The translations under genes and the position numbers were made by a program. A stretch of DNA of 64,000 nt from Bacteroidales bacterium (lineage in GTDB: Bacteria; Bacteroidota; Bacteroidia; Bacteroidales; UBA10428). The notes below the pieces were generated by a model. It was not told where the DNA came from, ran no database searches, and saw only the letters and a program-made list of their open reading frames with translations. How positions within the stretch are numbered: position 1 is the first letter of the stretch; each line of letters starts with the position of its first letter. The stretch is taken from the NCBI GenBank assembly GCA_035299085.1, contig DATGXG010000026.1:10568-74567 (forward strand). Reading direction: 5' to 3'. Below are positions 1-64,000 of this stretch, one piece after another.

Positions 1-344
1 CATCCTGCACTCCATATTGTAAAGCTTCTTTTACCGGTTTTCTGAATCAACCGCTCAATACCTTCTTCAAGCAGATAATCAAAATGACCCGGTTCACGAA
101 AAAAATCGGTTTTGTTGGTCGTTACTGCATCAATCATCAGGGTGATCTCATTATGATCGCCTGATGAAAAGGCATAATCAACATATTCTTTGAAATTGCT
201 GAAATGTAATGCCTGTAGTCTTTTTTGCAGCCTGCATTGTAGAAGGGTCTTTTTAACGGGTGGTAGTTTTATCCCGTACTGGCTCATGATAAATGAGCTG
301 AGTCTCTTATATTCCCTTTCTTCTAGTTGTATTATATCAGCCAT
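1..344 (-). CDS. cheR: Chemotaxis protein methyltransferase CheR, N-terminal part (gene runs off the left window edge)
   Basis: Absent from the ORF track because there is no stop in the window. Manual minus-strand translation from the ATG at 344..342 gives MADIIQLEEREYKRLSSFIMSQYGIKLPPVKK...TNKTDFFREPGHFDYL...SFTIWSAGC. This covers the CheR N-terminal helical domain, the TxFFRE motif and the start of the IWSAGC SAM-binding motif. Confidence 0.85.
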   Translation of the reverse strand, partial: MADIIQLEEREYKRLSSFIMSQYGIKLPPVKKTLLQCRLQKRLQALHFSNFKEYVDYAFSSGDHNEITLMIDAVTTNKTDFFREPGHFDYLLEEGIERLIQKTGKRSFTIWSAG

Positions 345-345
345 A

Positions 346-513
346 TCAGGCAAGATCGGTATTTTCCCACATCATTGTTTTTTGGTGAAATCGCTGAACA
401 GGCGGTTGACCGGAAAGGTCATCGTTGCTGACAATCGAAGCTAAAATTCTTTCCACTTCACTCCTGAGATCAGTTAATTCATCTTTCAAAACCGGCGTAC
501 TCTTTTCCATCAT
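346..513 (-). CDS. Small hypothetical ORF (55 aa) between cheY and cheR
   Basis: Manual translation gives MMEKSTPVLKDELTDLRSEVERILASIVSNDDLSGQPPVQRFHQKTMMWENTDLA. Its ATG overlaps the cheY stop (ATGA at 510..513). Its TGA (346..348) lies 1 nt before the cheR ATG. It is below the ORF-track size cutoff and has no recognisable domain. Confidence 0.35.
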   Translation of the reverse strand: MMEKSTPVLKDELTDLRSEVERILASIVSNDDLSGQPPVQRFHQKTMMWENTDLA

Positions 514-872
514 GATAAAACTTTTTCGATCATTTTTTTAAATTCACTTATTTCAAAGGGCTTCCTGATCCATGCGGTGATCATGGCTTCTTTTGCCTTC
601 TGTTGCTTTTCTATGTTGGTATCGGTGGATAATACAAAAATGGGAACATATTTGTACACTTCACTGTTTCTTATATTTTTTATCAGTTCAGCACCGTTCA
701 TATTGGGCATGTTGTAATCGGTTATCAGCAGGTCCACCGGCCTGCCGTCAAATAAACCCAATGCTTCTTTTCCGTCAGAAGCTTCATCAACATGATATCC
801 CATGTTTTCAAGGGTCTTTTTGATTATTTGCCGTGAGGTGTTAAAGTCTTCAGCAATTACGATTCTTTTCAT
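510..872 (-). CDS. cheY: CheY-like single-domain response regulator (paralog 1)
   Basis: 120 aa and receiver domain only. Acidic pocket IAEDF, phosphoacceptor context LLITDYNMPNMNG, conserved ST (VLSTDT) and KP (IRKPF). Confidence 0.85.
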   Translation of the reverse strand: MKRIVIAEDFNTSRQIIKKTLENMGYHVDEASDGKEALGLFDGRPVDLLITDYNMPNMNGAELIKNIRNSEVYKYVPIFVLSTDTNIEKQQKAKEAMITAWIRKPFEISEFKKMIEKVLS

Positions 873-973
873 TATGAATATTTTTGCAGGGGTTTCTATG
901 GGTATACGTGAACATTAAAATGGGTTTACAGTTATAAGGAAAAAAATTTCAAGTATTTTATAACTATTTTTAA

Positions 974-1010
974 ATGTCAAAGTACAAATAATTATATGTC
1001 AGATGACATA
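974..1010. promoter_or_regulatory. Candidate operator: three ATGTCA half-sites, two forming the inverted repeat TATGTCA-GA-TGACATA
   Basis: Seen directly. ATGTCA occurs at 974..979, and the palindrome TATGTCAGATGACATA at 995..1010. It lies in the 193-nt divergent region between cheY (starts at 872, minus) and the Crp/Fnr gene (starts at 1066, plus). Confidence 0.25.
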
Positions 1011-1065
1011 ATACTATGCAGCTTTAATTGACCTGTTTCTGTTTCTCACTGTAAATGAAGTCATC

Positions 1066-1758
1066 ATGCCCGAAGTGTCCCATGAAAAGCAATGTAAGGA
1101 ATGCACCCTGGATTGTGTTTTTTCTTCTGTCCATGCCAAAGAACTGTCCGGTTTTCAGAATTATAAACGTGAAATTATTTTCAGAAAAGGTGAAACGCTT
1201 GTTAAGCAGGGAAGCATTCAGTCCACCATCCTGTTCATCAATGAAGGGTTTGTCAAACATACGATCGAAGGATATCACAATAAAGATGTCATCATCCGGT
1301 TATCCGGGAAGAACGAATACATTGGGCTGAACCTGTTATCATGGAAAAATGAGTCATTATACACCACGGAAGCTTTAAAAAAGACACGGGTATGCATGAT
1401 TGAATCGTCGTACTTCAGAAAACTTTATACAAATTATCCTGTTCTTTTTCTGCGGTTATTTACGAATTTCAGTGAAGAGCTTGATTACCTGTACGAAAGA
1501 CTAAAGATTATCGGTACAAGAAATATGCAGGGAAAACTGGCATCCGCCCTTCTTTACCTGTCGGATTATGGTCAGAAACAAGAAGACATTTATTCGCATA
1601 TTACACGAAAAGATCTGGCTGAACTTTCAGGAATGTCTGTTGAGAGCATGGTCCGGATGTTGAATGAATTTAAGCATGAAAAGCTGATTCAGATAAAGGG
1701 GAAGAATATTTTGCTCAATAATCCGGATATGGTCAGGATTCTATGCCGAGTAGGTTGA
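1066..1758 (+). CDS. Crp/Fnr-family transcription regulator with an N-terminal Cys cluster (FNR-like)
   Basis: 230 aa. cNMP-binding-type beta-roll (FRKGETLVKQGS...), C-terminal HTH (TRKDLAELSGMSVESMVRMLNEFK). Cys at residues 10, 13, 17 (CKECTLDC) and 110. Confidence 0.8.
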   Translation: MPEVSHEKQCKECTLDCVFSSVHAKELSGFQNYKREIIFRKGETLVKQGSIQSTILFINEGFVKHTIEGYHNKDVIIRLSGKNEYIGLNLLSWKNESLYTTEALKKTRVCMIESSYFRKLYTNYPVLFLRLFTNFSEELDYLYERLKIIGTRNMQGKLASALLYLSDYGQKQEDIYSHITRKDLAELSGMSVESMVRMLNEFKHEKLIQIKGKNILLNNPDMVRILCRVG

Positions 1759-2254
1759 TCGAATTCCAGTTAGTTGCTGATTTGATTTCTCTCAGGAAGC
1801 TGCAGCTGATCACACCGGCGAGAGTATCAAATACAACCTTTCTGCCTTTGTGACCTCCTACCTCTACCGAATTGACAACCAGGTTATGCTCTTTTACAAA
1901 GTCATAAGCTGCCCCGATATTCTTTTCAGCCACGTTAATGGTTGAATTCTCAATCCGCAATACAGAAGCACCACCGTATATTCTTACAAATATCCTGTTC
2001 TTCCTGGCCCCGGCCTGTATCATTTTATTCAGTAAAATCCTGAGAGAAGTGTCGCCGTATTTCAACGGGAGATCATCTTCTTTTTTATAAAAAGGCATCA
2101 TGTAATGATTCATGCCGCCGATCTTCATTTCCCTGTCATACATGCATACTGAAACACATGAACCCAGCACCGTAGATATCTTCATAGGTTCTGATGTAAC
2201 AATAAGTTCTCCGGGAAGGAGGTAGGTTATTTCATTGCATATAAACTCTGCCAT
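1733..2254 (-). CDS. cheD: Chemoreceptor glutamine deamidase CheD
   Basis: 173 aa. Contains VLGSCVSVCMYD (the CheD catalytic Cys context), GGMNHYMMP and IYGGASV. It is the last gene of the main che operon. Confidence 0.85.
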   Translation of the reverse strand: MAEFICNEITYLLPGELIVTSEPMKISTVLGSCVSVCMYDREMKIGGMNHYMMPFYKKEDDLPLKYGDTSLRILLNKMIQAGARKNRIFVRIYGGASVLRIENSTINVAEKNIGAAYDFVKEHNLVVNSVEVGGHKGRKVVFDTLAGVISCSFLREIKSATNWNSINLLGIES

Positions 2255-2299
2255 ATGCTTTCGTTTACGTCGGAATCACTTTTTTTGTTTGATTCAAAA

Positions 2300-3544
2300 T
2301 TAAAATCTGTAGAAGATAGTCGTCAGTAAACGGGTGTTCTGAACATAAACAGGATTGGCCAGTTTACCGTCAGGACTGCCGGTGCCATAGCCTGCACGCG
2401 TGTATTCCAGTTCGATTCCGGCATTAACAGGTCCTGCTTTAATCAGAAACCGGGGAGAGACTCTGAAAACACTCTTTACAGGCATTCCCATGGTGAAATA
2501 GAATGGCCCTTTTACATCTGACGCAGCACCTATGCATTCTGAATATCCGGCAAAAATACCTGTCTGAAATTTGTCATTCTGATAGCTAATTTCTGACCAT
2601 ATTGATGCTGTGCTTAAGGGCTCATAGCTTACAATTCCTTTTAAACTGTTGATTGTGTCTTTTACAACATATCCTCCGATACCCAGCAGATCGCTGCCAT
2701 TTTCAAGATAAACACCTTCAATCTTCCAGGTAAGTCTACGCAATACATATTTAAGATAGAATTCTGCCGAAATACCATCCACAGTACTAGAAGTCTGGTA
2801 CCCTTTCCCAGTCTTTATTTCAGGTTTGATTTTCTTATATCCGATATTGGTTCCTATCACTGTTTCGGTTGTACCTTTAATTCGTATCTCAGCCGAAACA
2901 ATTAAGTCGGGCATATGTGAATCTCTGAGATATTTGGAAGAGGTGCCTTCTGGTCCGTTCGAGCAATAATCCCTTTGTGTCAGCATTGTAAAACTTAACC
3001 GGAAGATTCCGGGCAGGTATGAAAATCCAACCTGGGGAGCTCTTGAAAAGGGCGCTATTGGTGATCCCGTATTAAATGAGAGCGTTGAAGGAAAGCATGA
3101 AGTGGCAAAAAACGGGTGCCAAGACTGACCTGCAATGATTTCCGCCTTCTCCCACCGTAATTTAAGATATGCATGCCGAAGTCGCAGCATATTTGTATTG
3201 GCATTGCTTCCCCCGAAAAAATCACCTTCAACAAGGCCGGAGACTTTCGCTTTGCCGACTTCAATTTCTGAAACGCTAACGGACAGATTGGATTGAATAG
3301 GCAGGAAATTTAAGGATGGTGCATCATTCAGATCTTTATGATCAGGATCAAATGATTGAGAAGCAGGATACAAAAGAAAATGTCCTTCACGTGCATTCAC
3401 TGTCTGGCGTGTATCGTAAAACAGATCTGTTTTTATCAACCCGGAAACTTTAACAGTGGCCGTATTGTTATTCTGACCGTTAACCAGGCTAAAGCCGGGT
3501 AACAGGAATATCAGGACTGAAAATGCAACATTCTTCATTATCAC
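2300..3544 (-). CDS. Outer-membrane beta-barrel / porin-like protein encoded inside the che operon
   Basis: 414 aa. Signal peptide MIMKNVAFSVLIFLLPGFSLVNGQ. Alternating beta-strand pattern throughout and a C-terminal aromatic terminus ...TTIFYRF. Its start overlaps the cheW stop by 4 nt (3541..3544). The family assignment (DUF1597-like porin) is only a guess. Confidence 0.6.
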   Translation of the reverse strand: MIMKNVAFSVLIFLLPGFSLVNGQNNNTATVKVSGLIKTDLFYDTRQTVNAREGHFLLYPASQSFDPDHKDLNDAPSLNFLPIQSNLSVSVSEIEVGKAKVSGLVEGDFFGGSNANTNMLRLRHAYLKLRWEKAEIIAGQSWHPFFATSCFPSTLSFNTGSPIAPFSRAPQVGFSYLPGIFRLSFTMLTQRDYCSNGPEGTSSKYLRDSHMPDLIVSAEIRIKGTTETVIGTNIGYKKIKPEIKTGKGYQTSSTVDGISAEFYLKYVLRRLTWKIEGVYLENGSDLLGIGGYVVKDTINSLKGIVSYEPLSTASIWSEISYQNDKFQTGIFAGYSECIGAASDVKGPFYFTMGMPVKSVFRVSPRFLIKAGPVNAGIELEYTRAGYGTGSPDGKLANPVYVQNTRLLTTIFYRF

Positions 3545-4023
3545 TGGGCTGCTTTTTCAGTGATTTCAGAAAGTTCATTTACACTCAACACATGATCCGT
3601 ATTCATTACCATAATGAATCTGCCATCACGTTCGATGAAACCGTCAAGGAATTCCGGGTTATATTTAATACCCAGGTCAGGAACCGATTTAATTTCCTTA
3701 AAATCGAATTCGATCACATCAGTTACCTGGTCAACAATTAATCCCATTAATACTATTTTATCATTTGAATTAATTTCCACAATAACCACCATTTTCTCAG
3801 CCAATTCATTATTCTCAATTTTAAAACGTTTATGCATATCAATAACTGGCACAATCGATCCCCTGAAATTAATTACACCGGGTACATATTCTGAAGAATC
3901 CGGTATCCGTGTTATTTTATCAAACTGAATGATTTCTAAAACCTGGTAGACACTGATGGCAAAATTCTCTGTGCCGATCTCCAGATTTATATAGCTCGTT
4001 TTTTTATCTATATCTGTAATCAT
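3541..4023 (-). CDS. cheW: Chemotaxis coupling protein CheW
   Basis: 160 aa single CheW-like domain (ITRIPDSSEYVPGVINFRGSIVPVIDMHKRF...GLIVDQVTDV). Confidence 0.9.
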   Translation of the reverse strand: MITDIDKKTSYINLEIGTENFAISVYQVLEIIQFDKITRIPDSSEYVPGVINFRGSIVPVIDMHKRFKIENNELAEKMVVIVEINSNDKIVLMGLIVDQVTDVIEFDFKEIKSVPDLGIKYNPEFLDGFIERDGRFIMVMNTDHVLSVNELSEITEKAAQ

Positions 4024-4026
4024 TGT

Positions 4027-6021
4027 TTAGTCTTTAAGTTTTGTGATATGATTAAAAAGAAAATTGGTATCCAGGATGAAGGCAAGGTCGCCATCCACCA
4101 GGATACTACCGCCTGAAAAATAAGGCTGGTTAACAAACAACTCACCTAATGGCTTAATAACAGCCTGGTGTTCTCCGACGATTTCATCGGCGATAATGGC
4201 GTATCGTCTGTCAAATTTGTTGATCACAACCACCATCTGGTCCTTCGATACCGATGAAGTGTAGCGAAACTGTTCCCGCAGAGAGACAAGGGGAATCGGG
4301 TGATTTTTATATTCCAGGTAACGATTATCCCTTTTATTCAGAATCTGCTGTTTTTCCCTGTAACAGTATTCAATATCCATTACCGGAATCAGGACTTTGG
4401 TTTCAGCAATATTCACCATCAGGGTATCCACAATTGTTAGTGTTGTGGGAAGCTTCATTGTAATTGATGTTCCCAGGTCCTTTTCAGTGAAGACTTCCAG
4501 ACTGCCACCCACACCGTTTAGCTCCTTTCTTACTACATCCATTCCAACGCCCCGGCCTGAAACAATGCTTACATTCTCATTCGTGGTGAAGCCGGGTTCC
4601 ATGATCATGGTGATCAATTCATCTTTTGTAACTACCTGGTCCTGTGTAATGAATCCCTTTTTAATAGCACATTCCCTCACACGGTCAAGGTTAATCCCGC
4701 TTCCGTCGTCCTGAACCTGAATGATAACGCTGGCGCCTGAATAAAAGGCGGTGATTTTTAGCAACCCTTCCTTTTTTTTGCCCTTTGCCAGTCGCTCTTC
4801 GGAAAATTCAATCCCGTGGTCAATGCTATTCCGTATTATATGCTGTAATGGACTTTCAATTGATTTAAGAATGGTTTTATCAATCTCTATATCCTGGCCT
4901 TCGATAAGCAGTTGCACATTTTTCCCCAGATCCCTTGAGAGATCCCTTACCTGCCTTTTAAACTTATTCAACAAACTGCCAACAGGTATAAGTCGCAGAT
5001 CAAGAGCATTGTTTCTGAACTTTTTTGTCAACTTCTCGATGTTTTCAAGGGCATTGTTAAGTTTGGAATCATTATACACCATAGCTCTTGCCTGAACAGT
5101 AGCGGTTTCAGTAACCAGCTCACTAACCAGGTTCATTAATTCATCCAGTTTATGCGATGAAACATTTACAGTTGTTTCAGTATCGGTTTTTACGGTTTCA
5201 GCCTGCACCTGGTTTGATGGTTCCTGAATGGCAGCGGCAACTGCTTCCTCTTTCACAATCTCAGGTAGTTTCTGAAGGTATTGACGGATATGTGCCGTTA
5301 TATCTTTCTTGTTTTTATATAACTTTTTAATCTTCAAATAAACATGGCCTTCAGGTTCAATAGATTCAGCGGTTACCGGCAGGACGCAAAATTCATCCTG
5401 TTCGTAGAAAAGAAATATATCATTCAGCTGTTCACGTGAAACGGTACTTCTAAGGTAAACTTCCCAGGAAGTAGTACAAATTTTTTCACGGTCAGAAGTA
5501 TTCTTTAATTTCCCCTTGTCATGAATGATGCAAACAAGTTGTCCGGACTGTTTCAATTCTTCAATTGAGTTCTCGGGTTTTAAGCCCCGCTCAAACACAT
5601 TCTTATCTGGTGTAAAAAGAATGACATAAGTATCCGTTTCATTTTCCTGAGAAACGGATTCCGGAGTATCAAGTTCATTGTGCAATCGCTTAAGATCATA
5701 ATCTGCCTCACTTTTTTTACCGTCAAGCATGGCCAGCATAGTATCTTTAGCCTTAAGGGTAGTATCAATGATCCGGCTGTCTGCCTTTAATTCCCCGTCC
5801 CTGATCTTCGAATAGAGGTTTTCAAATTCATGTGTAAGTCCCTGGATATTCCTGAACCCGACCATACCGGCCGAGCCTTTCAGGGTGTGCATGATTCTGA
5901 AAATACTATTGATAATCTCCGGATTGAGCGGATTCTGTTCCAGCCTCATGAGGTCATCCTCAAGTTGCATCAGCAATTCCTTTGCTTCTGTAACAAATCC
6001 CTGTATGAATTCATCTATCAT
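4027..6021 (-). CDS. cheA: Chemotaxis histidine kinase CheA
   Basis: 664 aa. N-terminal Hpt with MHTLKGSAGMVGF, dimerisation region, HATPase (IRNSIDHGIE..., DDGSGIN, GRGVGMDVV) and a C-terminal CheW-like domain. Overlaps the upstream cheY by 4 nt. Confidence 0.9.
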   Translation of the reverse strand: MIDEFIQGFVTEAKELLMQLEDDLMRLEQNPLNPEIINSIFRIMHTLKGSAGMVGFRNIQGLTHEFENLYSKIRDGELKADSRIIDTTLKAKDTMLAMLDGKKSEADYDLKRLHNELDTPESVSQENETDTYVILFTPDKNVFERGLKPENSIEELKQSGQLVCIIHDKGKLKNTSDREKICTTSWEVYLRSTVSREQLNDIFLFYEQDEFCVLPVTAESIEPEGHVYLKIKKLYKNKKDITAHIRQYLQKLPEIVKEEAVAAAIQEPSNQVQAETVKTDTETTVNVSSHKLDELMNLVSELVTETATVQARAMVYNDSKLNNALENIEKLTKKFRNNALDLRLIPVGSLLNKFKRQVRDLSRDLGKNVQLLIEGQDIEIDKTILKSIESPLQHIIRNSIDHGIEFSEERLAKGKKKEGLLKITAFYSGASVIIQVQDDGSGINLDRVRECAIKKGFITQDQVVTKDELITMIMEPGFTTNENVSIVSGRGVGMDVVRKELNGVGGSLEVFTEKDLGTSITMKLPTTLTIVDTLMVNIAETKVLIPVMDIEYCYREKQQILNKRDNRYLEYKNHPIPLVSLREQFRYTSSVSKDQMVVVINKFDRRYAIIADEIVGEHQAVIKPLGELFVNQPYFSGGSILVDGDLAFILDTNFLFNHITKLKD

Positions 6022-6383
6022 GCCAGAACTTTTTGAACCAGTTTCTTAAATTCAGTTATCTCAAAGGGTTTCCTTATCCAGGCAGTGATTTTTGCATCTC
6101 TTGCCCTTGCTTGTTTATCGATGTTCGTTTCAGTGGAGAGTACGAAAATCGGTATATATTTGTATACTTCTGTGCTTCGGATGTATTCTACAAGCGATCC
6201 CCCATCCATGTTTGGCATGTTGTAATCTGTAATCACAAGGTCAATTGTGCTTCCGTCGAAATATCGCGTGGCATCTCTTCCGTCAGCGGCCTCATCAACC
6301 ATATGCCCCATGCCTTCCAGAGTTTTTTTTATAATCTGTCTCGAGGTATTAAAATCCTCTACTACAATGATTCTCTTTTTCAT
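6018..6383 (-). CDS. cheY: CheY-like single-domain response regulator (paralog 2)
   Basis: Receiver domain very similar to the 510..872 product (VVEDFNTSRQIIKKTLE, VITDYNMPNMDG, VLSTET, IRKPF). I place the start at MKKRIIVVED (6383) rather than the ORF-track start at 6407, which would overlap the MCP stop. Confidence 0.85.
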   Translation of the reverse strand: MKKRIIVVEDFNTSRQIIKKTLEGMGHMVDEAADGRDATRYFDGSTIDLVITDYNMPNMDGGSLVEYIRSTEVYKYIPIFVLSTETNIDKQARARDAKITAWIRKPFEITEFKKLVQKVLA

Positions 6384-6403
6384 AACGAACAGGATTTCAG
6401 AAA

Positions 6404-8455
6404 TCAAAAGTTTTCGAAATCCTTGTCTGATGAAGCCACAGTCCCCAAAGTTTTCTTTGGTTCATGATGAAGGGTTTCCCTGATTTTAGAAGAAGCAGCC
6501 TTAGTTTGAGTTGCGTGTTTTTTGAAATTGTTTTCCCCGTACTTTTTCTGGATTTTATCTTCATCACCAACTTTGAAATAGGCGACAGCTTCTTTCAATG
6601 TTTCAGCCTGAGCGGATAGTTCTTCGGCACTGGTTGCCATTTCTTCAGAAGATGCAGCATTTTGCTGGGTAACGATATTCAATTGTTGAATGGCACTGTT
6701 TATCTGGTCAGCTCCTGAATTCTGCTCAACACTTGCTGCTGTAATTTCCTGGACCAGTTGTGAAGTTTTCTGTATTTCCGGTACCAAAGCCTCGAGAGAT
6801 TCGCGTGATTTTTCGGTAATCTTCAGACTATTCCTGGACAGGCTTTCAATTTCATCAGCTGCCAGTTTGCTTCTTTCAGCCAGCTTACGCACTTCAGCAG
6901 CCACCACAGCAAATCCGCGTCCGTGTTCACCGGCTCTTGCCGCTTCAACAGCTGCATTCAAAGCAAGAAGATTTGTCTGGAATGCGATATCATTAATAAT
7001 TGTTATTTTTTCAGCAATAGTCTGAATGGTGTCAAAACTTTCCCTTCCTATTTTGCTCATTTCTATCATACTATCGGTTGCCTTTCCGGAAATGTTCTCG
7101 GTTTGCCTTGCATTATCGGTATTTTGCTGGATATTGCTGACCATTTCTTCCATCGACGAAGAGATTTCCTCTGTAGATGAAGCCTGTTCAGTGGCTCCCT
7201 GTGATAACTGCTGTGAACCATTGCTGATTTGTGAACTGGCAGCGGCAATACTGTCGGCACCTGTTCTGATATTCAGCACAATTTCCCTCAATTTATCGAG
7301 CATTTGTGTAAGAGAATCTGCCAGATCTCCTATTTCATCATGCTGATCAACTATTAATGTAGCTGTAAGGTCGCCGCGTGAAATTTTCTTTGCAAATTCA
7401 ACACCCTGTTTAAGTGCACGGGTTATAGAACGGCTTAATGCAACAGTAATGATAATAAATATTCCTATTCCGATAAGTACTGCAACAAGAATGGCATATG
7501 TGGTTCTTCTTACAATTTTCAGAAATTCATCCTGGAAGATACTAGCGGCAACATATGATTCAATTTCAGGTAGATATTTATAATATTGTTTTTTAACTCT
7601 GCCTTCCCAAGAGTATTTTCCTGATCCATAGCCGCTCTTGTCATTTTGAAGCTGCTTGAAGAATTCGCTGTCTTTTTCGTTTGAACCTTCCTTGGTTGGA
7701 TGGATTATTAGGTTACCGGTATTGTCAACCAAAAAAGGATATCCTGAATCGAAATACTTTTTTGAACTAAAGTATTCTTTCAGAGAACTCATATCTTTCT
7801 CCGGTGTTCCTGTTGCCACTACCAGTTGTGTCCCGTCATTGAGTGTAAAACCTTTATAAGCTGTTAAATACCACTCGTCTAATACAACGGCACGGTCAAC
7901 AAATTCTTCGCCTTTGTCAAGCGCTAAAGCAACAGGTGAATCATTAGGAATCAAAGTATTAATTGCCCGGTTGCCATCCTTTTGGATAACAGATGTTGAG
8001 ATCCTGACATATCCGGCGTTTGTTTTTTGAAGAATGGTACAGACAACACCGGTTAGTTTAGAAACTTCATCCACATAAGTAGTACTATTATATAAACTAT
8101 TGCCATTAATTGTTACTTTTTTAATCTGAAGTTGCTGAACTTCTTTTGTAGACTGGTTTTTAGCTTGTATATCAAAAGATTGTCCGGTTGAAACCACATG
8201 GTTGTTTGTAAAAATCAGGTCAATTCCTACATCAGTGGCGCGCCTGGTTGTGTTTTGACCCTGTTTGATCTGTTCTTTAATAATTGAAGCCAGATCATTC
8301 ACCTGTTCAAACATTCGGGTATCTGTGTCATTAACAAGCTGCCTTCTTTGTGAGGTTATAGTATAAACCCCCAGCAACGAAATGATGACCACAAAAGCAA
8401 GGTTGAAAACAAGGTTCAACCTTGCACCAATCTTTAAATCATTTAATTTTTTCAT
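6404..8455 (-). CDS. Methyl-accepting chemotaxis protein with a large periplasmic Cache-like sensor
   Basis: 683 aa. TM1 ([18 protein letters not shown]), a roughly 280-aa extracytoplasmic domain with Cache-like motifs ([26 protein letters not shown]), TM2, HAMP ([13 protein letters not shown]), and an MCP signalling hairpin ([40 protein letters not shown]). Confidence 0.9.
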
Positions 8456-8622
8456 GAGATGTAGTAATTTGTAATTATTTCAGACGTTCTTGTTTACGAC
8501 GTTGAATACTACAATTCTTTAGTTATCTTTGCTTAATTTAAACCGGGTATAAAAGGAAAATAAAACCGGTACAAATAGGAAATTCTTACCAGTAAGAATA
8601 CTTAGGGAAAAATTGCAGGTAT

Positions 8623-9264
8623 TTATTTAAACAGGTTGTTTTTCAACCCAAATGAGATAAGTCCGGCTGTATTTTTTGATTCAGTTTTTATTTTTAAATT
8701 ATACCGGTGGTTCGTTATGGTTCTCACACTTACAAATAACTTGTCAGCAATTTCTTTATTTGAAAAACCGTTATATATAAGTTCCAGGATTTCAAGTTCC
8801 CTGCTTGTAAGGGAAATTTGGCTTTTCTGTTTTTTGTTATTCTCACCCAATTTCCTGGTGAAATAGGACATCAGTTCCTGGGAATAATAAACCTGTCCGT
8901 TTATTACTGCTTTTAAAGCCGTTGCAAGTCCTTTGTTATCGATATTTTTCAAAAGATAACCGTTAACACCTGCATCTATAAAATGCGATATCGTGTCATC
9001 CGAATCCAACATAGTAAGTATAACTGTCTTGATAGCGGGATAATCTTTTTTTATTGTCTTTAACGTTTCGTAACCATTCATACCAGGCATCATCACATCA
9101 AGAAGCACAATATCCGCTGGTTTTTTTTGTTGTTTATCAATGAATTCTTCGCCATTTGATGCCTCAAAAGCAAATTCAACAAAACTGAACCGTTTAATAG
9201 CCAATGCAACTCCGTTTCGATAAAAAATGTGATCATCCACAATAGCTACTTTAGGAAGATTCAT
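8623..9264 (-). CDS. NarL/LuxR-family response regulator (REC + LuxR HTH)
   Basis: 213 aa. Receiver (VAIVDDH..., VLLDVMMPGMNG) and C-terminal LTSRELEILELIYNGFSNKEIADKLFVSVRTITNHRYNL. Confidence 0.9.
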   Translation of the reverse strand: MNLPKVAIVDDHIFYRNGVALAIKRFSFVEFAFEASNGEEFIDKQQKKPADIVLLDVMMPGMNGYETLKTIKKDYPAIKTVILTMLDSDDTISHFIDAGVNGYLLKNIDNKGLATALKAVINGQVYYSQELMSYFTRKLGENNKKQKSQISLTSRELEILELIYNGFSNKEIADKLFVSVRTITNHRYNLKIKTESKNTAGLISFGLKNNLFK

Positions 9265-9275
9265 AGTAAGTGAGA

Positions 9276-10670
9276 TTAAAATGAGGATTTTGGAAAGTTC
9301 AGTTCAAAACGGATACCTTGTGTATCTTTCTTTATGAATTTATAGGTGCCCTGGTAAAAAATAATCCGGTTCAGAATAGATTTTAATCCGATACCTTTAT
9401 TCATTTTTAATTCGTTATTCAAATCAAAACCTTTTCCTTCGTCAAGATATACCAGTTGAATACTCTTAGCCCGGAACCATAAAATCAAAGAAATACTTCG
9501 GCTGCCTGAATGCTTCATCCCGTTATTTATTAGTTCAAGGACTATATGATAAAGCGATAGGATGAACGGGTTTTCCATCTGTTCTTCTTTACCCTTAATC
9601 TTTAGATTTATATTTACCTGGCCTGCCTTATTGATCTGATCGATCATCTTCTTCACTGAATAAGCAAGTCCCAGTTCAATCATATTATTGGGTGTGAGAT
9701 TGCTGGATATTGTCCTGATTCTATCAGATGCCTCATCAGTCATTTTTATAAGATAGTTCAACAACCTCACCTGTTTGCGGGGCTCATTTTTGAGAGATTT
9801 TAATTCGTTGATATAGAGCTTTATACCTGAGAAGAAAGGCCCGAGTTCATCATGTAAATCGGATGCGAACCTGTGTCTTTCATTCTCTTCTGTTTCAATT
9901 ATAGCCTGAATCAACCTTTTTTCGGTCTGTTTTCTTAGGGTTATGTCTCTTATTAGTGCCAGTAAAGCTTTCTTTTTTTTATACGTAATTAACCGGCTGT
10001 ATAATTTTATATATGCCAATTTATTATCCGGACTAATCAATTTGTATTCAACCGGGGGTAATGAGAAACCTTTCCTGATACTTTGCAATCTTTTCGTTAA
10101 TTTGTCCCGGTCTGATTCATCAATAAGACTGAAAAGATTTACATTTTTATCCATAAGATTGGCGAAAAAATCGATATGATGGATCTTCCGGTTGGCAGTG
10201 AGCATATTTCCCTTAAAATCAAGGATGAACATAGCTTCATCCAAAAATTCATCACTATTCAGAAAGCTAAGCACAGTCTGATCGAGGTTTTTAGCCACCT
10301 CATCAATGAATATTCCGCTCACAATACAATCTTCCCTGCTAAAATCACCCATACATCTAAGTTGTAATTCAAATCTGACCTGATGCCCCTGCTTGTCCCT
10401 GATTGTAATTTGTCTGGTTAAAGTTGGATTTTTATTGATCTGATTAAAAATCCCTGCTTCTTTCCCGGCAAAAATCCGGTATATATTTTCATTGGTTTGA
10501 TAGAATTCTTTAATGGATCGATACTTTAACAGCGATGCAAGCTTTTTGTTTATTAAATAGGATGTTCCTGATCGATTTAAAATAATAAAGCCGGGTTCAT
10601 GAATCTGACTTAGCAGAAAGACATACAGTTGCTGTTCAACTGCAGGATTTGCAGGCTGATCGGAGTTCAT
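9276..10670 (-). CDS. Cytoplasmic PAS-containing sensor histidine kinase (HisKA_3 / NarX-type)
   Basis: 464 aa with no TM segment. PAS-like N-terminal regions, H-box ERHRFASDLHDELGPFF, and HATPase (ELINNGMKHSG..., DEGKGFD, GIGLKSILNRI). Lies 11 nt upstream of the NarL-type regulator. Confidence 0.85.
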   Translation of the reverse strand: MNSDQPANPAVEQQLYVFLLSQIHEPGFIILNRSGTSYLINKKLASLLKYRSIKEFYQTNENIYRIFAGKEAGIFNQINKNPTLTRQITIRDKQGHQVRFELQLRCMGDFSREDCIVSGIFIDEVAKNLDQTVLSFLNSDEFLDEAMFILDFKGNMLTANRKIHHIDFFANLMDKNVNLFSLIDESDRDKLTKRLQSIRKGFSLPPVEYKLISPDNKLAYIKLYSRLITYKKKKALLALIRDITLRKQTEKRLIQAIIETEENERHRFASDLHDELGPFFSGIKLYINELKSLKNEPRKQVRLLNYLIKMTDEASDRIRTISSNLTPNNMIELGLAYSVKKMIDQINKAGQVNINLKIKGKEEQMENPFILSLYHIVLELINNGMKHSGSRSISLILWFRAKSIQLVYLDEGKGFDLNNELKMNKGIGLKSILNRIIFYQGTYKFIKKDTQGIRFELNFPKSSF

Positions 10671-10802
10671 ATTTTTCTGGTTTAGGCGGGCTGGTCACGA
10701 CAGTTAGTGACAGAATTAAAGGTAATAAAAAATCAGGGTGTTGTATTATTATTGCTATATAATTTATCAGGAGTTTTCTAGCTTTATTCAAAAATTAAGA
10801 CA

Positions 10803-11951
10803 ATGATAAAATCAGATTTGCCTAACGGTTCACATAATACACTGTGTGTGCATGCCGGTCAGCATACAGGGGAATTCGGCGGAATCAACACACCTGTTTA
10901 CACATCCACATCCTATGGGTATCTGGATACGGAAGACCGACTGTATCCACGTTACTTCAACATTCCTAACCAGAAAGCGGTGATAGATAAAGTGGCGGCC
11001 CTTGAAAAAGCTGAAACCGGGATTCTTTTCAGTTCCGGTATGGCAGCCGTAAGCTCAACGCTGCTTTCCCTTCTCAGTAAGGGTGATCATTGCCTGTTTC
11101 AAAGCGGGCTTTATGGAGGGACAATTCACTTTATCCAGCACGAATTTGAGCGGTTCGGCATCGATCATACCATACTTAAATCGAATGAACCTGAATCTTT
11201 TGCTCGTGCAATTAAAAAAAACACAAAAGTCATTTATGTCGAATCACCATCGAATCCGCTGCTGTCCATTATCGATCTTCGTGCCATAGCACAGTTATGT
11301 AAAAAGTATGGAATCGTATCGGTAATCGACAATACGTTTGCTTCACCCATTAACCAGAACCCGATAACCTTTGGTATTGATATAGTTCTGCACAGTGCCA
11401 CGAAATACCTGGGCGGTCACAGCGATATATGTGCCGGGGTTGTGGTTTCATCTGCGCCTTACATTCAAAGGATCACACAAACATCCATGAGCCTGGGAGG
11501 CAGCCTGAATGCGCTGATGTGCTACCTGCTGGAACGAAGCATAAAAACAATGGGCATCCGTGTTGAAAGGCAGAACAGAAATGCAGGTGAAATAGCGCTG
11601 TTCCTGCAGCAGCATCATTCGATTGAGAGAGTTTTTTACCCGGGGTTGGAAGCGCATCCGAATCATGCCATTGCTGCCAGCCAGATGTCGGGTTTCGGAG
11701 GCATGCTATCATTTGAATTAAAGGGCCAGGATACTACTGCCTTCCAGAAAAGGCTTAAACTTATTAAACCGGCTATGAGTCTCGGTGGTGTAGAAACCAT
11801 TATCTGTGCACCGGTTACCACCTCGCACCGCCTTGTTCCGAAGGCACAGCGTGAAGAGGAAGGTATAAGAGACAATTTGCTGAGGTTGTCTGTAGGAATT
11901 GAAGAGGTCAAAGATCTGGTTGATGATTTAAAAAACGCTTTGACTTTATGA
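10803..11951 (+). CDS. PLP-dependent Cys/Met-metabolism enzyme (cystathionine gamma-synthase / beta-lyase / gamma-lyase family)
   Basis: 382 aa. Contains the family PLP-lysine motif HSATKYLGGHSD, plus SGMAA and RLSVGIE near the C-terminus. Confidence 0.85.
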   Translation: MIKSDLPNGSHNTLCVHAGQHTGEFGGINTPVYTSTSYGYLDTEDRLYPRYFNIPNQKAVIDKVAALEKAETGILFSSGMAAVSSTLLSLLSKGDHCLFQSGLYGGTIHFIQHEFERFGIDHTILKSNEPESFARAIKKNTKVIYVESPSNPLLSIIDLRAIAQLCKKYGIVSVIDNTFASPINQNPITFGIDIVLHSATKYLGGHSDICAGVVVSSAPYIQRITQTSMSLGGSLNALMCYLLERSIKTMGIRVERQNRNAGEIALFLQQHHSIERVFYPGLEAHPNHAIAASQMSGFGGMLSFELKGQDTTAFQKRLKLIKPAMSLGGVETIICAPVTTSHRLVPKAQREEEGIRDNLLRLSVGIEEVKDLVDDLKNALTL

Positions 11952-11999
11952 AAAGAAAGTTAACCATTTTTTGTTAATTTCAGACCTGACACTTATTTT

Positions 12000-14900
12000 A
12001 TGCGTTTCTTTCACACTCTCGTTATCGCATTGTTATTTTTCAGCACTGTTTGCAGCCAGGCTCAACCTTCACTGAAAATTGATACAATTTATTTCCCGCA
12101 AAAAGAAGTAAGGAAAGTGCGGATTTCCTATAATGGTGAAATCTGGTTCTTTACAGGTTCTCCAACCGGAGAATTATACCGGATCACTCGTACAGGTAAA
12201 ATCGAAAATAAAACCGGCGAATTCGCCTCACTGTTATCCAATGGTTTAACAGACTTTGTAGTACCTGATACAAATCAACTGATTGCCGGTACAAATGACA
12301 ATTTTGTGTTTCATTACAGTAACGGTACTTTTAAAAATACAGTTACAGATCTGGGACTTGCTCCTACAGAAAATCATATTAATTCACTGTACCTGACAAG
12401 GCAAATATTGAGACAAAACGCAATAACCTTTGCTGATCAGATTCGTTTCGGAGTAGCCACAAACGGAAACGCATACCAGGGCACCTCTTTTGGGGATAAA
12501 CTTTATAAAATTGAATGCTATAACCAGTTAAACAGAAGCTTCCTCAGCAAAAACGATCCTTTTTTACTGGATATTCCCGTTCCTCATTTGTGTTCTGGTT
12601 TATGGATGTCCTGGCCTGTGTTTGATAATGCTCAATATGGCCGTCCCTTATGCGGCAACATCGATTATTATCAAAGCGGTTCTATATTATATTCATGGAT
12701 CGGTTTTGAGAAAGGTTATGTTACAAAAACAAATTATGATTATACTTACCCAAGATACCTGGAGTCTCAGGCAATCAGGGCTATGGCTGATTATGATGAC
12801 AGGTATGTGCTGATTGCTGCGGATAGCGGAATATATTATTCAAATACGTGGCAGGATCCGCACAAGATCGATTTGCCGCTGGGTAATATCCGGGTTTCTG
12901 ATATAGAAGTGTGGCAGGGCAATGTATATGCAGCCACAGAAAAAGGCTTAATCAGGCTTATCAGCACGAATTGCAACGATTTCAAAATTTCAATCGACCA
13001 GAATGTGCAATATGGTGATACCTTTAATCAAACTAAATTTTTATTTGAACCGGTCTTATACGGAGCTACAAAACGCTGCAAATGGGATTTTGGTGATGGT
13101 ACAGTTTCTGATCAATTATTTCCTGTACATACCTTTAATTCCCCGGGAAATTACAGGGTCACCCTCGAAGCATCAAATGGTGAGTGCAGGGATACTGTTT
13201 CAGCGCTGGCTGTAGTGTTCACTGATCATAACCATGTGGATCTGAAAAAATTAATTAATCTCGAGGTCGATGATTATACCTACCCGATGCCTGTAATTAA
13301 TATTGCTGATCTCGACGGAGACCAGGATCCGGATTTGTTTAGTTCCCCAACATCACTTTATAATTCAGACGGTAAAACTACTCCTCACTTTACTCCTATT
13401 GACCTGGTGCCCGATTCGATTATCGGTGACGAACCGTTCAACAGCTGGGTATATCAATCTCTCGTCGGTGATATGAATAATGACGGATTGAATGATATTG
13501 TTGCCAACACAAGGATTTTTATCAATAAAGGAAATTTCAGATTTGACGTTATTTCAATCGATCCTGAAGAATTTTTGCAAACTTATGTTGAAAATCTGCT
13601 TGACTATAATTACGACGGGCTTACTGATATTATCATAGGTACTGATTACAATTTGTTTGTGTACATCAACAAAGGGTCATTCAGGTTTGAAAAGAAAGTT
13701 CTCGCTAAGTATATTTATGAAACTGTTAATGGCATTCGTTGGATAGATATAGATAATGATAATGACAATGATATTGTAGTATCAGGAGTGTCTTCAGAAA
13801 GAGTCTTTCTAAATCAGAACGGGGAATACACTTCGGCAAATAATACTTTTTTCGACGGATTTCCTATAGACAGGTTTTATGCGGCAGATATGGACAATGA
13901 TCGAAAAATGGATTTTTATTTTTCATCAGGTTCAGAAAATTTCTTATATAAGGGTACAAACGGAAAACCTGTTCAGTACAATGATACCTGGCTCACAAAC
14001 GAAAGAAATCCTTTTTTCTTTAACAACCAATGCAGTGCATATAACGTGGCCTTCAGCGACCTGGATAACAATGGTTATACAGATTGTATCAAAAACACAC
14101 TGGACAATAAAACCAACCGTGTTTTCCTGAACCAGGGTAATATGATATTTGTGAATGACACAACAGGTTGTTTCGAAATCGACTCGATAATAAGAGAAAA
14201 CTCAATAACGGCGGCTGATATTTCAAATGATGGCAGAACAGATGTGCTCTTATGGGATGCCAATGATTACGACTCGGATGATTTTATCTTTTTAAACAAT
14301 ACTGTTAATTCAAACAACTGGATAAAATTTCACTGTTTTGGTAGTCGGTCCAATATTAATGCGATAGGTTCAAAGGTGTTTATCAAAGCAAGAATCAGCA
14401 ATAAGGATACATGGCAATACCGGGTCATTGAAGCTTCGGTGGATAAATATATACAGAACGGATATGAGGTACACTTCGGACTCGGAGATGCTGAAAAAGC
14501 AGATACAGTTGAAATTCTCTGGACTTCCGGACATCACAGCATATATACAGGCCTGGAAGCCAATAAAACATATAACCTGATCGAACCACTTATTCAGGTT
14601 GCTGATACCCTTGTTTGCGAAAACGTGAGGCCATTCATTCATTTACCGTTTTGTCAGTCAGTAGTATATGAATGGCAAAAAAATGGCCTTCCAGCTGAAT
14701 CCGTGAATAACCGGTTAAAGATAAGCAGCCCGGGAGTATACAGGTGTGTTATTCATTATGATGATTTTAATGATACTACTTCCTCGGTCACTATTCACCA
14801 TTTGCCGGTTTCGAGGTCGGAAATCCGGTTTGCAGGTGATAGTATATTTTGCCCCGGTGACAGTGCCCTTATCAGTTCAATTACTTACCCTGGCGCGGAA

Positions 14901-15758
14901 TACAAGTGGTCAGTTAACGGCAGAATATTAGCTGCTGATAACGACGACCGCTTTTATTGCCGGGATAGCATGTCTGTTCAACAATTTCTTACAAATGCCG
15001 CAGGATGTGTGGATACTTCAAATGTGCTTTTGCCCGGATTGTTCCCTTCTCCAGTAGTTCAATATGAAAATGTGGAATTTTGCAGGGGTGATTCAGCCAA
15101 AGTAGCATTGGACACGTTCTTCACTGAATACAATTGGTCAAACGGAGATACAACTTCTTTTACATGGGTTTATGAAAATGAACCGCTTTCAGTAAGAGTT
15201 ATGAACGAATTTGGCTGTATTTCAAATGATACAATCAATTATGCTGTTTATCCGCGACCTTATTTTGAGCTGGGTGAAAATGTATCCATTGGCTATACAG
15301 ATACCTATTCACTCATTCAATGCTATTCGGACCCCTATACTTATTTATGGAACGATACAATCGGCTTTTGTTCGAAATCATTTAGCGGAGATAAACTTAA
15401 TATTGGCGACCATAAGGTGAAGCTCACCATTATTAACCAGTATGGTTGTTTTTATTCAGACAGCATTCAAATAGAGGTTTTATTAAGCGTTAAAGATGCT
15501 GCCCTGAATGATAAAATCCTGTTTGTATTTCCGAATCCTGCTGATACCTACACGTCTCTTTATATTAACGGTTTTCTTAACAGTCCCAATACCGTGGTGG
15601 ATGTATTTAATTCGGGCGGCATCCTGGTTGACCATTTTCAATTGAATGTCCCGTCGCCTACCGTTTTTAATTATGATGTTACAAAACTAAGGGGCTTGAA
15701 TATTTTAAGGTTGACTGCTAATGGAAAATCCGTATCGGTAAGATTGATTAAAAACTGA
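12000..15758 (+). CDS. Large secreted FG-GAP/VCBS-repeat protein with a PKD domain and a T9SS C-terminal sorting domain
   Basis: 1252 aa. Signal peptide (LFFSTVCSQAQ), PKD motif (WDFGDGTVSDQLFPVHTFNSPGNYRVTLEASNG), repeated DxDxDGxxD FG-GAP-like motifs (DLDGDQDPD, DMNNDGLNDIV, DYNYDGLTDII, DIDNDNDNDIV, DLDNNGYTD, DISNDGRTDV). An ASPIC/UnbV-like segment (GSKVFIKA...GYEVHFGLGDA...VEILWTSG), Cys-paired Ig-like modules, and a C-terminal VFPNPADTYTSLYING...LRLTANGKSVSVRLIKN. Confidence 0.8.
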   Translation: MRFFHTLVIALLFFSTVCSQAQPSLKIDTIYFPQKEVRKVRISYNGEIWFFTGSPTGELYRITRTGKIENKTGEFASLLSNGLTDFVVPDTNQLIAGTNDNFVFHYSNGTFKNTVTDLGLAPTENHINSLYLTRQILRQNAITFADQIRFGVATNGNAYQGTSFGDKLYKIECYNQLNRSFLSKNDPFLLDIPVPHLCSGLWMSWPVFDNAQYGRPLCGNIDYYQSGSILYSWIGFEKGYVTKTNYDYTYPRYLESQAIRAMADYDDRYVLIAADSGIYYSNTWQDPHKIDLPLGNIRVSDIEVWQGNVYAATEKGLIRLISTNCNDFKISIDQNVQYGDTFNQTKFLFEPVLYGATKRCKWDFGDGTVSDQLFPVHTFNSPGNYRVTLEASNGECRDTVSALAVVFTDHNHVDLKKLINLEVDDYTYPMPVINIADLDGDQDPDLFSSPTSLYNSDGKTTPHFTPIDLVPDSIIGDEPFNSWVYQSLVGDMNNDGLNDIVANTRIFINKGNFRFDVISIDPEEFLQTYVENLLDYNYDGLTDIIIGTDYNLFVYINKGSFRFEKKVLAKYIYETVNGIRWIDIDNDNDNDIVVSGVSSERVFLNQNGEYTSANNTFFDGFPIDRFYAADMDNDRKMDFYFSSGSENFLYKGTNGKPVQYNDTWLTNERNPFFFNNQCSAYNVAFSDLDNNGYTDCIKNTLDNKTNRVFLNQGNMIFVNDTTGCFEIDSIIRENSITAADISNDGRTDVLLWDANDYDSDDFIFLNNTVNSNNWIKFHCFGSRSNINAIGSKVFIKARISNKDTWQYRVIEASVDKYIQNGYEVHFGLGDAEKADTVEILWTSGHHSIYTGLEANKTYNLIEPLIQVADTLVCENVRPFIHLPFCQSVVYEWQKNGLPAESVNNRLKISSPGVYRCVIHYDDFNDTTSSVTIHHLPVSRSEIRFAGDSIFCPGDSALISSITYPGAEYKWSVNGRILAADNDDRFYCRDSMSVQQFLTNAAGCVDTSNVLLPGLFPSPVVQYENVEFCRGDSAKVALDTFFTEYNWSNGDTTSFTWVYENEPLSVRVMNEFGCISNDTINYAVYPRPYFELGENVSIGYTDTYSLIQCYSDPYTYLWNDTIGFCSKSFSGDKLNIGDHKVKLTIINQYGCFYSDSIQIEVLLSVKDAALNDKILFVFPNPADTYTSLYINGFLNSPNTVVDVFNSGGILVDHFQLNVPSPTVFNYDVTKLRGLNILRLTANGKSVSVRLIKN

Positions 15759-15770
15759 AAATTTCAGTAA

Positions 15771-16397
15771 TTAACTGGCCACAAAAGGGCATTTTTTATA
15801 ATACGTTTCATCCTTAAGCTGGGTCACTAAAAATTCGGCCAGGTCAGCGGCACTCACTTTATTACCCGGGGCATCCGCCAGTTCAACAAATAATTTGCGG
15901 CGCGACAATGTCATTTCAATAGTCGGGCACCGTACAATGGTCCAATCAAGGTTGCTGGCCTTAAGCATTTCATACACGTTCTGCCGGGCTTTTGCCTTTA
16001 CGGGTACCATTTTTCGGATCAGCCATCCTGCAAGCCGCGTTTTTAATCCTCTTTTATCTTCTGCTGCCTGCAATCCCCAGCCTGCTATTTCAATATATCT
16101 TTTAATCTTCAGATTCTTCATTACCTTAATCAAATGGGAAACAGCCACGGAATTAATGGGAGGTTCACCCTTTGCAGGCCCCAGTGTGCTTATCACGGCA
16201 TGGCAACCTGTAACCAGTCGCTGAATAGTTGCATAGTTTCTTGCGTTGCCTGTCACCACTTCAACAAGAGGATCGATATTTACTGCTTTTTGAGGGTTCC
16301 TGACAAGCATTCTAACCGGGTATCCCTGTTTGACGAGTTCATCAACCACAAACTTTCCGGTTTTCCCGGTGCCGCCGAGAATCGCTACTTTATACAT
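15771..16397 (-). CDS. NAD(P)H-binding NmrA/atypical-SDR family protein
   Basis: Rossmann motif VAILGGTGKTGKFVV at the N-terminus. I prefer the start MYKVAILGG (16397) to the ORF-track start at 16412. Confidence 0.75.
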   Translation of the reverse strand: MYKVAILGGTGKTGKFVVDELVKQGYPVRMLVRNPQKAVNIDPLVEVVTGNARNYATIQRLVTGCHAVISTLGPAKGEPPINSVAVSHLIKVMKNLKIKRYIEIAGWGLQAAEDKRGLKTRLAGWLIRKMVPVKAKARQNVYEMLKASNLDWTIVRCPTIEMTLSRRKLFVELADAPGNKVSAADLAEFLVTQLKDETYYKKCPFVAS

Positions 16398-16432
16398 TTT
16401 AATTACCTGCACGTATCTGATCTTTAAGAAGA

Positions 16433-17326
16433 TTATAAAACAACAGTGATACCGGCTTCTTCAAGTTCTTCAACCTGTGATTGATTCACTTTGGTCCCGG
16501 TGAGGTTAACAAATTCAAGCTTTGGCAGTTCAAGGAGGTAGGAGATATCGCGGATGGAGTTGTTGGACAGGTTAAGCGATTTTAGATTCCTTAGATTTGA
16601 AAGCGTTTCAATATCTTCTATTTCATTGTCGGATAAATTCAGTTCTTCAAGCTGTGTAAGTTTCCAGAGGGGCGTTATATCTGATATCGAATTTTCTGAA
16701 AGGTCTATCACGATGGCATGAAGGCAGTACTGAATGCCATCGAGATCATTGATTCCTGATTGAGACAATTCAAATTCATCGAGATCTTCAAGATAATATG
16801 TTGGAAAGCCGACATTCAGATCGCCGAAAATTCTCATCTGGACACCTTCATAAAATGAATAGTATCTTTTCTTTGATCCGGAACGGTTAGTTTTTTCTCC
16901 GACGACTTTTCCGCTTGTATTTATGATGGTGAAATTTTCAAGGTTTATATCCCACTCATATACCGGTGAATAATCTATATCCTCATAATTTGCAAGCGTT
17001 GCGGCTATCTCATCAATTTTGCCCAGTCGCAGGATATGCGAATATCTCAGTAATCCGTCATGGTCTCCCGCTGCTGCCAGCCTGTCAATTTCCATACGAT
17101 GAAAGTCGCCCCTGTCAGGATGATACAGCATCATCATCCGGGCAAAATTTTTAGCGTCGTTTCCCGGTTCAAAAGCATCCGATTCACTTATGATTTCAGC
17201 AATCTGTTTAAGGGTGCCATATTGCTGTTCCCTGTATAAGCCAATCAGGGTAACGCTGATTTTATTCAAATTCGAATTCGAATAAGCTTCTTTTATGTTT
17301 TGATACAATTCAGATGTTGTCATCAT
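16433..17326 (-). CDS. Leucine-rich-repeat protein with an N-terminal HPD (J-domain-like) segment
   Basis: 297 aa. The C-terminal third holds about 4 short LRRs (IDLSENSISDITPLWKLTQLEELNLSDNEIEDIETLSNLRNLKSLNLSNNSIRDISYLLELPKLEFVNLTGTKV). The N-terminal region has NFARMMMLYHPDRGD, which resembles the helix II-HPD loop of J domains. No signal peptide. Confidence 0.6.
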   Translation of the reverse strand: MMTTSELYQNIKEAYSNSNLNKISVTLIGLYREQQYGTLKQIAEIISESDAFEPGNDAKNFARMMMLYHPDRGDFHRMEIDRLAAAGDHDGLLRYSHILRLGKIDEIAATLANYEDIDYSPVYEWDINLENFTIINTSGKVVGEKTNRSGSKKRYYSFYEGVQMRIFGDLNVGFPTYYLEDLDEFELSQSGINDLDGIQYCLHAIVIDLSENSISDITPLWKLTQLEELNLSDNEIEDIETLSNLRNLKSLNLSNNSIRDISYLLELPKLEFVNLTGTKVNQSQVEELEEAGITVVL

Positions 17327-17391
17327 TCAGAGAAATCCTTCTTTTTTTAACGACCATGAACTGCGGAAATTGCAATGGGTCATGATTTCTG

Positions 17392-17399
17392 CAAAATTA
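17392..17399 (-). promoter_or_regulatory. Candidate Bacteroidota -7 box (TAATTTTG on the minus strand) upstream of the LRR gene
   Basis: Exact match to TAnnTTTG, 66 nt upstream of the ATG at 17326. Confidence 0.25.
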
Positions 17400-17523
17400 T
17401 TACATTCACGTAAAATTTATCCAAAATAGTTCCTGAAAATCCGCATTTTATAAATTTATAGGGTAAAGTAATATTTTCCGGTCATCAATAAATAGAACAT
17501 TTCACCTAAAACTTCTCCTTTCC

Positions 17524-19803
17524 ATGAAACACAACTACATCTTCGCCTTACTTATCTCAACCCTGTTTAACCTAATTTTTGAATACAACTGTTATTCACA
17601 AACCAAACTTCATGTAGATGCAGAATATATAAAGGATGTTGTTTCGGATATTGCTTCCGACGATTACCAGGGTCGTGAAACCGGTACTGCCGGATGTGTT
17701 ATGGCCGAAGATTATTTTGCTGCCGAACTGCAGAAACTGGGCCTGAAACCAGCCGGTGATTCAGGTTCCTGGTTTTTTAATTATTCAATTCCAAAAGAGG
17801 AGTTTGACCTGACAGCAGGACTTACGATCGACAACAGGTCATTCTTCCAGGGATATAATGAGGATTTTTCAGTAGTTTATAAAAGTGAGCCCGGTGATGT
17901 CCAGGGTGATATTGTTTTCGCCGGTTATGGTATTTATAACCCGGAAAAAAACAGGAATGATTTTGATACGCTTGACCTTAAAAATAAAATAGTTTTAATG
18001 AAGCGAGGTGCCCCGCGTAATGACATACAGTCTTGGATGCCTTCCTGTATCGATTCGGTAAAGGCAGCATACTGTTACGAACACGGTGCTGTGGGAGTGT
18101 TATTTTATGAACCGCTTATTCGCACAAATCAGCGCATTCTGAAACCAACTTTTGGAAATCACCTGGCTATGGTAAGGGTAATTCCCTGTTTCCCTGTGTT
18201 TTCAATTGATGAGCGGGTTGTGCGGTTTATTTTTTCGCAAATGGGACAGTCGTATTACCGCATTAACAACTTGATTGAAACCCAGCCCGAATCCTTTGCA
18301 ACGAAAAGCACCTGTCATATGTCGGCTAGCGGTAAAAAGAACCAGTCGATTCATACCCGCGATGTACTGGGAATGATAAAGGGAACGGACAGGACTCTGA
18401 AAGATGAATTTATCGTTATAGGAGGGCATATTGACCATCTTGGCGCAGACGAACACGGAAAATTATGGAACGGAGCTGATGATAATGCCTCCGGACCTGC
18501 AGTTGCCCTTGGAATTGCCAGGGCTATGATCATGAACAAGTACAAACCCAGGCGGAGTATAATTTTCGCCGCATGGACCGGAGAGGAGATGGGGCTTCTG
18601 GGTTCAAAGGCATGGTGTGACCGCCCAACTGTTGATGCATCAAAGATTGTTGTATATTTCAATCTGGATATGGTAGCCGTAGGAAATGGAAAACTAAATA
18701 TGCCCGGCACTGCTTACGGTCCCGAACTGGCTGATTTCATTAAGGAAAATTTGGACACAGCCCTTCTCAGGAACATCATTTGGAGTGACGGAGGTATTTC
18801 GGGAAGCGATCACAGTAACTTTTTAAATCTTGGAATACCAGCATTTGCAGGGATGACAGCTGGTTCACATCCCGATTATCACCAGCCTGGCGATGATCCT
18901 GAAAAAATAAGTAAACCTGTGCTTCAGTTCACTGGCGATTTTATTGCTGCCTGTGTTACCGCAATTGCGGACAGCCGTTCCGACTTTAACCGCCTGGCAC
19001 GACAGGAGGAAAACCAGATGAGACTTATGTCATTTTCATTCTATCAGCCAATCAGTTTATCATCATGCAATGAAAAATTAAGTGAAACTAATTTCAGACA
19101 GGGACTTGTGAATTTCTCCAAATCACAGCCTTCCGCAGATCAGAATGCAAACTTCATCGGTTTATTAGCGGATCTTGACAGTGCGCTGCAAAAAAATAAC
19201 AACAAGTATGTATTTTCCACAAGTGCCTACGATGCGATGATGACCCGTGAAGGATTGCTTGCGGCTTTCAATCCCGCCGATGTCGGCATGGATGATCTGA
19301 AATTAAAAGTACTTGCAAGCCAGGGATACCGCATTGCCATAGTCGACAGCAAAAATGTAATTTGTACTGATACGGCCAGGATGAGACACTTTTTGACTAT
19401 TTGCCATCAAAACGGCCTGGGTGTAATTCTGAATAACTTACCTGTGCCCTGCCTGGAAGCCATCACATCCGAATCCGTTGATCCGGTGTTGATAATGAAT
19501 TCCGAATTTCTCAGCGACCGGATATTCAGTAATATCAAAGCCAAAGGCCACCTCATCATATTTGCATTGAAAAACAATGATATCATAAACCAGGAAAACA
19601 GAAATTTGGCCAGACTGATTGAACTGGCCGGCGACGATCATATTCTGATTTGTCCTTCGGATCTTGCTCCTGAAGATTTGCGGTACCTCAAAATGTTTGT
19701 CAGGCAGTACTCAAAGTCCGCTAAGGACAAGTCGCTGCAATATAAATTATTGAATGATAATTTCCGTGATTTTGCGGTAAAGTCGATGCAGCCGAATCTT
19801 TAG
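17524..19803 (+). CDS. Secreted M28-family aminopeptidase with a PA domain and a roughly 270-aa C-terminal extension of unknown function
   Basis: 759 aa. Signal peptide. M28 metal-ligand contexts GGHIDHLG, DDNASG, TGEEMGLLGS, NLDMVA and GSDHSNF. Residues from about 490 to the end have no motif I recognise. Confidence 0.8.
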   Translation: MKHNYIFALLISTLFNLIFEYNCYSQTKLHVDAEYIKDVVSDIASDDYQGRETGTAGCVMAEDYFAAELQKLGLKPAGDSGSWFFNYSIPKEEFDLTAGLTIDNRSFFQGYNEDFSVVYKSEPGDVQGDIVFAGYGIYNPEKNRNDFDTLDLKNKIVLMKRGAPRNDIQSWMPSCIDSVKAAYCYEHGAVGVLFYEPLIRTNQRILKPTFGNHLAMVRVIPCFPVFSIDERVVRFIFSQMGQSYYRINNLIETQPESFATKSTCHMSASGKKNQSIHTRDVLGMIKGTDRTLKDEFIVIGGHIDHLGADEHGKLWNGADDNASGPAVALGIARAMIMNKYKPRRSIIFAAWTGEEMGLLGSKAWCDRPTVDASKIVVYFNLDMVAVGNGKLNMPGTAYGPELADFIKENLDTALLRNIIWSDGGISGSDHSNFLNLGIPAFAGMTAGSHPDYHQPGDDPEKISKPVLQFTGDFIAACVTAIADSRSDFNRLARQEENQMRLMSFSFYQPISLSSCNEKLSETNFRQGLVNFSKSQPSADQNANFIGLLADLDSALQKNNNKYVFSTSAYDAMMTREGLLAAFNPADVGMDDLKLKVLASQGYRIAIVDSKNVICTDTARMRHFLTICHQNGLGVILNNLPVPCLEAITSESVDPVLIMNSEFLSDRIFSNIKAKGHLIIFALKNNDIINQENRNLARLIELAGDDHILICPSDLAPEDLRYLKMFVRQYSKSAKDKSLQYKLLNDNFRDFAVKSMQPNL

Positions 19804-19804
19804 G

Positions 19805-19930
19805 ATGAAATCGTTTGAATGAATCGTTTGAATGAAATCGTTTGAGTAACTTCTTTCAAACTCTTTTTCAAACTCTTTTTCAAACTTCTTTCAAACCTTT
19901 TCTTTAAACAGCGAAGCGTTCAAACTTCTT
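19805..19930. repeat. Composite tandem-repeat element A: 3 x ATGA(A)ATCGTTTGA followed by 4 x T(C)TTT(T)TCAAAC, plus degenerate tail copies
   Basis: Seen directly. Left array 19805..19845, right array 19851..19896. Tail copies are CTTTAAAC at 19902..19909 and GTTCAAAC at 19918..19925. The GTTTGAA core of the left units is the reverse complement of the TTCAAAC core of the right units. The element fills the gap between convergent genes. Confidence 0.85.
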
Positions 19931-20432
19931 ATTGGTTTACAGAATTCATCCCCGAACTCATTTCGGGGCTTGCATCCGCATTCCAGGTTTCAAGTTTGAT
20001 TTTAAGCGTGCCGTCAGGCTGCTGTTCCCAGATTGTCAGATATTTACCGGCGTCTTCATTAATTTCATCCGATTGAGGCATGGTGAAACGGATATTGAAT
20101 TTTCCGATTTCAAGGATCATGTTTTCACATGGAACCGCATAGATAGTCTGGACTTCAAAGGATTTTACCTTCATACCGGTTGTGCTCATTTCGACAGTCG
20201 ATTTTCGGATAGCTGGCAGTCCTTCAATCATATCAGCGTTATTGGGCATTGAAATGGCATCTTCGGTATAATAACTGAGTGTTTTTTCAGTATTTCCTTC
20301 CATCATGGCTTTAGCCATCTCCTGGTTAACACGGGTGACTTTTGCCTTGAGATCTTCAGTACTTTGGGCCTGTAATGCTAGAGCTGTCCATCCTAAATAA
20401 ACGACAGCAAGAATCATTGTTTTTTTTTTCAT
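19929..20432 (-). CDS. Secreted SnoaL-like / DUF4440-type (NTF2 fold) protein
   Basis: 167 aa. Signal peptide (MILAVVYLGWTALALQAQS). Has a YYTEDAISMP...IWEQQPDGTLKIKLETWN pattern typical of DUF4440-like proteins. Family call is from memory. Confidence 0.55.
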   Translation of the reverse strand: MKKKTMILAVVYLGWTALALQAQSTEDLKAKVTRVNQEMAKAMMEGNTEKTLSYYTEDAISMPNNADMIEGLPAIRKSTVEMSTTGMKVKSFEVQTIYAVPCENMILEIGKFNIRFTMPQSDEINEDAGKYLTIWEQQPDGTLKIKLETWNADASPEMSSGMNSVNQ

Positions 20433-20519
20433 ATAAGTGGATTTAGTGGTATTAACTCACTAACAAATGTTTTCGTGAATTGATCAATTTTTATGTAACT
20501 TCAATCTTTCAATTACATT

Positions 20520-20948
20520 ATGGAAAACACTATAGCAGAATGTATCCGGTTTGCCAATGAGAACAAGGTTTGTTTCCTGGCTACTGATGAGAATGGTCAG
20601 CCCAGAGTGCGTGCGCTCGGATTCTGGTTTGCCGATGAGACCGGGTTTTATTTTCAAACAGGAATGATTAAGGATCTTTTCAGGCAACTGATCAAAAACC
20701 CGAAAGCAGAAGCATGTTTTTATAAACACGGACCTGATGCCGGTATTACCATGCGCATTTCGGGGGAAACTGAATTCGTAAACGATAAAAGCTTAAAGGA
20801 AAAGGTATTAAATGAACGGCCTTTTCTTAAAGAATTTGGTTTAACTGTCGACAGTCCGGGACTTATTATTTTCCGGATTGCCCATGGAAATGCATTTTTC
20901 TGGACGATGGAAAATAATCTGAAAAAAAAGAAGCTTATTCCGTTCTGA
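20520..20948 (+). CDS. Pyridoxamine 5'-phosphate oxidase-like FMN-binding split-barrel protein
   Basis: 142 aa. Contains NKVCFLATDENGQPRVRALGFWFADETGFYFQTG, typical of the PNPOx-like family. Confidence 0.7.
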   Translation: MENTIAECIRFANENKVCFLATDENGQPRVRALGFWFADETGFYFQTGMIKDLFRQLIKNPKAEACFYKHGPDAGITMRISGETEFVNDKSLKEKVLNERPFLKEFGLTVDSPGLIIFRIAHGNAFFWTMENNLKKKKLIPF

Positions 20949-20961
20949 TTCAAACCGTCAT

Positions 20962-23169
20962 TTAAATCTTCTTTGTACGCAGCCGAAGACTGTTGGAAAC
21001 GACCGAAACAGAACTTAATGCCATTGCAGCGGCGGCAATCATAGGATTCAGCATGATTCCCCACAGAGGGTATAATATCCCGGCTGCAATGGGGATTCCT
21101 ATCAGGTTATAAATAAAGGCCCAGAACAGGTTCTGACGAATTGTGCCGACTGTGTATTTCGATAAACGAATGGCAGCCGGAATCTTGCTGAGATCGGACG
21201 ACATGATTGTCATACCTGCAACATCAATAGCAATATCGGCTCCCTGTGCCATGGCGACGCTTACATCAGCTTCAGCAAGTGCCTGTGAATCGTTCACTCC
21301 GTCACCCACCATAGCCACCACTTTACCCGTTGATTGCAGTTCTTTTATAAAAAAAGCTTTATCCGATGGCATCATATTCGCCCTGTAACGAGTGATACCT
21401 GCTCGTGAAGCTATAACCTTTGCCGTATGATCATTATCTCCTGTGAGCATATATACTTCAGCACCGGTTTTCTGTAATTCAGAGATTGCATCGGCTGTAG
21501 ATGATTTCAGGATATCGGCAAGTCCGATAACCGCAAGAAGCCCGTTTTCGTCTGCAAAAAGCACCACCGTGTTGGCCTCTTCCTGCATGGCATTTATATA
21601 CTGCATCTGTCCTGCACTTATTGGAATTTCCTCATCGGCAAGCAGTTTAATATTTCCTGTAAAAAATGATTTGCCGTCAAACCGTGCTTTGACACCTTTA
21701 CCCGGAAGATTTTCAAAAAAACCCGGTTCACTATATTCTCCTGTTTGTTTTGACAGCGAAGATACAATAGCAGAAGCCAAAGGGTGCGAAGATAATTTTT
21801 CTATAGAAATAAGCAGCCGGGTATAGGCAGGTATGTCCTTTCCTTCTGCAAACCATTTAATGCCGGTTACGGCAGGGTGTCCGACCGTCAGAGTACCTGT
21901 TTTATCCATCACAATGGCATTGATATCCCTTATCCTTTCAAGGCTTTCCGCGTCCTTGATAAGGATTCCGTTCCTGGCTCCTTTTCCCATACCCACCATG
22001 ATGGCAGTTGGTGTGGCTAATCCGAGCGCACATGGACAGGCAATGACAAGCACAGTAACCATGGCCAGAAGTGCCCGTGAAATGTCGCCACCAAAGAACA
22101 TCCAACCGGCAAAGCTCAACAGCGAAATAGTTATAACAACAGGCACGAAAATTCCGGCCACCCTGTCCACTGTTTTTTGCACAGGAGCTTTACTGCCCTG
22201 GGCTTGTTGAACCATTTGAATAATTCTTGAAAGAACGGTTTCGGAACCCACCTGTTTCGCAATCATTACGAAGCTCCCGTTCAGATTCATTGTGCCGGCA
22301 AAAACTCTGTCACCCTTTGTTTTGTCTACAGGCATCGATTCACCCGTGATTGTGCTTTCGTCAATTGAGGAGGTGCCTGAGAAGAATTCGCCGTCAACCG
22401 GAATTTTGTCGCCGGGTTTCACCCGAAGTCGGTTTTCATGCCTGACAAGGGATACGGGTACTGTTTTTTCATTTCCCTGTTCGTCGAGCATCACGGCCAG
22501 GTCGGGTTGTAATCCCATTAATTTCCGTATGGCAGAAGAAGTCTTTGATTTGGCTCTTTCTTCAAGGACTTTACCAATAAGAATAAAAGCTATTACAACG
22601 GCTGAGGCCTCATAATACACGTGCGGATGTAATCCCCTTGAGTGCCAGAAATGCGGATAGAAAGTGTTGAAAAGACTGAAAAGAAAGGCGATCCCGGTGC
22701 TCAAAGCAACCAGCGTATCCATATTGGCCTGCCCATGCCGTGCAAGCCGGAACGCGTTAATGAAAAAATTCCTGCCAAAAAAAACAAGAACAGGCAGGGT
22801 AAGTACAAGCATAATATAGTTGGCAAAAGGAACTGACATGAAAAACATGGAAATAACCATTACGGGAAATGCCAGTGCCAGTGCACCTGTCATATTGAAA
22901 AGCAGCTGCCTGTAGTGACTTTGTTGTTTTTCTTCGGCGCTCTCAGTCTTGTCTTCTTCAATGATGAGATCGTATCCTATCGAACGGATGGCTGATTGAA
23001 GTAAAGTGGCATCAACAGGCTCCTTAAACTCTATAACTGCTGACGAATTGGCATAGTTCACTGCTGCGCTGGCTACACCGGGCTGACGCTTCAGAGTTCT
23101 CTCCACATTCAGAGCGCACGAGGCACAGCTCATGCCTTCGACAGGATACGTTTTTGTAATTGATTTCAT
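20962..23169 (-). CDS. copA: Copper-translocating P1B-type ATPase
   Basis: 735 aa. N-terminal HMA domain with GMSCASCA, membrane CPC motif ([11 protein letters not shown]), DKTGTLT, TGD and GDGVNDS. Confidence 0.92.
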
Positions 23170-23182
23170 AGGTGACTACAGG

Positions 23183-23308
23183 CTATCCAAAAATCCTGCC
23201 AAGCCCAAACAATACGGCAAGCCATATCAAACCTTTAACCAGGAAGAAAAGAAATCCTATAAGTCCGATTCGTTTAAACCAATTGAAGGCAGATTTTTTA
23301 AAATGCAT
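23183..23308 (-). CDS. Possible 41-aa single-TM small protein upstream of copA
   Basis: Manual translation gives MHFKKSAFNWFKRIGLIGFLFFLVKGLIWLAVLFGLGRIFG. It has a basic N-terminus followed by one hydrophobic helix. It ends 13 nt before the copA start. No homology evidence. Confidence 0.25.
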   Translation of the reverse strand: MHFKKSAFNWFKRIGLIGFLFFLVKGLIWLAVLFGLGRIFG

Positions 23309-23319
23309 GAAAACATTTT

Positions 23320-25935
23320 TCAGGGAATAACAACTGTTGGCCCTGTAATGTTTATTTCATCACTTAGTGTATTTTTATCACCAGCAACCGGTTGTTTACC
23401 ACCGGCATATACAATGAATTTGCCGGCTTCTTCAACACGATTGTATTCTTCATTGATAACCGAAAAACTTTCAGCTTTCAAAACGAGTTCAACTTTTTTG
23501 GTTTCTCCGGCTTTAAGCATCACTCTTTTAAATCCGGCCAGTGCTTTAAGCGGAACAGGAACTGATGCGCCCTGGTTGGTCACAAATACTTCAACGACTT
23601 CTTCACCATCCATCTTTCCTGAATTGGTAACGTCAACAGATATCTTTACATCAGATCCGGCCGGCGATGATTCAGGAATGGTAAGATTTTTATATGTGAA
23701 TGTGGTATAGCTTAATCCGTAGCCAAAACCCCATAACGGTTCGCCTTTAAAATAACGGTATGTTCTGCCTTCCATGCGGTAATCCTTGAAGTCAGGCAAA
23801 TCGTTAACCGATTTATAGAAGGTAACGGGCAATCGGCCAGCCGGGTTGAAATCACCGGACAGCATGCGGGCAAGGGCTGTACCTGTGGCTTCACCGGGGT
23901 AAAATGCCTGGATAATTGCCGGAACGTTTTCATTTTCCCAATTCATAGCCATGGCACTGCCGCTAAAATTAACGTAAATAATGGGTTTGCCTGTTTTTTT
24001 GAGCTCTTTCAGCAGGTCTTCCTGAACAGAAGGAAGATTAATGTGAGTGCGGTCACCGTGTGAAAACCCGTCAATGCTGAGCGGCATTTCTTCACCTTCG
24101 AGACTGGAAGAAATACCACCGCAGAATACGATCACATCTGCCTTTTTGGCAGCATCAACCGCTTCTTTTTTGTAATCCTTTGATGTTTCAACCCATTCGA
24201 ATTTTGCTGAAGGTTCAACTGCATTGTTCCACCAGAAGGGTACCACAGTAAATGTAACTTCAAGATTATATTTCTGGCCTTTTACAAGTTCCACGAGATT
24301 TTTTCCGGGATCTTTCCCGTTAATTTTTACACGGGTATTACCTCCGAATGTAAAAGTACCTGATTTATCTGGAATAAGAATTCCTGTCCATCTAACTGAA
24401 AAACTATCTTCCATCTGGTTATCAACCGGTGAGCGCATCCAGTAAAAATTCACTGAGCTGTCAACACGCACAAATGCAGGCTGGCCTTTCAATCCTTCTT
24501 CACTGTAGTATTCAGCTTTAAGACCATTTTTAAGCGCTCCGTTTTCATCATGAAATAAATTCTTATACGGTACCGGCTGGTAATTGGTATAAATGCCGGG
24601 TACTATGGGACAACCGGCGGAATAAAGCACATTTTGCTTTCCCATCCTGGTTCTCAGTCCTGTGAGCGGTGTGATGGGAACTACAGGTTCCCCGTTGTAG
24701 TTAGCAATCAGAATGTCAAAGTTGTCGGCATTAGGTCCGATAAGAGCGATTTTCTTTCCTTTTTTCAATGGAAGGATGCCATCGTTTTTGAGCAGTACAA
24801 GTGATTTCTCGGCTGCTCTTTCCGCGAGTTGCAAATGTTCTTTGGAGCCTACAACTGAAAAGGGTATTTTGGAATAAGGAACCATGATATCCGGATCGAA
24901 CATTCCCAGTTTGATTCTGGCTTCAAAAAGCCTGAGAAGTGATGTGTTCAGGTCTTTTTCATTGATCACGCCGTTTTGTATGGCCGAATCAAGGTTGCTT
25001 ACAAGAAAACTGGCAGGAGTTTCACAATTCAGGTCTGTACCGGTGGAAACCGACCATCCCCAGGCACGGGATGAGTTCTCAACCACATGATGGGCGTTTT
25101 TTGTATAGAAATCACTGATGGCACCGCAATCCGATGTGATATAACCGGTAAAGCCGAATTCCTTTCTGAGAATGTTACTGAGAAGCAGGTCTGAGCCGCA
25201 GCATGGCTTATCACGGAACCTGTTATAGGCACACATTACCGATTGTACATTGGCTTCTTTCACCGAAGCTTTGAATGCAGGTAGGTAAGTATCATACAGG
25301 TCGCGGTCATTAACAAACACATTATCGACATGGCGGCTGTATTCCGGTCCGCTATGAACAGCATAATGCTTGGCCGTTGCAATGGTTTTAAGATAGTGAG
25401 GGTCATTTCCCTGTAATCCTTTAATGAAATTTACAGCCATTCTGCCTGTCAGATATGGATCTTCTCCGTAGGTTTCCTGGCCTCTTCCCCAACGGGGATC
25501 GCGGAATATATTGATGTTCGGCGACCAGAAGGTAAGTCCGGTATAAATGCTGTGCACATTGTTTTTAAGAAAATTATGATGCTTGGCCCTTGCTTCATCG
25601 GAAATAGCGGTAGCCACAGTGAACATCAGTTCTTCATCAAAGGTAGCTGCAAGACCAATAGCCTGTGGAAACACTGTGGCCTTACCGGCTCTTGCCACGC
25701 CGTGAAGGCATTCATTCCACCAATCATACTGCGGAATACCAAGACGCGGAATGGCTTCACTATGGTTGAAAAACTGGGTTACTTTTTCCTGCAAAGTAAG
25801 TCGCGAAACAAGGTCATATGCTCTTTCCTCAACCGGCAAAGACGGATCCTGGAAAGGATATTGATAGGTGGTTTGTCCGATGACAGTGAAAATTGCCGGA
25901 AGTATTAAACACAAGGTGAAAAGTATTCTGCGCAT
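23320..25935 (-). CDS. Secreted glycoside hydrolase family 3 beta-glucosidase with an inserted PA14 domain
   Basis: 871 aa. Signal peptide. GH3 N-terminal domain with nucleophile context GYITSDCGAI. PA14-like insert (LKAEYYSEEGLKGQPAFVRVDSSVNFYW). C-terminal fibronectin-like domain. Confidence 0.9.
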   Translation of the reverse strand: MRRILFTLCLILPAIFTVIGQTTYQYPFQDPSLPVEERAYDLVSRLTLQEKVTQFFNHSEAIPRLGIPQYDWWNECLHGVARAGKATVFPQAIGLAATFDEELMFTVATAISDEARAKHHNFLKNNVHSIYTGLTFWSPNINIFRDPRWGRGQETYGEDPYLTGRMAVNFIKGLQGNDPHYLKTIATAKHYAVHSGPEYSRHVDNVFVNDRDLYDTYLPAFKASVKEANVQSVMCAYNRFRDKPCCGSDLLLSNILRKEFGFTGYITSDCGAISDFYTKNAHHVVENSSRAWGWSVSTGTDLNCETPASFLVSNLDSAIQNGVINEKDLNTSLLRLFEARIKLGMFDPDIMVPYSKIPFSVVGSKEHLQLAERAAEKSLVLLKNDGILPLKKGKKIALIGPNADNFDILIANYNGEPVVPITPLTGLRTRMGKQNVLYSAGCPIVPGIYTNYQPVPYKNLFHDENGALKNGLKAEYYSEEGLKGQPAFVRVDSSVNFYWMRSPVDNQMEDSFSVRWTGILIPDKSGTFTFGGNTRVKINGKDPGKNLVELVKGQKYNLEVTFTVVPFWWNNAVEPSAKFEWVETSKDYKKEAVDAAKKADVIVFCGGISSSLEGEEMPLSIDGFSHGDRTHINLPSVQEDLLKELKKTGKPIIYVNFSGSAMAMNWENENVPAIIQAFYPGEATGTALARMLSGDFNPAGRLPVTFYKSVNDLPDFKDYRMEGRTYRYFKGEPLWGFGYGLSYTTFTYKNLTIPESSPAGSDVKISVDVTNSGKMDGEEVVEVFVTNQGASVPVPLKALAGFKRVMLKAGETKKVELVLKAESFSVINEEYNRVEEAGKFIVYAGGKQPVAGDKNTLSDEINITGPTVVIP

Positions 25936-25985
25936 TGCTTTTTTATTTTAGTTTGATAACATCAAATCTAAACATTTTATGCTTT

Positions 25986-26114
25986 AAGCGCAAGAATCCA
26001 AACTATGATCGCATCGCGATGGCTATCGAATATAATAGTCATCATTTCAAAGAGCAAGCCGATCTCGACCAGGTGGCATCCATTGTAAACCTGAGTGAAC
26101 CTTTAAACCTTTAA
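25986..26114 (+). pseudogene. Remnant of an AraC-family HTH domain (first helix-turn-helix only), truncated by repeat element B
   Basis: The frame starting at 25986 reads KRKNPNYDRIAMAIEYNSHHFKEQADLDQVASIVNLSEPLNL*. This matches the AraC-family pattern (hydrophobic-x-x-Y-I-x-x-H-F-x-x-x-I/L-x-L-x-x-L/V-A-x-x-x-x-L/M-S). There is no upstream start or N-terminal domain, and the frame dies inside the CTTTAAAC repeats. Confidence 0.35.
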
Positions 26115-26145
26115 ACCTTTAAACATTGGAACCTTTAAACCCTTG
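26097..26145. repeat. Repeat element B: GAAC-CTTTAAAC x3 in tandem plus one spaced copy
   Basis: Seen directly. CTTTAAAC at 26101..26108, 26109..26116, 26117..26124 and 26133..26140, with GAAC preceding at 26097 and 26129. Confidence 0.8.
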
Positions 26146-26253
26146 TTTTAGTGTATAGTCTGGTCCGACCCCGGAAAAAAAACATTTGCATCCTCTATTG
26201 TTTCGTTATAATTTCACGCAAATAAAATCAGAAAAAAGGAAAAGGGGCGGCAG

Positions 26254-28029
26254 ATGAAAAACGGACAGGGGTATACAAAAATAATCAATTGGTTTTCAGA
26301 TCGTTTTAATCACAGGCAGCAAATGTATGTGTTTAGCCTGTTCATTGGCATTGTCAGTGGGCTTGCCGCGGTGCTGCTTAAAAACACGGTTCATTACACT
26401 CACCAGTTTGTTCTTAAGTATGGTGGCTATTTCCAGATCAACTTCCTTTACCTGGCCTTTCCGATGCTGGGAATCCTGCTTACCGTCTTATATGTAAAGT
26501 ACCTGGTAAAAGATGAAATGGGTCACGGAATAACCAAAGTTCTCTATTCTATTTCAAAAAAGGGAGGTTTTCTAAGGCCTCATAACAGCTATTCTTCCAT
26601 TATTGCTTCAACACTGACAGTGGGTTTCGGAGGATCTGTCGGACTTGAATCGCCTATTGTGGTTACCGGGTCCTCCATGGGATCGAGCCTCGGAAGGCTT
26701 TTCGGCATGAATTACAAATCCATTACAACACTTATTGGCTGTGGTGCTGCAGGCGCAGTTGCCGGTATCTTCAAAGCCCCTGTAGCCGGTGTTGTTTTTG
26801 CACTGGAAGTGCTGATGCTTGATATCGGTGTGTGGTCGATTATTCCGCTATTGATATCGGCTGTAACAGGTGCCACAATATCTTACCTGTTCCTTGATCC
26901 CGGCGTTTCGCTGCATTATCCTGTTCAGGGCAATTTCAACCTGCACAATATACCTCTTTATATCGTTCTCGGTCTTTTTGCAGGTATCGTTTCGCTGTAT
27001 TTTACAAGGATGACCTTTTCAATTGAAAAACTCTTTGCAAAAATCGGCAGCCGGACTACACGGTGGATTATCGGCGGCCTGGTGCTCGGATTACTTATTC
27101 TTTTTCTCCCTTTACTTTACGGTGAAGGTTATGACATCCTGAATGATTTTCTCGAAGGTAATATCAGTTCAATCACCCACGGGAGCATATTCAGCGGCCA
27201 TGAAGGCAGTTTATGGTATTTTGTTGTCTTCATGGTGCTCGTACTTTTGTTCAAGCCAATAGCCATGACTGCCACAACCGGTGCCGGCGGGGTGGGGGGA
27301 ATATTCGCTCCTTCCATGTTCATGGGCGGTTTCACGGGGTACCTGGCTGCAAAACTCCTTAACCAAATCCACTTTATCAACGTACCGGAACAGAATTTCA
27401 TCCTGAGCGGCATGGCCGGATTAATGGCCGGCGTCATGCATGCCCCGCTTTTTGCCATCTTTCTCATTGCTGAGATCACAGGTGGTTATGTGCTGTTTAT
27501 CCCGTTAATGATTACCTCTACAGTTTCCTTTATTACCATCCGTTATTTCGAACCTCATTCCATTTACACACACCGGTTGGCAACGCGCGGCGAACTGATC
27601 ACTCACAACAAAGACAAAGCTATACTCACCCTTTTGGACATGGATAAGCTGATCGAAAAGGATTTCGTGCCTGTTACCCCGGCTGATTCACTAGGCAAGC
27701 TCGTAAAGGCTATTTCCCGTTCAAAAAGAAACTTGTTCCCTGTAATTACCGGCAAAAACATCCTGGTAGGTGTTGTATTGCTCGACAGCATCCGCCATAT
27801 CATTTTCAACAGTGAAATGTACAACCAGGTTTTTGTGCGCGACCTGATGCAGCCTCCTCCCACTCACATTTCGCCGGGTGATTCAATGGAAAGCGTCATG
27901 AAGAAATTCGAGGATAATGAAGCCTGGAACCTTCCGGTTGTAAACAACGGAGAATACATCGGCTTTTTATCCAAGTCGAAATTATTCTCCTATTACCGCA
28001 ACTGGTTGATAGAAATTTCGGAGGATTAG
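26254..28029 (+). CDS. ClC-family chloride channel / H+-Cl- antiporter with a C-terminal CBS pair
   Basis: 591 aa. About 10 TM helices. ClC selectivity motifs GGSVGLESP and GVGGIFAPS. The C-terminal tandem CBS region starts at about residue 455. Confidence 0.9.
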   Translation: MKNGQGYTKIINWFSDRFNHRQQMYVFSLFIGIVSGLAAVLLKNTVHYTHQFVLKYGGYFQINFLYLAFPMLGILLTVLYVKYLVKDEMGHGITKVLYSISKKGGFLRPHNSYSSIIASTLTVGFGGSVGLESPIVVTGSSMGSSLGRLFGMNYKSITTLIGCGAAGAVAGIFKAPVAGVVFALEVLMLDIGVWSIIPLLISAVTGATISYLFLDPGVSLHYPVQGNFNLHNIPLYIVLGLFAGIVSLYFTRMTFSIEKLFAKIGSRTTRWIIGGLVLGLLILFLPLLYGEGYDILNDFLEGNISSITHGSIFSGHEGSLWYFVVFMVLVLLFKPIAMTATTGAGGVGGIFAPSMFMGGFTGYLAAKLLNQIHFINVPEQNFILSGMAGLMAGVMHAPLFAIFLIAEITGGYVLFIPLMITSTVSFITIRYFEPHSIYTHRLATRGELITHNKDKAILTLLDMDKLIEKDFVPVTPADSLGKLVKAISRSKRNLFPVITGKNILVGVVLLDSIRHIIFNSEMYNQVFVRDLMQPPPTHISPGDSMESVMKKFEDNEAWNLPVVNNGEYIGFLSKSKLFSYYRNWLIEISED

Positions 28030-28030
28030 T

Positions 28031-28098
28031 AGCCCCGGCCTTAAGGCCGGGGACTATAAATCCGGGTCATCCATTGCCCCCGGCCTTAAGGCCGGGGC
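28031..28098. repeat. Twin perfect 20-nt palindromes CCCCGGCCTTAAGGCCGGGG (probable bidirectional terminator hairpins)
   Basis: Seen directly at 28033..28052 and 28078..28097, separated by 25 nt. They lie between the convergent ClC and DUF4389-like genes. Each can form a 10-bp GC-rich stem if the hairpin loop forms within the central TTAA. Confidence 0.8.
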
Positions 28099-28105
28099 TA
28101 TTGAA

Positions 28106-28690
28106 CTAAGCCTTTCCGTTAAACGGCGGATACTGATCGGTCAGAAATGCAATGTAAAGATTTACCCGTGTATTCCATCTCATGAGTCCGGTGACATATT
28201 CATGAAATACGGCAGGATACTTACCTGTGAAAAGAACAGCAAACCACGAGATGAAAACAATTACCATAGTGGCGATGGTTCTGAAAAATAATAAGAATCC
28301 ATGTGGAATCATAACATACAGCCAGCCCAGGAAAAGACGAAGGAGAAGCAAGACCCTGCTTATTTTTTCGGGATATTCCAGGTTGAAATTCAGGTTCTCG
28401 TCCTGAACATCCAGGCCAAAACCGGGATAACCGTCAGAAAGGTTCATCATTGCCGTGTTCACCCTAAGGTTCCAACGGTTGAAACCAACCTGGTAATCAA
28501 ACATGGTTTTGGGATATTTCCCTGTGAAGAGAACGATCCAGAAAGCTACAAAGGTCAGGATTGCAGACCAGATACCAAGGAAAAACAGGATAATTCCGTG
28601 AGGAATCGCAATGTACAGCCAGCCGAAAAAGGTGCGTAAAAGCAATTGGAGCCGCGAATAGCGGTCCTGTGTTTTAATTGTTAATTCCAT
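28106..28690 (-). CDS. DUF4389-like membrane protein with an internal tandem duplication
   Basis: 194 aa. Two homologous halves, each LLLR-F-GWLY--IPHG--LFF ... LFTGKYP ... RWN-RVN ... YP-F. Family name is from memory. Confidence 0.65.
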   Translation of the reverse strand: MELTIKTQDRYSRLQLLLRTFFGWLYIAIPHGIILFFLGIWSAILTFVAFWIVLFTGKYPKTMFDYQVGFNRWNLRVNTAMMNLSDGYPGFGLDVQDENLNFNLEYPEKISRVLLLLRLFLGWLYVMIPHGFLLFFRTIATMVIVFISWFAVLFTGKYPAVFHEYVTGLMRWNTRVNLYIAFLTDQYPPFNGKA

Positions 28691-28811
28691 GGAATGAGAT
28701 TTAAGTGGTTGATATACTAAATGTAAGGAATTATTAAAAATATGATGCTGCTGTTGGTTAATATCTCATAAACAATTGCAATTTTATTTTTTAACTCATT
28801 GGCAAAACCAT

Positions 28812-28819
28812 TACTTTTG
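28812..28819 (+). promoter_or_regulatory. Candidate Bacteroidota -7 box TACTTTTG upstream of glyA
   Basis: Exact TAnnTTTG match 19 nt before the ATG at 28838. It lies inside the longer ORF-track reading frame that starts at 28799, which argues for the shorter start. Confidence 0.3.
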
Positions 28820-28837
28820 AAACTAAAATTTACATCC

Positions 28838-30118
28838 ATGGAAAGAGATTCCCGCATATTCGAATTAATTACCCGTGAGAAAAACAGGCAACTGCACGGT
28901 ATTGAACTGATAGCATCTGAGAATTTCGTCAGTGACCAGGTACTGGAGGCTATGGGTTCATGCCTGACCAATAAATATGCCGAAGGACTGCCCGGCAAAA
29001 GATACTACGGCGGATGCCAGGTAGTTGATGAAGTGGAAAACCTTGCCATCGAAAGGATCAGGCAATTATTCAATGCAGCATGGGCTAATGTTCAGCCTCA
29101 CTCAGGTGCACAGGCCAACGCAGCCGTTATGCTTGCCGTACTCAATCCTGGTGACAAATTCATGGGTCTCGACTTATCCCATGGCGGTCACCTTTCACAC
29201 GGATCTCCTGTTAATTCCTCAGGAATTTTATACCAACCGGTCGCCTATACACTGAACCCTGATACCGAACGTGTTGATTATGATAAAATGGAGGAAATTG
29301 CCCTTCAGGAAAAACCGAAGCTTATCATAGCCGGTGCATCGGCTTATTCGCGCGACTGGGATTATAAACGCATGAGGGCTATTGCCGATAAAGTGGGCGC
29401 CCTGCTCATGGCTGACATTGCTCATCCGGCCGGTCTCATTGCCAAAGGTCTGCTGAATCATCCATTCCCGCATTGTCATATAGTAACCACAACCACACAT
29501 AAAACCCTGCGCGGTCCAAGGGGCGGTCTGATTATGATGGGACACGATTTTCCGAATCCATGGGGTATTACTACTCCGAAAGGAGAAATCAAAATGATGT
29601 CGGCCATGCTTGATATGGCTGTTTTCCCTGGTATCCAGGGCGGACCGCTCGAACATGTGATCGCTTCCAAGGCAGTTTCATTTGGTGAGGCATTGACTGA
29701 TTCTTACAGGGATTATGTGACCCAGGTGAAGAAAAACGCGGCTGCCATGGCAAAAGCCTTTATTGATAAGGGTTATAAGGTGGTTTCAAATGGAACCGAC
29801 AACCACTCCATGCTGATTGATTTAAGAACCAAAGTGCCTGAGGTTACAGGTAAAATGGTTGAAAATACCCTTGTGAAAGCCGATATCACCCTGAACAAAA
29901 ATATGGTTCCTTTCGATTCGCGTACTCCTTTCACCACATCAGGCGTGAGAGTTGGTACACCTGCCATCACGACAAGAGGCGCCAAGGAAGATCTTATTCA
30001 AACCATCGTTGAGCTCATTGATGATGTGATTATGCATATTGAAGATGAAAAAGTGATTGATGCAGTGAGGGGAAAAGTGAACCAGCTAATGAAAGACTAC
30101 CCGTTGTTTGCATGGTAA
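28838..30118 (+). CDS. glyA: Serine hydroxymethyltransferase
   Basis: [32 protein letters not shown]..., PLP-lysine context [14 protein letters not shown], and [13 protein letters not shown] place the start at 28838 (M14 of the track ORF). Confidence 0.93.
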
Positions 30119-30885
30119 TACTTACCTTTTTCGACCTTGAATGGTATAAATATCTTTTGATAATCGGAGCCGGCCTTGTTGCCGGCTTTATCAATACAAT
30201 TGCAGGCAGCGGTTCACTGCTTACGCTGCCTATGCTCATGTTTATCGGGCTTCCGCCAAACATGGCCAATGGTACAAACCGGATTGCCATCATGCTTCAA
30301 AGCCTTGTCGGTTCGCTGGGTTTCAGAAAGCAGGCGGCACTTGACCGGTCGACCGGGTTAAAACTCGGCATTCCTTCTGTACTGGGCTCCATTGCCGGTG
30401 CACTTATGGCACTTGCACTGAATGCCAAAGCCATGGAACGGGTCATCGGTATCCTTCTGATCATTATGTTCTTCTTTATCCTTTTAAAGCCGGAGGCATG
30501 GCTGAAAGGACAGAAAGAAAAGCAGATCCCTGCTTCAATCTGGCTCAATTTTATCGTTTTTTTCCTGATTGGCGTTTACGGCGGGTTTGTGCAGGCAGGT
30601 GTCGGCTTTTTCCTTCTTGGCGGGCTCGTACTCGGAGCCGGTATGGATCTTGTGAAAGCCAATGCCATTAAAAATTTCCTTGTTTTCTTATACACCCCTT
30701 TTGCCCTGCTGATTTACATGATCGGGCACCAGGTGGACTATAAATCGGGACTGATCCTTTCGATAGGAAGCATGACAGGAGCCTGGCTCGGAACAAAGTC
30801 GGCAGTAAGCTGGGGACCTGCCTTTGTAAGATATGTGCTTCTCGTGGCGGTTTTGATTTCCGCTGTTCAGCTTATGTTCTTCTGA
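30112..30885 (+). CDS. TauE/SafE (DUF81) family anion exporter
   Basis: 257 aa, about 7-8 TM helices. N-terminal [24 protein letters not shown] motif and a duplicated half. Overlaps the glyA stop by 7 nt. Confidence 0.8.
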
Positions 30886-31806
30886 TTACTCGAGTTTGAA
30901 GTGATAGGTAATTCTTCCTATCTGCCTTTGCGGGGCATCATCCTTTACATTGAATTTCGACTCCAGAGCGGCCTTTTTGGCAGCCGCATATAATGTATTG
31001 TCAACAATTGTCGAACCCTTCACACCGGGTGTTGCAGCAATTACCCTGCCGCTATTGTCAACTGTTATTTCAACAACAACAATACCTTCCCTCTGAATCT
31101 GGAAATCGGGTTTACGGATGAAGATCATTGAACGCCCGTCAAGGTTGAACGAAATGCCCGGACCTACGCCATCTCCAATGCCTGACCCAATACCTCCGCC
31201 GGATCCTCCGCCTGAACCTCCGCCGCTTCCCGGACCGGTTCCACCGCTTCCGCCCTGGCCATATAAAGCCGAACCCTGCTTGCCCCCGGGAACTCCCTGG
31301 TCGGTTGCCCCTTCGGTATTTCCCTGGCCTGTGCTAGAAGTCGCATTATTACTGGGCTTATAAAGGGCCGATTTATTTACTGTCTTTGGTTTTTCGGTTA
31401 CAGGCTGGTTGACCGGTTTTTTCGGTGTGGTTGTGGAAGAGACAACCTTTTTAGGCTCCGGCTTTTTTTCTTTTTTAGGAGTTTCGCTTATGCTGGCTGT
31501 TTCCTCGATGTCCTGAGACAACACTTCCTGCGGTTTGGTTTCAGCGGGTGGGGCAGGATTGGTTAGTTGAGTGAAATCGGGTATTGACAGATCCGACTGC
31601 TGCAATTCACCAAAACCAGCTTCGGCATAACCCAGGTTTACTTCAAGGTCCATACCTCCGCCTCCGCCACCCTCGGGATAGGGAGGAATGGGCGTATAAA
31701 TGTACGTAAAGAAAAGGATCAGGAATAAAATGATGCCTGTTCCGATCGATCCTGTATAGCCTACAACTTTAGCCTTAGTATATGTTTGTCGAGTTATTTC
31801 ACCCAT
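30886..31806 (-). CDS. tonB: TonB-like energy transducer
   Basis: 306 aa. N-terminal TM anchor, Pro/Lys-rich spacer (PAPPAETKPQE...KKEKKPEPKK...PKKPVNQPVTEKPK), a Gly-rich tract and a C-terminal TonB-type domain (GIVVVEITVDNSGRVIAATPGVKGST...GRITYHFKLE). Last gene of the exbB-exbD-tonB unit. Confidence 0.75.
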   Translation of the reverse strand: MGEITRQTYTKAKVVGYTGSIGTGIILFLILFFTYIYTPIPPYPEGGGGGGMDLEVNLGYAEAGFGELQQSDLSIPDFTQLTNPAPPAETKPQEVLSQDIEETASISETPKKEKKPEPKKVVSSTTTPKKPVNQPVTEKPKTVNKSALYKPSNNATSSTGQGNTEGATDQGVPGGKQGSALYGQGGSGGTGPGSGGGSGGGSGGGIGSGIGDGVGPGISFNLDGRSMIFIRKPDFQIQREGIVVVEITVDNSGRVIAATPGVKGSTIVDNTLYAAAKKAALESKFNVKDDAPQRQIGRITYHFKLE

Positions 31807-32203
31807 TTGGAGCCTTTGTTGCTAATATCATCCTTACATTAATCTTATTCCCTATCTGGAGAACATCCACCAAATTCTGTACCGGAATTGTGTTATCAAC
31901 CCTCAGAACAATGATGGGTTCTGTTTTTCCAGCTGTAGCTGTCAAAAGTACATTCTCAAGCTGGTCGAAACTTACCTGCTGCTTATTGACAAAATACTGG
32001 AGATCTTTTGTTACAGACAACGCGATCTCAGTTTTCCTGATGGTTTGATGGTATTTTGAATTGGGAAGAGTTAGCTTTACAACACTTGGACTGATAAGTG
32101 TTGATGCAATAAGGAAAAACAACATCAGGAAGAACATGATATCATTAAAGGATGAGGTATAAACCTCAGCCATGGCATTCTTCTTTTTCCTTAACTGTAT
32201 CAT
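31799..32203 (-). CDS. exbD: Biopolymer transport protein ExbD/TolR
   Basis: 134 aa. Single N-terminal TM (FNDIMFFLMLFFLIAS) and a periplasmic domain. Overlaps both neighbours. Confidence 0.85.
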   Translation of the reverse strand: MIQLRKKKNAMAEVYTSSFNDIMFFLMLFFLIASTLISPSVVKLTLPNSKYHQTIRKTEIALSVTKDLQYFVNKQQVSFDQLENVLLTATAGKTEPIIVLRVDNTIPVQNLVDVLQIGNKINVRMILATKAPNG

Positions 32204-32898
32204 TTTTTAACCGGTTCATTTAAAATGTCCATGAAATTCATGACGCTGAATTCAAGCTTATGAACAATTCTTTCCACCATGATATTCAGTGTATGATAGG
32301 CTATGAATGCCAGGATACCAACAAACAGACCTGAAGCACTGGCGACCATTTTTTCATACAAACCACCGGAAATAATCCCGATTGAAATATTATCGGAAAG
32401 TGAAATATTGTAGAAAATCTTAATAACGCCGATGATGGTCCCTATAAAACCAAACATTGGTGCAATACCGGCCACCACAGCCAGAACGCTCAGATGCTTT
32501 TCAAGGTTATAGATTTCAAATTTACCTACAATTTCAACTGATTCTTCAATTTCCTTCATGGGTCGTCCAAGCCTTGAAAGGCCTTTTTCAATCATGCGGG
32601 CCAGAGGTGATTGTGTGCTCTGGCAAAGGGCATGTGCTGAATCGATCTTTCCGTCATGGATATAATCCTTGATGCGGTTCATGAAGTTGTAATCCTCTTT
32701 TGAAGCGTAATTCAGCACAACCAGGCGGTTAAGGAAAATATAAATTGAAAGAAGAAGCAGGAATGCTATCGGAATCATCACCCATCCGCCTTTTTGGGCC
32801 ATATCCCAGTAATTCAGAGTGGCATGTGCACCCGTTTGGCCTGCCGCCAGACTATCGGCAGTCGTAGTCAATACATTTTGCAACAGAACGAAAAGCAT
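32200..32898 (-). CDS. exbB: MotA/TolQ/ExbB proton channel protein
   Basis: 232 aa. Conserved C-terminal TM pair with GIAPMFGFIGTIIGVIKIF. Confidence 0.85.
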   Translation of the reverse strand: MLFVLLQNVLTTTADSLAAGQTGAHATLNYWDMAQKGGWVMIPIAFLLLLSIYIFLNRLVVLNYASKEDYNFMNRIKDYIHDGKIDSAHALCQSTQSPLARMIEKGLSRLGRPMKEIEESVEIVGKFEIYNLEKHLSVLAVVAGIAPMFGFIGTIIGVIKIFYNISLSDNISIGIISGGLYEKMVASASGLFVGILAFIAYHTLNIMVERIVHKLEFSVMNFMDILNEPVKK

Positions 32899-32955
32899 AA
32901 GAATTTTTATTGGTTTGCTAAAATTAAATAAACGTTGAACACAGGTGTTTATTTT

Positions 32956-35900
32956 TCAAGGCAAGTTATTAACTACAGGCTTCTCATTGTCAGTATCGAC
33001 AGGCTCGGGACTTTCCTCTTTTTTTCCGAATAGCCGCCTGAGAAGTTCTCCGAGGGTATTGAAATCTTCTTTATATGTTATACCTAATCCCTGGGTGTAA
33101 GTTGAATTTTGTGTCAAACCCTGCTCAACCACCGATTCATTGTTGGAATGGTTGAATGTTTTTAACCTCAATTTTCCATTATCCGTCAGTTTATAATCAA
33201 TATCAAATTCACCCACAATCTGGTTCGTTGTGGAAGCAGCAGCGTTGGTTGACATGTCAACACTTCCGTTAATTATAAGCTTATTGTTGAAAAGCGGGTA
33301 AGAAAGAGCTACCTGGTATTCATCACTGTTCATCTCACGGTTTGACCTGTAATTTACGTTAACATCCAGGTCATTGACAATTTGAGACAACCAGTTGCTA
33401 AGCTGGTTAGATAGTAATTCACTGAAGTTAACCCCTGCAGCACTGGAATAAATGGAAGAGGACGAATTTGATACCGATGTGGCGCCCGAATATTGCCGGC
33501 CGTATTCCTGATTCAGTGAAAAGCGATTGGTTATCAGCAATGAAATAAACTGCTTCGTCTTCTCCTCCGTGGTAGCCATAGCTCCGTTCACTCTCAACCT
33601 TGTTGATTCGTCAGCATCAGGAAGGTAAACGTCGTAATTGATATCCGGAGACATCAGTTTTCCGGTTAATGTAACCCTGTCATCCACTTTTAACTTCTGA
33701 TCGTCTTCACCTCCTAACAGGTCAGCAAGCGATGAACGTGTCGAATAATTTGCAATCAGGTTAATTGTGGCATCCAGCGGATCGCCATCCCAGTGAATCG
33801 TACCTCCCGGTTCAATTGTAAGTTTCTTGTTGATTACCTTTTGAAGAGTGAACAGGTAATCCCCTTCTTCAATCACATAGTCGCCCGACATGGTAAAGCC
33901 GCCCCGACTGCTCATACGTATATCGAGGTTGCCGTTTCCTCTTCCCTTAATGATCTCGCCCAACACGGGGTCAATGATCATCTGTACTTCGGCATCAGGG
34001 GTCATAATCAGCTTGAATCTCATGTTTAAACCCGAGAAATCAGCCTGGTAGGTCTTGACCTCTTCAGGTTCATTGCCATCGTTTACATCGCTTACTTCAA
34101 TGAAAGGATATTCATTTAATTCACCGGTGTTGGACAATGGAATTTTGACATTTGTATTCTTGCCCGATGTAGCCACAATGTCCATTGTCATGGATCGTAA
34201 AGGACCCTGCATTTTAACGGTGCCTGTGGCATAGGCAGTGCCGTAAAACGTTTTATTATCAGCAAGAGTCGTATTCAGGCAGAGAAAATTTTCAGAACGA
34301 ATGTTCAGGTCAACACTGAGGTCCTTCAGGTATCTGCTTCGCATCACTCCGCTCAGATAAGCGGAGTTTCCTTTTGGATCGAAAACCCTTATCTCGTTAA
34401 AATACATGTTGTTGTTCTCAATCAGTATTTTGTCACTGAAGCTATACCTTGTTTTAAGGTAATTGATTGTAAACGCCGATTTCTGTAACGCTATTTCTCC
34501 ATTGAGAACAGGTTTTTTCAATGTACCCTTTAAGGTGGCCTTTCCTGATGCCATCCCCCTGATATCGCTAAAGACAGAATTCAAATAAGGGTTCAGAATG
34601 TTCATCCTTAATTTTTCAAGCCGGATATCAAAATCAATCCGGCCTTCATCCGTAGGCAGGTATTCACCTGTTATGTTAACCGTTTTGAGATTGTCCCTCA
34701 TGGCTGAAATGTCAAGCTCAATGGCCTTTTTACGGTTATTCCACGAAGAATTGATCTGCGTTGCCCCAAGCATTTCATTGTTTACAACAAGGCTGTCAAT
34801 GTGCAGCATGCTTGTAAAAAATGGCGTGGAATAAATGCCCGAAAGTTTGGCATTGCCGTTCAGAACACCATCCAGGTTATAGCCAGAGGATGCTGACAGG
34901 CTGTTGAGATTTCCAAGGTCGAAATGATTGAAAACAACCGTTACAACGTCCTCCGGGTTTTCTGTTATGTTACCGTCAATTTTGAAAAATTCGTTCAGGT
35001 GGTTTATGGCAATATTGTCAAACCGTATGGCTGAACTGTCGATCCTTACCATGCCCGGCTGTATGTTCCATACGGTATCACGGGCTATGAATTCAGACTT
35101 TTTAAAAGACACCTCAATGCCCGGCTTTGACATCAATGATGCCCGGTTGAATTTCGTCATAGCACTGATCATGCCTTTTGAGGTTACATCTTTCCAGTTA
35201 TTCCACTTAAGTTGAATTCCGGAAGTGTCATGGGCTGAGTTGGCAATTGCAGTGAAATTTTCAAACCGCAGGCGCTTTCCGAGTGACATGATTTCGCTGC
35301 CTGCTTCAAAATGCAACGATTCAGGAGATCCGGAAGCATTTATATTCAGGTTATCCCATATGATATTTTTTGCTTTTACATAAGCCGCTTCGAAATGCAT
35401 ATTCAAATCATGTCCTGTGCCGTTGTAACGCATGCTCATCAGGCTATTTTCTGCCACCCCGTAATCAGGAAGGAAAAAGTCAAACAGCGGCCGGATGTTT
35501 TTTATTTTTGAAGTAAAGGCAAGATCATAGGAGGAAAATTTCGGAATAGCTGCCGAATCAGCCAGGGATGGAAAGTAATCGAATATGAAATGTTTTACTG
35601 TTTCGGCCATACCTGTTAATTCATAATTTCCTGACAATTCCGCATCAAGGAAATCCGATTTCAGTTGTAAAAAGTTACCTGACGATCCGGATTTCGAACT
35701 CAGAGTCAGATCATAGACCTGAAGCTGCTTATCCTTTTTAACAAAGAGTGAATTGAGAAGCTTGATTTCTCCGTTCATTGTATTTATTGACTGCCCGTGT
35801 GCATTTGCGATCAGATAGCATGAGACTTTGAAATCAGGATCTTTTGGTGTGATGTTCAGCTCATATAAATTCGCATCGGTAATATTGGCCCTGAAATCGA

Positions 35901-37464
35901 AGTCCGGCACTGAATCTGTAATATCAACCCTTCCGAGGAATTCAAGATCGACATTCGGATCATGTACATTTACCGATCCGTTGAATGTACGGTTATTCAG
36001 GTCGCCCGACAGCGAAATATTGCTATATTCATATTTCATGAATTCAAACAAACCGATGTTGCCTTTAAGGGAAGCATGAACCGACTTGCCGGCAACCGAA
36101 GCGCCATCCACTGTTGCAGTCAGACTGATCTTACCCATTTTGTCCGAAGCATTCGCAAGTTCACCGATATTAAAATCCTGCGCGTTCAGCTTTCCCTGGA
36201 ATCCTAGTGTATTGGACGTGTCGGGCCGAAAAAGAAGGTCGGTACGAACAACCCCAAGAGCAGTATTGAATTTGCCATAGGCCACAAAGTCATTAATAAA
36301 GCCGGTGAAATTGCCATTGTAGGTTATTCTGCCCAGTTTATTCAATATTTCGGGAATACGTATGTTTTTCTGCCTGAAGAACTGGAGATTCTTCAGATCG
36401 GATTCCGATGTAATGAATTCATTGATATCAGCTACAATAAAAGTTTGTTTTATCTGCGGAAGTCCTTCAAAGCTCAGGTCACCTGCAAAGTGTGAATAAT
36501 TGCCAAAGCCCACGTATAGGTCCTTTCCCCTTAGATTATTAAGAGTTCCTGAAACACGGCCTGAAAATGTAACCTGCTGTTTAATATTCCTGAATGAGGG
36601 GGAAACATACGACAGGTCACTAAGGTTGAATACAGATCTATCAAGCCTTATGCGCAATTTCACAGATCCTGGAAATGAATCACCTTTCATCTGGCTGTAA
36701 CTGGCGAACCGGAGGGAAACCTCATCTCCTTTAATCTCGGATTCAGTTGTCCTGATTTCAAGATTCCTGAAGGAAAGAAATGTTTTGCTCTCACTGAAAA
36801 GACAACTCATGTTTTCCACAGTGAGCCCGCTTTTTTCTTTAAAGCTAAGCGATTTCACAAAAAATGAAAGAGAATCGGATGAAGGGCTAAAACGTCTTAC
36901 ATCAGCGTTCAGGCCTGTAGCCTGCATATCGCTGTAATTGATCCCGAAATCCTTTGGAACATAATTGGCATTTTTGAGACTGAATGTGCTGTTCCGGGTC
37001 CTCAGGTTATTCAGTTCAACAGTCCAGCCGCCCTTTGATTTTGTCCCGTTTCCCTTTAACTTGTCAAGAAAATATTTAATATTCAAATCACCGGCCGAGT
37101 CAATGGCCAGGTAAAATTTCCCCCTGTCCACATTGATGCTTCCTATTGAAAAGGTCTTTGCCACGGGATTAATGGAACGGATGCCTGCTGTGACTGAACG
37201 GGCATAAATGAGTGTATCACCTGTAATATCTTCAAGGTACACATCATTGATTCTTATTCTGTAAAAAAAAGCAATATCTATTTTCCCGATTGAGCAGCGG
37301 GTATTGAATTTTGCGGATACCTTATTCATTATGAAGGCGGCAATATCATTCTGTATCCGGTTACTTTGCAGTAGAAGGAAAGCGGATGCAGGCAGGGCAA
37401 AAACAATCAACAGCAGGATGGCTGTTATTTTTGCCAACTTTTTAATAATTTTGCGGCTTGCCAT
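32956..37464 (-). CDS. tamB: TamB/AsmA-like translocation and assembly module protein (DUF490 C-terminus)
   Basis: 1502 aa. N-terminal membrane anchor (ITAILLLIVFALPASAFLLL) and long repetitive beta-rich sequence. Sits divergent from tsaD, as is common in Bacteroidota. Family call is by architecture and context. Confidence 0.7.
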   Translation of the reverse strand: MASRKIIKKLAKITAILLLIVFALPASAFLLLQSNRIQNDIAAFIMNKVSAKFNTRCSIGKIDIAFFYRIRINDVYLEDITGDTLIYARSVTAGIRSINPVAKTFSIGSINVDRGKFYLAIDSAGDLNIKYFLDKLKGNGTKSKGGWTVELNNLRTRNSTFSLKNANYVPKDFGINYSDMQATGLNADVRRFSPSSDSLSFFVKSLSFKEKSGLTVENMSCLFSESKTFLSFRNLEIRTTESEIKGDEVSLRFASYSQMKGDSFPGSVKLRIRLDRSVFNLSDLSYVSPSFRNIKQQVTFSGRVSGTLNNLRGKDLYVGFGNYSHFAGDLSFEGLPQIKQTFIVADINEFITSESDLKNLQFFRQKNIRIPEILNKLGRITYNGNFTGFINDFVAYGKFNTALGVVRTDLLFRPDTSNTLGFQGKLNAQDFNIGELANASDKMGKISLTATVDGASVAGKSVHASLKGNIGLFEFMKYEYSNISLSGDLNNRTFNGSVNVHDPNVDLEFLGRVDITDSVPDFDFRANITDANLYELNITPKDPDFKVSCYLIANAHGQSINTMNGEIKLLNSLFVKKDKQLQVYDLTLSSKSGSSGNFLQLKSDFLDAELSGNYELTGMAETVKHFIFDYFPSLADSAAIPKFSSYDLAFTSKIKNIRPLFDFFLPDYGVAENSLMSMRYNGTGHDLNMHFEAAYVKAKNIIWDNLNINASGSPESLHFEAGSEIMSLGKRLRFENFTAIANSAHDTSGIQLKWNNWKDVTSKGMISAMTKFNRASLMSKPGIEVSFKKSEFIARDTVWNIQPGMVRIDSSAIRFDNIAINHLNEFFKIDGNITENPEDVVTVVFNHFDLGNLNSLSASSGYNLDGVLNGNAKLSGIYSTPFFTSMLHIDSLVVNNEMLGATQINSSWNNRKKAIELDISAMRDNLKTVNITGEYLPTDEGRIDFDIRLEKLRMNILNPYLNSVFSDIRGMASGKATLKGTLKKPVLNGEIALQKSAFTINYLKTRYSFSDKILIENNNMYFNEIRVFDPKGNSAYLSGVMRSRYLKDLSVDLNIRSENFLCLNTTLADNKTFYGTAYATGTVKMQGPLRSMTMDIVATSGKNTNVKIPLSNTGELNEYPFIEVSDVNDGNEPEEVKTYQADFSGLNMRFKLIMTPDAEVQMIIDPVLGEIIKGRGNGNLDIRMSSRGGFTMSGDYVIEEGDYLFTLQKVINKKLTIEPGGTIHWDGDPLDATINLIANYSTRSSLADLLGGEDDQKLKVDDRVTLTGKLMSPDINYDVYLPDADESTRLRVNGAMATTEEKTKQFISLLITNRFSLNQEYGRQYSGATSVSNSSSSIYSSAAGVNFSELLSNQLSNWLSQIVNDLDVNVNYRSNREMNSDEYQVALSYPLFNNKLIINGSVDMSTNAAASTTNQIVGEFDIDYKLTDNGKLRLKTFNHSNNESVVEQGLTQNSTYTQGLGITYKEDFNTLGELLRRLFGKKEESPEPVDTDNEKPVVNNLP

Positions 37465-37515
37465 AGTTTACACAACGTCAAAATTGCGAAAAAAGTTTTT
37501 AATTTAAAGGCAATA

Positions 37516-38538
37516 ATGAAATTAACCATCCTCGGTATCGAATCGTCCTGTGATGATACATCTGCTGCCATAATTGAAGACGGTCTGCTGCTTTCAAATA
37601 AAATTGCCAACCAGCAGGTACACAAAGAGTATGGCGGTGTAGTGCCCGAGCTTGCTTCGCGTGCTCACCAGCAGAATATAATACCGGTTGTTGACGCTGC
37701 TTTGAAGGAGGCAGATTGTACTGTTGCGGATATAGATGCCATTGCCTATACAAGGGGGCCCGGATTAATGGGTTCACTTCTGGTAGGTTCTTCATTTGCA
37801 AAAGGACTATCATTATCGCTCAGGGTTCCTCTTATTGACGTAAACCATCTTCTCGCTCATATTCTTTCTGTTTTCATACTGAAAAGTGAAAATGAAAAAC
37901 CGGTTCCCCGTTTTCCGTTCCTTTGCCTTGTAGTATCGGGCGGCCACACCTTGCTTGTGGTGATGAAGGATTACCTGGATATGCATATCATAGGACAGAC
38001 AATTGATGATGCTGCAGGTGAAGCGTTTGACAAGTGTGCCAAGGTGATGGGCTTTCCTTACCCGGGTGGCCCGTTAATCGACAAGTACGCGAAAGAAGGG
38101 AATGCAAACGCATTTGAATTTTCCAAAGCATCTGTAAAAGGCTTGGATTTCAGTTTCAGCGGGCTTAAAACATCATTCCTGTATTTCCTTCGCGACAGGA
38201 TGGCAGAGGACAGGGAATTTATGGCGAATAATACGAATGACTTGTGCGCTTCAATTCAAAAGGCCATTATCGATTCGCTCACACGCAAACTCGTTAAAGC
38301 GGCAGGAGAAACAGGGATTCATGATATTGCCGTTGTGGGCGGGGTTTCGGCTAATTCAGGACTCCGACAGGCAGTGTATGAACTGGGTGCCAAACGGAAG
38401 TGGAATGTGTTTATACCTCCGCTGCAGTATGCAACTGACAATGCAGCCATGATTGCAATCACAGGGTATTATAAAGCAAGACAGTTTCAGTACTCATCTC
38501 ATAATCTAACCCCGGTCGCCCGTTTTGATCAGTTTTGA
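37516..38538 (+). CDS. tsaD: tRNA N6-adenosine threonylcarbamoyltransferase
   Basis: 340 aa. ILGIESSCDDTSAAII, HxxxH metal site (NHLLAHIL) and VVSGGHT. Confidence 0.93.
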   Translation: MKLTILGIESSCDDTSAAIIEDGLLLSNKIANQQVHKEYGGVVPELASRAHQQNIIPVVDAALKEADCTVADIDAIAYTRGPGLMGSLLVGSSFAKGLSLSLRVPLIDVNHLLAHILSVFILKSENEKPVPRFPFLCLVVSGGHTLLVVMKDYLDMHIIGQTIDDAAGEAFDKCAKVMGFPYPGGPLIDKYAKEGNANAFEFSKASVKGLDFSFSGLKTSFLYFLRDRMAEDREFMANNTNDLCASIQKAIIDSLTRKLVKAAGETGIHDIAVVGGVSANSGLRQAVYELGAKRKWNVFIPPLQYATDNAAMIAITGYYKARQFQYSSHNLTPVARFDQF

Positions 38539-38829
38539 GCTAAAATAACTGTTCGTCAAAATAAATGTACCGTTGGTCAATTTTATAACCGCCTTTATAA
38601 TAATTAGTGAAACCGTAAACCAGCCATTTTTCCCGTTTATATCGGTTTCGGTCAACTGGCTTGGAACAAGGGATGCAGACATGATAAAACATTGAAAAAA
38701 GCCTCTGCGCTGTAGTACGGAATTTTATTATAAATTTGTTACAGCCGATCTTTTTTTTGGATTTATTCAGAAACATTTTGATTTTGTGGGCGTATAGGCT
38801 ACACACACGATTTATCATACAGCGATTTT

Positions 38830-39204
38830 ATGGATAACCTGCTGATCGAAAGTACCAAAAAAACACCTGATGTTGCCTTCAACAAAGATGGCAGAATGAG
38901 GATCAGCGGTCGTTCCATTCCTGAAGATGCTTCCAAGTTTTATGATGATCTTTTTGAGTGGGTTTATTATTATTGTCAAAATCCGCCTGAATCCACAACT
39001 ATTGATATTGAACTTGAGTATTTCAACAGTGGATCTTCAAAAGCATTGCTTCATATTTTAAGGGCCCTCAAGGATATTGTAAGAAAAGGCAATAAGCTTA
39101 CAATTAACTGGTATTACGAAGAGGGAGATGATGACATCATGGAAAGAGGGGAATACTACGAATCCATCCTCGAAATCAAATTCAATTTTATTCAGACGGA
39201 TTAA
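38830..39204 (+). CDS. DUF1987 / SiaC-family protein
   Basis: 124 aa. LLIESTKKTPDVAFNKDGRMRISGRSIPEDASKFYDDLFEWV...IELEYFNSGSSKALLHIL...INWYYEEGDDD matches my memory of the DUF1987 pattern (TP-V-F ... G-S-PE ... LEYFNS-S-K). Confidence 0.7.
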   Translation: MDNLLIESTKKTPDVAFNKDGRMRISGRSIPEDASKFYDDLFEWVYYYCQNPPESTTIDIELEYFNSGSSKALLHILRALKDIVRKGNKLTINWYYEEGDDDIMERGEYYESILEIKFNFIQTD

Positions 39205-39208
39205 AGAA

Positions 39209-39331
39209 GTGACTAGTGACTGGTGACTGGTGACTGGTGACTGGTGAAGGCCGGGGCTATAGGTATCCGGTATCCAGTATTCAGTATCCAGTATCCAGTA
39301 TCCGGCATCCGGCATCCGGTATCTTTTTTTT
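39209..39331. repeat. Composite tandem-repeat element D: about 5.5 x GTGACTG, spacer AGGCCGGGGCTATAG, about 8.7 x GTATCCR, then T8
   Basis: Seen directly. Heptamer array 1 at 39209..39247, spacer 39248..39262, heptamer array 2 at 39263..39323, T-run 39324..39331. ACTGG in array 1 is complementary to CCAGT in array 2. This gives 5-bp helices separated by 2x2 mismatches. Confidence 0.85.
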
Positions 39332-39362
39332 GCACTACCTTTACATTTAAACACCAATCGTT

Positions 39363-40463
39363 ATGAATAATAAGGTAATAGGCATGAAGTTGTCGTTCCT
39401 GCTCCTGGCAATAATTCTTTTATTGTATGCCCTCATTATGGCTAAGGAGTTTCTTTATCCTCTTACCTTCGGAATCCTGATATCTTACCTGCTTTACCCT
39501 ATTGTTAATTACCTTGAGAAAAGAGGTTTTCCCCGTATTTTCTCAATTCTTGTACCTATTATTCTCGCTGTAGCCATCGTGGCTATCATTGCCATAGCGG
39601 TTGTTAAAAGAATGAACCTGTTTCTGGACGACCTGCCACAATTTAAGGAGAAAACCATTGAACACCTAACAATCATCCAACAATACGTGGAAAACAATTT
39701 CGGGGTGTCGGCAAGCCGACTTAAAAATTTTATAGTGAACAGTATTTTCGACCTCGGCAAGCAATCGGGAAAACTATTTTCAGCTACAACCGGAACACTT
39801 TTCGCCCTTTTCATGCAGCCTGTTTATGTTTTTTTGTTCCTTTATTACCGTACAAAGTTTGCTTACTTCATTCTTCAGCTGACTGGCAGGGAATACAGGC
39901 TTATAACCATTAATATCTTAAGAGAAATCGCAACAGTGGTAACACGCTATATGCTGGGTGTAACCACAGTGGTGTTTATCCTGTGCTTCTTTAATTCATT
40001 AGGACTGCTGATTATCGGGTTGAAATATGCGCTCCTGATCGGGGTTATCCAGGCCCTATTCAGTTTTATTCCGTATTTCGGTAATGTGATCGGAGGAGCC
40101 ATGACATTGCTGTTCGCGTTGCTTACCCAGGATTCCGAGGTCATTGCCATCCGCATCCTTGCTTTTGTTTTCATCGTGCACTTTTTTGAAAATAATCTAC
40201 TTTCTCCCTATATAGTCGGGAATAATATCAGGCTTAATCCTTTTGTTATAATTATCGGACTTATAGCAGGTGCTATGATCTGGGGAGTTCCGGGCATGCT
40301 GGTTACAATCCCTTTTCTTGCCATGCTGAAGATAATTCTCAAAAGAATACCCCGTCTGGAACCCTATGCATACCTGCTGGGAACCCGTGGTACGAAGCGG
40401 CATGCTCTGACGAGGCAGAATTTGATGAGGTTCCTGGGGAAATGGAAGAAAAAGTCCGTTTGA
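39363..40463 (+). CDS. AI-2E family transporter (PerM/UPF0118)
   Basis: 366 aa, about 8 TM helices. Characteristic C-terminal region IPYFGNVIGG...LSPYIVGNNIRLNPFVIIIGLIAGAMIWGVPGMLVTIP. Confidence 0.85.
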   Translation: MNNKVIGMKLSFLLLAIILLLYALIMAKEFLYPLTFGILISYLLYPIVNYLEKRGFPRIFSILVPIILAVAIVAIIAIAVVKRMNLFLDDLPQFKEKTIEHLTIIQQYVENNFGVSASRLKNFIVNSIFDLGKQSGKLFSATTGTLFALFMQPVYVFLFLYYRTKFAYFILQLTGREYRLITINILREIATVVTRYMLGVTTVVFILCFFNSLGLLIIGLKYALLIGVIQALFSFIPYFGNVIGGAMTLLFALLTQDSEVIAIRILAFVFIVHFFENNLLSPYIVGNNIRLNPFVIIIGLIAGAMIWGVPGMLVTIPFLAMLKIILKRIPRLEPYAYLLGTRGTKRHALTRQNLMRFLGKWKKKSV

Positions 40464-40470
40464 TCAGGCT

Positions 40471-40658
40471 AAATGGTTCCAAATAGTTCCAAATAGTTCC
40501 AAATGGTTCCAAAGTGGTTTAAACGTGGTTCCAAATGGTTCCAAATGGCTCCAAAGTGGTTTAAACGTGGTTCCAAATGGTTCCAACAAGGTAACCTTGA
40601 AACAACCTTGAAACAACCTTGAAACAACCTTGAAACAACTTTGAAACAACTTTGAAAC
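40471..40658. repeat. Composite tandem-repeat element E: decamer array AAATGGTTCC (with a 42-nt higher-order duplication) followed by 6 x AAC(C/T)TTGAAAC
   Basis: Seen directly. Decamer-based array 40471..40584, containing two 42-nt super-units at 40501..40542 and 40543..40584. 11-mer array 40593..40658. Together they fill the whole convergent gap between the AI-2E gene and the cyclase gene. Confidence 0.85.
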
Positions 40659-40664
40659 AAATTT

Positions 40665-42062
40665 TTATTCTTCCACTATCAGATTCCTGATGCGTTCAAT
40701 CTGAAGTTGTTTATTAACCTCACGCAGATTACGGGCTGTTTCAGTAAAGTACTGGTGCCCGCTGATAAACTTTACCTGCATGCTGTTCCAGTCCTTAAGT
40801 GATTTTATTTTTGATCGTTCTTTCAGTTCCATGAAAAGCAGGTTTGAAACGGGGATCATATCACTTCTTCCAAGGTAATCGAGGTCTGCATCACACATAA
40901 TTTTCTCAAGCTTATTGGCTGGTCGGGGAGGCAGTTTGGTAGCCATGATCAGTTCACAGATTAAATCAATCTGTGCCGTAGTATAATAATATTCAGTGAG
41001 CATTTCCCGTGCCACAAGGCAGCTGAAGTATTCATGATTATCATACGATATGGTATGCCCGGCGTCGTGGAACAAAGCAGCGGTTTTCAGTAACAGCAGC
41101 TCTTCATCAGTCACACCTTCCCCGATTCCGATGAGTTCCACCTGGGTAACCACATCCACTGTATGTTTTATATTATGATAAAACAGACTGGGCGGCAATT
41201 CTTTTTCGAGCTTATCGAGTAAATATTCCTGTAAATCAGTGAACTGTATCAACCCAAAACGCAGGCTGAATTTTTTGTTTGGAATAATCCCCTTGCCCTG
41301 TAAAGAATAATCTGTCTTAATGCTTTTTACCGAATAGAGGGTGATTTCACCTTCATATTTAACCGGCATTTTTTTATAATACTCACAATTGAACAGGTCT
41401 TTTACAAGTTCGTATGTAGTAGCTGATATGAGTATTTGTCCTTCTTCACAAAATTGCCTGATGCGGGCGGCATGGTTAACTGTTTCGCCTTTAACCTCAT
41501 AATGAGGTCGTTTTTTACCGCTTACATCGGCAATTACTGTTCCTGTATGTATTCCGATCCGGAGTTTCCAGATATTGCTGAACGCATTGGTGCGTTGCAG
41601 ATCCCTGAAAAAGTATTGCATTTCAATAGCCGCCAGCAATACTTCTATCGGATTGGTTATATTTTTCTGCGGAATACCTCCTACAAGCATGAGAGAATCG
41701 CCGATTGTACGGATGCTGCGAACCGGGAACTTGGTTACTACCTGCTGAAGCTTGATAAAAATTTCATCAAGTGAATCCACATAAAGTTTTGGATCCTGTT
41801 GGGATGTAATTTGTTCAAAACCGATCACGTCAGCATATAAGACAGTTGCAGTCTTAAACCGCATTACATGCGATTTCTTTTCTGTGCCCGGCTTTGTTGA
41901 AATTTCATTTTTACCCAGTTTATTGAGGAGGACTTTATATTTTTCTATTTCCTGCGAAAGGAATTCATTTTGCCGGTTCAGTTTTTCATTCTCGGAAGTA
42001 AGGGATTTATTCTGAGAAATAATTTCTGCAATGTGCTTTAATATACCTGTTTTTCTGGGCAT
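40665..42062 (-). CDS. Coiled-coil + class III adenylate/guanylate cyclase + HD-domain fusion protein
   Basis: 465 aa from the ATG at 42062. N-terminal heptad-rich segment (SENEKLNRQNEFLSQEIEKYKVLLNKL). Cyclase motifs VLYADVIGFEQIT, IRTIGDSLMLVGG, RIGIHTGTVIADVSG and KGETVNHAARI. C-terminal HD motifs YHNIKHTVDV and AALFHDAGH. Confidence 0.8.
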   Translation of the reverse strand: MPRKTGILKHIAEIISQNKSLTSENEKLNRQNEFLSQEIEKYKVLLNKLGKNEISTKPGTEKKSHVMRFKTATVLYADVIGFEQITSQQDPKLYVDSLDEIFIKLQQVVTKFPVRSIRTIGDSLMLVGGIPQKNITNPIEVLLAAIEMQYFFRDLQRTNAFSNIWKLRIGIHTGTVIADVSGKKRPHYEVKGETVNHAARIRQFCEEGQILISATTYELVKDLFNCEYYKKMPVKYEGEITLYSVKSIKTDYSLQGKGIIPNKKFSLRFGLIQFTDLQEYLLDKLEKELPPSLFYHNIKHTVDVVTQVELIGIGEGVTDEELLLLKTAALFHDAGHTISYDNHEYFSCLVAREMLTEYYYTTAQIDLICELIMATKLPPRPANKLEKIMCDADLDYLGRSDMIPVSNLLFMELKERSKIKSLKDWNSMQVKFISGHQYFTETARNLREVNKQLQIERIRNLIVEE

Positions 42063-42124
42063 CAAATATCTACGTGACTAAAAATTACTATTCTTTTACG
42101 TTCACTATACCGGAAAAGGTTTAT

Positions 42125-42132
42125 TAATTTTG
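42125..42132 (+). promoter_or_regulatory. Candidate -7 box TAATTTTG upstream of uvrB
   Basis: Exact TAnnTTTG match 40 nt before the ATG at 42172. It overlaps the TTG used as the start by the ORF track, so the shorter start is favoured. Confidence 0.3.
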
Positions 42133-42171
42133 ACATTTGTCACTAAAAGATTGATAACCGGACTTAAAATC

Positions 42172-44181
42172 ATGGATTTCACTTTAAACTCACAATACTA
42201 TCCAACAGGGGATCAGCCCCGGGCTATTGAGCAGCTTACTTCAGGCATAAAGAGGGATCTGAAATACCAGACACTTCTTGGAGTCACAGGATCAGGCAAG
42301 ACTTTCACCATGGCAAACGTCGTAACCAAACTTAAACGGCCAACCCTTGTACTAAGTCATAACAAAACCCTTGCGGCACAGCTTTTTGGTGAGTTCAAGC
42401 AGTTCTTTCCGAATAATGCTGTTGAATATTTTGTTTCCTATTACGATTATTATCAGCCTGAGGCCTACCTGCCTGTAACGGATACCTATATTGAAAAGGA
42501 CCTTTCAATTAATGATGAAATAGAAAAACTCCGACTGAGCACCACGTCATCCCTTTTATCAGGCAGGCGGGATGTGATTGTGGTGTCATCCGTATCATGC
42601 CTTTATGGTATTGGCAATCCTGAGGATTTCCACAGCAATACAATCCAGATCAGCAGGGGAGATTCAGTGGGGCGGAATTCATTTTTACGACAGCTTGTCG
42701 ACAGCCTTTACTCACGCAATGAAAACGAGTTTAAAAGAGGAAATTTCAGGGTGGCCGGCGATACGGTTGATGTATTCCTGGCTTACAGTGATTACGCATA
42801 CCGGATTATGTTCTTCGGTGATGAAATAGAAGAGCTGAAAATGTTTGATCCTGAAACGGGCATAACGCTTGAAGAAATGGAGCATGCCTCCATTTATCCT
42901 GCCAACATTTTTGTAACAACAAAAAGCAGGATGTTACAGGCTCTCGAATTGATCCAGGTTGACCTGGGCAAACAGATTGCTTTTTTCAAGGATATAGGAA
43001 AACATCTTGAGGCGAAAAGGCTGAAAGACCGTGTAACGTATGATCTTGAAATGCTCCAGGAGCTCGGGTATTGCCCGGGTATTGAAAACTATTCAAGATA
43101 TTTTGACGGCAGGCCTCCCGGACAACGGCCATTTTGCCTGCTCGACTATTTTCCTGAAGATTTTCTTACCATTATAGATGAAAGTCATGTGACTATTCCC
43201 CAGATCAGGGCGATGTACGGTGGCGACCATTCAAGGAAGCAGACACTGGTTGAATATGGATTCAGGATGCCCTCGGCCATTGATAACCGGCCTCTTAAAT
43301 TCGAGGAGTTTGAGAACCTGGTAGGGCAGATGGTATTTGTTAGCGCCACACCTGCCGATTATGAACTAGAGAAGTGTGAGGGAGTAATTGTCGAACAGCT
43401 TATCAGGCCCACCGGTCTGCTGGATCCTGTAATTGAAGTGAAACCATCGCTTAACCAGATCGATGATCTCCTGAAAGAAATCAGGGTGTGCATTTCAAAC
43501 AACGAGAGGGTACTTGTGACCACCCTGACCAAAAGGATGGCCGAGGAACTCACCAATTATCTCGTTCGCCTGGATATCAAATGCCGGTATATTCATTCGG
43601 ATGTGGAAACGCTGGAGCGCATCGAGATCATGGAAGGGTTACGAAACGGAACCTTTGATGTGCTCGTGGGGGTGAACCTGTTACGTGAAGGACTTGATCT
43701 TCCTGAGGTTTCGCTTGTTGCGATACTTGATGCCGACAAGGAAGGATTCCTGCGTTCGGAAAGGTCACTAACCCAAACGGCAGGTCGTGCCGCTCGTAAC
43801 CTGAGCGGGCGGGTGATCATGTATGCGACAAACATGACCGAATCAATGAAAAAAACTATTGATGAAACTAACAGGAGACGGGAAATTCAGCTCGCATATA
43901 ACGAAGCCAACGGGATTACGCCGAGGCAGATCGTCAAGGCCGCTTCAAACATACTCAATGACATTCGTCGCAAAACCGGCGACCGCCAGGTATATGTTGA
44001 GCCGGAAAAGGTAGATGTCGCCGCTGACCCGGTGGTTCAGTATATGACAAAGGATGCGCTGCAAAAAGCAATGGACAAGGCAAAAAAATCGATGGAAAAA
44101 GCTGCATCCGAACTGAATTTTATAGAAGCAGCACGATTCAGGGATGAAATGCTGGCTTATAAAGATTTATTATCCAAATGA
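42172..44181 (+). CDS. uvrB: Excinuclease ABC subunit B
   Basis: Starts MDFTLNSQYYPTGDQPRAIEQL. Walker A GVTGSGKTFTMANV, DESH box, helicase C motifs and a C-terminal UVR domain (FIEAARFRDEM). Confidence 0.95.
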   Translation: MDFTLNSQYYPTGDQPRAIEQLTSGIKRDLKYQTLLGVTGSGKTFTMANVVTKLKRPTLVLSHNKTLAAQLFGEFKQFFPNNAVEYFVSYYDYYQPEAYLPVTDTYIEKDLSINDEIEKLRLSTTSSLLSGRRDVIVVSSVSCLYGIGNPEDFHSNTIQISRGDSVGRNSFLRQLVDSLYSRNENEFKRGNFRVAGDTVDVFLAYSDYAYRIMFFGDEIEELKMFDPETGITLEEMEHASIYPANIFVTTKSRMLQALELIQVDLGKQIAFFKDIGKHLEAKRLKDRVTYDLEMLQELGYCPGIENYSRYFDGRPPGQRPFCLLDYFPEDFLTIIDESHVTIPQIRAMYGGDHSRKQTLVEYGFRMPSAIDNRPLKFEEFENLVGQMVFVSATPADYELEKCEGVIVEQLIRPTGLLDPVIEVKPSLNQIDDLLKEIRVCISNNERVLVTTLTKRMAEELTNYLVRLDIKCRYIHSDVETLERIEIMEGLRNGTFDVLVGVNLLREGLDLPEVSLVAILDADKEGFLRSERSLTQTAGRAARNLSGRVIMYATNMTESMKKTIDETNRRREIQLAYNEANGITPRQIVKAASNILNDIRRKTGDRQVYVEPEKVDVAADPVVQYMTKDALQKAMDKAKKSMEKAASELNFIEAARFRDEMLAYKDLLSK

Positions 44182-44237
44182 CTTACGAAGTCATTTAATT
44201 TCATTTTTTTTCATTTATTTTGCGCAAAATTATTTTT

Positions 44238-44798
44238 ATGGGTAAAGTATCGGATATATCCAAAGGCACGTTTGTAAGATATAACGGCGAAATTTCAATT
44301 GTTCTTGAATACGAACACCGCACTCCGGGTAACTTAAGGGCGTTTTACCAGGTTAAAATGCGTAACCTCAAATCCGGCAGGTTAATCGAACAACGGTTTC
44401 GTCCCGATGATGAAATGGAAATTGTTAGAGTTCATTTTAAAGAACAGCAATTCCTTTATATAGACGGAACGAACGTGGTGGTTATGGATAATGAAACCTA
44501 CGATCAGCTTCATATACCCAGGGAAACAATAGGCGAGGGTATTGACCTCTTAAAGGAAGGTGCCAATATTAAAGTTTACTTTGACGGTGAAGAACCCATA
44601 TTTGCTGAATTGCCGGTATCCGTTGAAATGGAAGTGACCTATACAGAACCCGGCATGAAAGGTGATACTGCAACCCGTACCCTGAAAACCGCCACCATTG
44701 AAACCGGTGCCCAGGTGAAAGTTCCCCTCTTTATCAACATCGGTGACCGGATCAAGATTGACACCAGGACCGGTGATTATATTGAGAGGGTCAGATAG
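44238..44798 (+). CDS. efp: Translation elongation factor P (atypical loop tip)
   Basis: 186 aa from MGKVSDISKGTFVRYNGE. Three-domain EF-P pattern with C-terminal VTYTEPGMKGDTAT...VKVPLFINIGDRIKIDTRTGDYIERV. The loop reads HRTPGNLRAF instead of the usual KPGKG. Confidence 0.9.
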   Translation: MGKVSDISKGTFVRYNGEISIVLEYEHRTPGNLRAFYQVKMRNLKSGRLIEQRFRPDDEMEIVRVHFKEQQFLYIDGTNVVVMDNETYDQLHIPRETIGEGIDLLKEGANIKVYFDGEEPIFAELPVSVEMEVTYTEPGMKGDTATRTLKTATIETGAQVKVPLFINIGDRIKIDTRTGDYIERVR

Positions 44799-44803
44799 TT
44801 TTT

Positions 44804-44897
44804 AGTTTCATGTTGTTTCATATGTTTCAAATTGTTTCAAATTGTTCTGAAACTACTTTGAAACTAAATGAAACCATATGAAACAACTTTGAAACAT
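44804..44897. repeat. Composite tandem-repeat element F: 5 x GTTTCA-containing units, then 5 x TGAAAC-containing units, forming a long imperfect hairpin
   Basis: Seen directly. GTTGTTTCATATG (44812..44824) pairs perfectly with CATATGAAACAAC (44875..44887). Inner GTTTCA/TGAAAC blocks also pair. The element lies between convergent efp and fabI. Confidence 0.85.
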
Positions 44898-44900
44898 TCT

Positions 44901-45731
44901 TCAAGGGCATTCCTTAAACGACTTATCATATTGAGTCATTGCCCTCTCACTCATACCCATACTGCTGAAACCACCGTCGTGGAACAAATTCTGCATCGTT
45001 ACCTTGCGGGTGAGATCGGAAAAGAGCGTAATACAATAATCGGCGCAATCCTCTGCAGACGCATTCCCCAGGGGTGACATCCTTTCCGTGAAATCGATGA
45101 GTGAATCAAATCCGAACACTCCGCTACCGGCTGTTGTAAGGGTGGGCGATTGTGAAATGGTATTGATCCTTATTTTCTTCTCACGTCCGTAAATGTAACC
45201 GAAGCTGCGCGCAATGGATTCAAGCAGGGCCTTGGCATCGGCCATGTCGTTGTATCCGAACAAGGTACGCTGGGCAGCAACATAAGACAACCCGACTATT
45301 GAACCCCAGTCGTTTATGGCGTCCATTTTACGGCAGATCTGGATTACCTTGTGGAACGAAAGAGCAGATATATCAAGTGTTTTTAAATAGAAATCGTAAT
45401 TAATATTATCATAGGGAATTCCTTTTCTTACGTTGGGTGACATACCAATTGAATGCAGCACAAAGTCGAATTTACCGCCGAAAAATTCCATCGATTTACT
45501 GACGAGGTTTTCAAGGTCTTCCGTGCTTGTTGCATCGGCAGGCACAACAATGCTGTTGGTGGCTGCAGCCAGTTCATTAACTTCACCAAGTCTCATGGCT
45601 ACGGGTGTATTTGTGAGAACAATCCGTGCACCTTCTGCATGGGCTTTTTCAGCGACCTTCCATGCTATTGATCTGTCATTCAGGGCTCCGAAAATAATGC
45701 CCGTTTTTCCTTTCAGCAGATTATAAGCCAT
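44901..45731 (-). CDS. fabI: Enoyl-[acyl-carrier-protein] reductase (NADH), FabI type
   Basis: 276 aa. N-terminal GKTGIIFGALNDRSIAW and the catalytic Y-x6-K context (YNDMADAK) of the FabI SDR subfamily. Confidence 0.85.
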   Translation of the reverse strand: MAYNLLKGKTGIIFGALNDRSIAWKVAEKAHAEGARIVLTNTPVAMRLGEVNELAAATNSIVVPADATSTEDLENLVSKSMEFFGGKFDFVLHSIGMSPNVRKGIPYDNINYDFYLKTLDISALSFHKVIQICRKMDAINDWGSIVGLSYVAAQRTLFGYNDMADAKALLESIARSFGYIYGREKKIRINTISQSPTLTTAGSGVFGFDSLIDFTERMSPLGNASAEDCADYCITLFSDLTRKVTMQNLFHDGGFSSMGMSERAMTQYDKSFKECP

Positions 45732-45753
45732 TCTATTAAATTTAGTTATTCCA

Positions 45754-45761
45754 CAAAGATA
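45754..45761 (-). promoter_or_regulatory. Candidate -7 box (TATCTTTG on the minus strand) upstream of fabI
   Basis: Exact TAnnTTTG match 22 nt upstream of the fabI ATG (45731). Confidence 0.3.
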
Positions 45762-45769
45762 AAATAAGA

Positions 45770-47425
45770 CTACTTACCAAGCAATGCTCTTGCATTTTCA
45801 AGAGCCGCCGGAGTAACCTCTTCACCGCTAAGCATTTTGGCAATTTCCAAATGCCTTTCGCTTTCATTGAGTAGTTTCATTCGGGTAACCGTAGACTGAC
45901 CTTCATCGGTTTTATAAACAAGAAAATGATAATCACCTTTGCTTGCAACCTGCGGAAGGTGAGTGATATTGATGATCTGCATTTTTTCTGACATCCTGAA
46001 GATGATATTGCCGACGCGTTCGGCAATTTCACCGGATACTCCCGTATCGATTTCGTCAAAAATGATTGTCGGCAATCCCGTTGAATCCGACATCAGCGAT
46101 TTTATACATAACATGAGCCTTGAAATTTCACCGCCTGAAGCCACTTTGGCAATATCCTGAGGTTTCATGTTCCTGTTAGCTGAAAACATGAATTGTATAT
46201 GATCAGCACCTGTGGGAGTAAAATCGCCATTTGCATTGAGTGTAACGGCAAAACCGGCATTCGGAATACCCACTTCCTGCAACAGGCTGACGATCCGTCT
46301 TTCAAACTCCGGTACAGCCTTTCTTCTGTTTGATGAAAGCTCGCCTGCAATTTCCTGGAGAACCGAGTGATGTTCCTGCAATTTCTTTTCAAGTTCGGGA
46401 AGACCCTGCTCAAATGAATTAATTTCTGAAATTTTCTCCCGGAAATTTTCGCGTAAAGCTATCAGTTCATCCAAACCTGAAACCCGGTGCTTTTTTTCAA
46501 GATTAAAAAGGATATTCAGCCTGTCGTTTACTTCAGTCAATCTTTTGGGGTCAAAGGAAAGCTGATTATTCAATGAATCAATTTCCCCTGCAATATCCTT
46601 GAGTTCGATATAGGCCGAGTTGATCCGGTCGGCAAGGTTTTCGTTATTGTGCAGATATTTTTTTATTCGTGAAATGGCAGACAACGCATCCTTTACTTGC
46701 TGGACCGCAGACATGCTTTCGCCCTGGATATTTTCGAAGCTCTGCATCAGTGAATTCTTGATTTCCTCAGCATGAGTGAGCTTTTCAAGTTCAAGTTCAA
46801 GCTCTTCCTGTTCGCCGGCTTTTAGTTTTGCTTCATCAAGCTGGGCAAACTGAAACACGAAATAATCCAGGTCGGCTTTCATTTTAGCCGCATTCTCAGA
46901 AAGGTTCCTGTAATTCTTTTCTGTTTGGCGGTAATCAAAATAGGCAGTCAGATACCTGTTAAGCAATTCACCGCTGCGTGCATAGCTGTCGAGTACTTTT
47001 AGCTGGAAAAGGCTGTTTGAAAGATTCAGGTTCTGGTGTTGTGAATGGATATCGATCAACCGGCTTCCGAACTCGCTTAAAAGTTCAAGATTAACCGGTG
47101 TATCATTGATAAACGCTCTTGATTTTCCCGATGACAGGATTTCCCTTCGCACTATCGTCTGATTCGCGTAATCAAGTGCGTTATCGTTGAAAAAATTATT
47201 GAGCCTGTAATTCGTAATATCAAATGTGCCTTCGACAATGCATTTTTTTTCTTTATCATAAAGTACCGAGGTATCTGCCCTTCGACCCAGAATAAGGGCC
47301 AGAGCTCCGAGAAGAATTGATTTTCCGGCTCCTGTTTCACCGGTAATAATAGTCAGGCCTTTCTTAAATTCAATGTCAAGTTTACTGATAAGTGCATAAT
47401 TCTCAACGATAAGGTTGGAAAGCAT
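45770..47425 (-). CDS. recN: DNA repair protein RecN
   Basis: 551 aa. SMC-like. Walker A GETGAGKSILLGAL, long coiled coil, and C-terminal signature ASGGEISRLMLC with Walker B IIFDEIDTG. Confidence 0.9.
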   Translation of the reverse strand: MLSNLIVENYALISKLDIEFKKGLTIITGETGAGKSILLGALALILGRRADTSVLYDKEKKCIVEGTFDITNYRLNNFFNDNALDYANQTIVRREILSSGKSRAFINDTPVNLELLSEFGSRLIDIHSQHQNLNLSNSLFQLKVLDSYARSGELLNRYLTAYFDYRQTEKNYRNLSENAAKMKADLDYFVFQFAQLDEAKLKAGEQEELELELEKLTHAEEIKNSLMQSFENIQGESMSAVQQVKDALSAISRIKKYLHNNENLADRINSAYIELKDIAGEIDSLNNQLSFDPKRLTEVNDRLNILFNLEKKHRVSGLDELIALRENFREKISEINSFEQGLPELEKKLQEHHSVLQEIAGELSSNRRKAVPEFERRIVSLLQEVGIPNAGFAVTLNANGDFTPTGADHIQFMFSANRNMKPQDIAKVASGGEISRLMLCIKSLMSDSTGLPTIIFDEIDTGVSGEIAERVGNIIFRMSEKMQIINITHLPQVASKGDYHFLVYKTDEGQSTVTRMKLLNESERHLEIAKMLSGEEVTPAALENARALLGK

Positions 47426-47457
47426 ATCCTGTACAATTTAGTGCAAGATAATAAATT

Positions 47458-48363
47458 TTACTGGTTCGAAATCTTTCTGTATTTATCCCCGTGGGTCGGG
47501 TCAATCTGGTTAAGGATTGCCATAACGCGTTTCTTCTCATCGTCCATGGCTCCCTGGTACACATTCACAAACTCATCGGATTTTGCATCGAGAATGACCT
47601 GGAAAAAGTGCATGAACGGATCAGGGCGGTTTCTGTAAACACTTTGGAGAAGCACGAGGCTCTCTGAAATGGCAGTGCGGCCATCGGTGATCTTATCATA
47701 CATCATATCCAGCCCCAGGCGGTGGTATTTATAAATGAATTCTCTCACAGGGGCATAGTCATCATTGAGAATATTGTTAATCAGCCAGTACCGGTTCTTC
47801 CTGCTTGTGCTTTCACCTGCCCTCCAGCCCCTTTCGTTGGCGTTCTGTGCATTGTTTACAATTTTTTCTGCCCGTTGGAAAAACTCGGTTCCTGAATTCA
47901 GACCGAATGAATCAAAATCAAGACCCAAAATTACATTGGCATAAAAGGCCAGCATGGAGGTGAGATTCGAGAGATGTGATGTTTCACTGAATTCAAGTGG
48001 CTGGAATTCCTGGTACCTGAAATCAAGGTCGTTATCAATATAATTAAATAGAACAGTGTTGTATGAAGAATTAAATACCGGCCTTCTGACCTGTATCTGA
48101 AGCGTACCTTTGAACTGATCGGTTGAATAATCCTGTATATTGAACAGCATGCTGCATTCGATTCGTTCGTTGATGCCGAATTTGTAGTTCGTCCATGCCC
48201 TGCTGTTCATGAATTCATTAATGGCACTTTGAAGTGTTTCAAAAATCTGCCTGTTGGTTCCCTGCACTTTTGAAGAAGTAATACGCACATCACACCGCAA
48301 TTCCTGCGATCTGGCCTGGAATGCCAGGATAATGAAAAATGCAGCGGTAAAGATTCTTTTCAT
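47458..48363 (-). CDS. Secreted DUF4835-like protein (conserved coaBC-recN neighbour in Bacteroidota)
   Basis: 301 aa. Signal peptide MKRIFTAAFFIILAFQARSQ. The family call rests on size and on the coaBC-X-recN synteny as I remember it, not on a motif. Confidence 0.5.
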   Translation of the reverse strand: MKRIFTAAFFIILAFQARSQELRCDVRITSSKVQGTNRQIFETLQSAINEFMNSRAWTNYKFGINERIECSMLFNIQDYSTDQFKGTLQIQVRRPVFNSSYNTVLFNYIDNDLDFRYQEFQPLEFSETSHLSNLTSMLAFYANVILGLDFDSFGLNSGTEFFQRAEKIVNNAQNANERGWRAGESTSRKNRYWLINNILNDDYAPVREFIYKYHRLGLDMMYDKITDGRTAISESLVLLQSVYRNRPDPFMHFFQVILDAKSDEFVNVYQGAMDDEKKRVMAILNQIDPTHGDKYRKISNQ

Positions 48364-48920
48364 ATCAAAATTTGATTTGCCAGGTATTCAACAATGTCAT
48401 TGGCGACATCCTGTTTTGACTTTAACTCAAATTCAACCGGTTTATTGTTTCTGCCGATAATCGTAATCTTATTGGTATCGCTGTTAAATCCGGATCCTTT
48501 GTCAGACAATGAATTCAGCACGATGAAATCGAAATTCTTCCTTTCAAGCTTTTCCTGTGCATGTTCTATTCCGTTTTCCGTTTCAAGAGCAAAGCCGGCG
48601 AGAAATTGCTTACCGGTTTTAATCCTGCCGAGTGTTGCGGCGATATCCGGATTCGGTTCAAGTACAAGATTTATGTCGGCTTCTTTTCTTTTAATTTTAT
48701 GAGTAACCGGTGATTTCGGACGAAAATCAGCCACTGCGGCGGATAAAATGGCACCGTCTGTATGTTCGAAAATATCAAGGCACTCCCGGAGCATTTGTTC
48801 TGCAGTCTGCACCCGTTTAACATGTATGGCGGGATGCACTGCACTAATGGAAACCGGACCGCTAACAAGAATCACTTCGGATCCTTGGGATGCCAGTTCC
48901 TCGGCAAGAGCATAGCCCAT
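48360..48920 (-). CDS. coaBC: Phosphopantothenate-cysteine ligase (CoaB) portion of a frameshifted coaBC
   Basis: The track ORF starts at MGYALAEELA. The same frame stays open upstream to 49076 with no start codon. It encodes the missing conserved N-terminus LKGKKILVTAGPTYEPIDAVRFVGNYSSGK. Confidence 0.85.
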   Translation of the reverse strand: MGYALAEELASQGSEVILVSGPVSISAVHPAIHVKRVQTAEQMLRECLDIFEHTDGAILSAAVADFRPKSPVTHKIKRKEADINLVLEPNPDIAATLGRIKTGKQFLAGFALETENGIEHAQEKLERKNFDFIVLNSLSDKGSGFNSDTNKITIIGRNNKPVEFELKSKQDVANDIVEYLANQILI

Positions 48921-49012
48921 TTTCCCCGATGAATAATTACCGACGAACCGGACGGCATCAATCGGCTCATAGGTTGGGCCGGCGGTGACAAGAATTTTTT
49001 TTCCTTTAAGAA

Positions 49013-49582
49013 TCAGCGGGAGTTTTTTTTTTCGGCCGGATGGCTGAAAAAACCTGTGATCACTTCCATAATGCGTTCAGGTTCCTCCATCCGGCCTTTA
49101 CCTGAAAGGCCACTGGCGAGTTCACCTGTTGCAGGTTCCATGATATGATTACCGTAACCACGGAGAATCTCAAGGTTTTTCTGTGTGGATGGATGGGCAA
49201 GCATATCCAGGTCCATTGCCGGGGCAATGAAAACCGGGCACCGTGCTGATAAATATGTAGTAAGCAGAAGGTTATCCGCAATTCCGTGAGCCATTTTGGC
49301 TATTGTATTGGCGCTTGCAGGGGCGATAACATAAGCATCGGCCCATAACCCAAGGTCAACATGGCTGTTCCAGTTTCCGTTTGTGGGATCAAAGAAATCG
49401 GTAAGTATAGCATTTTTTGAAAGCGTGGCCAGTGTCAAAGGGGTAATAAACTCCTTCGACAGGGGAGTCATGATCACCCTGACCTCACAATTTTCCTTAA
49501 CAAGCAACCGAATCAGGGAAGCTGCCTTATAGGCAGCAATACTACCGGTAACACCGATTAATATTTTCTTCCCGTTAAGCAT
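49013..49582 (-). CDS. coaBC: Phosphopantothenoylcysteine decarboxylase (CoaC flavoprotein) portion of a frameshifted coaBC
   Basis: 189 aa. GKKILIGVTGSIAAYKA, PAMDLDM and a flavoprotein fold. It ends ...HPAEKKNSR* immediately after an A10 run (T10 on the plus strand, 49023..49032). Confidence 0.85.
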   Translation of the reverse strand: MLNGKKILIGVTGSIAAYKAASLIRLLVKENCEVRVIMTPLSKEFITPLTLATLSKNAILTDFFDPTNGNWNSHVDLGLWADAYVIAPASANTIAKMAHGIADNLLLTTYLSARCPVFIAPAMDLDMLAHPSTQKNLEILRGYGNHIMEPATGELASGLSGKGRMEEPERIMEVITGFFSHPAEKKNSR

Positions 49583-49591
49583 GGTAAAATA

Positions 49592-49921
49592 CTACTCCGC
49601 TTTACGGACGTAGATCTGATCGTTTTCAAATTCCTCAAGAGCGATCAGCGTATGCTTGGGCAATCTTTCATAAAACTTTGAAATCTCAATCTGTTCGCGG
49701 TTTTCAAATACCTCTTCGAGATTGTCAGTATAATTTGCAAATTCTTCGAGTTTGCGGTTGAGTTCTTCCTTTATTTCAACAGAAATCTGGTTGGCTCTTT
49801 TGGAGCAGATCATAACAGCTTCGTAAATGTTTCCCGTCTTCGCTTCAAGCATGTTAAGGTCTCTTGTAATAGTGGTAGACGGTGCTTTTGACTTTTTAAA
49901 ATCTGTATTTTGTTCCATCAA
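49592..49921 (-). CDS. rpoZ: RNA polymerase omega subunit-like protein
   Basis: 109 aa. GNIYEAVMICSKRANQIS resembles the RpoZ core motif. It sits between bamD and coaBC, as in other Bacteroidota. Confidence 0.6.
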   Translation of the reverse strand: MMEQNTDFKKSKAPSTTITRDLNMLEAKTGNIYEAVMICSKRANQISVEIKEELNRKLEEFANYTDNLEEVFENREQIEISKFYERLPKHTLIALEEFENDQIYVRKAE

Positions 49922-50742
49922 TTTTTAGTTAATTCGTTATCAGTGTCTTTAACATATTTGGAAGCTCGTTCATACATATCATCGGCTTCTTTTTTATTAT
50001 TACTTTGCGGAAACTCCGCAATAAAAGTATAGTACTCATCAATGGCATCCTGGAATCGCTCAGTCTGTTTTGAAGCAATGCTGTTCATAGCCAGCATGAA
50101 TTTCGATTTGAACAGCTTGAACATGATTTCTTCCCTGTACTTTGAATCGGGAAAATCAGCCAGGCAGTTACCGAGGGAAACTACAGAAGCTTTATAATCA
50201 TCCAGGTTATAATATAACTGTGCGGACAGGTATTCCTTCTCCATTAATTTTTCATTCAGTTCCTGGATAATCCTCTGACAATCAGCGATACGAGAACTAT
50301 TCGGAAAGCGGATCATGTAAAGCCTGAATGCATCAATAGCCTGGTTGGTGCTTGTCTGATCCAGTTCGGGTCGAGGCGACTGCATGTAAAAACAATAGGC
50401 TGTCATATATGACGCCTCTTCAATCAAATGACTGTTGCCGTACATCTGGACAAAATTGTCGAAATAGTGACCTGCTATAATATAATCATTCAATTTATAT
50501 TGGGTCATAGCCTGGAAATAATACACAGAGTCGGCCCTGCGCGTTCCTCTTATCAAAGGTGCAAGCTGATCAAATAATGTGGCCGCTTTCACATAATCCT
50601 CCCTGTCGTAATAATAAAAGGCCTTTGAATATTTTAAATTAATGTCATCGCTTTTAAGAATTTTCTCATAACCCGAGCATGAGAAAAACAGGATCATGCC
50701 GGTTAAAGCAATGATTGAAATATGTTTACGGTTTTTAAACAT
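49918..50742 (-). CDS. bamD: Outer membrane protein assembly factor BamD (TPR lipoprotein)
   Basis: 274 aa. Lipoprotein signal with lipobox FFSC. TPR-like repeats (YYYDREDYVKAATLFDQL, YFQAMTQYKLNDY, AQLYYNLDDYKASV). Confidence 0.8.
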   Translation of the reverse strand: MFKNRKHISIIALTGMILFFSCSGYEKILKSDDINLKYSKAFYYYDREDYVKAATLFDQLAPLIRGTRRADSVYYFQAMTQYKLNDYIIAGHYFDNFVQMYGNSHLIEEASYMTAYCFYMQSPRPELDQTSTNQAIDAFRLYMIRFPNSSRIADCQRIIQELNEKLMEKEYLSAQLYYNLDDYKASVVSLGNCLADFPDSKYREEIMFKLFKSKFMLAMNSIASKQTERFQDAIDEYYTFIAEFPQSNNKKEADDMYERASKYVKDTDNELTKN

Positions 50743-50850
50743 CGCGCAAAGTTACAAATTTTTAAGACAATACAATTGCAGATGATTCATTTTTAGAATT
50801 CGTAAAAGTAAATCTTATTATAGTTTTCTTGACGGTAATACAAAAAAAAT

Positions 50851-50858
50851 TACTTTTG
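50851..50858 (+). promoter_or_regulatory. Candidate -7 box TACTTTTG upstream of the alpha-oxoamine synthase gene
   Basis: Exact TAnnTTTG match inside the ORF-track N-terminal extension, 34 nt before the GTG at 50892. Confidence 0.3.
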
Positions 50859-50891
50859 CTTTCACTTTTATTAACTAAAATTCTTTTTGTC

Positions 50892-52139
50892 GTGGATATA
50901 TTTGACAAGATTAAAAAGAGCAGAGGCCCACTGGGACAATATCAGCAGGTCGCACACGGATATTTTATGTTTCCGAAGCTTGAAGGTGAAATCGGACCGA
51001 GGATGAGGTTCAGGGGAAAAGAGCTTTTGAACTGGAGTCTCAATAATTATCTCGGGCTGGCTAACATGCCTGAGGTAAGAAAAGCCGATGCTGACGCAGC
51101 TAAAGAATACGGTATGGCTGCTCCGATGGGTGCAAGGATGATGTCGGGACAGACAACCAAACATGAGGAACTTGAGAATCAGCTTGCTGAGTTTGTAGGC
51201 AAGGAAGATGCATTTCTGTTAAACTACGGTTACCAGGGCATGATGTCTATCATTGATTCCGTCCTGGGAAGAAACGATGTGGTGGTTTATGATTCCGAGG
51301 CACATGCCTGCATCGTCGATGGTTTAAGGTTGCATATGGGTAAACGTTTTGTTTATCCGCATAATAATATGGAAAAGCTGGAGAAGGAGCTCGAAAGAGC
51401 TACCAAGCTGGCTACTGAAACAGGCGGTGGAATCCTTGTAATCACTGAAGGTGTGTTTGGTATGGCAGGTGACCTGGGTAATCTGAAGGCAGTGGCCGAC
51501 CTGAAGAAAAAATTTGAATTCCGTATACTTGTTGATGATGCTCATGGTTTCGGAACTATGGGTAAAACGGGTGCCGGAACAGGTGAACATTTCGGCGTTC
51601 AGGATGAGATTGATCTCTATTTCAGTACGTTTGCCAAATCAATGGCCGGAATCGGCGCTTTCATAGCCGGTAAAGAAGATGTGATCAACTACCTGCGTTA
51701 TAACATGCGTTCACAGACATTTGCAAAATCACTGCCTATGCCTATGGTTATCGGTGCTTTGAAACGTCTTGAACTCATTAAAACACGCCCCGAGATCCGT
51801 GAAAAATTGTGGACTGTTGTAAACGCCCTTCAGTCGGGTTTCCGTGCAAAAGGCCTGAACCTTGGCAACACCGAATCCCCTGTAACACCTGTTTTTTTAT
51901 CAGGTACCGTTGCTGAAGCGACTAACGTGGTTATCGATCTTCGTGAGAATTACAAGATCTTCTGTTCAATGGTTGTATATCCTGTAGTTCCCAAGGATAC
52001 CATTATGCTCAGAATTATACCCACAGCTGCTCATACACTCGAAGATGTGGAGTACACTGTAAATGCATTTGCAGAAATCCAGGAAAAGCTGAAAGCCGGA
52101 CAGTTTAAGTCCGACAGGATTGCTTCCCTTCTCGGATAA
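50892..52139 (+). CDS. Alpha-oxoamine synthase family PLP enzyme (Kbl/BioF/serine-palmitoyltransferase-like)
   Basis: Proposed GTG start gives MDIFDKIKKSRGPLGQYQQVAHGYFMFPKLEG. LNNYLGLANMPEV, DDAHGFG and PLP-lysine context FSTFAKSMAG. The substrate (glycine, serine, cysteate or alanine) cannot be decided from sequence alone. Confidence 0.85.
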   Translation: MDIFDKIKKSRGPLGQYQQVAHGYFMFPKLEGEIGPRMRFRGKELLNWSLNNYLGLANMPEVRKADADAAKEYGMAAPMGARMMSGQTTKHEELENQLAEFVGKEDAFLLNYGYQGMMSIIDSVLGRNDVVVYDSEAHACIVDGLRLHMGKRFVYPHNNMEKLEKELERATKLATETGGGILVITEGVFGMAGDLGNLKAVADLKKKFEFRILVDDAHGFGTMGKTGAGTGEHFGVQDEIDLYFSTFAKSMAGIGAFIAGKEDVINYLRYNMRSQTFAKSLPMPMVIGALKRLELIKTRPEIREKLWTVVNALQSGFRAKGLNLGNTESPVTPVFLSGTVAEATNVVIDLRENYKIFCSMVVYPVVPKDTIMLRIIPTAAHTLEDVEYTVNAFAEIQEKLKAGQFKSDRIASLLG

Positions 52140-52146
52140 TCATCAT

Positions 52147-52176
52147 AAAAAAAGGCGCCTGAGGCGCCTTTTTTAT
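52147..52176. terminator. Bidirectional rho-independent terminator
   Basis: AAAAAAAGGCGCC-TGA-GGCGCCTTTTTTAT. An 8-bp stem (52152..52159 / 52163..52170) flanked by an A-run and a T-run, between convergent genes. Confidence 0.75.
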
Positions 52177-52179
52177 TTA

Positions 52180-52791
52180 TTACTTTTCGTTTTGGGCGGC
52201 GTGCCGCGATTTAATGCCAAGATAACCTCCATGATGCCTTTTGGCATAATCGGCTGCTGTAAACCCGATCTTCTTCATCATGAGTACTACCAGTGCGTCG
52301 CCAATGACGGTCATCACAGTGGTTGAAGTGGTGGGTGTGAGGCCGAGAGGACAAACTTCGGCGGGGTGACCGGTGGATATGGTTACGTCGGCAAGATGTC
52401 CGAGTTCACTGTCGGCATTACCTGTGATGACAATAGTATGCATGTTGTAACCCAGCCTTTTCGCCAATTCATATAATTCAAGAATTTCAAGAGTTTTTCC
52501 TGAATTCGATACAAGCAAAAGGATATCATTCGGCTGAATTACGCCAAGGTCACCGTGTTGTGCATCGGCAGGGTGCAGAAAAATGGCCGGGGTTCCGGTA
52601 GCTGATAAGGTAGTGGCGATGTTAAGGGCAATCTGACCGGCTTTTCCCATACCGCTGGCCACTACTTTTCCACCCTTACCATGAACACTTTCAAAGATAA
52701 GATCACAGGCCTTTTCAAAATTTTCGGTGGCTGGGATATTAAGAACGGCTTTTGCCTCTGCTTCAAGAATCTTCTTTACTTCGCTGCTCAT
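52180..52791 (-). CDS. SIS-domain sugar-phosphate isomerase, KpsF/KdsD-like but lacking CBS domains (probable arabinose-5-phosphate isomerase)
   Basis: 203 aa from MSSEVKKILEAEA. GKVVASGMGKAGQIA, LLLVSNSGKT and C-terminal HHGGYLG (the HPGGxLG-like motif that follows the SIS domain in KpsF/KdsD). No CBS pair follows. Confidence 0.7.
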   Translation of the reverse strand: MSSEVKKILEAEAKAVLNIPATENFEKACDLIFESVHGKGGKVVASGMGKAGQIALNIATTLSATGTPAIFLHPADAQHGDLGVIQPNDILLLVSNSGKTLEILELYELAKRLGYNMHTIVITGNADSELGHLADVTISTGHPAEVCPLGLTPTTSTTVMTVIGDALVVLMMKKIGFTAADYAKRHHGGYLGIKSRHAAQNEK

Positions 52792-52809
52792 TGTAGAAAT
52801 TTGAAGGGA

Positions 52810-52817
52810 CAAATATA
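52810..52817 (-). promoter_or_regulatory. Candidate -7 box (TATATTTG on the minus strand) upstream of the SIS gene
   Basis: Exact TAnnTTTG match 19 nt upstream of the ATG at 52791. It overlaps the TTG start used by the ORF track. Confidence 0.3.
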
Positions 52818-52827
52818 GTAAAAGCGC

Positions 52828-53080
52828 ACGTCATTGCGAGTAAGAACACCTTTTTAAAGATCACCCGGTGAAATGACAACATATTTACACAGAGGTTCAC
52901 AGAGGCACCACAGAGGTTCACAGAGAAAAAATCTGTTTTCTCAGTGGTTCTCTGTGTCTTCTCAGTGGTTCTCTGTGTAATAATGGTGAGGAAAAACAAA
53001 TCGTCATTAGTAGGAGCATGACTGAAATATGGATTTAGTATTGCTTCGCCTCCGCAAGAACCCGTGGCTCGCAATGACGT
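52828..53080. repeat. Inverted-repeat-bounded element G (253 nt): termini ACGTCATTGCGAG / CTCGCAATGACGT enclosing CACAGAG / CTCTGTG arrays
   Basis: Seen directly. 13-nt perfect terminal inverted repeats at 52828..52840 and 53068..53080. Inside, 4 x CACAGAG (52888..52924) face 2 x CTCAGTGGTTCTCTGTG (52940..52977). ATTGCTTCGCC at 53040..53050 resembles a motif in element H. Confidence 0.75.
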
Positions 53081-53085
53081 TCCCA

Positions 53086-55092
53086 TTATGTTATGGTTCT
53101 GTGCAAATGATAATCCATCTTTTTCAGCAGAAGTTCTTTATGGATGGGTTTTGAAACATAATCATCACAACCCGCGGCGAGGCATTTGGCCTTATCTTCA
53201 GACATTGCGTAGGCTGTCTGTGCAATTATGGGCACTGTAATTTTTTGCTCGCGGATCTTTTTAGTTGCGTCAAGGCCGCTCATTATCGGAAGCCGGATAT
53301 CCATAATGATAATTCCCGGTTTATTATTTATCGCCTTTTCAACTGCTTCTTCTCCATTTATGGCACGGTCAATTTCCATACCTGTTGCTGAAAGAACTTC
53401 CTGCAGGAATGCATAGTTCATATCGTCATCTTCAACAACAAGTACAGTTTTACCTTCAAATTGCATAATATCTTCTTTATTTATAAAGTTATCTTTTTCC
53501 TTAACCTTGTTCCTGATATGTTTCCGAGGAATTGAGAAATTAAACCTGGATCCCTTGCCCGGTTCACTTTCAACCCGGATTGTGCCTCCCATCAGTTTCA
53601 GAAGTCCCCTGCAAATCGACAGGCCAAGGCCCGTTCCTCCATAAATCCTGGATCCGGATTGCTGAATCTGCCGGAAAGGTTTAAAAATCGTTTCAATCTG
53701 TGATTCCGGAATTCCGATGCCGGAATCCTCCACAAAAAATTCAATCATTCCATTCTTGTCCCCGGCATGGAAACCAAAACGGATATGACCTTCCTCAGTA
53801 AATTTCAGGGCATTGTTCAGCAGGTTCATTAAAATCTGTCGCAACCGGTTTTCATCGGTAGTTATAACGGTGTCGAAGAACTGCGGATTGTAATCTTTAT
53901 AAAGAAGGACCGAATTTTTCCCCATCCTTTCACATTCTTTCAGGTACATAATGTAAAGGTCTTCAATTACCCGGGCAATCCGGCAATCTCTTTCGTTCAG
54001 AAGCATCTGGCCCGCCTCAATTTTTGAAATGTCTACAAGGTCATCAATTATATGAAGAAGCTGGTCATTGCATTTATTAATGACTTCAACGTAACTGTTA
54101 AAAGTAGGGTTTTCAGGCACTTCTCGAGTAAGTAGTTCTGAGAAACCGATAATTCCGTTCATGGGAGTTCGAATCTCATGGGATAAATTGGCGAGAAAAG
54201 CCGATTTCAGTCTGTCACTCTCCTGGGCCTTTTCTTTGGCAGATCTCAGTTCGGATTCAATTTCTTTCTGAAATGTTATATCGCTGGCAATCCCCACAAC
54301 ACGACGGATTTCACCGGATGAAACCGGAACCGGGAAAAGCCGCACCCAAAGCCAATGCACAGTTCCCTTGACATCGGTGACACGTATTTGCCTGCTGACG
54401 GGATCAGAAGAACGGTAATCGGCTTTAATAAGATCATAATAAATATGAAGGTCATCCGTGTGGATGATATTGGCTACCTCCTCAATGTGGTTATAAAACC
54501 TGCCAATATCATATCCGAATTTATCTTCAAGGGCATTATTGATATACAAAAGTTTCCGGCCTTCAGTGAGCCAGAAAATGTCATCAATGTTTTCTGCCAG
54601 TTGCCTGAACCTTAATTCGCTTTCCCTGAGTTGGGCTCTTGCCCTTATGATTTCATCAATATCCCGGGTAACAGACAATATATAATCTTCACCATTTAAA
54701 GACAGGATGGAGGCTGACATTAAAGCTGTTTTTATGGTACCATTTTTCAGCATAAAACGGGCTTCGAGGTTAAAAACCTTCCCGTTTTCCTGAAGGGCTT
54801 TTACCAGTTTTTTCCGATCCTCCTGATCATACCAGATATTAATGTCTTTGGAAGTTTTGCCTTCAACATCCTTCCAGGTGTATCCCGTGATGTGCGTAAA
54901 CCCTTCGTTGATATCAATAAACAGCCCGTCAGAGAGGCGGTTGATATTTATTGAATCGGGGCTGATTTTAAATGCAACCCTGAATTTTTCCTCACTCTCC
55001 CGCAAAAGCTCATATGTTTTCTGAAGCTTTAAGTCCTGTTTATGCAGCAACTGATTAAGATCCTGCACAGATATTTCTTCTTGTTTAGGCAT
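53086..55092 (-). CDS. Hybrid sensor histidine kinase (PAS-PAS-HisKA-HATPase-REC), cytoplasmic
   Basis: 668 aa. Two PAS-like regions, H-box [21 protein letters not shown], HATPase ([25 protein letters not shown]), and a C-terminal receiver ([26 protein letters not shown]). Confidence 0.9.
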
Positions 55093-55220
55093 GTAAGGCT
55101 TAGGTAATATTTCGCGAAAAAGAAGCGGTTTAATGCAATAAATTTAACATATTAGGTAAATAAATAAACAAAATTTAACTTTTTTCATTTTCCGTCACCA
55201 AAAGATGAAATTAATTCAAA

Positions 55221-55333
55221 TGGGGTACAAAACTCAAAAACGATAAAAACTATAATTTATACCCCAATAAAAAAGGGGTGATAATTTAAATTATATAATA
55301 AATAATAAAATATATCCTCAAAATATTGGGGTA
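55221..55333. promoter_or_regulatory. Three copies of TGGGGTA (two direct, one inverted) in the AT-rich leader of the porin-glnB-amtB operon
   Basis: Seen directly. TGGGGTA at 55221..55227 and 55327..55333, and TACCCCA at 55260..55266. TATACCCCAATA (55258..55269) is the exact reverse complement of TATTGGGGTATA (55325..55336). Confidence 0.3.
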
Positions 55334-55348
55334 TATTAAATATTTAAT

Positions 55349-55356
55349 TATTTTTG
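55349..55356 (+). promoter_or_regulatory. Candidate -7 box TATTTTTG upstream of the porin-glnB-amtB operon
   Basis: Exact TAnnTTTG match 28 nt before the ATG at 55384. Confidence 0.3.
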
Positions 55357-55383
55357 TCCCAAGAAAAACCAAAAACAACAGTC

Positions 55384-56061
55384 ATGAAAAAAGTACTACA
55401 AACTTCAGGTCTCGTTTCCCTAGTTCTAATTGTCTTTGCTATGAATGTGCAGGGACAGGAAACGGAAAGCAAAGCCGCTTTTGATGTGAAAATGGATATC
55501 TACAGTAATTATATCTGGAGAGGGTCAAAATTGGGAACCGGACCATCTCTTCAGCCAAGCGTAACTTTTACTGCCGGTGGCCTCACTCTGGGCGTTTGGG
55601 GTGCTTTTGATGCAAGTGGATATACAGAGGCAGATCCTTATATTTCCTATGCATTTCCTTTTGGTTTAAGTCTGGGTGTAACGGATTATTATTATCCCTC
55701 ATTAAAATTATCTGATTTTTCTGATTCTACTGGAAGTCATGCAATAGAGTTGAATGCCGGATTTACCACAGGTGGTTTATCACTTAGTGCCAATTACATT
55801 GTAAATGAAGCCGGAGGTGCGGCTTCGAAGGGCCAGGATATGTATTTCCAGGCAGGATATGCGTTTAAAAACTTTTCAGTCAGTGTGGGTGCCGGAGACG
55901 GTTGGCATACTACAAATGGGGATTTCAACGTATGCCATATCGGTATCGGCACTTCAAAAGAAATTAAAATCACCGATACCTTCAGTATACCGGTAAGCGG
56001 GCAGGTCATTGTGAATCCTGAGAAAGAAGCACTATATGTTGTCGTAGGGCTGTCACTTTGA
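55384..56061 (+). CDS. Small outer-membrane beta-barrel (TorF-like putative porin) preceding glnB-amtB
   Basis: 225 aa from MKKVLQTSGLVSLVLIVFAMNVQGQ (signal peptide). SNYIWRGSKLG...PSLQPSVTF and alternating beta-strands. The family name is from memory of similar genes upstream of amt operons. Confidence 0.5.
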   Translation: MKKVLQTSGLVSLVLIVFAMNVQGQETESKAAFDVKMDIYSNYIWRGSKLGTGPSLQPSVTFTAGGLTLGVWGAFDASGYTEADPYISYAFPFGLSLGVTDYYYPSLKLSDFSDSTGSHAIELNAGFTTGGLSLSANYIVNEAGGAASKGQDMYFQAGYAFKNFSVSVGAGDGWHTTNGDFNVCHIGIGTSKEIKITDTFSIPVSGQVIVNPEKEALYVVVGLSL

Positions 56062-56085
56062 TAAATCATCAAAACACCAATATAT

Positions 56086-56451
56086 ATGAAAAAAATCGAG
56101 GCAATAATCAGAACATCTAAGTTCGAAGAAGTTAAAACCGAACTTAAAAAAATCGGTATTGATTTCTTTTCGTACTGGGATGCTTCCGGTGTGGGTAATG
56201 AGCTGACCCGTGGTCACCATACCTACCGCGGAACGGTTTATGATACACAGTATATTCCCAGGATTTTTATATCCTTAGTCCTTCGTGATGTGAATGTTCA
56301 GAAAACGATCGATTGCATCCAGAAAGCTGCATTTACGGGTGAAGTTGGTGACGGCATGATTTTCAGTTACAATATTGAGGAATCTGTCAGAATCAGCAAC
56401 GGTGCCAGGGGTGAAGCATCCACTGCAGGACCGGGAGACTCATTACTTTAA
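56086..56451 (+). CDS. P-II family nitrogen regulatory protein (divergent)
   Basis: 121 aa. MKKIEAIIRTSKFEEVK, a T-loop-like TYRGTVY, and B-loop TGEVGDGMIF. Immediately upstream of amtB. Confidence 0.8.
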   Translation: MKKIEAIIRTSKFEEVKTELKKIGIDFFSYWDASGVGNELTRGHHTYRGTVYDTQYIPRIFISLVLRDVNVQKTIDCIQKAAFTGEVGDGMIFSYNIEESVRISNGARGEASTAGPGDSLL

Positions 56452-56475
56452 ATTCATAACGAAAAAATCATAGCC

Positions 56476-58023
56476 ATGAAAAAGAATTTGCTATTTCTAA
56501 TTATAGCGCTGGTACTGACATTAGGAGTTTCGGTGTTTACCAGCGCGCAGGAGCCTGTACCTGATCCTTCAGGCGTATCAACGGGAACCGCAAATGATGT
56601 ACCTGCAGCTACAGCAGGTAGTCCGACACTTGAAGAAGTGGCCGCTCAGGCCGGTCATAATAAGGTTGCCATCAATATGATGTGGGTCCTGATCACCGGT
56701 TTCCTTGTTATGTTTATGCAGGCAGGTTTTGCCATGGTTGAGGCTGGCCTTACCCGTGCAAAAAATGCTGCACATACGATGGCCATGAACTTCCTGATTT
56801 ATCCGTTAGGTATGATTGGATTCTTCCTAACCGGTTTTGCATTCATGTTCGGAGGGGTTGGAAGTCTTGGTACCCTTGGAGGGTTTGGAGGACTGAGTCA
56901 TGAGATTTCGATCCACCTGTTTGGAAAAACTTTTGATATAATCGGTTTTAAGGGTTTCGGGCTCGCCGGGGTATATGATGTGAGCGTGTTTGCCCTGTTC
57001 CTTTTCCAGATGGTGTTTATGGATACCACGGCCACAATACCTACCGGATCAATGGCTGAACGCTGGAAATACCTAGCATTTTTCATATACGGCATATTCG
57101 TTGGTTCTGTTATTTACCCGATATATGGAAACTGGGTATGGGGAGGTGGCTGGTTAGCCGACCTCGGTACAAATTTTGGACTCGGGCACGGACATGTTGA
57201 TTTTGCCGGCTCATCGGTTGTTCATATGACGGGTGGTGTGCTGGCCGTTGTGGGAGCAGCAATGATCGGGCCGCGTCTTGGAAAGTACAATAAAGACGGA
57301 TCAGCTAACGCTATCCCGGGTCATAACATCCCTATGGCTATTATCGGAACCTTTATCCTCGCATTCGGATGGTTCGGATTTAACCCGGGTTCAACGCTTG
57401 CAGGCGGCGATCTTAGAATTTCAGTTGTTGCCGTCAATACAATGATCGCCTCAGCAACAGGCGCAATTGCCTCTACTTTATACATGTGGATTTTCAAAAC
57501 CAAAAAGCCCGATCCCACCATGATGCTTAACGGTATGCTTGCCGGACTTGTGGCAATTACAGCACCATGCGGATTTGTTTCGGTAGGCAGTGCCGCACTA
57601 ATAGGGGTAATTTCAGGTGTGCTTGTTATTGAAGCCGCCTTCTTTATTGAAAGAAAACTTAAAATTGATGACCCTGTCGGTGCAATCGCCGTTCATGGTA
57701 TTAACGGTGCCTGGGGATGCCTTGCACTCGGTTTGTTTGCCGACGGAACATATGGTGATGGCTGGAATGGTGTTGCCGGCAAGGTTACCGGACTCTTTTA
57801 TGGTGACGGAGGTCAGTTTGTGGCTCAGCTGATCGGAGTAGCTACCAATATTATCTATGTAGGTGCAATTGGATGGGTAATGTTTAAACTTATTGATTTA
57901 ACAGTTGGCTTAAGGGTCGATCCCAAGATTGAGCTTGAAGGAGTTGATCTCGAAGAAATGGGTGTTGAAGGTTATTCGGGGGTTAAAATGGATAAAAATG
58001 TAGAAACACCACTTTCACGTTAG
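56476..58023 (+). CDS. amtB: Ammonium transporter (Amt family)
   Basis: 515 aa. Signal or TM N-terminus, QAGFAMVEAG, FAGSSVVHMTGG, and 11 or more TM helices. Confidence 0.92.
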   Translation: MKKNLLFLIIALVLTLGVSVFTSAQEPVPDPSGVSTGTANDVPAATAGSPTLEEVAAQAGHNKVAINMMWVLITGFLVMFMQAGFAMVEAGLTRAKNAAHTMAMNFLIYPLGMIGFFLTGFAFMFGGVGSLGTLGGFGGLSHEISIHLFGKTFDIIGFKGFGLAGVYDVSVFALFLFQMVFMDTTATIPTGSMAERWKYLAFFIYGIFVGSVIYPIYGNWVWGGGWLADLGTNFGLGHGHVDFAGSSVVHMTGGVLAVVGAAMIGPRLGKYNKDGSANAIPGHNIPMAIIGTFILAFGWFGFNPGSTLAGGDLRISVVAVNTMIASATGAIASTLYMWIFKTKKPDPTMMLNGMLAGLVAITAPCGFVSVGSAALIGVISGVLVIEAAFFIERKLKIDDPVGAIAVHGINGAWGCLALGLFADGTYGDGWNGVAGKVTGLFYGDGGQFVAQLIGVATNIIYVGAIGWVMFKLIDLTVGLRVDPKIELEGVDLEEMGVEGYSGVKMDKNVETPLSR

Positions 58024-58046
58024 GCCATATAAATAATCCTTTCATG

Positions 58047-58083
58047 AAAAATCCCCGGGAGATGGCCGGGGATTTTCTTTTTT
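58047..58083. terminator. Bidirectional rho-independent terminator
   Basis: AAAATCCCCGG-GAGATGG-CCGGGGATTTT. An 11-bp stem followed by CTTTTTTT, and preceded by an A-run that serves the opposite strand. Lies between convergent amtB and trpB2. Confidence 0.8.
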
Positions 58084-58101
58084 AACCGTGTAGGTAAAGC
58101 A

Positions 58102-59475
58102 TCAGGAAGGTTTCGGATAATTTTCCAGTTCCTTCAGGTTTCCGAATAATTCTGTATCCGACATTTCATGCTTCACCAGTTTACCTGTAAGGTATTTATC
58201 ATAACCAACAAGGTCCATTAAACCGTGACCGCTGAGATTGAACACAATTACCTTTTCTTTGCCTTCTTCTTTTGCTTTTTTAGCTTCCCTTATTGCACCT
58301 GCAATGGCATGAGTGGTTTCAGGTGCCGGAATTATGCCTTCGCTCCTTGTAAACAGGATACCGGCCTCATAACACTCAACCTGGTCAATGGCTACCGGGT
58401 TAATGAGCTTATCGTTCAGGGCTGCCGAAACAAGGGGACTCATACCATGGTAACGGAGTCCGCCCGCATGGATAGGCTCAGGGATGAAGTTATGTCCCAG
58501 CGTATACATAGGCAGCAACGGAGTCATTTTGGCTGTATCGCCGAAATCATAAAGGAAAGGCCCGCGGGTGAGGGTAGGGCATGAACTGGGCTCTACCGGG
58601 ATGATTTCAATCTGATCACCATGAAGCTTATCATAAATAAACGGAAATGATATACCTGCAAAATTACTTCCGCCGCCGGCACAGGCAATTACCACATCAG
58701 GTTTCTTTTCACCGAATTTGACAAGTTGTTTTTTCACTTCAAGACCAATGATAGTCTGGTGAAGCATTACATGATTCAATACGCTTCCCAGGCTATAGCG
58801 GGTCTGGCCGGTAGGATCCGTTACAGCAGCTTCAACGGCTTCACTTATTGCAATGCCAAGACTGCCGGGCGTGTCAGGATACTTCGCGAGAATATCGCGT
58901 CCTGCCTGGGTTTCCAGGCTGGGACTGGCAATGCAGGTTGCCCCGTAGGCATTCATAAGCAGTTTGCGGAAAGGTTTTTGGTCGAAACTGATGCGAACCA
59001 TGAAAACCTTGCATTCGAGACCTATTAAAGCACAGGCCTGCGAAAGGGCACTTCCCCATTGACCCGCGCCGGTTTCAGTTGTGAGCTTTTTAATTCCGAA
59101 TTGTTTGTTGTACCATGCCTGGGCAATGGCTGTGTTCAGTTTGTGACTTCCGGCAGGTGAAACGCTTTCGTTTTTATAATAGATCCTTGCCGGTGTTTTC
59201 AAAGCTGCTTCAAGCTCATATGCCCTGACAAGCGGTGTAGGCCTGTATAAAGCCAGCATATTGAGCACTTCTTCCGGGATATCAATCCACCGCTGCGTAC
59301 TTACTTCCTGCTCAATAAGATTCATAGGAAATACCGGCGCCAGCATATCGGGTGAAACCGGTTTTCCGTCAGGTCCCAGTGGCGGAAGCATTGGAGTGGG
59401 AAGATCGGGAGCCAGGTTATACCATTGAGTGGGCATTTCGGATGCCTCAAGGAATACTTTCTTAATTCGTGCCAT
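58102..59475 (-). CDS. TrpB2-type tryptophan synthase beta-like PLP enzyme (stand-alone)
   Basis: 457 aa (long TrpB2 form). PLP-lysine context [14 protein letters not shown], and GGGSNFAG. Confidence 0.85.
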
Positions 59476-59594
59476 GAGTTACTTGTTTATCGTTTAGAGT
59501 TTGACGTTGACGTCTGACTAAAATTTGAAAGGCACTAAATTAATGGTTTATCCCTAATTTACATAAAATTGCAGCGAAAGTTTATAAAGATTCT

Positions 59595-59812
59595 ACGTCA
59601 TTGCGAGGAGCTTGAATCACAATGATTATAGTACCAATTAATCGCGACGAAGCAATTTGCCCGCACTGGCAGAACTCTGCAAAAAGAAACAGGTGTAAAA
59701 TGTTACTTTGGAATCTGTGCTCTTTGAAGCGCCCTTCCTGTTCTGGTAGATTGCTTCGTCGACTTTTAATACTGCTATAATCAATTATAAATCAAGCTCC
59801 TCGCAATGACGT
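59595..59812. repeat. Inverted-repeat-bounded element H (218 nt): 21-nt perfect termini ACGTCATTGCGAGGAGCTTGA / TCAAGCTCCTCGCAATGACGT with nested internal inverted repeats
   Basis: Seen directly. Termini at 59595..59615 and 59792..59812. Nested pairs are TGATTATAG (left) and CTATAATCA (right), and CGACGAAGCAAT (59645..59656) with ATTGCTTCGTCG (59750..59761). It shares its first and last 13 nt with element G. Confidence 0.8.
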
Positions 59813-59817
59813 TTCCC

Positions 59818-60774
59818 TTAAATCGCCAAATGACTCAAATACCTTTCCGCCTCAATGGCTGCCTGGCAACCAGAACCTGCAGCGGTAACGGCCTGGCGAT
59901 ACACCTTGTCCTGTACATCCCCGCAGGCAAACACTCCTGGCACATATGTTTTTGGTGTACCCGGTATGGTTTTGATATAACCGGTTTCATCGGTTTCAAT
60001 ATACTGCTTGAATACTTCAGAATTGGGAGTATGACCAATGGCAAGGAAAAACCCGTCAATTTTTATTACTTCTTCCATTTCATCCACCTCTCCCTGGCGT
60101 TTTATGAGGACAACTTCCTGTACTACATCAGTGCCCCGTATTTCCTTTGTATTCCTTTCAAAAAGAACTTCAATATTCGGTGCGTTTTCAACCCGCATCT
60201 GCATGATTTTCGATGCTCTCAGAAAATTCTTCCTGACAATCAGATATACTTTCTTACACAAACCCGCCAGGTAAAGGGCTTCTTCGCATGCTGTATCACC
60301 TCCGCCTACGACGGCAACGTCCTTGCCCCTGTAGAAAAAACCGTCGCACGTGGCACATGCTGAAACACCCGATCCTTTATATTTATCCTCCGATTCAAGT
60401 CCCAGGTATTTTGCTGTGGCTCCCGTTGCAATGATTACCGTATCGGCTTCGAGCATGGTTTTATCATCAACGACAACTTTGTGCGGCGTTTTTGAAAAAT
60501 CAACAGCTGTCACAATGCCCCACCGGATGTCTGTACCAAAACGGGCGGCCTGTTCATCAAGGTCATCCATGAGTTTTGGACCTGTAATCCCTTTCGGATA
60601 TCCCGGAAAGTTTTCCACATCGGTTGTTGTTGTTAACTGTCCGCCCGGCTCAAGTCCCTTGTAAAGTACAGGATGCAAATTGGCCCGTGCTGCATAAATG
60701 GCAGCCGTGTAACCTGCCGGCCCCGATCCGACAATCAGGCATTTTACATGTTCAGAAGGTGTCAGGTTATTCAT
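59818..60774 (-). CDS. trxB: Thioredoxin-disulfide reductase
   Basis: 318 aa from MNNLTPSEHVKCLIVGSGPAGYTAAIYAARA. Redox-active CATCDG. The ORF-track N-terminal extension (to 60912) has no homology-like features. Confidence 0.9.
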   Translation of the reverse strand: MNNLTPSEHVKCLIVGSGPAGYTAAIYAARANLHPVLYKGLEPGGQLTTTTDVENFPGYPKGITGPKLMDDLDEQAARFGTDIRWGIVTAVDFSKTPHKVVVDDKTMLEADTVIIATGATAKYLGLESEDKYKGSGVSACATCDGFFYRGKDVAVVGGGDTACEEALYLAGLCKKVYLIVRKNFLRASKIMQMRVENAPNIEVLFERNTKEIRGTDVVQEVVLIKRQGEVDEMEEVIKIDGFFLAIGHTPNSEVFKQYIETDETGYIKTIPGTPKTYVPGVFACGDVQDKVYRQAVTAAGSGCQAAIEAERYLSHLAI

Positions 60775-60920
60775 TCCCGATGATGGCACCGGATCGGTGT
60801 GCAACGTTTTAAAAAAGCTCATGGAGATATCCTTATTATTATTTTTTGTTTTTACAGGGAAACAATAAATATACCAAAATCTTGTCTTCCAAAAAACATG
60901 ACAAAATTTCAAAACCGCTG

Positions 60921-60928
60921 CAAAAATA
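60921..60928 (-). promoter_or_regulatory. Candidate -7 box (TATTTTTG on the minus strand) upstream of trxB
   Basis: Exact TAnnTTTG match. It would give a leader of roughly 140 nt to the ATG at 60774. Confidence 0.2.
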
Positions 60929-60989
60929 AAACGGTGTTTTTAATTATATATCCTAACTTCGCAAAACAGGTGATAATTTTTCAATTTCA

Positions 60990-61922
60990 TTGATTATGAG
61001 GAAGATATTTACAGTTGGAGAAACTGTCCTTGACATACTTTTTAAAAATAAACTGCCCGTGACGGCAAAAGCGGGGGGTGCCTGCCTCAACAGTGCTGTT
61101 ACATTGGGCAGACTTAATCTGCCGGTATTCTTTCTTGGAGAATACGGTTTGGATGAAGTGGGAAACATAATTGATGAATTTCTGCGGGACAATCATGTTT
61201 CAACGGAATTCGTCTACCGTTATTACGACGGCAAATCAACGCTTGCCCTAGCATTTCTGAATGAAAACAATGATGCCAGCTATGATTTTTACAAGATATA
61301 TCCTGAACAACGCCTGGCAGTTAATTTTCCTGAAATTAACCAGGATGATATTGTATTGTTCGGATCCATTTACGCCGTGACCATTGAAGTCAGGAAAAAG
61401 CTGATGGAATTTATCCGGCAGGCCAACCGCAAAAAAGCGATTGTTATTTATGACCCGAATTTCAGGAAACAATACCTGCACACACTTACTACATTAAAGC
61501 CACTGATTCTTGAGAACTTCAGTCATGCCAATATTGTGAGGGGTTCCAATGAGGATTTTTCATTTATCCTCGGGTCAGACAACGCCGATGAAGCCTATTC
61601 TGAAATCAGGGACTTGTGTCCAAACCTCCTTTACACAGCCAATAAAAAAGGGGTGTTTATCCGAACGGCAAAAGTTGCTGCTAAATATCCGGTTAAAACT
61701 ATTGAGCCGGTGAGCACAATTGGGGCAGGTGATAATTTCAATGCAGGAATCGTATATTCATTATACCGGAATAACATAACGCACAGGGATCTGAACAACC
61801 TGGATGAAAAAGTATGGGAATCGATTGTAACCACGGCAGTTGATTTTGCCACTCACGTGTGTATGAGTTACGACAATTATATCGCAGACGATTTCGCGGA
61901 AAAATACCGGATTACCAGTTAA
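60990..61922 (+). CDS. PfkB-family carbohydrate kinase (fructokinase/ribokinase-like)
   Basis: 310 aa. N-terminal FTVGETVLDILF and C-terminal ATP-site motif STIGAGDNFNAG. Confidence 0.8.
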   Translation: MIMRKIFTVGETVLDILFKNKLPVTAKAGGACLNSAVTLGRLNLPVFFLGEYGLDEVGNIIDEFLRDNHVSTEFVYRYYDGKSTLALAFLNENNDASYDFYKIYPEQRLAVNFPEINQDDIVLFGSIYAVTIEVRKKLMEFIRQANRKKAIVIYDPNFRKQYLHTLTTLKPLILENFSHANIVRGSNEDFSFILGSDNADEAYSEIRDLCPNLLYTANKKGVFIRTAKVAAKYPVKTIEPVSTIGAGDNFNAGIVYSLYRNNITHRDLNNLDEKVWESIVTTAVDFATHVCMSYDNYIADDFAEKYRITS

Positions 61923-62323
61923 CTGTTTTTAGTCTCAAGAAAATGTTTTTCAAGTTCCTTTTTAATGTCCCCGGGAACAGGAACCGATTTCTGTTCAGCG
62001 AAATCGAAATGTACAAGCACTGCTTTTCCCTTGGCTCCTATTTTATCGTCCTGCCAGGCTTCCTGGTAAATTTCAAAGGATGAACGGCCAAGCCTCGTGA
62101 CCCAGCTTCTGATCTCCACATCACGGCCGTAATACATCTGGTTGAGAAAGTCAACTTCAAACCTTGCCAGGATGAGATTCCATTGTTTGAGGTCCAGGTC
62201 CTTATTAAAATACCGGAAGAAAGGGTTCCTGGCTGTTTCAAACCAGGTAGGCACCACGTTGTTATTCACATGTCCAAGTCCGTCTATATCTCCGAACCGT
62301 GGTGTAATTTGAAAGGAAAACAT
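61919..62323 (-). CDS. Hotdog-fold acyl-CoA thioesterase (4HBT/YbgC-like)
   Basis: 134 aa. RFGDIDGLGHVNNNVVPTWFE is typical of 4HBT-type thioesterases. Confidence 0.8.
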   Translation of the reverse strand: MFSFQITPRFGDIDGLGHVNNNVVPTWFETARNPFFRYFNKDLDLKQWNLILARFEVDFLNQMYYGRDVEIRSWVTRLGRSSFEIYQEAWQDDKIGAKGKAVLVHFDFAEQKSVPVPGDIKKELEKHFLETKNS

Positions 62324-62333
62324 ACTATATCGG

Positions 62334-62987
62334 TTAATTTGCGGAATTCATCATGGCATCAATGGCCGCCATCTGCTCAGTGCTCAACTGATTTACTGAC
62401 CCCATAACGGATGTTAACACAGTCATCCGGGCAGCAGCTTCAAGAACTTCCATCCTGTCAAAGGCGGTAAGCAGATCTTTACCAAGGCACACAATTCCAT
62501 GGTTTTGCAAAAGAATGACATTCGGAAGTGGGTTGAATTCTGAAGCCGTTTGAGCAGTTATTTCGGCCAGCCCGGTTGTTCCCATTAAGGCATAAGGCGC
62601 CAATGCAGGTTGTCCTAAAACCGCACGGGCTTCGGCAATAAGGGAACAGTTTATGGGTTGTTTCATGGCTGTAAATGATGTGGCTACCGGGGGATGGGCA
62701 TGTACAATGGCTTTCACATCGGGACGTACTTTGTATATTGCGGCATGCATGGCGCTTTCAATGCTCAACTTTAATTCAGGAGTGAGATTTTTCCCCTCAG
62801 GGTCCATAATGCCAATATGCCTGCCCCTCACAACAGCTTTGTCAATAGCCGAAGGTGTAATTAAAATTTCTTCACCGGTATGAAAGCTGATGTTGCCTCC
62901 CGAAGCCGTTGTCAATCCCCTTGAGTATAATCTGCGCATAAAGGATGCCACCTGTTTGCGAAGGAATTTAATTTCTTTGGAAGTCAT
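62334..62987 (-). CDS. Class II aldolase/adducin-family protein
   Basis: Probable start MTSKEIKFLRKQ (62987). TTASGGNISF and HAHPP metal-binding motifs. Confidence 0.8.
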   Translation of the reverse strand: MTSKEIKFLRKQVASFMRRLYSRGLTTASGGNISFHTGEEILITPSAIDKAVVRGRHIGIMDPEGKNLTPELKLSIESAMHAAIYKVRPDVKAIVHAHPPVATSFTAMKQPINCSLIAEARAVLGQPALAPYALMGTTGLAEITAQTASEFNPLPNVILLQNHGIVCLGKDLLTAFDRMEVLEAAARMTVLTSVMGSVNQLSTEQMAAIDAMMNSAN

Positions 62988-63072
62988 GCGTTTCAGATTA
63001 AAGCCCGATGAATAATTTTTTGCAAATTTACAATCGTAAGCCGCCATAAAAGTAATTAAAAAAGCGATTGTC

Positions 63073-64000
63073 ATGGAAGCGTTGTATTATGAACGAACTG
63101 ACGGTAAGATACGATGTACTTTATGCCCTCACTTCTGCCTTGTAACTGAAGGTAATACAGGCATCTGCAAAGTGCGGCGCAATATTGGCGGCAAACTGAT
63201 AGCAGAAACCTGGGGCAAACTTTCAGCCCTTCATCATGATCCGGTTGAAAAGAAACCCCTGTATCATTTCTATCCCGGATCCCATGTTCTTTCAATTGGC
63301 AGTGTCGGCTGTAATATGCGGTGTAAGTGCTGCCAGAACTGGCAGATTTCTCAGACTTCAATACGGGAATATCAATTCGACAGGAATTACCTGCCGTCTG
63401 AAATTGCCGGACTGGCCAAATCCGATACCAGGAACCTGGGCATTGCTTTTACCTATAATGAACCCGGAATGTGGTTTGAATATATGTTGGAAACCGCGCA
63501 GCTGGTTCATGAGGCGGGACTTAAGAATATCATGGTGTCCAATGGTTTTATAAGTGAAAAACCTCTGGATGATCTGCTTCAATATATTGACGCATTTAAC
63601 ATTGATATAAAGGGTTTCACTGAGGAATTCTACAGGAAGTTCACGGGATCATCGCTTCAGCCTGTTCTGGAAAGCCTTTATCGGATCCGCAAATCAGGCC
63701 GTCATCTTGAACTGACCTGTCTTGTGGTTCCGGGGCAGAATGATGATCCTGTTGTATTCAGAGATATGACAGAATGGATATGTGATGAACTTGGTCCTGA
63801 AACCATTCTTCATATTTCAAGATATCATCCGGCATATAAAATGGGACTGGAATCAACACCTGAGGAATTGATGGAAAACCTGCTGGATATTGCGGCTGAA
63901 AAACTGAATTATGTTTATGCGGGTAACATTTATTTGAAAAATTTCCAGGATACCGTGTGCAGTAAGTGTCATACAGTTGTTATCAGGAGGGCCGGATACG
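63073..64000 (+). CDS. AmmeMemoRadiSam-system radical SAM enzyme (AmrS-like), C-terminus beyond the window
   Basis: Absent from the ORF track because there is no stop in the window. Manual translation gives MEALYYERTDGKIRCTLCPHFCLVTEGNTGICKVRRN...HFYPGSHVLSIGSVGCNMRCKCCQNWQISQ...AFTYNEPGMWFEY. It has the N-terminal Cys motif plus the CxxxCxxC radical-SAM cluster typical of this PflA-like subfamily. Confidence 0.8.
   Translation, partial: MEALYYERTDGKIRCTLCPHFCLVTEGNTGICKVRRNIGGKLIAETWGKLSALHHDPVEKKPLYHFYPGSHVLSIGSVGCNMRCKCCQNWQISQTSIREYQFDRNYLPSEIAGLAKSDTRNLGIAFTYNEPGMWFEYMLETAQLVHEAGLKNIMVSNGFISEKPLDDLLQYIDAFNIDIKGFTEEFYRKFTGSSLQPVLESLYRIRKSGRHLELTCLVVPGQNDDPVVFRDMTEWICDELGPETILHISRYHPAYKMGLESTPEELMENLLDIAAEKLNYVYAGNIYLKNFQDTVCSKCHTVVIRRAGY

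Follow-up and report, generated by a model that had tools for sequence, protein, structure and literature searches.

The window, a 64,000-nucleotide stretch of a Bacteroidales genome, carries on its minus strand a chemosensory gene cluster that includes a gene for an outer-membrane porin (Table 1). A first-pass annotation had read six minus-strand genes here, mcp, cheY, cheA, cheW, an outer-membrane protein (OMP) gene and cheD; an ORF check combined with Pfam and NCBIfam searches bears out all six and their boundaries, together with the 4-nt overlap of cheY and cheA and the 3-nt gap between cheA and cheW. Its reading of the cheW–OMP junction as ATGA is incorrect. The sequence there is CAG-TGA-TA-ATG, which allows either a GTGA overlap with a start at GTG 3544 (414 aa) or a start at ATG 3538, two bases past the cheW stop (412 aa); gene callers pick the latter. 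The span of 1733..8455 assigned to the cluster holds for those six genes but falls short of its full extent, as the Fnr-like regulator, CheY2 and CheR also belong to it and CheB lies just past the window edge.

Table 1. Genes of the chemosensory cluster and its surroundings in the window.
Feature	Coordinates	Strand	Evidence
CheR methyltransferase, N-terminal part, cut at window edge	1..344	minus	tblastn
CheY2, second CheY-like response regulator	510..872	minus	Pfam Response_reg
Crp/Fnr-family regulator	1066..1758	plus	Pfam cNMP_binding and HTH_Crp_2; NCBIfam Fnr-like match
CheD chemoreceptor glutamine deamidase	1733..2254	minus	Pfam CheD and NCBIfam CheD
DcaP-like outer-membrane porin, 412 aa	2300..3538	minus	AlphaFold model, Foldseek and conserved position
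CheW coupling protein	3541..4023	minus	Pfam CheW, 104 bits
CheA	4027..6021	minus	Pfam/NCBIfam Hpt, H-kinase_dim, HATPase_c and CheW domains; receiver domain absent
CheY	6018..6383	minus	Pfam Response_reg; best NCBIfam match CheY
MCP	6404..8455	minus	Pfam Cache_3-Cache_2, HAMP, MCPsignal
NarL/LuxR-type response regulator, partner of the 9276..10670 kinase	8623..9264	minus	Pfam Response_reg and GerE
Cytoplasmic PAS/HisKA_3 histidine kinase	9276..10670	minus	Pfam HisKA_3, PAS_9, HATPase_c

The CheY of the cluster is 82–83% identical to its orthologues, and CheY2 is 69% identical to it. The first ~114 codons of cheR lie in the window and the gene continues past its edge; a tblastn search with residues 1–118 of the CheR of a relative (L082) found 63% identity at 353..3. 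Past the edge, a contig of the same organism (L087) encodes CheR (284 aa) and CheB (351 aa), along with one more CheW and one more MCP. The window and this contig together hold a full taxis-type gene set of MCPs, CheA, two CheW, two CheY, CheR, CheB and CheD. With an MCP bearing the MCPsignal domain (PF00015, 115.6 bits against a cut-off of 34.6), a CheA with its domain set, separate CheW and CheY proteins, CheR and CheB, this is a complete Che-type cluster, and it draws attention to the presence of an entire Che pathway in Bacteroidales.

The GC content is even over the cluster (0.40–0.42), and neither spacer flanking the porin gene contains a terminator-like site. Matches to a sigma-70-type promoter occur at chance level (30 found, 33 expected), with a model that is not applicable to Bacteroidota, and the window holds no excess of the Bacteroidota −7 motif TAnnTTTG (46 found, 64 expected). 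One copy of the motif, at 2295–2302, overlaps the porin stop codon ahead of cheD, which starts 45 nt after the porin gene, and could be a separate promoter for cheD. The Crp/Fnr-family gene, whose product has a Cys-rich N terminus, is convergent with cheD and overlaps it by 26 nt, a pairing that recurs in one relative (L089).

The first-pass annotation took the OMP to be a genuine envelope protein, and its features agree. It begins with a hydrophobic leader (MKNVAFSVLIFLLPGFSLVNG, with predicted cleavage before Q), and it ends in ...FYRF, the C-terminal Phe being invariant among 42 homologues. The 412/414-aa reading frame itself has no Pfam or NCBIfam match. An AlphaFold model (pLDDT 84, pTM 0.82) is a barrel with about 16–18 long strands by DSSP, the first beginning at residue 29, ~6 residues past the predicted signal cleavage site. 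A Foldseek search with this model returned DcaP of Acinetobacter baumannii as the top match (6eus_A, E = 3e-17, TM 0.77 normalised to DcaP), followed by 16-stranded trimeric porins. The sequence match to DcaP is weak (E = 1e-4) and identity only 16%; the Pfam DcaP profile (PF19577) does not match the window porin at E ≤ 0.01, and matches 10 of the 42 homologues, with a best E of 8e-9. DcaP, a carboxylate channel, is strongly anion-selective and has a ~60-residue N-terminal periplasmic coiled coil (10.1101/306035), which the window porin lacks. Thus, as modelled, the 412-aa protein is a DcaP-like, porin-type barrel without the DcaP coiled coil. Nine arginines are invariant in the family alignment, and the loop that joins strands 5 and 6 is highly conserved. 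The family is otherwise unannotated, and it is large: at least 579 stretches of GTDB species-representative genomes carry it, in Bacteroidota, Ignavibacteria and Aminicenantes. A metagenome scan with a single porin sequence and overly strict patterns returned one distant and uninformative locus.

The porin gene directly follows cheW in seven relatives (P0001, P0005, L082, L084, L085, L086 and P0026), and in an eighth (L001) it comes after the MCP gene instead; all genomes compared are metagenome-assembled genomes (MAGs) of uncultured organisms. Across the cheW-adjacent relatives the porins are 50–91% identical, and in six relatives compared the porin is 50–54% identical against 60–66% for CheA. 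In L082, L084 and L085 cheW and the porin gene overlap by 8 nt, from the porin ATG to the cheW stop. Of the cheW–OMP–cheD order put forward for comparison, the cheW–OMP part is therefore kept, whereas cheD lies upstream of the cluster in most relatives. The surroundings are also conserved: L082, L084 and L088 are syntenic with the chromosomal region around the cluster, and the histidine kinase gene lies upstream of the MCP gene in most relatives examined, namely the seven cheW-adjacent ones and L088. That kinase is 41–42% identical to its copies in L082, L084 and L086, and its partner regulator 55–66% identical to the syntenic genes of L082, L084, L085 and L086. Since the porin adjoins cheW in such divergent relatives, it is not a recent insertion; we rejected a foreign origin of that kind on the uniform GC content, the syntenic neighbourhood and a position kept at ~50% identity.

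Even so, comparison from the CheA side led us to reject the view that the porin is a fixed part of the core che cluster. Three CheA-orthologous clusters chosen for having no porin match (L088, L089 and L090) all proved to be without the gene. Contig-length matching places it in at least ~38% of the orthologous clusters whose contigs reach 5 kb, a rough lower bound. In L088 the MCP is of the same Cache_3-Cache_2 type and CheA is orthologous, with no porin within 22 kb; the Cache_3-Cache_2 receptor can therefore function without a cluster-encoded porin. L089 (CheA 63% identical) has no DcaP-like porin, and there an Alginate_exp barrel gene lies 3 nt upstream of the gene for a TarH/4HB MCP. L085 carries both pairs, the DcaP-like porin and the Alginate_exp barrel with a TarH/4HB MCP; in L090 the MCP lacks a periplasmic domain, and no barrel is encoded. 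The barrel type thus tracks the receptor type rather than the kinase core.

The receptor of the window cluster has a full-length Cache_3-Cache_2 domain (155.2 bits, profile positions 10–295 of 299), as does PacF, the formate receptor of Pectobacterium atrosepticum. A profile of the window sensor matches the formate-bound sCache structures 8py1 (E = 2e-11) and 8py0 (E = 5e-11) over its membrane-distal module. T140, R151 and Y200 of the window MCP align with the formate contacts T100, R111 and Y160 of R6 given in PMC11804620, so that the window MCP shares the salt-bridge Arg and the Thr and Tyr contacts of the PacF-derived domains 8PY0 and 8PY1. Across orthologues the Arg and Tyr contacts are invariant and the Thr site is Thr or Ser. 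A pocket Phe (R6 F175, R3 F182) closes the PacF-type pocket and excludes acetate (PMC11804620); in the window MCP this pocket-limiting site is A214. It is likewise Ala in L085, L088 and the main L086 MCP, and Phe in L082, L084, L001 and the second L086 MCP. The window MCP therefore appears to be a PacF-type small-carboxylate sensor, for which the replacement of the limiting Phe by Ala makes a slightly larger acid, such as acetate, plausible. The natural Phe/Ala switch among orthologues offers a handle on ligand-size selection in PacF-type sensors. A porin partner for PacF goes unmentioned in the available text of PMC11804620.

Elsewhere, the porin family keeps the company of acetate and formate genes. 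Of 80 genome loci that encode a family member, 46 have a gene for AcsA, for an ActP-type symporter or for an ADP-forming acetate-CoA ligase/Pat within 4.5 kb, though these loci are not independent because related species share synteny; other loci adjoin SatP/YaaH or formate-THF ligase. In Ignavibacteria, family members abut genes for sCache_2 MCPs (L023, L033 and L069). These MCP-adjacent porins fall in other branches of the porin family tree, suggesting that the adjacency arose there independently. Their MCPs are close relatives (E = 2e-49) of PscD, McpP and Adeh_3718 (5g4y, 4k08), which are sCache_2 chemoreceptors for C2/C3 carboxylates (PMC5062169). The L023 sensor shares ~50% identity with both PscD and acetate-bound Adeh_3718 and keeps all six named contact residues (PMC5062169); these receptors differ in Cache family from the window MCP, and so inform the substrate of the porin family and not directly the window receptor. 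On gene neighbourhood, then, the substrates of the family would be C1–C2 monocarboxylates, as compared with the dicarboxylates and phthalates carried by DcaP, and formate/acetate-class acids form a testable substrate proposal.

On balance we favour, with some confidence, the reading that the porin is a ligand-access channel matched to the receptor of its own operon and passing small monocarboxylates of about the size of formate or acetate. The porin would be co-transcribed, and probably translationally coupled, with the core chemosensory genes. As a substrate-selective DcaP-like channel it would carry such acids over the outer membrane, and the periplasmic level of chemoeffector at the Cache_3-Cache_2 receptor would then follow the outside concentration. 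The signal would run from the MCP through CheW/CheA to CheY, with adaptation by CheR, CheB and CheD. DcaP itself has no linkage to che genes, and a literature search for a porin inside a che operon found no description of such a gene-level pairing. The nearest precedent lies in Escherichia coli, where Hazelbauer reportedly found in 1975 that maltose chemotaxis depends on the LamB maltoporin. There too a specific outer-membrane channel is required, at low ligand concentration, for a receptor pathway that senses in the periplasm. However, lamB belongs to the maltose uptake regulon, outside any che operon, and that case involves neither translational coupling to cheW nor the receptor-matched swapping of barrels seen in the present che clusters. 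Chemotaxis models take the outer membrane to be transparent to ligands; a che-operon porin that switches with the sensor family speaks against this, and it seems that, in some diderm lineages at least, crossing the outer membrane is a step of chemosensing that is under selection and specific to the receptor. On the other side, formate and acetate are of a size that would let them through the general porins of many bacteria, so that a dedicated channel is not obviously needed.

Genes for assimilation and uptake (Acs, ActP, Pat, SatP) overwhelmingly accompany the family, which could mean that the porin takes up acetate or formate for feeding and came to lie in the che operon through convenient co-expression with taxis towards that compound or through neutral gene-order drift. 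That L088 manages without a cluster-encoded porin fits such a role. We nonetheless think it unlikely: no inner-membrane transporter or assimilation gene lies beside the porin in any che cluster examined, the barrel type changes along with the MCP sensor type, the start/stop overlap with cheW is kept in relatives, and porin and MCP genes are separately adjacent in Ignavibacteria. Feeding and sensing roles of one porin can coexist. It is very improbable that the barrel is instead the regulated output of the pathway or a structural partner of the array, such as a Che-gated permeability or an envelope-spanning anchor. Its gene does sit between core che genes, and Che pathways with non-motility outputs are generally known (Wsp, Che3-type); but the mature protein is nearly all barrel and offers no periplasmic or cytoplasmic domain on which CheY or the array could act, close paralogues lie beside metabolic genes with no che genes, and another barrel family is present where the MCP type differs. 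Of the two roles that the first-pass annotation had offered for the OMP, the comparative evidence favours admission of the ligand of the Cache-type MCP, and none of it favours regulated output.

As to what the pathway controls, a scan of 40 ORFs over the 64 kb of the window turned up no flagellar gene, in line with the earlier reading, and none was seen in the 20-kb flanks of the relatives' clusters. That the cluster serves ordinary flagellar chemotaxis, with the flagellar genes elsewhere in the genome and the porin merely accessory, is possible but on the unlikely side. The complete taxis-type gene set would suit it, as would the location of the Ignavibacteria porin–MCP pairs in che-gene clusters, in a phylum that includes flagellated members. 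Besides the negative scan of window and flanks, the Bacteroidota hallmarks of the contigs, SusC/SusD pairs and Por_Secre_tail proteins, count against it, and we know of no flagellated member of the class Bacteroidia. This reading touches the output only and is compatible with the porin explanation.

Che pathways with alternative cellular functions include the Wsp, Frz and Che3-type systems. Here too a Che-type cluster occurs in a lineage not known for flagella, and a non-flagellar output is therefore possible; the window cluster differs from those systems in lacking their typical output domains and genes, with neither a diguanylate-cyclase response regulator nor a FrzZ/FrzS-like gene. Carried further, the access-channel reading leads to a tentative and rather doubtful proposal: flagella-less Bacteroidales may direct some behaviour other than flagellar motility, T9SS-dependent gliding for example, towards fermentation acids through a complete Che pathway. 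Its sensory input would come from two-membrane receptor–barrel cassettes that evolved repeatedly, including in Ignavibacteria, and that pair the DcaP-like porin with Cache_3-Cache_2 and the Alginate_exp barrel with 4HB/TarH sensors. Literature searches on Che systems in gliding Bacteroidia and on the pathway class of 34H receptors gave nothing usable, and the class-specific HMMs of MiST stand outside Pfam (PMC6943060). By length, the signalling domain of the window MCP probably belongs to the 34-heptad class, with 14 residues fewer than Tsr in three alignments.

All six minus-strand reading frames that the first-pass annotation assigned to the che cluster are present where it placed them, and five of the identities are backed by Pfam and NCBIfam (see table). 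The 4-nt overlap of cheY with cheA and the 3-nt gap between cheA and cheW are likewise correct. The junction of cheW with the porin gene, however, is not the ATGA it described: the sequence is CAG-TGA-TA-ATG, in which a GTG start at 3544 gives a GTGA overlap and an ATG start at 3538, the choice of gene callers on two related contigs, gives a 2-nt spacer. GC content is even throughout the cluster. Contig L087 carries a CheA and a porin both 100% identical to those of the window and thus belongs to the same organism. Its order is MCP–CheY–CheA–CheW–porin–CheD, a convergent Crp/Fnr gene, CheY2, a 54-aa ORF, CheR, CheB, CheW2 and a 4HB/PAS MCP, giving the system a full taxis-type complement. The 54-aa ORF (15512–15676 on L087) has no Pfam match. 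CheD and the convergent Crp/Fnr-family regulator (Cys-rich, Fnr-like N terminus), the 3' ends of which overlap by 26 nt in the window, form a conserved two-gene module with a second instance at L089:5151–6470, a locus reached from a CheA orthologue; compared with the commoner order CheW–porin–CheR–CheB, this module and CheY2 appear to be inserted between porin and CheR.

Features of the che cluster and associated elements in the window
Feature	Coordinates	Strand	Basis or remarks
MCP	8455..6404	-	Cache_3-Cache_2 (155 bits), HAMP, MCPsignal (Pfam/NCBIfam)
CheY	6383..6018	-	Pfam/NCBIfam
CheA	6021..4027	-	Hpt, H-kinase_dim, HATPase_c, CheW-like; no receiver domain
CheW	4023..3541	-	Pfam/NCBIfam
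Porin ORF	3544/3538..2300	-	no Pfam or NCBIfam match of its own
CheD	2254..1733	-	Pfam/NCBIfam
CheY2	872..510	-	69% identity to first CheY
CheR N terminus	353..3	-	tblastn with a relative's CheR; first 118 residues, continuing past the left window edge
CheD and convergent Crp/Fnr regulator	1066-2254
54-aa ORF	346-510	-	between cheY2 and cheR
PAS/HisKA_3 kinase and NarL/LuxR-type regulator	8623-10670	-	directly upstream of MCP
Terminator-like hairpin	8397-8425	-	11-bp stem and T-run
Cyclase-HD protein	40665-42065	-	adenylate/guanylate cyclase fused to HD domain

The claim that the embedded frame encodes a porin-like outer-membrane barrel is supported by structure prediction. The alignment-based AlphaFold model, a confident one (pLDDT 84, pTM 0.82), is all β except for the signal helix, strand 1 beginning about 6 residues past the predicted cleavage site between VNG and Q. 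In a Foldseek search of the PDB the top match is DcaP of Acinetobacter baumannii (6eus; E=3e-17, TM 0.77 on target), ahead of the classical 16-stranded trimeric porins OmpT, Omp32, PorB and OmpF. By sequence the match to DcaP is weak (E=1e-4), and the Pfam DcaP family is reached by 10 of 42 homologues, the window porin not among them. DcaP forms trimers whose Arg-lined channel conducts carboxylates and selects strongly for anions, and it bears a ~60-residue coiled coil at the N terminus (10.1101/306035); the window porin lacks this coiled coil. In the family alignment 44 columns are invariant, nine of them Arg and another the C-terminal Phe, and the loop joining strands 5 and 6 is very conserved. 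This large family has no annotation; the scored candidates include 718 clusters at E<=1e-3, and GTDB species-representative genomes (Bacteroidota, Ignavibacteria and Aminicenantes) contribute at least 579 stretches. The best match in the protein search was 91% identical, although the gene is called on L087 and the window CheA was found at 100%; absence from the hit list is therefore no proof that a gene is absent.

Of eight porin relatives examined from among the closest, seven keep the porin immediately 3' of cheW in a cluster of the window's type, (CheD ... HisKA_3 kinase–LuxR regulator)–MCP(Cache_3-Cache_2)–CheY–CheA–CheW–porin–(hybrid kinase)–CheR–CheB, so the arrangement is conserved. The sole exception, P0019, is a ~50%-identical paralogue located 3' of a SatP/YaaH-type acetate/succinate channel gene. 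Depending on the locus, the porin is followed by CheD, by a second MCP, by a hybrid kinase or by CheR–CheB. In L082, L084 and L085 cheW and the porin gene, read from its ATG, overlap by 8 nt, and an additional genome locus, L001, has the order CheB–MCP–porin. In relatives compared as DNA, identity to the window is 82–83% for CheY, 68–71% for CheW, 60–73% for the MCP, 60–66% for CheA and 50–54% for the porin, and the wider neighbourhood is also syntenic (a Cys/Met-metabolism enzyme, an FG-GAP/UnbV_ASPIC protein and an NmrA-like protein). The cheW–porin linkage is old and vertically inherited; recent insertion is ruled out by the retained position, the divergence of the porin and the syntenic flanks. 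The cytoplasmic PAS/HisKA_3 kinase and NarL/LuxR-type regulator, which precede the MCP in most relatives examined as well, could control the operon or carry a transcriptional output from the pathway.

Seen from CheA, the porin is frequent in orthologous clusters, not universal. Fifteen CheA orthologues lie on contigs equal in length to contigs with porin matches; by matching of this kind the porin occurs in at least ~38% of orthologous clusters on contigs >=5 kb, a rough lower bound. A small set of three further orthologues, on contigs whose lengths fitted no porin match, was picked because the porin was likely absent, and tblastn of 22 kb at each found no porin remnant. L088 (CheA 64%) keeps the MCP type, with CheW followed by CheB; L089 (63%) has, in place of the Cache MCP and DcaP-like porin, an Alginate_exp-family barrel 3 nt upstream of a TarH/4HB MCP; in L090 (56%) the MCP, of 355 aa, lacks a periplasmic domain, and there is no barrel. 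L085, a porin relative's locus, carries both pairs, its Alginate_exp barrel and TarH MCP being 71% and 72% identical to those of L089. Comparison of these four loci indicates that the barrel family tracks the sensor family of the receptor, not the kinase core. In this second pair (L085:2133–4881; L089:6666–9617), the barrel (407/424 aa) ends 3–4 nt before the MCP; tblastn found no copy in the window.

All Cache_3-Cache_2 sensors known to have been characterised are formate receptors, namely PacF of Pectobacterium atrosepticum and derived sCache domains (PMC11804620). Seven cluster MCP sensors, combined in one profile, match the formate complexes 8py1 (E=2e-11) and 8py0 (E=5e-11); of the formate-contact residues, the salt-bridge Arg (R151 in the window) and a Tyr (Y200) are invariant, and a Thr (T140) is Thr or Ser. 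These matches argue that the window MCP is a small-carboxylate sensor, as judged from sequence. In one derived domain, R6, a Phe (F175) is said by the authors to close the pocket and exclude acetate (PMC11804620). The window MCP has Ala here (Ala214), as do L085, the main L086 MCP and L088, whereas Phe is kept by L082, L084, L001 and the second L086 MCP. Ala214 may provide a larger pocket taking acetate or a similar acid. The signalling domain is 14 residues shorter than that of Tsr, a deficit constant in three alignments, which would imply the 34H class. About 30 nt into the MCP coding region, counted from its 5' end, lies a terminator-like hairpin, which could be a chance occurrence or an attenuator-like element.

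Elsewhere, the porin family keeps company with acetate genes. Most of 80 genome loci with a family member (~40% identity) lack che genes. An acetyl-CoA synthetase lies directly downstream on the same strand in 10 of 39, and directly upstream are an SSF symporter (7/47) or an ATP-grasp/CoA-ligase/GNAT fusion (5/47). NCBIfam assigns representatives of these neighbours to AcsA (975 bits, cut-off 657), ActP-type cation/acetate symporter (747 bits, cut-off 750) and ADP-forming acetate-CoA ligase/Pat. At least one of the three lies within 4.5 kb at 46 of the 80 loci, which are phylogenetically non-independent; we estimate a chance expectation of around 1% for a neighbourhood of ~8 genes. The partner genes vary between clades and phyla. 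In one Aminicenantes genome (L019:9351–12704) a formate-tetrahydrofolate ligase lies directly 3' of the porin, so that formate joins acetate among the compounds to which the family is linked. In many Bacteroidota loci (L004, L014, L025, L027, L028, L034, L035, L038, L054–L057, L062, L072 and L077, near position 10000 in each), a TPR protein of ~250–270 aa precedes the porin, often with a ~250-aa metallophosphoesterase downstream and an ActP-like symporter nearby.

The family also adjoins receptors at other loci. At three Ignavibacteria loci an sCache_2 MCP starts 3–23 nt after the porin. The L023 sensor is ~50% identical to PscD-SD (5g4y, E=2e-49) and to the acetate-bound Adeh_3718 crystal structure (4k08, E=3e-46), and retains the C2/C3-carboxylate contacts Tyr90, Trp92, His103, Tyr143, Trp145 and Lys156. 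In a neighbour-joining tree, crude and without support values, the che-linked Bacteroidales porins form one clade and the Ignavibacteria MCP-linked porins occupy two positions outside it, among members linked to ActP and Acs, implying that the family may have been joined to chemoreceptor genes at least three times independently. In a Bacteroidales locus (L071:2–3790), an sCache_2-PAS-CBS-DUF294 (nucleotidyltransferase) sensor comes directly after the porin, and judging by the domains the two would make a porin and Cache-sensor pair with a non-chemotaxis output.

We propose that the porin would give receptor-specific outer-membrane permeability to an attractant presumed to be of the formate/acetate class. 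Coupling to cheW would then yield porin in fixed proportion to the signalling complex; translational coupling in che operons has been argued to buffer expression noise (PMC2716512). The periplasmic Cache sensor would read the ligand, with CheA, CheW and CheY as relay and CheR, CheB and CheD for adaptation. A linkage that is neutral, or that serves feeding only, is possible and compatible with this mechanism. That the porin is instead a regulated output or structural partner is unlikely, because the modelled protein consists of the barrel without further domains and the family of that barrel changes along with the sensor family. The parts are of known kinds (Che pathway, DcaP-like porin, PacF-type sensor); our literature search found no account of a che operon that houses a coupled gene for an outer-membrane channel, the family of the barrel agreeing with that of the sensor. 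The closest known precedent in function is LamB, which is needed for maltose taxis in Escherichia coli; that porin is part of an uptake regulon.

That the system is an ordinary flagellar one is a lesser but real possibility, which would bear on the output only. No flagellar or gliding-related genes were found among the 40 window ORFs scanned. All sequences compared come from MAGs or metagenomes. The assignment to Bacteroidota is sound, since SusC/SusD pairs and Por_Secre_tail proteins adjoin the che cluster on relatives' contigs. Finally, the window encodes a cyclase-HD protein as well as the cNMP-binding Crp/Fnr regulator beside cheD, and a cyclic-nucleotide link between this protein and the che cluster is conceivable.

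Follow-up and report, generated by a model that had tools for sequence, protein, structure and literature searches.

Facing repeat arrays between two convergent genes of an uncultured Bacteroidales bacterium are one copy of a genome-wide polar repeat system

The cyanobacterial short tandemly repeated repetitive (STRR) sequences were reportedly first described by Mazel et al. 1990. In many prokaryotic genomes no periodic DNA is more abundant than intergenic tandem repeats of the heptamer type, whose function is stated to be unknown (PMC6344855). Both the long simple sequence repeats (LSSR; Mrazek et al. 2007, in the summary given by PMC4679880) and STRR (PMC2670836) are tandem arrays, nearly all intergenic, with units of 7-11 nt that are most often heptamers; a genome has several dispersed unit families, and some arrays form hairpins between genes. 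The same sources give their function as unknown and propose a role in transcript stability (PMC4679880, PMC2670836). The TAACTGA heptamers occur in Beggiatoaceae, in Cyanobacteria and in some Bacteroidetes; most are located directly before start codons, and they are proposed to act in translation (MacGregor 2015, PMC4679880). They are absent at the same site in closely related strains, and the intergenic regions of Bacteroidetes share other heptamer arrays (PMC4679880). A placement rule is described for the G-rich heptamers GGGAATC of Xanthomonas and GGGGA(C/T)T of Nostoc (Rehm et al. 2015, PMC4692102). Their G-rich strand is the coding one when the array overlaps a stop codon or lies 0-50 nt from it, and the non-coding one just upstream of starts; some form convergent inverted pairs, and quadruplex formation is the explanation given (PMC4692102). 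In RNA-seq, transcript starts and stops are commoner at these heptamers than at control repeats (PMC4692102).

Here we describe Element A, which occupies the 125-nt convergent gap from the stop codon of an M28 peptidase gene to that of a DUF4440 gene. It lies in the window, the whole 64-kb stretch of DNA that was analysed. Element A is no local curiosity: repeats of many families and of fixed polarity are spread over the whole genome as one system, and it is a single copy of that system. The features of the locus, with the strand given for the genes, are the following:

17524-19803, + strand: M28 peptidase, 759 aa, PA + M28 (ORF list; Pfam PF04389 at 1.3e-39).
19801-19803, + strand: stop codon TAG of the M28 peptidase, followed by 1 base, G at 19804.
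19794-19804: degenerate proto-unit GAATCTTTAGG, which overlaps the peptidase stop codon and resembles the array unit GAATCGTTTGAAT; a period-27 row of Tandem Repeats Finder (TRF) begins at 19794.
19805-19845: left arm, 3 tandem units ATGAAATCGTTTGA / ATGAATCGTTTGA / ATGAAATCGTTTGA (TRF period 13, 3.0 copies, score 75).
19846-19850: loop GTAAC, 5 nt, between the arms in the sequence and the apical loop of the minimum-free-energy (MFE) structures.
19851-19896: right arm, 4 tandem units TTCTTTCAAAC / TCTTTTTCAAAC / TCTTTTTCAAAC / TTCTTTCAAAC (TRF period 12, 4.2 copies, score 75).
19897-19909: degenerate fifth unit CTTTTCTTTAAAC, which includes CTTTAAAC at 19902-19909; T-rich, after the main stem on the + strand.
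19910-19925: single 16-nt unit AGCGAAGCGTTCAAAC of the R-type family (GAAGGCTTCGCTGTTT / AAACAGCGAAGC...), seen in the sequence; the family is genome-wide.
19929-20432, - strand: DUF4440 / ketosteroid-isomerase-like protein, 167 aa (ORF list; Pfam PF14534); stop codon at 19929-19931.

An earlier note on this DNA described two facing tandem arrays, of three and four units, filling a convergent gap, and both the sequence and TRF agree with it. The unit of the left arm is ATGAA(A)TCGTTTGA, 13-14 nt long and termed Q-type, with the GTTTGA core and the spacer ATGAAATC. That of the right arm, in short TYCTTTTTCAAAC four times, is the complement of the P-type (GTTTGA and a purine spacer). As had been claimed, the left core GTTTGAA and the right core TTCAAAC are exact reverse complements. 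On the + strand the composition of the left arm is A14 C3 G9 T15. The units of the right arm contain no G; the arm is counted at G4/C19 on that strand and is thus G-rich on the - strand, which is the sense strand of DUF4440. The unit AGCGAAGCGTTCAAAC forms arrays of its own at C17:124100, C38:76264 and C2:34915 and closes Element-A-like mosaics at C24:251659, C31:55987 and C53:36171. Element A is built from three recurring unit types with the GTTTGA/TCAAAC core in common. It leaves ~4 nt of the convergent gap as other sequence, and therefore there is no room for another 3' signal.

Two remarks on the tail had to be given up. The 8-mer CTTTAAAC, taken as a tie to element B elsewhere in the window, is part of the degenerate fifth unit and occurs 266 times in the genome, so that no meaningful tie to element B follows. 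The string GTTCAAAC (19918-19925), thought to enter the minus-strand gene, is the end of the 16-nt AGCGAAGCGTTCAAAC and stops 3 nt short of the stop codon.

Element A belongs to the known LSSR/STRR repeat class. It has at least 3 head-to-tail copies, is intergenic, and its families are dispersed over unlinked loci, which makes it similar to LSSR/STRR in having tandem short units in several dispersed intergenic families. Rapid turnover at orthologous sites is seen in one close relative, L018, and the vocabularies of congeners differ. Unlike the described LSSR/STRR, Element A is found in an uncultured Bacteroidales bacterium (Prolixibacteraceae-like) and has units of 11-16 nt with a constant 6-nt core and variable spacers; its arms mix unit types instead of repeating one pure heptamer. 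It shares dispersed intergenic arrays and patchy phylogeny with the TAACTGA repeats; unlike them, it lies between two stop codons. The placement rule of the Xanthomonas and Nostoc heptamers is that of Element A, whose left arm has G9/C3 on the + strand beside the stop. However, GTTTGA-type units have no G-runs and are unable to form quadruplexes, which need at least four runs of 3 or more G; GGG is absent throughout 19805-19925.

REP/BIME elements have roles in mRNA stabilisation and termination. Like Element A, they are short extragenic 3'-end hairpin repeats arranged in strain-variable mosaics of fixed relative orientation. Unlike REP, an imperfect palindrome of 20-40 nt with a conserved end motif, the units of Element A are 11-16 nt long, tandem in variable copy number and not individually palindromic. 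The recurrent order of its Q, P and R units with the G-rich arms inward is a REP/BIME-like design with no evidence of membership. REPINs are REP elements mobilised by RAYT (PMC3116915). The genome has six Y1 transposase genes, and none of the six has GTTTGA arrays beside it; their flanks carry GCTAGGCGAAGTC..., AACCACGGAGTGGTT..., TACCATAATGCCG... and AGCCACGGAGTGGCG... instead. Across the 30 members of the GTTTGA/TCAAAC family there is no conserved flank or terminus. A MITE was also considered and rejected: family members have no common termini or target-site duplication and start after differing stop-codon contexts.

The genome contains about 1,201 short tandem arrays, mainly of period 7 or 8. 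The intergenic share is 859/1,201 (72%), while intergenic DNA makes up ~9% of the genome. The unit vocabulary is limited and recurring; AAATCGT, for example, is found in 60 arrays. From the stop codon to the start of the first array the median distance is 4-9 nt. Arrays are carried by 27% of convergent, 16% of co-directional and 11.5% of divergent gaps. Convergent gaps with at least 2 arrays are covered by them to a median of 76%, and half of these gaps have 30 nt or less of other sequence. A GTTTGA array is followed by a TCAAAC array at 30 loci, with the opposite order at 0. The Q-type unit of Element A forms arrays at 13 loci in total (12 besides Element A), and its mosaic, a GAAATCGTTTGAAT-type Q arm facing a TCTTTTTCAAAC-type P arm, recurs at no fewer than 7 loci, several of which close with AGCGAAGC.

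The GTTTGA core is invariant over at least 3 spacer classes, with periods from 7 to 16 nt, at the 30 loci, and its orientation is strict (30 vs 0). Core arrays are patchy among species and include G028 of another family of the order, with 95 matches and other spacers. All this could be read as a DNA-level array of binding sites. The GTTTGA/TCAAAC core would be recognised by a protein specific for that sequence, which might be a nucleoid-associated factor, act as a transposase/recombinase or form a polar roadblock, and the sites in the two arms would be in convergent orientation. We consider this quite improbable. Dozens of unrelated families obey the same rules and would require dozens of proteins, the polarity is also present in cyanobacteria with other units, and no candidate protein is identified. 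A need for pairing in the hairpin would account for a conserved core just as well.

By the polarity rule, which is near-absolute, the G-rich strand of an array points away from the gene beside it, and adjacent arrays therefore face each other G-to-C. Adjacent array pairs have the G-rich array first in 109 cases vs 2 in the opposite order, and arrays 15 nt or less from a stop codon have G>C on the sense strand of the gene in 309 cases vs 43. Directly upstream of start codons the sense strand is G-poor. Dozens of unit families, e.g. AAATCGT, AACAGACT, ACCAGTC and AATGTGCT, follow the same placement and polarity, and the rule extends to congeners and to a cyanobacterial sample with other units. 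As the polarity is found in dozens of unit families that are unable to form quadruplexes, quadruplex formation cannot be its general cause. The G-rich strand is the better RNA folder (-6.5 vs -2.5 kcal/mol; 587 vs 32 arrays), and the effect of its foldability is confounded with that of its G content.

Complementary cores are found in 34% of adjacent array pairs vs 3.6% of random pairs. These pairs fold at -39 kcal/mol vs -19 for arm-flipped controls, and in them alone the arm lengths correlate weakly (rho 0.29, p 0.009). The other two-thirds of adjacent pairs are non-complementary and fold no better than flipped controls; they keep the polarity (45 vs 2), and therefore hairpin formation is not the whole story. 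Template switching could give rise to the complementarity without selection, which would count against a selected hairpin.

Several simpler causes of the polarity were tried. The idea that the arrays are oriented as back-up stop codons in all frames does not hold as the main cause: the G>C bias remains when stop-containing frames are equally many in sense and antisense (48 vs 12) and when the antisense has more of them (26 vs 9), and the commonest family follows genes in the stop-free orientation, ACGATTT. Transcription direction is rejected as well, since single-array strings in co-directional gaps give 109 G vs 100 C by gene direction; orientation follows the nearer gene boundary. Background composition is rejected for stops, where array-free gaps have a skew near 0, and may contribute before starts. 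Polar growth of the arrays, in which unit purity would rise towards the 3' end of the G-strand, gives 0.829 vs 0.813 and is not significant (p = 0.065).

The RNA of Element A is predicted to fold into a segmented AU-rich hairpin of ~95 nt on both strands, at -25.5 kcal/mol on the + strand and -28.7 kcal/mol on the - strand; the earlier note had proposed a segmented hairpin. Its helices are of 7 bp with 2 G-C pairs, joined by 4-bp A-U/G-C helices with internal loops between them. When the right arm is flipped to its reverse complement, the free energy of the RNA goes from -24.4 to -16.6 kcal/mol. The left arm alone gives -8.7 kcal/mol as + strand RNA, and its complement 0.0. Compared with mononucleotide shuffles, the gap as a whole reaches z = -3.2 on either strand; against dinucleotide shuffles Element A with its flanks has z of -2.3 and -2.9. 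The pattern of Element A is far beyond chance.

In the predicted ensemble every TCAAAC core has a single GTTTGA core as its partner, at a probability of 0.86-0.88. The register flexibility suggested for this hairpin does exist, but is modest: a single register takes ~0.87 of the ensemble on the + strand and 0.70-0.80 on the - strand, and registers shifted by one unit are 1.4-2.5 kcal/mol costlier.

The position between convergent genes and the hairpin predicted on both strands are also what a classical Rho-independent bidirectional terminator would offer, and on the + strand the T-rich stretch CCTTTTCTTT (U-rich CCUUUUCUUU in the RNA) follows the main stem. That Element A is such a terminator, repetitive by chance, is very improbable. 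Its stem is long, AU-rich and segmented with 2 G-C pairs per helix, where such terminators have a GC-rich stem of about 5-14 bp, and the - strand has no U-tract. The consensus terminator scan finds no GC-rich stem with a T-run at Element A, and its 13 terminator-like sites in 15000-30000 do not exceed the 15.7 expected from shuffles. Facing arrays genome-wide have no T-run enrichment after them, with at least 6 T in 8 nt in 8% vs 8% in the background. The earlier view that this is not a classical terminator stem is upheld. No structured RNA family of Rfam 15 matches anywhere in the window; below the threshold, the highest score at the site is 12.9 bits, with the gathering score at 100.

Folding of this kind is common to convergent gaps. 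The median z vs shuffles is -3.2 in array-free convergent gaps, -3.05 in those with one array and -5.5 in those with at least 2 arrays, and +0.2 in divergent gaps. Convergent gaps thus fold with or without arrays while divergent gaps do not, which suggests that folding is their shared requirement.

Among close relatives the gap was found only in L018, whose flanking proteins are 86-92% identical (peptidase 86% over 759 aa, DUF4440 92%). A second DUF4440 homologue, P0002, is 89% identical. The exact-sequence look-up of the DUF4440 protein beside Element A returns no record, and the metagenome scan with it gives nothing closer than relatives at 30-57% identity. The search of the genome contigs for related loci gives no matches. 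In L018 the last codons and the stop of the peptidase gene are conserved, and the array is absent after the gene end. The gap is 132 nt there vs 125 nt in Element A, and it is filled with two REP copies of a RAYT transposase family and another repeat hairpin, all unrelated to Element A. It folds more strongly than Element A, with MFE of -53 / -55 and z of -5.2 / -5.3. The same REP family also flanks a RAYT gene in the genome of Element A. The folding of the L018 gap could merely reflect the hairpin nature of REPs, a point that would speak against structure being kept for its own sake.

According to the earlier note, arrays absent or unrelated at the orthologous site in close relatives, with no copy-number variation, would make Element A a random low-complexity remnant. 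The outcome of this check is mixed. The arrays are indeed absent from L018, with unrelated sequence in their place. However, the replacement in L018 is also a strongly folding repeat hairpin, and therefore a random low-complexity remnant does not follow.

The L018 gap also bears on the idea of a contingency locus or tunable switch, in which slipped-strand change of unit number would alter the expression of a neighbouring gene, as phase variation does. Tandem arrays of such size are expected to be indel-prone, and the alternative registers lie within the 1.4-2.5 kcal/mol given above. However, L018 has sequence replacement and not a change of unit number, about 1,200 arrays adjoin genes of all kinds, and both flanking genes end at Element A, which therefore is outside any promoter, 5' UTR or reading frame. 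We give this idea the slimmest of chances.

More distant genomes have other arrangements. The peptidase gene is missing from G001, G019 and G023, which are repeat-rich congeners. Orthologues in G010 and G014 (52-53% identical) are in co-directional context, with a plain 73-nt spacer and no arrays. Unit vocabularies of congeners are species-specific, at a similar array density of 14-22 per 100 kb.

Such turnover is what would be expected if Element A were selfish or neutral filler. Arrays, like REPs, would then be products of mutation, through slippage, through ectopic recombination or dispersal with the help of a transposase, and through template switching at quasi-palindromes. They would build up at any place that tolerates them, mainly right behind stop codons, and the hairpin would be a by-product without a role for the flanking genes. 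We hold this to be possible, and lean against it. It fits the complete turnover of sequence between relatives only 8-14% apart in protein, the vocabulary of its own that each species has at similar density, the two-thirds of adjacent pairs that are not complementary, the missing U-tract signature of the arrays and the array-free 73-nt spacer of the G010 and G014 orthologues. The genome also has a bona fide RAYT as well as IS200-type Y1 transposases, each flanked by REP families of its own, and therefore mobile hairpins demonstrably colonise its intergenic regions. However, pure tolerance does not explain the near-absolute polarity in array pairs and at stops; in array-free gaps, GC skew is absent behind stop codons. 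Nor does it account for complementary neighbours, which are about 10-fold in excess. Finally, array-free convergent gaps are equally structured, which suggests a need for a hairpin, and Element A has no other provider of one.

We suggest, with moderate confidence and at about even chances, that Element A is a fast-turnover, repeat-built 3'-end RNA hairpin which acts as a non-canonical bidirectional stop and/or stabiliser signal. The anatomy, the family membership, the polarity, the folding potential and the turnover in a relative are direct observations; that selection acts on the RNA hairpin and that this hairpin ends or stabilises transcripts is our moderately supported inference. Family membership, the position at gene 3' ends, the shared folding of convergent gaps and the Xanthomonas and Nostoc precedent (PMC4692102) speak for the reading, and so do two further links. 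The L018 gap is unrelated in sequence yet strongly folded, so that structure is kept while sequence is replaced. The sense-strand G>C beside stops, the better RNA folding of the G-strand and the G-poor sense strand before starts make the polarity fit a reading at the RNA level.

The proposed mechanism is the following. The G-rich, self-foldable strand of each arm reads away from the adjacent gene. In RNA past either stop codon, an array rich in G and U therefore comes first and its partner, rich in C and A, comes second, and both would close into the hairpin. This would give a 3'-end structure to both convergent genes. It may act as a bidirectional stop of transcripts and/or as a block to 3'-exonucleases, in a REP/BIME-like manner and not as a GC-stem with a U-tract. 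The sequence itself would be disposable: slippage, spread from one intergenic region to another and template switching of the arms may create and replace it, while the locus would keep some filler of about 125-130 nt that folds strongly.

A wider possibility is that the polarity rule reflects a general mechanism across phyla, which we regard as unlikely. It could be an RNA-structure code at gene boundaries, with self-folding G/U-rich RNA after stops and unfoldable A/C-rich RNA before starts, of which facing arrays would be the bidirectional form. Alternatively, an active polar process, e.g. 3'-end-directed repeat synthesis at breaks, would install arrays with their G-strands inward. Either mechanism, if true, would address what intergenic heptamer-type repeats are for.

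Element A is of a repeat type known from cyanobacteria and Xanthomonas and an ordinary member of the ~1,200 arrays of its genome. The genome is a dense and clean example outside these two groups, with arrays that often pair into hairpins and, as such, are all that a convergent gap contains. In annotation, gaps of this kind should be taken as built of repeats and specific to the strain, and short-read assemblies may break there; contig ends are weakly enriched at arrays (16/134 vs about 8% expected). If the hairpins do end or stabilise transcripts, this would explain how converging genes are insulated in a lineage with few canonical terminators, and the polarity reported for G-quadruplex repeats would be independent of quadruplexes.

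Element A lies in the convergent gap between an M28 peptidase gene and a DUF4440 gene. The region 19500-20200 was read directly and Tandem Repeats Finder (TRF) was run over the window, and both match almost to the letter the two facing tandem arrays described in the earlier note.

Features of Element A and of the similar elements in the window
17524-19803, + strand: M28 peptidase ORF (Pfam PF04389), stop codon TAG at 19801-19803
19805-19845: left array, three units ATGAA(A)TCGTTTGA, one base after the TAG (sequence reading, TRF)
Between the left array (ends at 19845) and the right array (begins at 19851): pentamer GTAAC
19851-19896: right array, four units TTCTTTCAAAC / TCTTTTTCAAAC (sequence reading, TRF)
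19897-19909: degenerate fifth unit CTTTTCTTTAAAC
19910-19925: 16-nt unit AGCGAAGCGTTCAAAC
19929-20432, - strand: convergent DUF4440 gene, stop codon three bases past the 16-nt unit
26098-26141: solo array
39209-39323: similar facing arrays
40471-40660: similar facing arrays
44805-44896: similar facing arrays
52888-52978: similar facing arrays

The arrays of Element A make up all but ~4 of the 125 intergenic bases, and the left core GTTTGAA is exactly complementary to the right core TTCAAAC. Element A is both real and non-random. Mosaic, polar and hairpin-forming, it is the sole content of its convergent gap. It is also an ordinary case within a class of intergenic tandem repeats that is already known. 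The four other facing pairs in the window have complementary cores (ACTGG/CCAGT, GGTT/AACC, GTTTCA/TGAAAC and CACAGAG/CTCTGTG), and all five further elements start at, or a few bases from, a stop codon.

Run over the entire assembly (5.26 Mb, 67 contigs, 42.5% G+C), TRF gave 1,641 rows, merged into 1,201 arrays with commonest periods of 7 (335 arrays) and 8 (223 arrays). Outside long ORFs, i.e. in ~9% of the genome, are found 859 of them (72%), and a small vocabulary of units is reused across many unlinked positions (AAATCGT in 60 arrays, AACAGACT in 49, ACCAGTC in 31, AATGTGCT in 28, and others). The arrays are located at gene 3′ ends. With crude longest-ORF gene calls, on which the adjacent-array-pair statistics do not depend, the median distance from the stop to the first array is 9 nt in co-directional gaps and 4-5 nt in convergent ones; in divergent gaps the arrays stay 65-82 nt away from the starts. 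The share of gaps bearing arrays is 27% (convergent), 16% (co-directional) and 11.5% (divergent).

A GTTTGA cluster is followed by a TCAAAC cluster within 40 nt at 30 loci of the genome, and the opposite order occurs at 0. The 6-nt core of this family is invariant and the spacers form classes: the purine-rich class P (GTTTGA-AGAAGA), class Q (GTTTGA-ATGAAATC), class R (GTTTGA-AGGCTTCGCC) and a single-base class giving heptamers, e.g. GTTTGAG. Heptamer members are complementary throughout. In the long-unit members the arms mostly differ in class: P-Q pairs occur at 7 loci and P-R pairs at 3, Q-Q and R-R pairs at none. Element A has the most frequent combination: its Q arm faces a P arm, and one R unit ends it. 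Since near-identical mosaics are present at C24:251659, C31:55987, C53:36171, C27:51128, C64:58745 and C2:72415 (contigs of this genome), it copies a dispersed composite design, and local slippage alone does not account for it. Common termini or target duplications were not seen among the 30 loci. Two elements of the family, C2:34915-35177 and C45:21-178, one of them at a contig start, have an identical junction CCGTTTGAACTAATTAAACTTCTTTTTCAAAC; the cause is a recent duplication or else a break of the assembly within the repeat.

The arrays have a polarity. Two-array intergenic regions have G>C on the left and C>G on the right in 65 co-directional and 44 convergent cases, against 2 and 0 for the reverse, and strings of more than two arrays read GGC, GCC or GGCC. 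The unit AATGTGCT is on the left 9:0 and its complement on the right 12:0; ACGATTT is on the left 14:2 and AAATCGT on the right 13:1. Non-complementary neighbours also keep the polarity (45 vs 2), and such pairs fold no more strongly than arm-flipped controls. Solo arrays track the nearer gene boundary (G-type left 92 vs 40, C-type right 106 vs 35), with ratios of 22:4 (G-type, left) and 21:3 (C-type, right) in convergent gaps. When the first array is at most 15 nt from a stop codon, it is G>C in the sense strand of that gene in 309 cases vs 43. There is no skew downstream of stops in array-free gaps, and the supply of stop codons does not account for the G>C bias. The rule holds 31 vs 3 in six congeners (700 kb sampled); in cyanobacterial loci fetched by a TAACTGA x4 scan (418 kb) we find 16 vs 0 for G-to-C pairs and 36 vs 11 for stop-adjacent arrays. 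Element A follows it: on the + strand its left arm is G9/C3 and its right arm G4/C19, the latter being therefore G-rich on the DUF4440 sense strand.

As RNA, the G-rich strand of an array, taken alone, folds much more strongly than the complementary strand (means of -6.5 and -2.5 kcal/mol; stronger in 587 arrays vs 32), as expected from G-U pairing. Hence, the rule can be restated, by way of interpretation and with G content and foldability confounded, as foldable RNA leaving the stop and unfoldable RNA approaching the start. The sense strand ~20 nt upstream of starts is G-poor with arrays or without them; genome-wide, these 20 nt have a GC skew of about -0.2 and 27-31% G+C, which fits Shine-Dalgarno-independent initiation, a mode known from Bacteroidota. 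Rho is present in this genome. The order seen is not what a rut-site model predicts, and cyanobacteria, where the same polarity rule is seen, are not known to have Rho.

The most relevant published parallel to the polarity of Element A is given by the repeats of Rehm et al. 2015 (PMC4692102), which at times form convergent inverted pairs and show transcript starts and stops more frequently than controls; those authors put this down to G-quadruplexes. Because the placement is the same there, the polarity that we measure is not new in kind. New is its occurrence across dozens of families incapable of quadruplexes, GTTTGA included, and in Bacteroidales. The STRR sequences of filamentous cyanobacteria, tandem repeats of 7 bp, can form intergenic hairpins, with a suggested role in transcript stability (PMC2670836). 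MacGregor 2015 (PMC4679880) reported arrays of TAACTGA from Beggiatoaceae, Cyanobacteria and five Bacteroidetes, with further heptamer arrays in the same gaps and close relatives without repeats. The range of TAACTGA is wider than in that description: TAACTGA x4 is found in >120 stretches of the species-representative genome collection (among them loci L071-L150), also in Poribacteria, Verrucomicrobia, Planctomycetes, Desulfobacula, Pyrinomonadaceae and Victivallaceae MAGs.

The RNA of the Element A gap folds at -25.5 kcal/mol on the + strand and -28.7 kcal/mol on the - strand, with z = -3.2 on either against mononucleotide shuffles; with flanks, z is -2.3 and -2.9 against dinucleotide shuffles. 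When the right arm is reverse-complemented, which keeps the arrays and removes the inter-arm complementarity, the fold is weaker, at -16.6 instead of -24.4. The stem has core helices of 7 bp (GUUUGAA:UUCAAAC) and helices of 4 bp (GAAA:UUUC), with internal loops between them. The hairpin had been proposed to be register-flexible. This is so in principle; however, one register dominates, as each left core has its own right-core partner, with a pairing probability of 0.86-0.88 (+) or 0.70-0.80 (-), and registers off by one unit are 1.4-2.5 kcal/mol less stable. As DNA the element folds at -16.9 kcal/mol (z -2.25). Alone as RNA, the left arm gives -8.7 kcal/mol in the peptidase sense vs 0.0 antisense and the right arm -7.9 in the DUF4440 sense vs -2.7 antisense. 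Rfam has no family matching Element A, the consensus terminator scan finds none at it, and terminator-like sites in 15000-30000 are not in excess (13 vs 15.7 expected).

Several results favour a hairpin as the requirement of the site. Convergent gaps of this genome fold far more strongly than shuffles whatever their array content: the median z is -3.2 for those free of arrays (63% below -2), -3.05 for those bearing one and -5.5 for those bearing at least two; for divergent gaps it is +0.2. Complementary cores of at least 6 nt are found in 34% of adjacent array pairs vs 3.6% of random pairs, and adjacent pairs having them fold at -39 kcal/mol vs -19 for flipped controls. Arm lengths correlate weakly, and in complementary pairs only. 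Where a convergent gap has at least two arrays, these cover a median of 76% of it and are often its sole candidate 3′ signal, Element A included. Evidence on the other side is that T-runs are not enriched after facing arrays; these are not intrinsic terminators of the classical type.

Array density is alike across the genus (14-22 per 100 kb), and the unit vocabularies of congeners differ: array-building is common to the genus and the units are species-specific. (AAATCGT)3 is abundant in 4 of 41 genomes, with one match in a fifth; in one genome, G019, it is strongly strand-biased (35 forward and 3 reverse matches on nine contigs), which is unexpected with arbitrary contig orientations and may come from a bias in gene strand or replication, or from contigs being ordered. 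Only ~7 genomes are rich in TCAAAC arrays, most of them not rich in (AAATCGT)3 and one from another family of the order. The latter, G028, has 95 matches to three TCAAAC cores spaced 10 nt (TCAAACCATT / TCAAACTATT decamers); thus the GTTTGA/TCAAAC core recurs in a distant lineage with other spacers, most congeners being without it.

For the more distant orthologues in the genomes G010 and G014 (identity 52-53%), the neighbouring gene is co-directional and the spacer is plain and 73 nt long. In G014, a congener without the (AAATCGT)3 vocabulary, the peptidase orthologue has an octamer array (CAAATCAG) x7 upstream (locus L007, 3905-3950). The sole close relative found is L018, a 3.4-kb JGI metagenome contig with DUF4440 (92% identical) and peptidase (86%) genes, also convergent. 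Its 132-nt gap has nothing in common with Element A: two direct copies of a ~40-nt unit with the hairpin GCGAAGTC-TGT-GACTTCG come before another repeat hairpin, AAGCGTAGTT...AACTACGCTT, and the gap folds at -52.8 / -54.9 kcal/mol (z -5.2 / -5.3). The ~40-nt unit is a dispersed repeat in the present genome, where its 12-mers are found ~60 times. It lies on either side of a gene that matches the REP-associated tyrosine transposase model NF047646 (C24:144706-145272; 101 bits, cut-off 80), and thus one gap has tandem arrays in one lineage and REPs in the other. Both fillers, the arrays of Element A and the REPs of L018, are hairpin-forming and of similar length. Around this gene, at C24:144311-145731 outside the window, there are many copies of the REP GCTAGGCGAAGTC-N3-GACTTCGTC, the one filling the Element A gap in L018. 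Each of four IS200/Y1-type transposase genes (C38:36700-37161, C11:90042-90710, C5:6900-7346 and C23:50097-50441) has a dispersed family of hairpin repeats of its own on both sides (TACCATAATGCCGCTCC, AGCCACGGAGTGGCGACATCTTTGTAGTAAT, AACCACGGAGTGGTTGAA plus AATAGCGCCGGCTGAAAGCCGGTGTT), hence several REP/RAYT-like systems coexist with tandem arrays in the genome.

The chief rival explanation, that Element A is neutral or selfish filler, we consider possible, though rather doubtful. The best-supported mechanism, to which we give about an even chance, is a repeat-built 3′-end RNA hairpin that would serve both the peptidase and the DUF4440 gene, while its sequence would be free to turn over.

Follow-up and report, generated by a model that had tools for sequence, protein, structure and literature searches.

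The closest described systems are the intergenic heptamer SSR arrays of Xanthomonas (GGGAATC) and Nostoc (GGGGAYT) reported by Rehm et al. in 2015, which are 89–93% intergenic, are located near the upstream ORF's end and seldom between divergent ORFs, and include 70–75 'inverted repeat pairs' per genome that are capable of forming stem-loops (PMC4692102). Their length varies among relatives and their type is constant; no function was found for them, and phase variation was judged unlikely (PMC4692102). According to the summary given in PMC4679880, they are included in the 'long simple sequence repeats' (LSSR) of Mrazek et al. 2007. The cyanobacterial STRR are 7-bp intergenic tandem repeats forming hairpins near gene 3' ends, with suggested roles in transcript stability, termination and translational coupling (PMC2670836), and in Nostoc complementary heptamer arrays occupy one spacer downstream of hupS (PMC2408588). 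TAACTGA heptamer arrays were described by MacGregor in 2015 from Beggiatoaceae, cyanobacteria and five Bacteroidetes; these are unstructured direct repeats, found mostly just upstream of start codons, with one inverted pair reported (PMC4679880).

The DNA analyzed here is a window of 64,000 nucleotides from an uncultured Bacteroidales bacterium, in which five elements (A, D, E, F and G) share a common plan, in which a tandem array X is separated by 1–14 nt from a complementary tandem array Y. This architecture matches the repeat class known from Xanthomonas and cyanobacteria, and the earlier suggestion that no such class had been described is not supported, as paired heptamer arrays (PMC4692102), hairpin-forming STRR repeats (PMC2670836) and heptamer arrays in some Bacteroidetes (PMC4679880) had already been published. 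Like the Xanthomonas and Nostoc arrays, those of the window consist of short head-to-tail units, occurring singly or as an array with its inverse and capable of forming stem-loops; they are mostly intergenic, near the upstream ORF end and rare at divergent ORFs, with one unit family spread over the genome and lengths that differ between close relatives of constant unit type. Unlike them, the window units are AT-rich and incapable of forming G-quadruplexes, measure 7–14 nt (10–12 in the main family), often have different periods in X and Y, and belong to several unrelated types that coexist in the Bacteroidales host; moreover, at some junctions an unrelated array replaces that of the window in a relative about 90% identical. 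The likeness to STRR is one of design, in that both are intergenic short tandem units with hairpin potential close to gene 3' ends; STRR are heptamers, of which heterocystous cyanobacteria carry a few fixed sequences, whereas in the window D alone is heptameric. With the TAACTGA arrays they share intergenic short tandem units, a sporadic distribution including Bacteroidetes, whole-unit indels and spacers assembled from several different arrays, but the window elements are paired and positioned past stop codons.

Paired arrays and their unit families

Arrays were located with Tandem Repeats Finder (TRF), and every array of the original prediction was recovered where it had been placed. The features are as follows, with the strand given where one was assigned.

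19805–19848, A array X, (A)TGAAATCGTTTGA, core GTTTGA, about 3 units of 13–14 nt (TRF 19805–19845, 3.0 copies)
19852–19909, A array Y, TTTCAAACTCTT, core TCAAAC, about 4–5 units of 12 nt (TRF 19854–19901, 4.2 copies)
26098–26141, B, lone array of AACCTTTA, 5.5 copies, unit family as in E (TRF and unit comparison)
39209–39247, + strand, D array X, GTGACTG, 5.6 copies
39247–39260, + strand, D hairpin apex AAGGCCGGGGCTAT, identical to one half of the GC-rich palindrome at 28030–28105
39262–39323, + strand, D array Y, (G/A)G(T/C)ATCC, 8.9 copies (TRF unit GGTATCC)
39324–39331, + strand, T8 run immediately after the D hairpin
40471–40586, E array X, AAATGGTTCC, 11.2 copies, containing a 42-nt higher-order repeat in 2.4 copies
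40593–40660, E array Y, AACCTTGAAAC, 6.2 copies
44805–44846, F array X, GTTTCA plus 3–4 nt, 4.3 copies (TRF unit GTTTCAAATT)
44848–44896, F array Y, TGAAAC plus 4–5 nt, about 4–5 copies
52828–53080, element of about 250 bp with inverted ACGTCATTGCGAG ends and G at its centre
52888–52925, G array X, CACAGAGGTT, 3.7 copies (TRF)
52934–52978, G array Y, 21-nt unit TGTCTTCTCAGTGGTTCTCTG, 2.1 copies, composed of two 10–11 nt sub-units and complementary to G array X

The plan predicted for A, D, E and F is borne out both by the TRF arrays and by their locus-specific complementarity, but the count of four was incomplete, since G at 52888–52978 is a fifth paired element. As had been claimed, array X begins a few nucleotides past a stop codon: 1 nt past that of the M28 peptidase gene in A (17524–19803, +), 4 nt past the SiaC gene in D (38830–39204), 7 nt past the AI-2E gene in E and 6 nt past the EF-P gene in F (44238–44798). 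Array Y of A ends about 20 nt short of the stop codon of a DUF4440 gene that runs convergently (19929–20432, −), and array Y of both E and F ends 4 nt before the convergent stop, belonging to an adenylate cyclase-HD gene (40665–42065, −) and an enoyl-ACP reductase gene (44901–45731, −), respectively. D is followed by the AI-2E transporter gene, which starts at 39363, 31 nt past the T8 run and 39 nt past the arrays, and G sits between a histidine kinase gene (53086–55092, −) and a SIS-domain gene (52180–52812, −). All five paired elements are at gene 3' ends: the flanking genes converge in three cases, share one strand in two and diverge in none, and the spacers between the flanking genes are built almost wholly of arrays. 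A direct array of the TAACTGA sort was also observed upstream of EF-P, at 44191–44221.

The same arrays were recovered in independent assemblies, comprising Logan assemblies of five sequencing runs and one JGI metagenome, so they are not assembly artefacts, a doubt that had been raised at the outset. Comparison of units places A, B, E and F in one dispersed family of the GTTTCAA type with units of 8–14 nt, in agreement with the relatedness of cores first proposed, and an exact 17-mer, GAAACAACTTTGAAACA, is common to array Y of E and of F. The kinship of B extends to its units but not to the paired design: it lies in the divergent promoter region of a GH3 gene (−) and a CLC channel gene (+), and neither a partner array nor, on folding of the element, a hairpin was found. 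D and G each have units of their own type, outside this family.

These family relations, together with the copy-number changes described below, support the suggestion of an expanding repeat family. They could also indicate that the elements belong to a small family of MITE-, REP- or REPIN-like type, mobile or spread by copying, with gene 3' ends as its target and arrays produced by amplification within the element. REP/BIME/REPIN sequences of enterobacteria and pseudomonads are dispersed hairpin repeats found after genes or at convergent junctions, frequently in clusters of direct and inverted copies; they make the mRNA upstream more stable and are able to act as terminators. The REP unit is an imperfect palindrome of 20–40 nt spread by a RAYT transposase. 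The window elements occupy the same niche, but their individual units are not palindromic. Half of a REP-like double palindrome (28030–28105) is found at the D apex, and the GTTTCAA-type family recurs at both E and F in the relative L109 and at F in L024, and is absent from the same junction as F in L025–L028. G lies within the element with inverted ACGTCATTGCGAG ends, of which a second copy, without arrays, is located at 59595–59812. There is a Bacteroidales precedent of an intergenic tandem array inside a MITE with inverted-repeat ends, comparable with G in architecture, in BrickBuilt of Porphyromonas gingivalis, whose internal minisatellite has a 23-nt unit in one orientation (PMC4596501), whereas G holds two complementary arrays. 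Mobility is nevertheless unlikely, given that A, D, E and F lack terminal inverted repeats and target-site duplications and have no unique sequence outside their arrays, that the family cores occur outside arrays at chance frequency only, that the units of D and G are unrelated, and that a scan of the genes flanking the elements found no transposase.

Complementarity and folding

In a 5 × 5 matrix of X–Y duplex energies, A, D and G each paired most strongly with their own partner; E and F, as members of one family, cross-pair. Against a null of cross-locus array pairs, p values of 0.006–0.014 were obtained for D, E and F and of 0.04–0.07 for A, and when the loci were all taken together, 11 of the 24 adjacent pairs of arrays fell in the lowest 5% of this null on at least one strand (binomial P about 7e-6). 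The X–Y complementarity is real and locus-specific. Whole elements fold as long imperfect hairpins with periodic internal loops. Measured against dinucleotide shuffles, F and G reach z-scores of −7 to −8, E reaches −3.5 (− strand only), and D and A have modest values of −2.4 and −2.3, respectively. E folds well on the − strand, with G·U wobbles (−60 kcal/mol), and pairs poorly on the + strand because of C·A mismatches, and G (MFE of −50 kcal/mol, z = −7.7) folds better on the strand opposite its genes. In F, the spacers between cores are mirror-matched as well (TAT/ATA, GTT/AAC; z about −8), and hairpin potential is kept in three lineages (window, L109 and L024) with different units and copy numbers. 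As the favoured strand flips between F orthologs, being + in L024 and − in L109, and G favours the strand opposite its genes, there is no consistent signature of RNA-level selection.

In D, CUGG of array X pairs with CCAG or CCGG of array Y, with G·U wobble on the + strand, and the substitutions (C/U in X, A/G in Y) are both pairing-neutral via G·U on the transcribed strand; the fold reaches −48 kcal/mol on the + strand versus −35 on the −. The T8 run is kept in the about 88%-identical relative L109, where both arrays differ (4 and 2.5 units in X and Y, versus 5.6 and 8.9 in the window), the apex sequence is missing and the ortholog barely folds (z = −0.2). Since this conserved T8 adjoins the hairpin, D alone among the elements is built like an intrinsic terminator, with an A-rich run before the stem-loop and T8 after it. 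A, E, F and G depart from the canonical intrinsic terminator in having no U-tract after the stem, and a simple terminator scan flagged none of the four. The stems of the elements, 40–100 nt long and broken every 7–12 nt, also differ from those of intrinsic terminators. The classical terminators predicted at 52147 and 58047 were confirmed.

The periods of E, F and G (10–11 bp, equal to a turn of the helix, each unit having an A/T run) and the presence of one unit family at four loci would also suit elements acting as double-stranded DNA, either as phased protein-binding sites or as curved or gyrase-attracting DNA where convergent transcription accumulates supercoils. In E. coli, BIMEs in comparable places are bound by gyrase and IHF. 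This reading is considered highly improbable: periods are 7–8 bp in D and most arrays of relatives and 12–14 bp in A, core motifs are not enriched outside arrays, and a specific binding protein is ill-suited to units that are unrelated between relatives at the same junction.

Distribution, turnover and possible role

Across 12 related loci, arrays covered 0.18% of coding DNA; in spacers, the coverage was 2.6% where the genes diverge, 7.3% where they are in tandem and 31.5% where they converge, so that the proposed preference for gene 3' ends is real. Within the window, seven convergent spacers exceed 40 nt, and all but that at 445–509 carry a hairpin, which is a GC hairpin or terminator at 28030, 52140 and 58024 and an array hairpin in A, E and F; the latter three occupy the place held at other convergent junctions by bidirectional terminators (52140, 58024). 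When the window was compared with L109, six array-free spacers were equal in length within 1 nt, whereas the three array spacers differed by 43, 79 and 59 nt. The arms had grown unequally, with 1.6 more X and 6.4 more Y units in D and 7 and 2 more in E, respectively, and the A junction of L109 holds an unrelated element of the same design. Array X of E is two units longer in sample SRR5823600, and exact copy number is not tightly constrained, in keeping with the polymorphism anticipated.

Polymorphic copy number, and the position of D 39 nt upstream of the AI-2E gene, would be expected of phase-variable contingency switches or of register-shifting attenuators tuning the downstream gene. The change in copy number suggested earlier is indeed seen, but phase variation is not supported, because the arrays lie past stop codons, outside ORFs and promoter spacers; for four of the five elements, placed past the stop codons of upstream or convergent genes, gain or loss of units touches neither a reading frame nor a promoter spacer. 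The flanking genes are of housekeeping types, such as EF-P and FabI, and phase variation was judged unlikely for the known class (PMC4692102). This is the least probable of the readings considered.

A more serious alternative, possible though not the preferred one, is that the arrays do nothing and build up in a lineage prone to slippage of 7–14 nt units wherever length change is harmless, their complementarity being inherited from a small hairpin (an old terminator, a REP-like palindrome or a MITE) whose arms multiplied. The very fast turnover and unequal arm growth point in this direction, as do the inconsistency of the favoured strand and the published studies of the known class, in which no function was found either (PMC4692102). 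Close relatives carry unrelated arrays at the same junction, or in some cases none; about half of the adjacent array pairs in relatives are not complementary, and the EF-P 3' arrays of L033 and L035 and the cyclase gene 3' array of L025 are hardly structured. Enrichment in convergent spacers is also predicted by this neutral model, because such spacers tolerate length change. It accounts less readily for the constancy of the D T8 run while the arrays change, the wobble-neutral substitutions of D on the transcribed strand, the mirror order of the F spacers, the hairpin potential of F retained in three lineages with different units, and the array hairpins that take the place of bidirectional terminators.

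The explanation favoured here, to which an even chance is given, is that the elements are lineage-specific repeats of 7–14 nt of the LSSR/STRR kind, grown by slippage on hairpin arms and acting as RNA 3'-end hairpins. Each arm of a seed hairpin would have been multiplied head-to-tail by replication slippage, and such multiplication of both arms would give n units of X followed by m complementary units of Y; the arms do grow and shrink independently and quickly. Transcription from either flanking gene would then yield a long hairpin with regular internal loops that tolerates register shifts, which at the RNA 3' end may stop or slow convergent read-through, shield the end from exonucleases, or both; D, with its conserved T8, would amount to a standard intrinsic terminator whose stem has overgrown. 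The paired arrays are a real and fast-changing feature of the spacers of this Bacteroidales bacterium. Their probable role is that of hairpins at 3' ends and, for D, that of a terminator.

Paired arrays behind genes

Elements A, D, E, F and G, the last added in the follow-up, each consist of an array X of short tandem units, a spacer and an array Y complementary to X, and element B is a lone array (array X of element A is referred to as A-X, and so on). Tandem Repeats Finder recovered all four paired elements of the original prediction (A, D, E and F) at the positions proposed for them, and the periods were 7 (D), 8 (B), 10–11 (E, F and G) and 12–14 nt (A), with 3–11 copies.

Repeat elements in the window (arrays from Tandem Repeats Finder; neighbouring genes from the ORF map and Pfam)
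Element A: 19805-19845, 13–14-nt unit ×3, then 19854-19901, 12-nt unit ×4.2; convergent M28 peptidase and DUF4440 genes on either side
Element B: 26098-26141, single array between divergent genes, no fold
Element D: 39209-39247, GTGACTG ×5.6, then 39262-39323, GGTATCC ×8.9; + strand genes for SiaC and an AI-2E-family transporter on either side
Element E: 40471-40586, AAATGGTTCC ×11.2, then 40593-40660, AACCTTGAAAC ×6.2; AI-2E gene and convergent adenylate cyclase-HD gene
Element F: 44805-44846, GTTTCAAATT ×4.3, then 44848-44896, TGAAAC-type units; EF-P and convergent enoyl-ACP reductase gene
Element G: 52888-52978, CACAGAGGTT ×3.7, then a complementary 21-nt unit ×2.1

On the ORF map, the X array starts 1 nt past the stop codon in A, 4 nt in D, 7 nt in E and 6 nt in F, as expected from the predicted start near stop codons, and the Y arrays of E and F end 4 nt from the stop codon of the opposite gene, so that the arrays make up nearly the entire spacer. 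Element B was excluded from the paired design, having no partner array and no hairpin (z-scores of +0.6 and +1.5) and lying in a divergent promoter region. Two ORFs of ~100 aa, at 52763-53086 (minus strand, spanning element G) and 38540-38818, run across repeat elements or spacers and are unlikely to be genes.

Array coverage was evaluated over 12 related loci with ~215 kb of coding DNA, some of them orthologous and the counts thus not fully independent, and was found to be 0.18% in coding DNA, 2.6% in divergent spacers, 7.3% in same-strand (tandem) spacers and 31.5% in convergent spacers, in agreement with the proposed placement at gene 3′ ends. No complementary pair was found between divergent genes, either in the window or among the relatives' pairs with flanking genes examined. 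Of the window's convergent spacers exceeding 40 nt, seven in all, six hold a GC hairpin or terminator (28030, 52140 and 58024) or else one of the array hairpins A, E and F, the exception being 445-509. All paired arrays follow stop codons, outside ORFs and promoter spacers, and the neighbouring genes are of housekeeping type, which does not support phase-variable contingency repeats, an option that had been considered originally. AT-rich arrays were also observed 13–20 nt before the start of EF-P in the window (44191-44221, TCATTTATTT) and in two related loci, L024 (646-672, AATTATG) and L026 (868-901, TGAAAAG). These start-proximal arrays, with differing units in three lineages, resemble the TAACTGA arrays near start codons of Beggiatoaceae; in the window, EF-P starts from the ATG at 44238 and not from the TTG at 44220.

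Long hairpins with evenly spaced internal loops were obtained for all five paired elements. Measured against dinucleotide shuffles, F and G had the lowest z-scores (about −7 to −8), followed by E on the minus strand only (−3.5), D (−2.4) and A (−2.3). When duplex energies were computed for every X with every Y, the arrays of A, D and G each paired best with their own partner, and E and F cross-paired because they share a unit family. The arrays of the window and of the related loci retrieved, 73 in total, were pooled, and against a null of pairs drawn from different loci, 11 of 24 adjacent array pairs fell in the lowest 5% on at least one strand (binomial P ~7e-6, even with 10% allowed per pair). 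The complementary X and Y cores of the original prediction were thus upheld by folds, duplex matrix and cross-locus null, and inverted pairs were also found in the relatives L004, L005, L024, L065, L075 and L079. The same array sequences occur in Logan assemblies of the public sequencing runs SRR5823596, -597, -600, -601 and -602, with element F fully spanned and identical to the window in SRR5823602 and SRR5823597, and the same loci are present in JGI metagenome 3300044712; this recurrence in independent assemblies rules out an assembly artefact. The exact copy numbers of D and E rest on the window's own assembly, since no short-read contig spans either fully: short-read assemblies are interrupted by such arrays precisely where genes end, and the Logan contigs end inside D and E. 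The observation is confirmed, on firm statistical grounds.

Unit families and known repeat classes

Local alignments (z-scores of 4–17) placed A-Y, B, E-X, E-Y, F-X and F-Y in one family, as the related cores had indicated, and the exact 17-mer GAAACAACTTTGAAACA is common to E-Y and F-Y; D and G have units of their own. Outside the arrays, TTGAAAC, TTCAAAC and TTTAAAC were counted 21, 19 and 17 times, respectively, compared with ~18–19 expected from a first-order model, so a dispersed single-copy motif was rejected. MITEs are marked by terminal inverted repeats, target-site duplication and several copies with common ends; elements A, D, E and F are arrays only, with no shared ends, whereas G lies inside a MITE-like frame, a ~250-bp element (52828-53080) with inverted ACGTCATTGCGAG ends and a second copy at 59595-59812. 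The end motif of this MITE-like family is ACGTCATTGCGAG(GAGC), inverted, and single copies of it were seen in the related loci L043 and L053; the copy at 59595-59812 has additional inner inverted CGACGAAGCAAT segments and a fold of −116 kcal/mol over 342 nt. Two copies of a perfect 20-nt GC palindrome, CCCCGGCCTTAAGGCCGGGG, were noted at 28030-28105, between the CLC channel gene and the convergent gene at 28106-28690, in a REP-like region with a fold of −58 to −62 kcal/mol. The apex of D (39247-39260) is an exact half of this palindrome.

A search of the whole window against Rfam at gathering thresholds gave no match, and the E-value mode applied to the elements returned only sub-threshold generic hairpin (miRNA precursor) models plus CRISPR-DR49 (30 bits against a threshold of 41). 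A CRISPR array was rejected on account of this sub-threshold score and of contiguous units without unique spacers. REP, BIME and REPIN elements are built on imperfect-palindrome units of 20–40 nt, with many copies per genome and an associated RAYT transposase, whereas the window units are of 7–14 nt and not individually palindromic. Heptamer repeats (STRR, 7 bp) forming hairpins near gene 3′ ends have been described in cyanobacteria (PMC2670836), and complementary heptamer arrays within one spacer in Nostoc (PMC2408588); the cyanobacterial type is set apart by unit length and taxon, being a heptamer set of heterocystous hosts, whereas only D has a 7-nt unit and the host here belongs to Bacteroidales. 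Intergenic heptamer arrays were also reported in five Bacteroidetes by MacGregor 2015 (PMC4679880), in whose summary Mrazek et al. 2007 appear with a survey of 'long SSRs' of 5–11 nt and a slippage hypothesis.

The closest likeness was found with the heptamer arrays GGGAATC and GGGGAYT of Xanthomonas and Nostoc studied by Rehm et al. 2015 (PMC4692102). These are 89–93% intergenic, lie near the upstream ORF's end, are under-represented where ORFs diverge and form 70–75 stem-loop-capable 'inverted repeat pairs' per genome. The arrays are transcribed, and their length but not their type differs between Xcc and Xac; no function is known for them. The window elements share the head-to-tail units in at least three copies (the class has units of 5–11 nt, A being slightly above 11 nt), the non-coding bias, the proximity to ORF ends, the under-representation between divergent genes, the array followed by its inverse (A, D, E, F and G) and the variable copy number at constant position and type (D, E and F in the syntenic relative L109, F in L024 and E-X in SRR5823600). 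An exception to the constancy of type is the A junction in the relative L111, where an unrelated element is found. The G-rich unit GGGNATC, the G-quadruplex and the preference for four units have no counterpart in the window, whose units are AT-rich without G3 tracts, and G3N4 repeats occur only in the AGGGACW arrays of the relatives L004 and L005; this places the window elements in the broad class and not in the specific G-quadruplex family. The elements are thus an AT-rich family of 10–12-nt units plus other unit types within a known but functionally unexplained repeat class. With the inverted repeat pairs of Xanthomonas and Nostoc there is a described class of this kind, none having been known to the original prediction; of that reading, a repeat family at the 3′ ends of genes that expands and is prone to slippage stands, while the undescribed architecture does not.

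Turnover in related genomes

The nearest genomes were uncultured Bacteroidales MAGs with ~65% protein identity, and remoter homologues of one flanking protein bear the name Prolixibacteraceae. Tandem arrays of 5–14-nt units were sporadic among EF-P-anchored metagenomic relatives, with none in 18 incidentally fetched Streptococcus loci, and the dominant unit differed in each array-rich relative (AGGGACW in L004/L005, AATTATG in L024 and AATTCAG in L075). Within one species, E-X in SRR5823600 has two units (20 nt) more than in the window, with new 31-mers missing from the latter. Together with the dispersed A/B/E/F family, this unit-wise change in length fits the predicted slippage-prone, expanding repeat family.

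Comparison with L106/L109, ~88% identical to the window, showed six array-free spacers equal within 1 nt (58/57, 51/51, 292/291, 56/56, 38/38 and 32/32), whereas the array spacers measured 115, 122 and 161 nt in the relative against 158, 201 and 102 nt in the window. In L109, D has 4 and 2.5 units without the apex insert and with the T8 tract kept, E has about 4 and 4 units, and F consists of TGTTCCAYAT ×7 (X) and TGAAACAACYT ×6 (Y), resembling E of the window; the unit counts indicate that the two arms change independently. In L024, whose EF-P is 92% identical, F comprises 8 and 4 units and the spacers between its cores are different, and in L025–L028 (80–89%) the EF-P junction is 10–35 nt long without an array.

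Relatives 72–92% identical carry unrelated arrays at the same gene ends (EF-P, adenylate cyclase and M28/DUF4440). The 3′ end of EF-P is followed by F-type, GTGACAA/TTGGTAA or CAATTRT units or by no array, and that of the cyclase gene by E-type units, GTCWTGCR ×6 or AGGGACT ×4. At the A junction, L111 (Ga0453684_0108605, ~90% identical) has at 664-795 an unrelated element of the same X/Y design (MFE −55 kcal/mol, z-score −5), composed of two copies of the 41-nt GCTAGGCGAAGTCTGTGACTTCGTCYTAACGGARACC, each with an inner hairpin, and two of the complementary 17-nt AAACTACGCTTAGCC.

Gene order also differs, being SiaC, AI-2E and the convergent cyclase in the window (38830-42065) and L109, and cyclase, AI-2E and convergent SiaC in the outgroups L004, L005 and L025. 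The AI-2E gene is thus inverted precisely between D and E, the two junctions with arrays. Recombination of D with E is not supported as the cause, their units being unrelated. Another spacer of L004 (2774-2995) and L005 (2476-2675) has AGGGACA ×6 directly after the stop codon and CTTGTCT ×4 at 43 nt before the next start codon; the AGGGACA arrays are of the G3N4 form and capable of forming G-quadruplexes. The pair brackets ~150 nt, partly conserved between both MAGs, which the arrays might loop out as a structured leader or a small RNA, and the orthologous spacer of the window (47426-47457) is 32 nt long without arrays. In L005, ~165 nt (9800-9965) of the ~275-nt spacer upstream of AI-2E consist of four successive unrelated arrays (TGCAGTCA, GCACATTA, ATTCATA and CAACTAA) plus a two-unit AACCTCA repeat, and no mutual complementarity was found among them.

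Possible RNA hairpins or by-products of slippage

The preferred account of these arrays is that the arms of a pre-existing hairpin multiply through replication slippage, and that the resulting RNA hairpin at the 3′ end would serve as a terminator, an insulator or a block to exonucleases. The terminator option of the original prediction holds for the form of D, in which a stem-loop (MFE of −48 kcal/mol on the + strand against −35 kcal/mol on the − strand) is directly followed by T8, but not for that of the others, the U-tract being missing in A, F and G and reduced in E to T5, 3 nt after a weak + strand fold. A simple terminator scan flagged none of the elements and was uninformative, its hits equalling the shuffle expectation, and no specific report of tandem-repeat hairpins as terminators in Bacteroidetes turned up in a literature search.

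An RNA role is favoured by the conservation of the T8 of D in L109 while the arrays change, by the C/U variation in X and A/G variation in Y of D, which keep wobble pairing on the transcribed strand, by the AGGGACA...CTTGTCT pairs of L004/L005, where full pairing is attained only via G·U on the transcribed strand, and by the strong hairpin potential of F in three lineages with different units. It is disfavoured by the lack of a U-tract in A, E, F and G, by a D ortholog in L109 that hardly folds and by the non-complementarity of half of the relatives' adjacent arrays. Strand asymmetry (G·U against A·C) points both ways, being on the transcribed strand in D and L004/L005, tied in L075 and L079, opposite to the gene strand in G and flipping among F orthologs. 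A purely neutral origin, with the arrays as by-products of slippage without function, likewise predicts the enrichment in convergent spacers; the T8 of D, conserved despite the change in its arrays, and the hairpin potential of F, retained with differing units, speak against it. On weighing these points, a functional RNA hairpin is given an even chance, and the neutral origin is regarded as unlikely, though worth serious consideration. Considerably more doubtful is the proposal, prompted by the unrelated arrays that relatives carry at the same gene ends, with the same XnYm design at M28/DUF4440 (41- and 17-nt units), that architecture and not sequence is kept at the junctions. Selection might repeatedly have favoured hairpin 'insulators' between convergent genes that can expand and tolerate shifts of register, or a dedicated genome-specific mechanism might seed and amplify one unit family at many loci. 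The descriptive account, in which tandem arrays, mostly inverted pairs, follow genes, have hairpin potential, belong in part to a dispersed family and turn over rapidly by whole units, is, as to repeat class and origin by whole-unit change, much more secure than either the functional or the neutral reading.

To our knowledge, neither a function nor a spreading mechanism has been established for the long-unit tandem repeats of bacterial spacers, on record for 35 years in cyanobacteria, Xanthomonas and Beggiatoaceae. The window adds to this class an uncultured Bacteroidales lineage in which arrays take up about one third of all DNA between convergent genes and, the repeats being AT-rich, G-quadruplex formation cannot be the explanation. 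The comparison of close relatives is unusually clean, as changes of length are confined to the spacers with arrays, each arm expands on its own and unrelated arrays swap at the same junction. The comparative evidence for unit-wise turnover and for replacement by unrelated arrays at the same junctions is a useful addition, as is the exclusion of G-quadruplexes, and the lineage is well suited to testing whether such hairpins act as terminators or insulators of convergent transcription or are the trace of slippage-prone replication.
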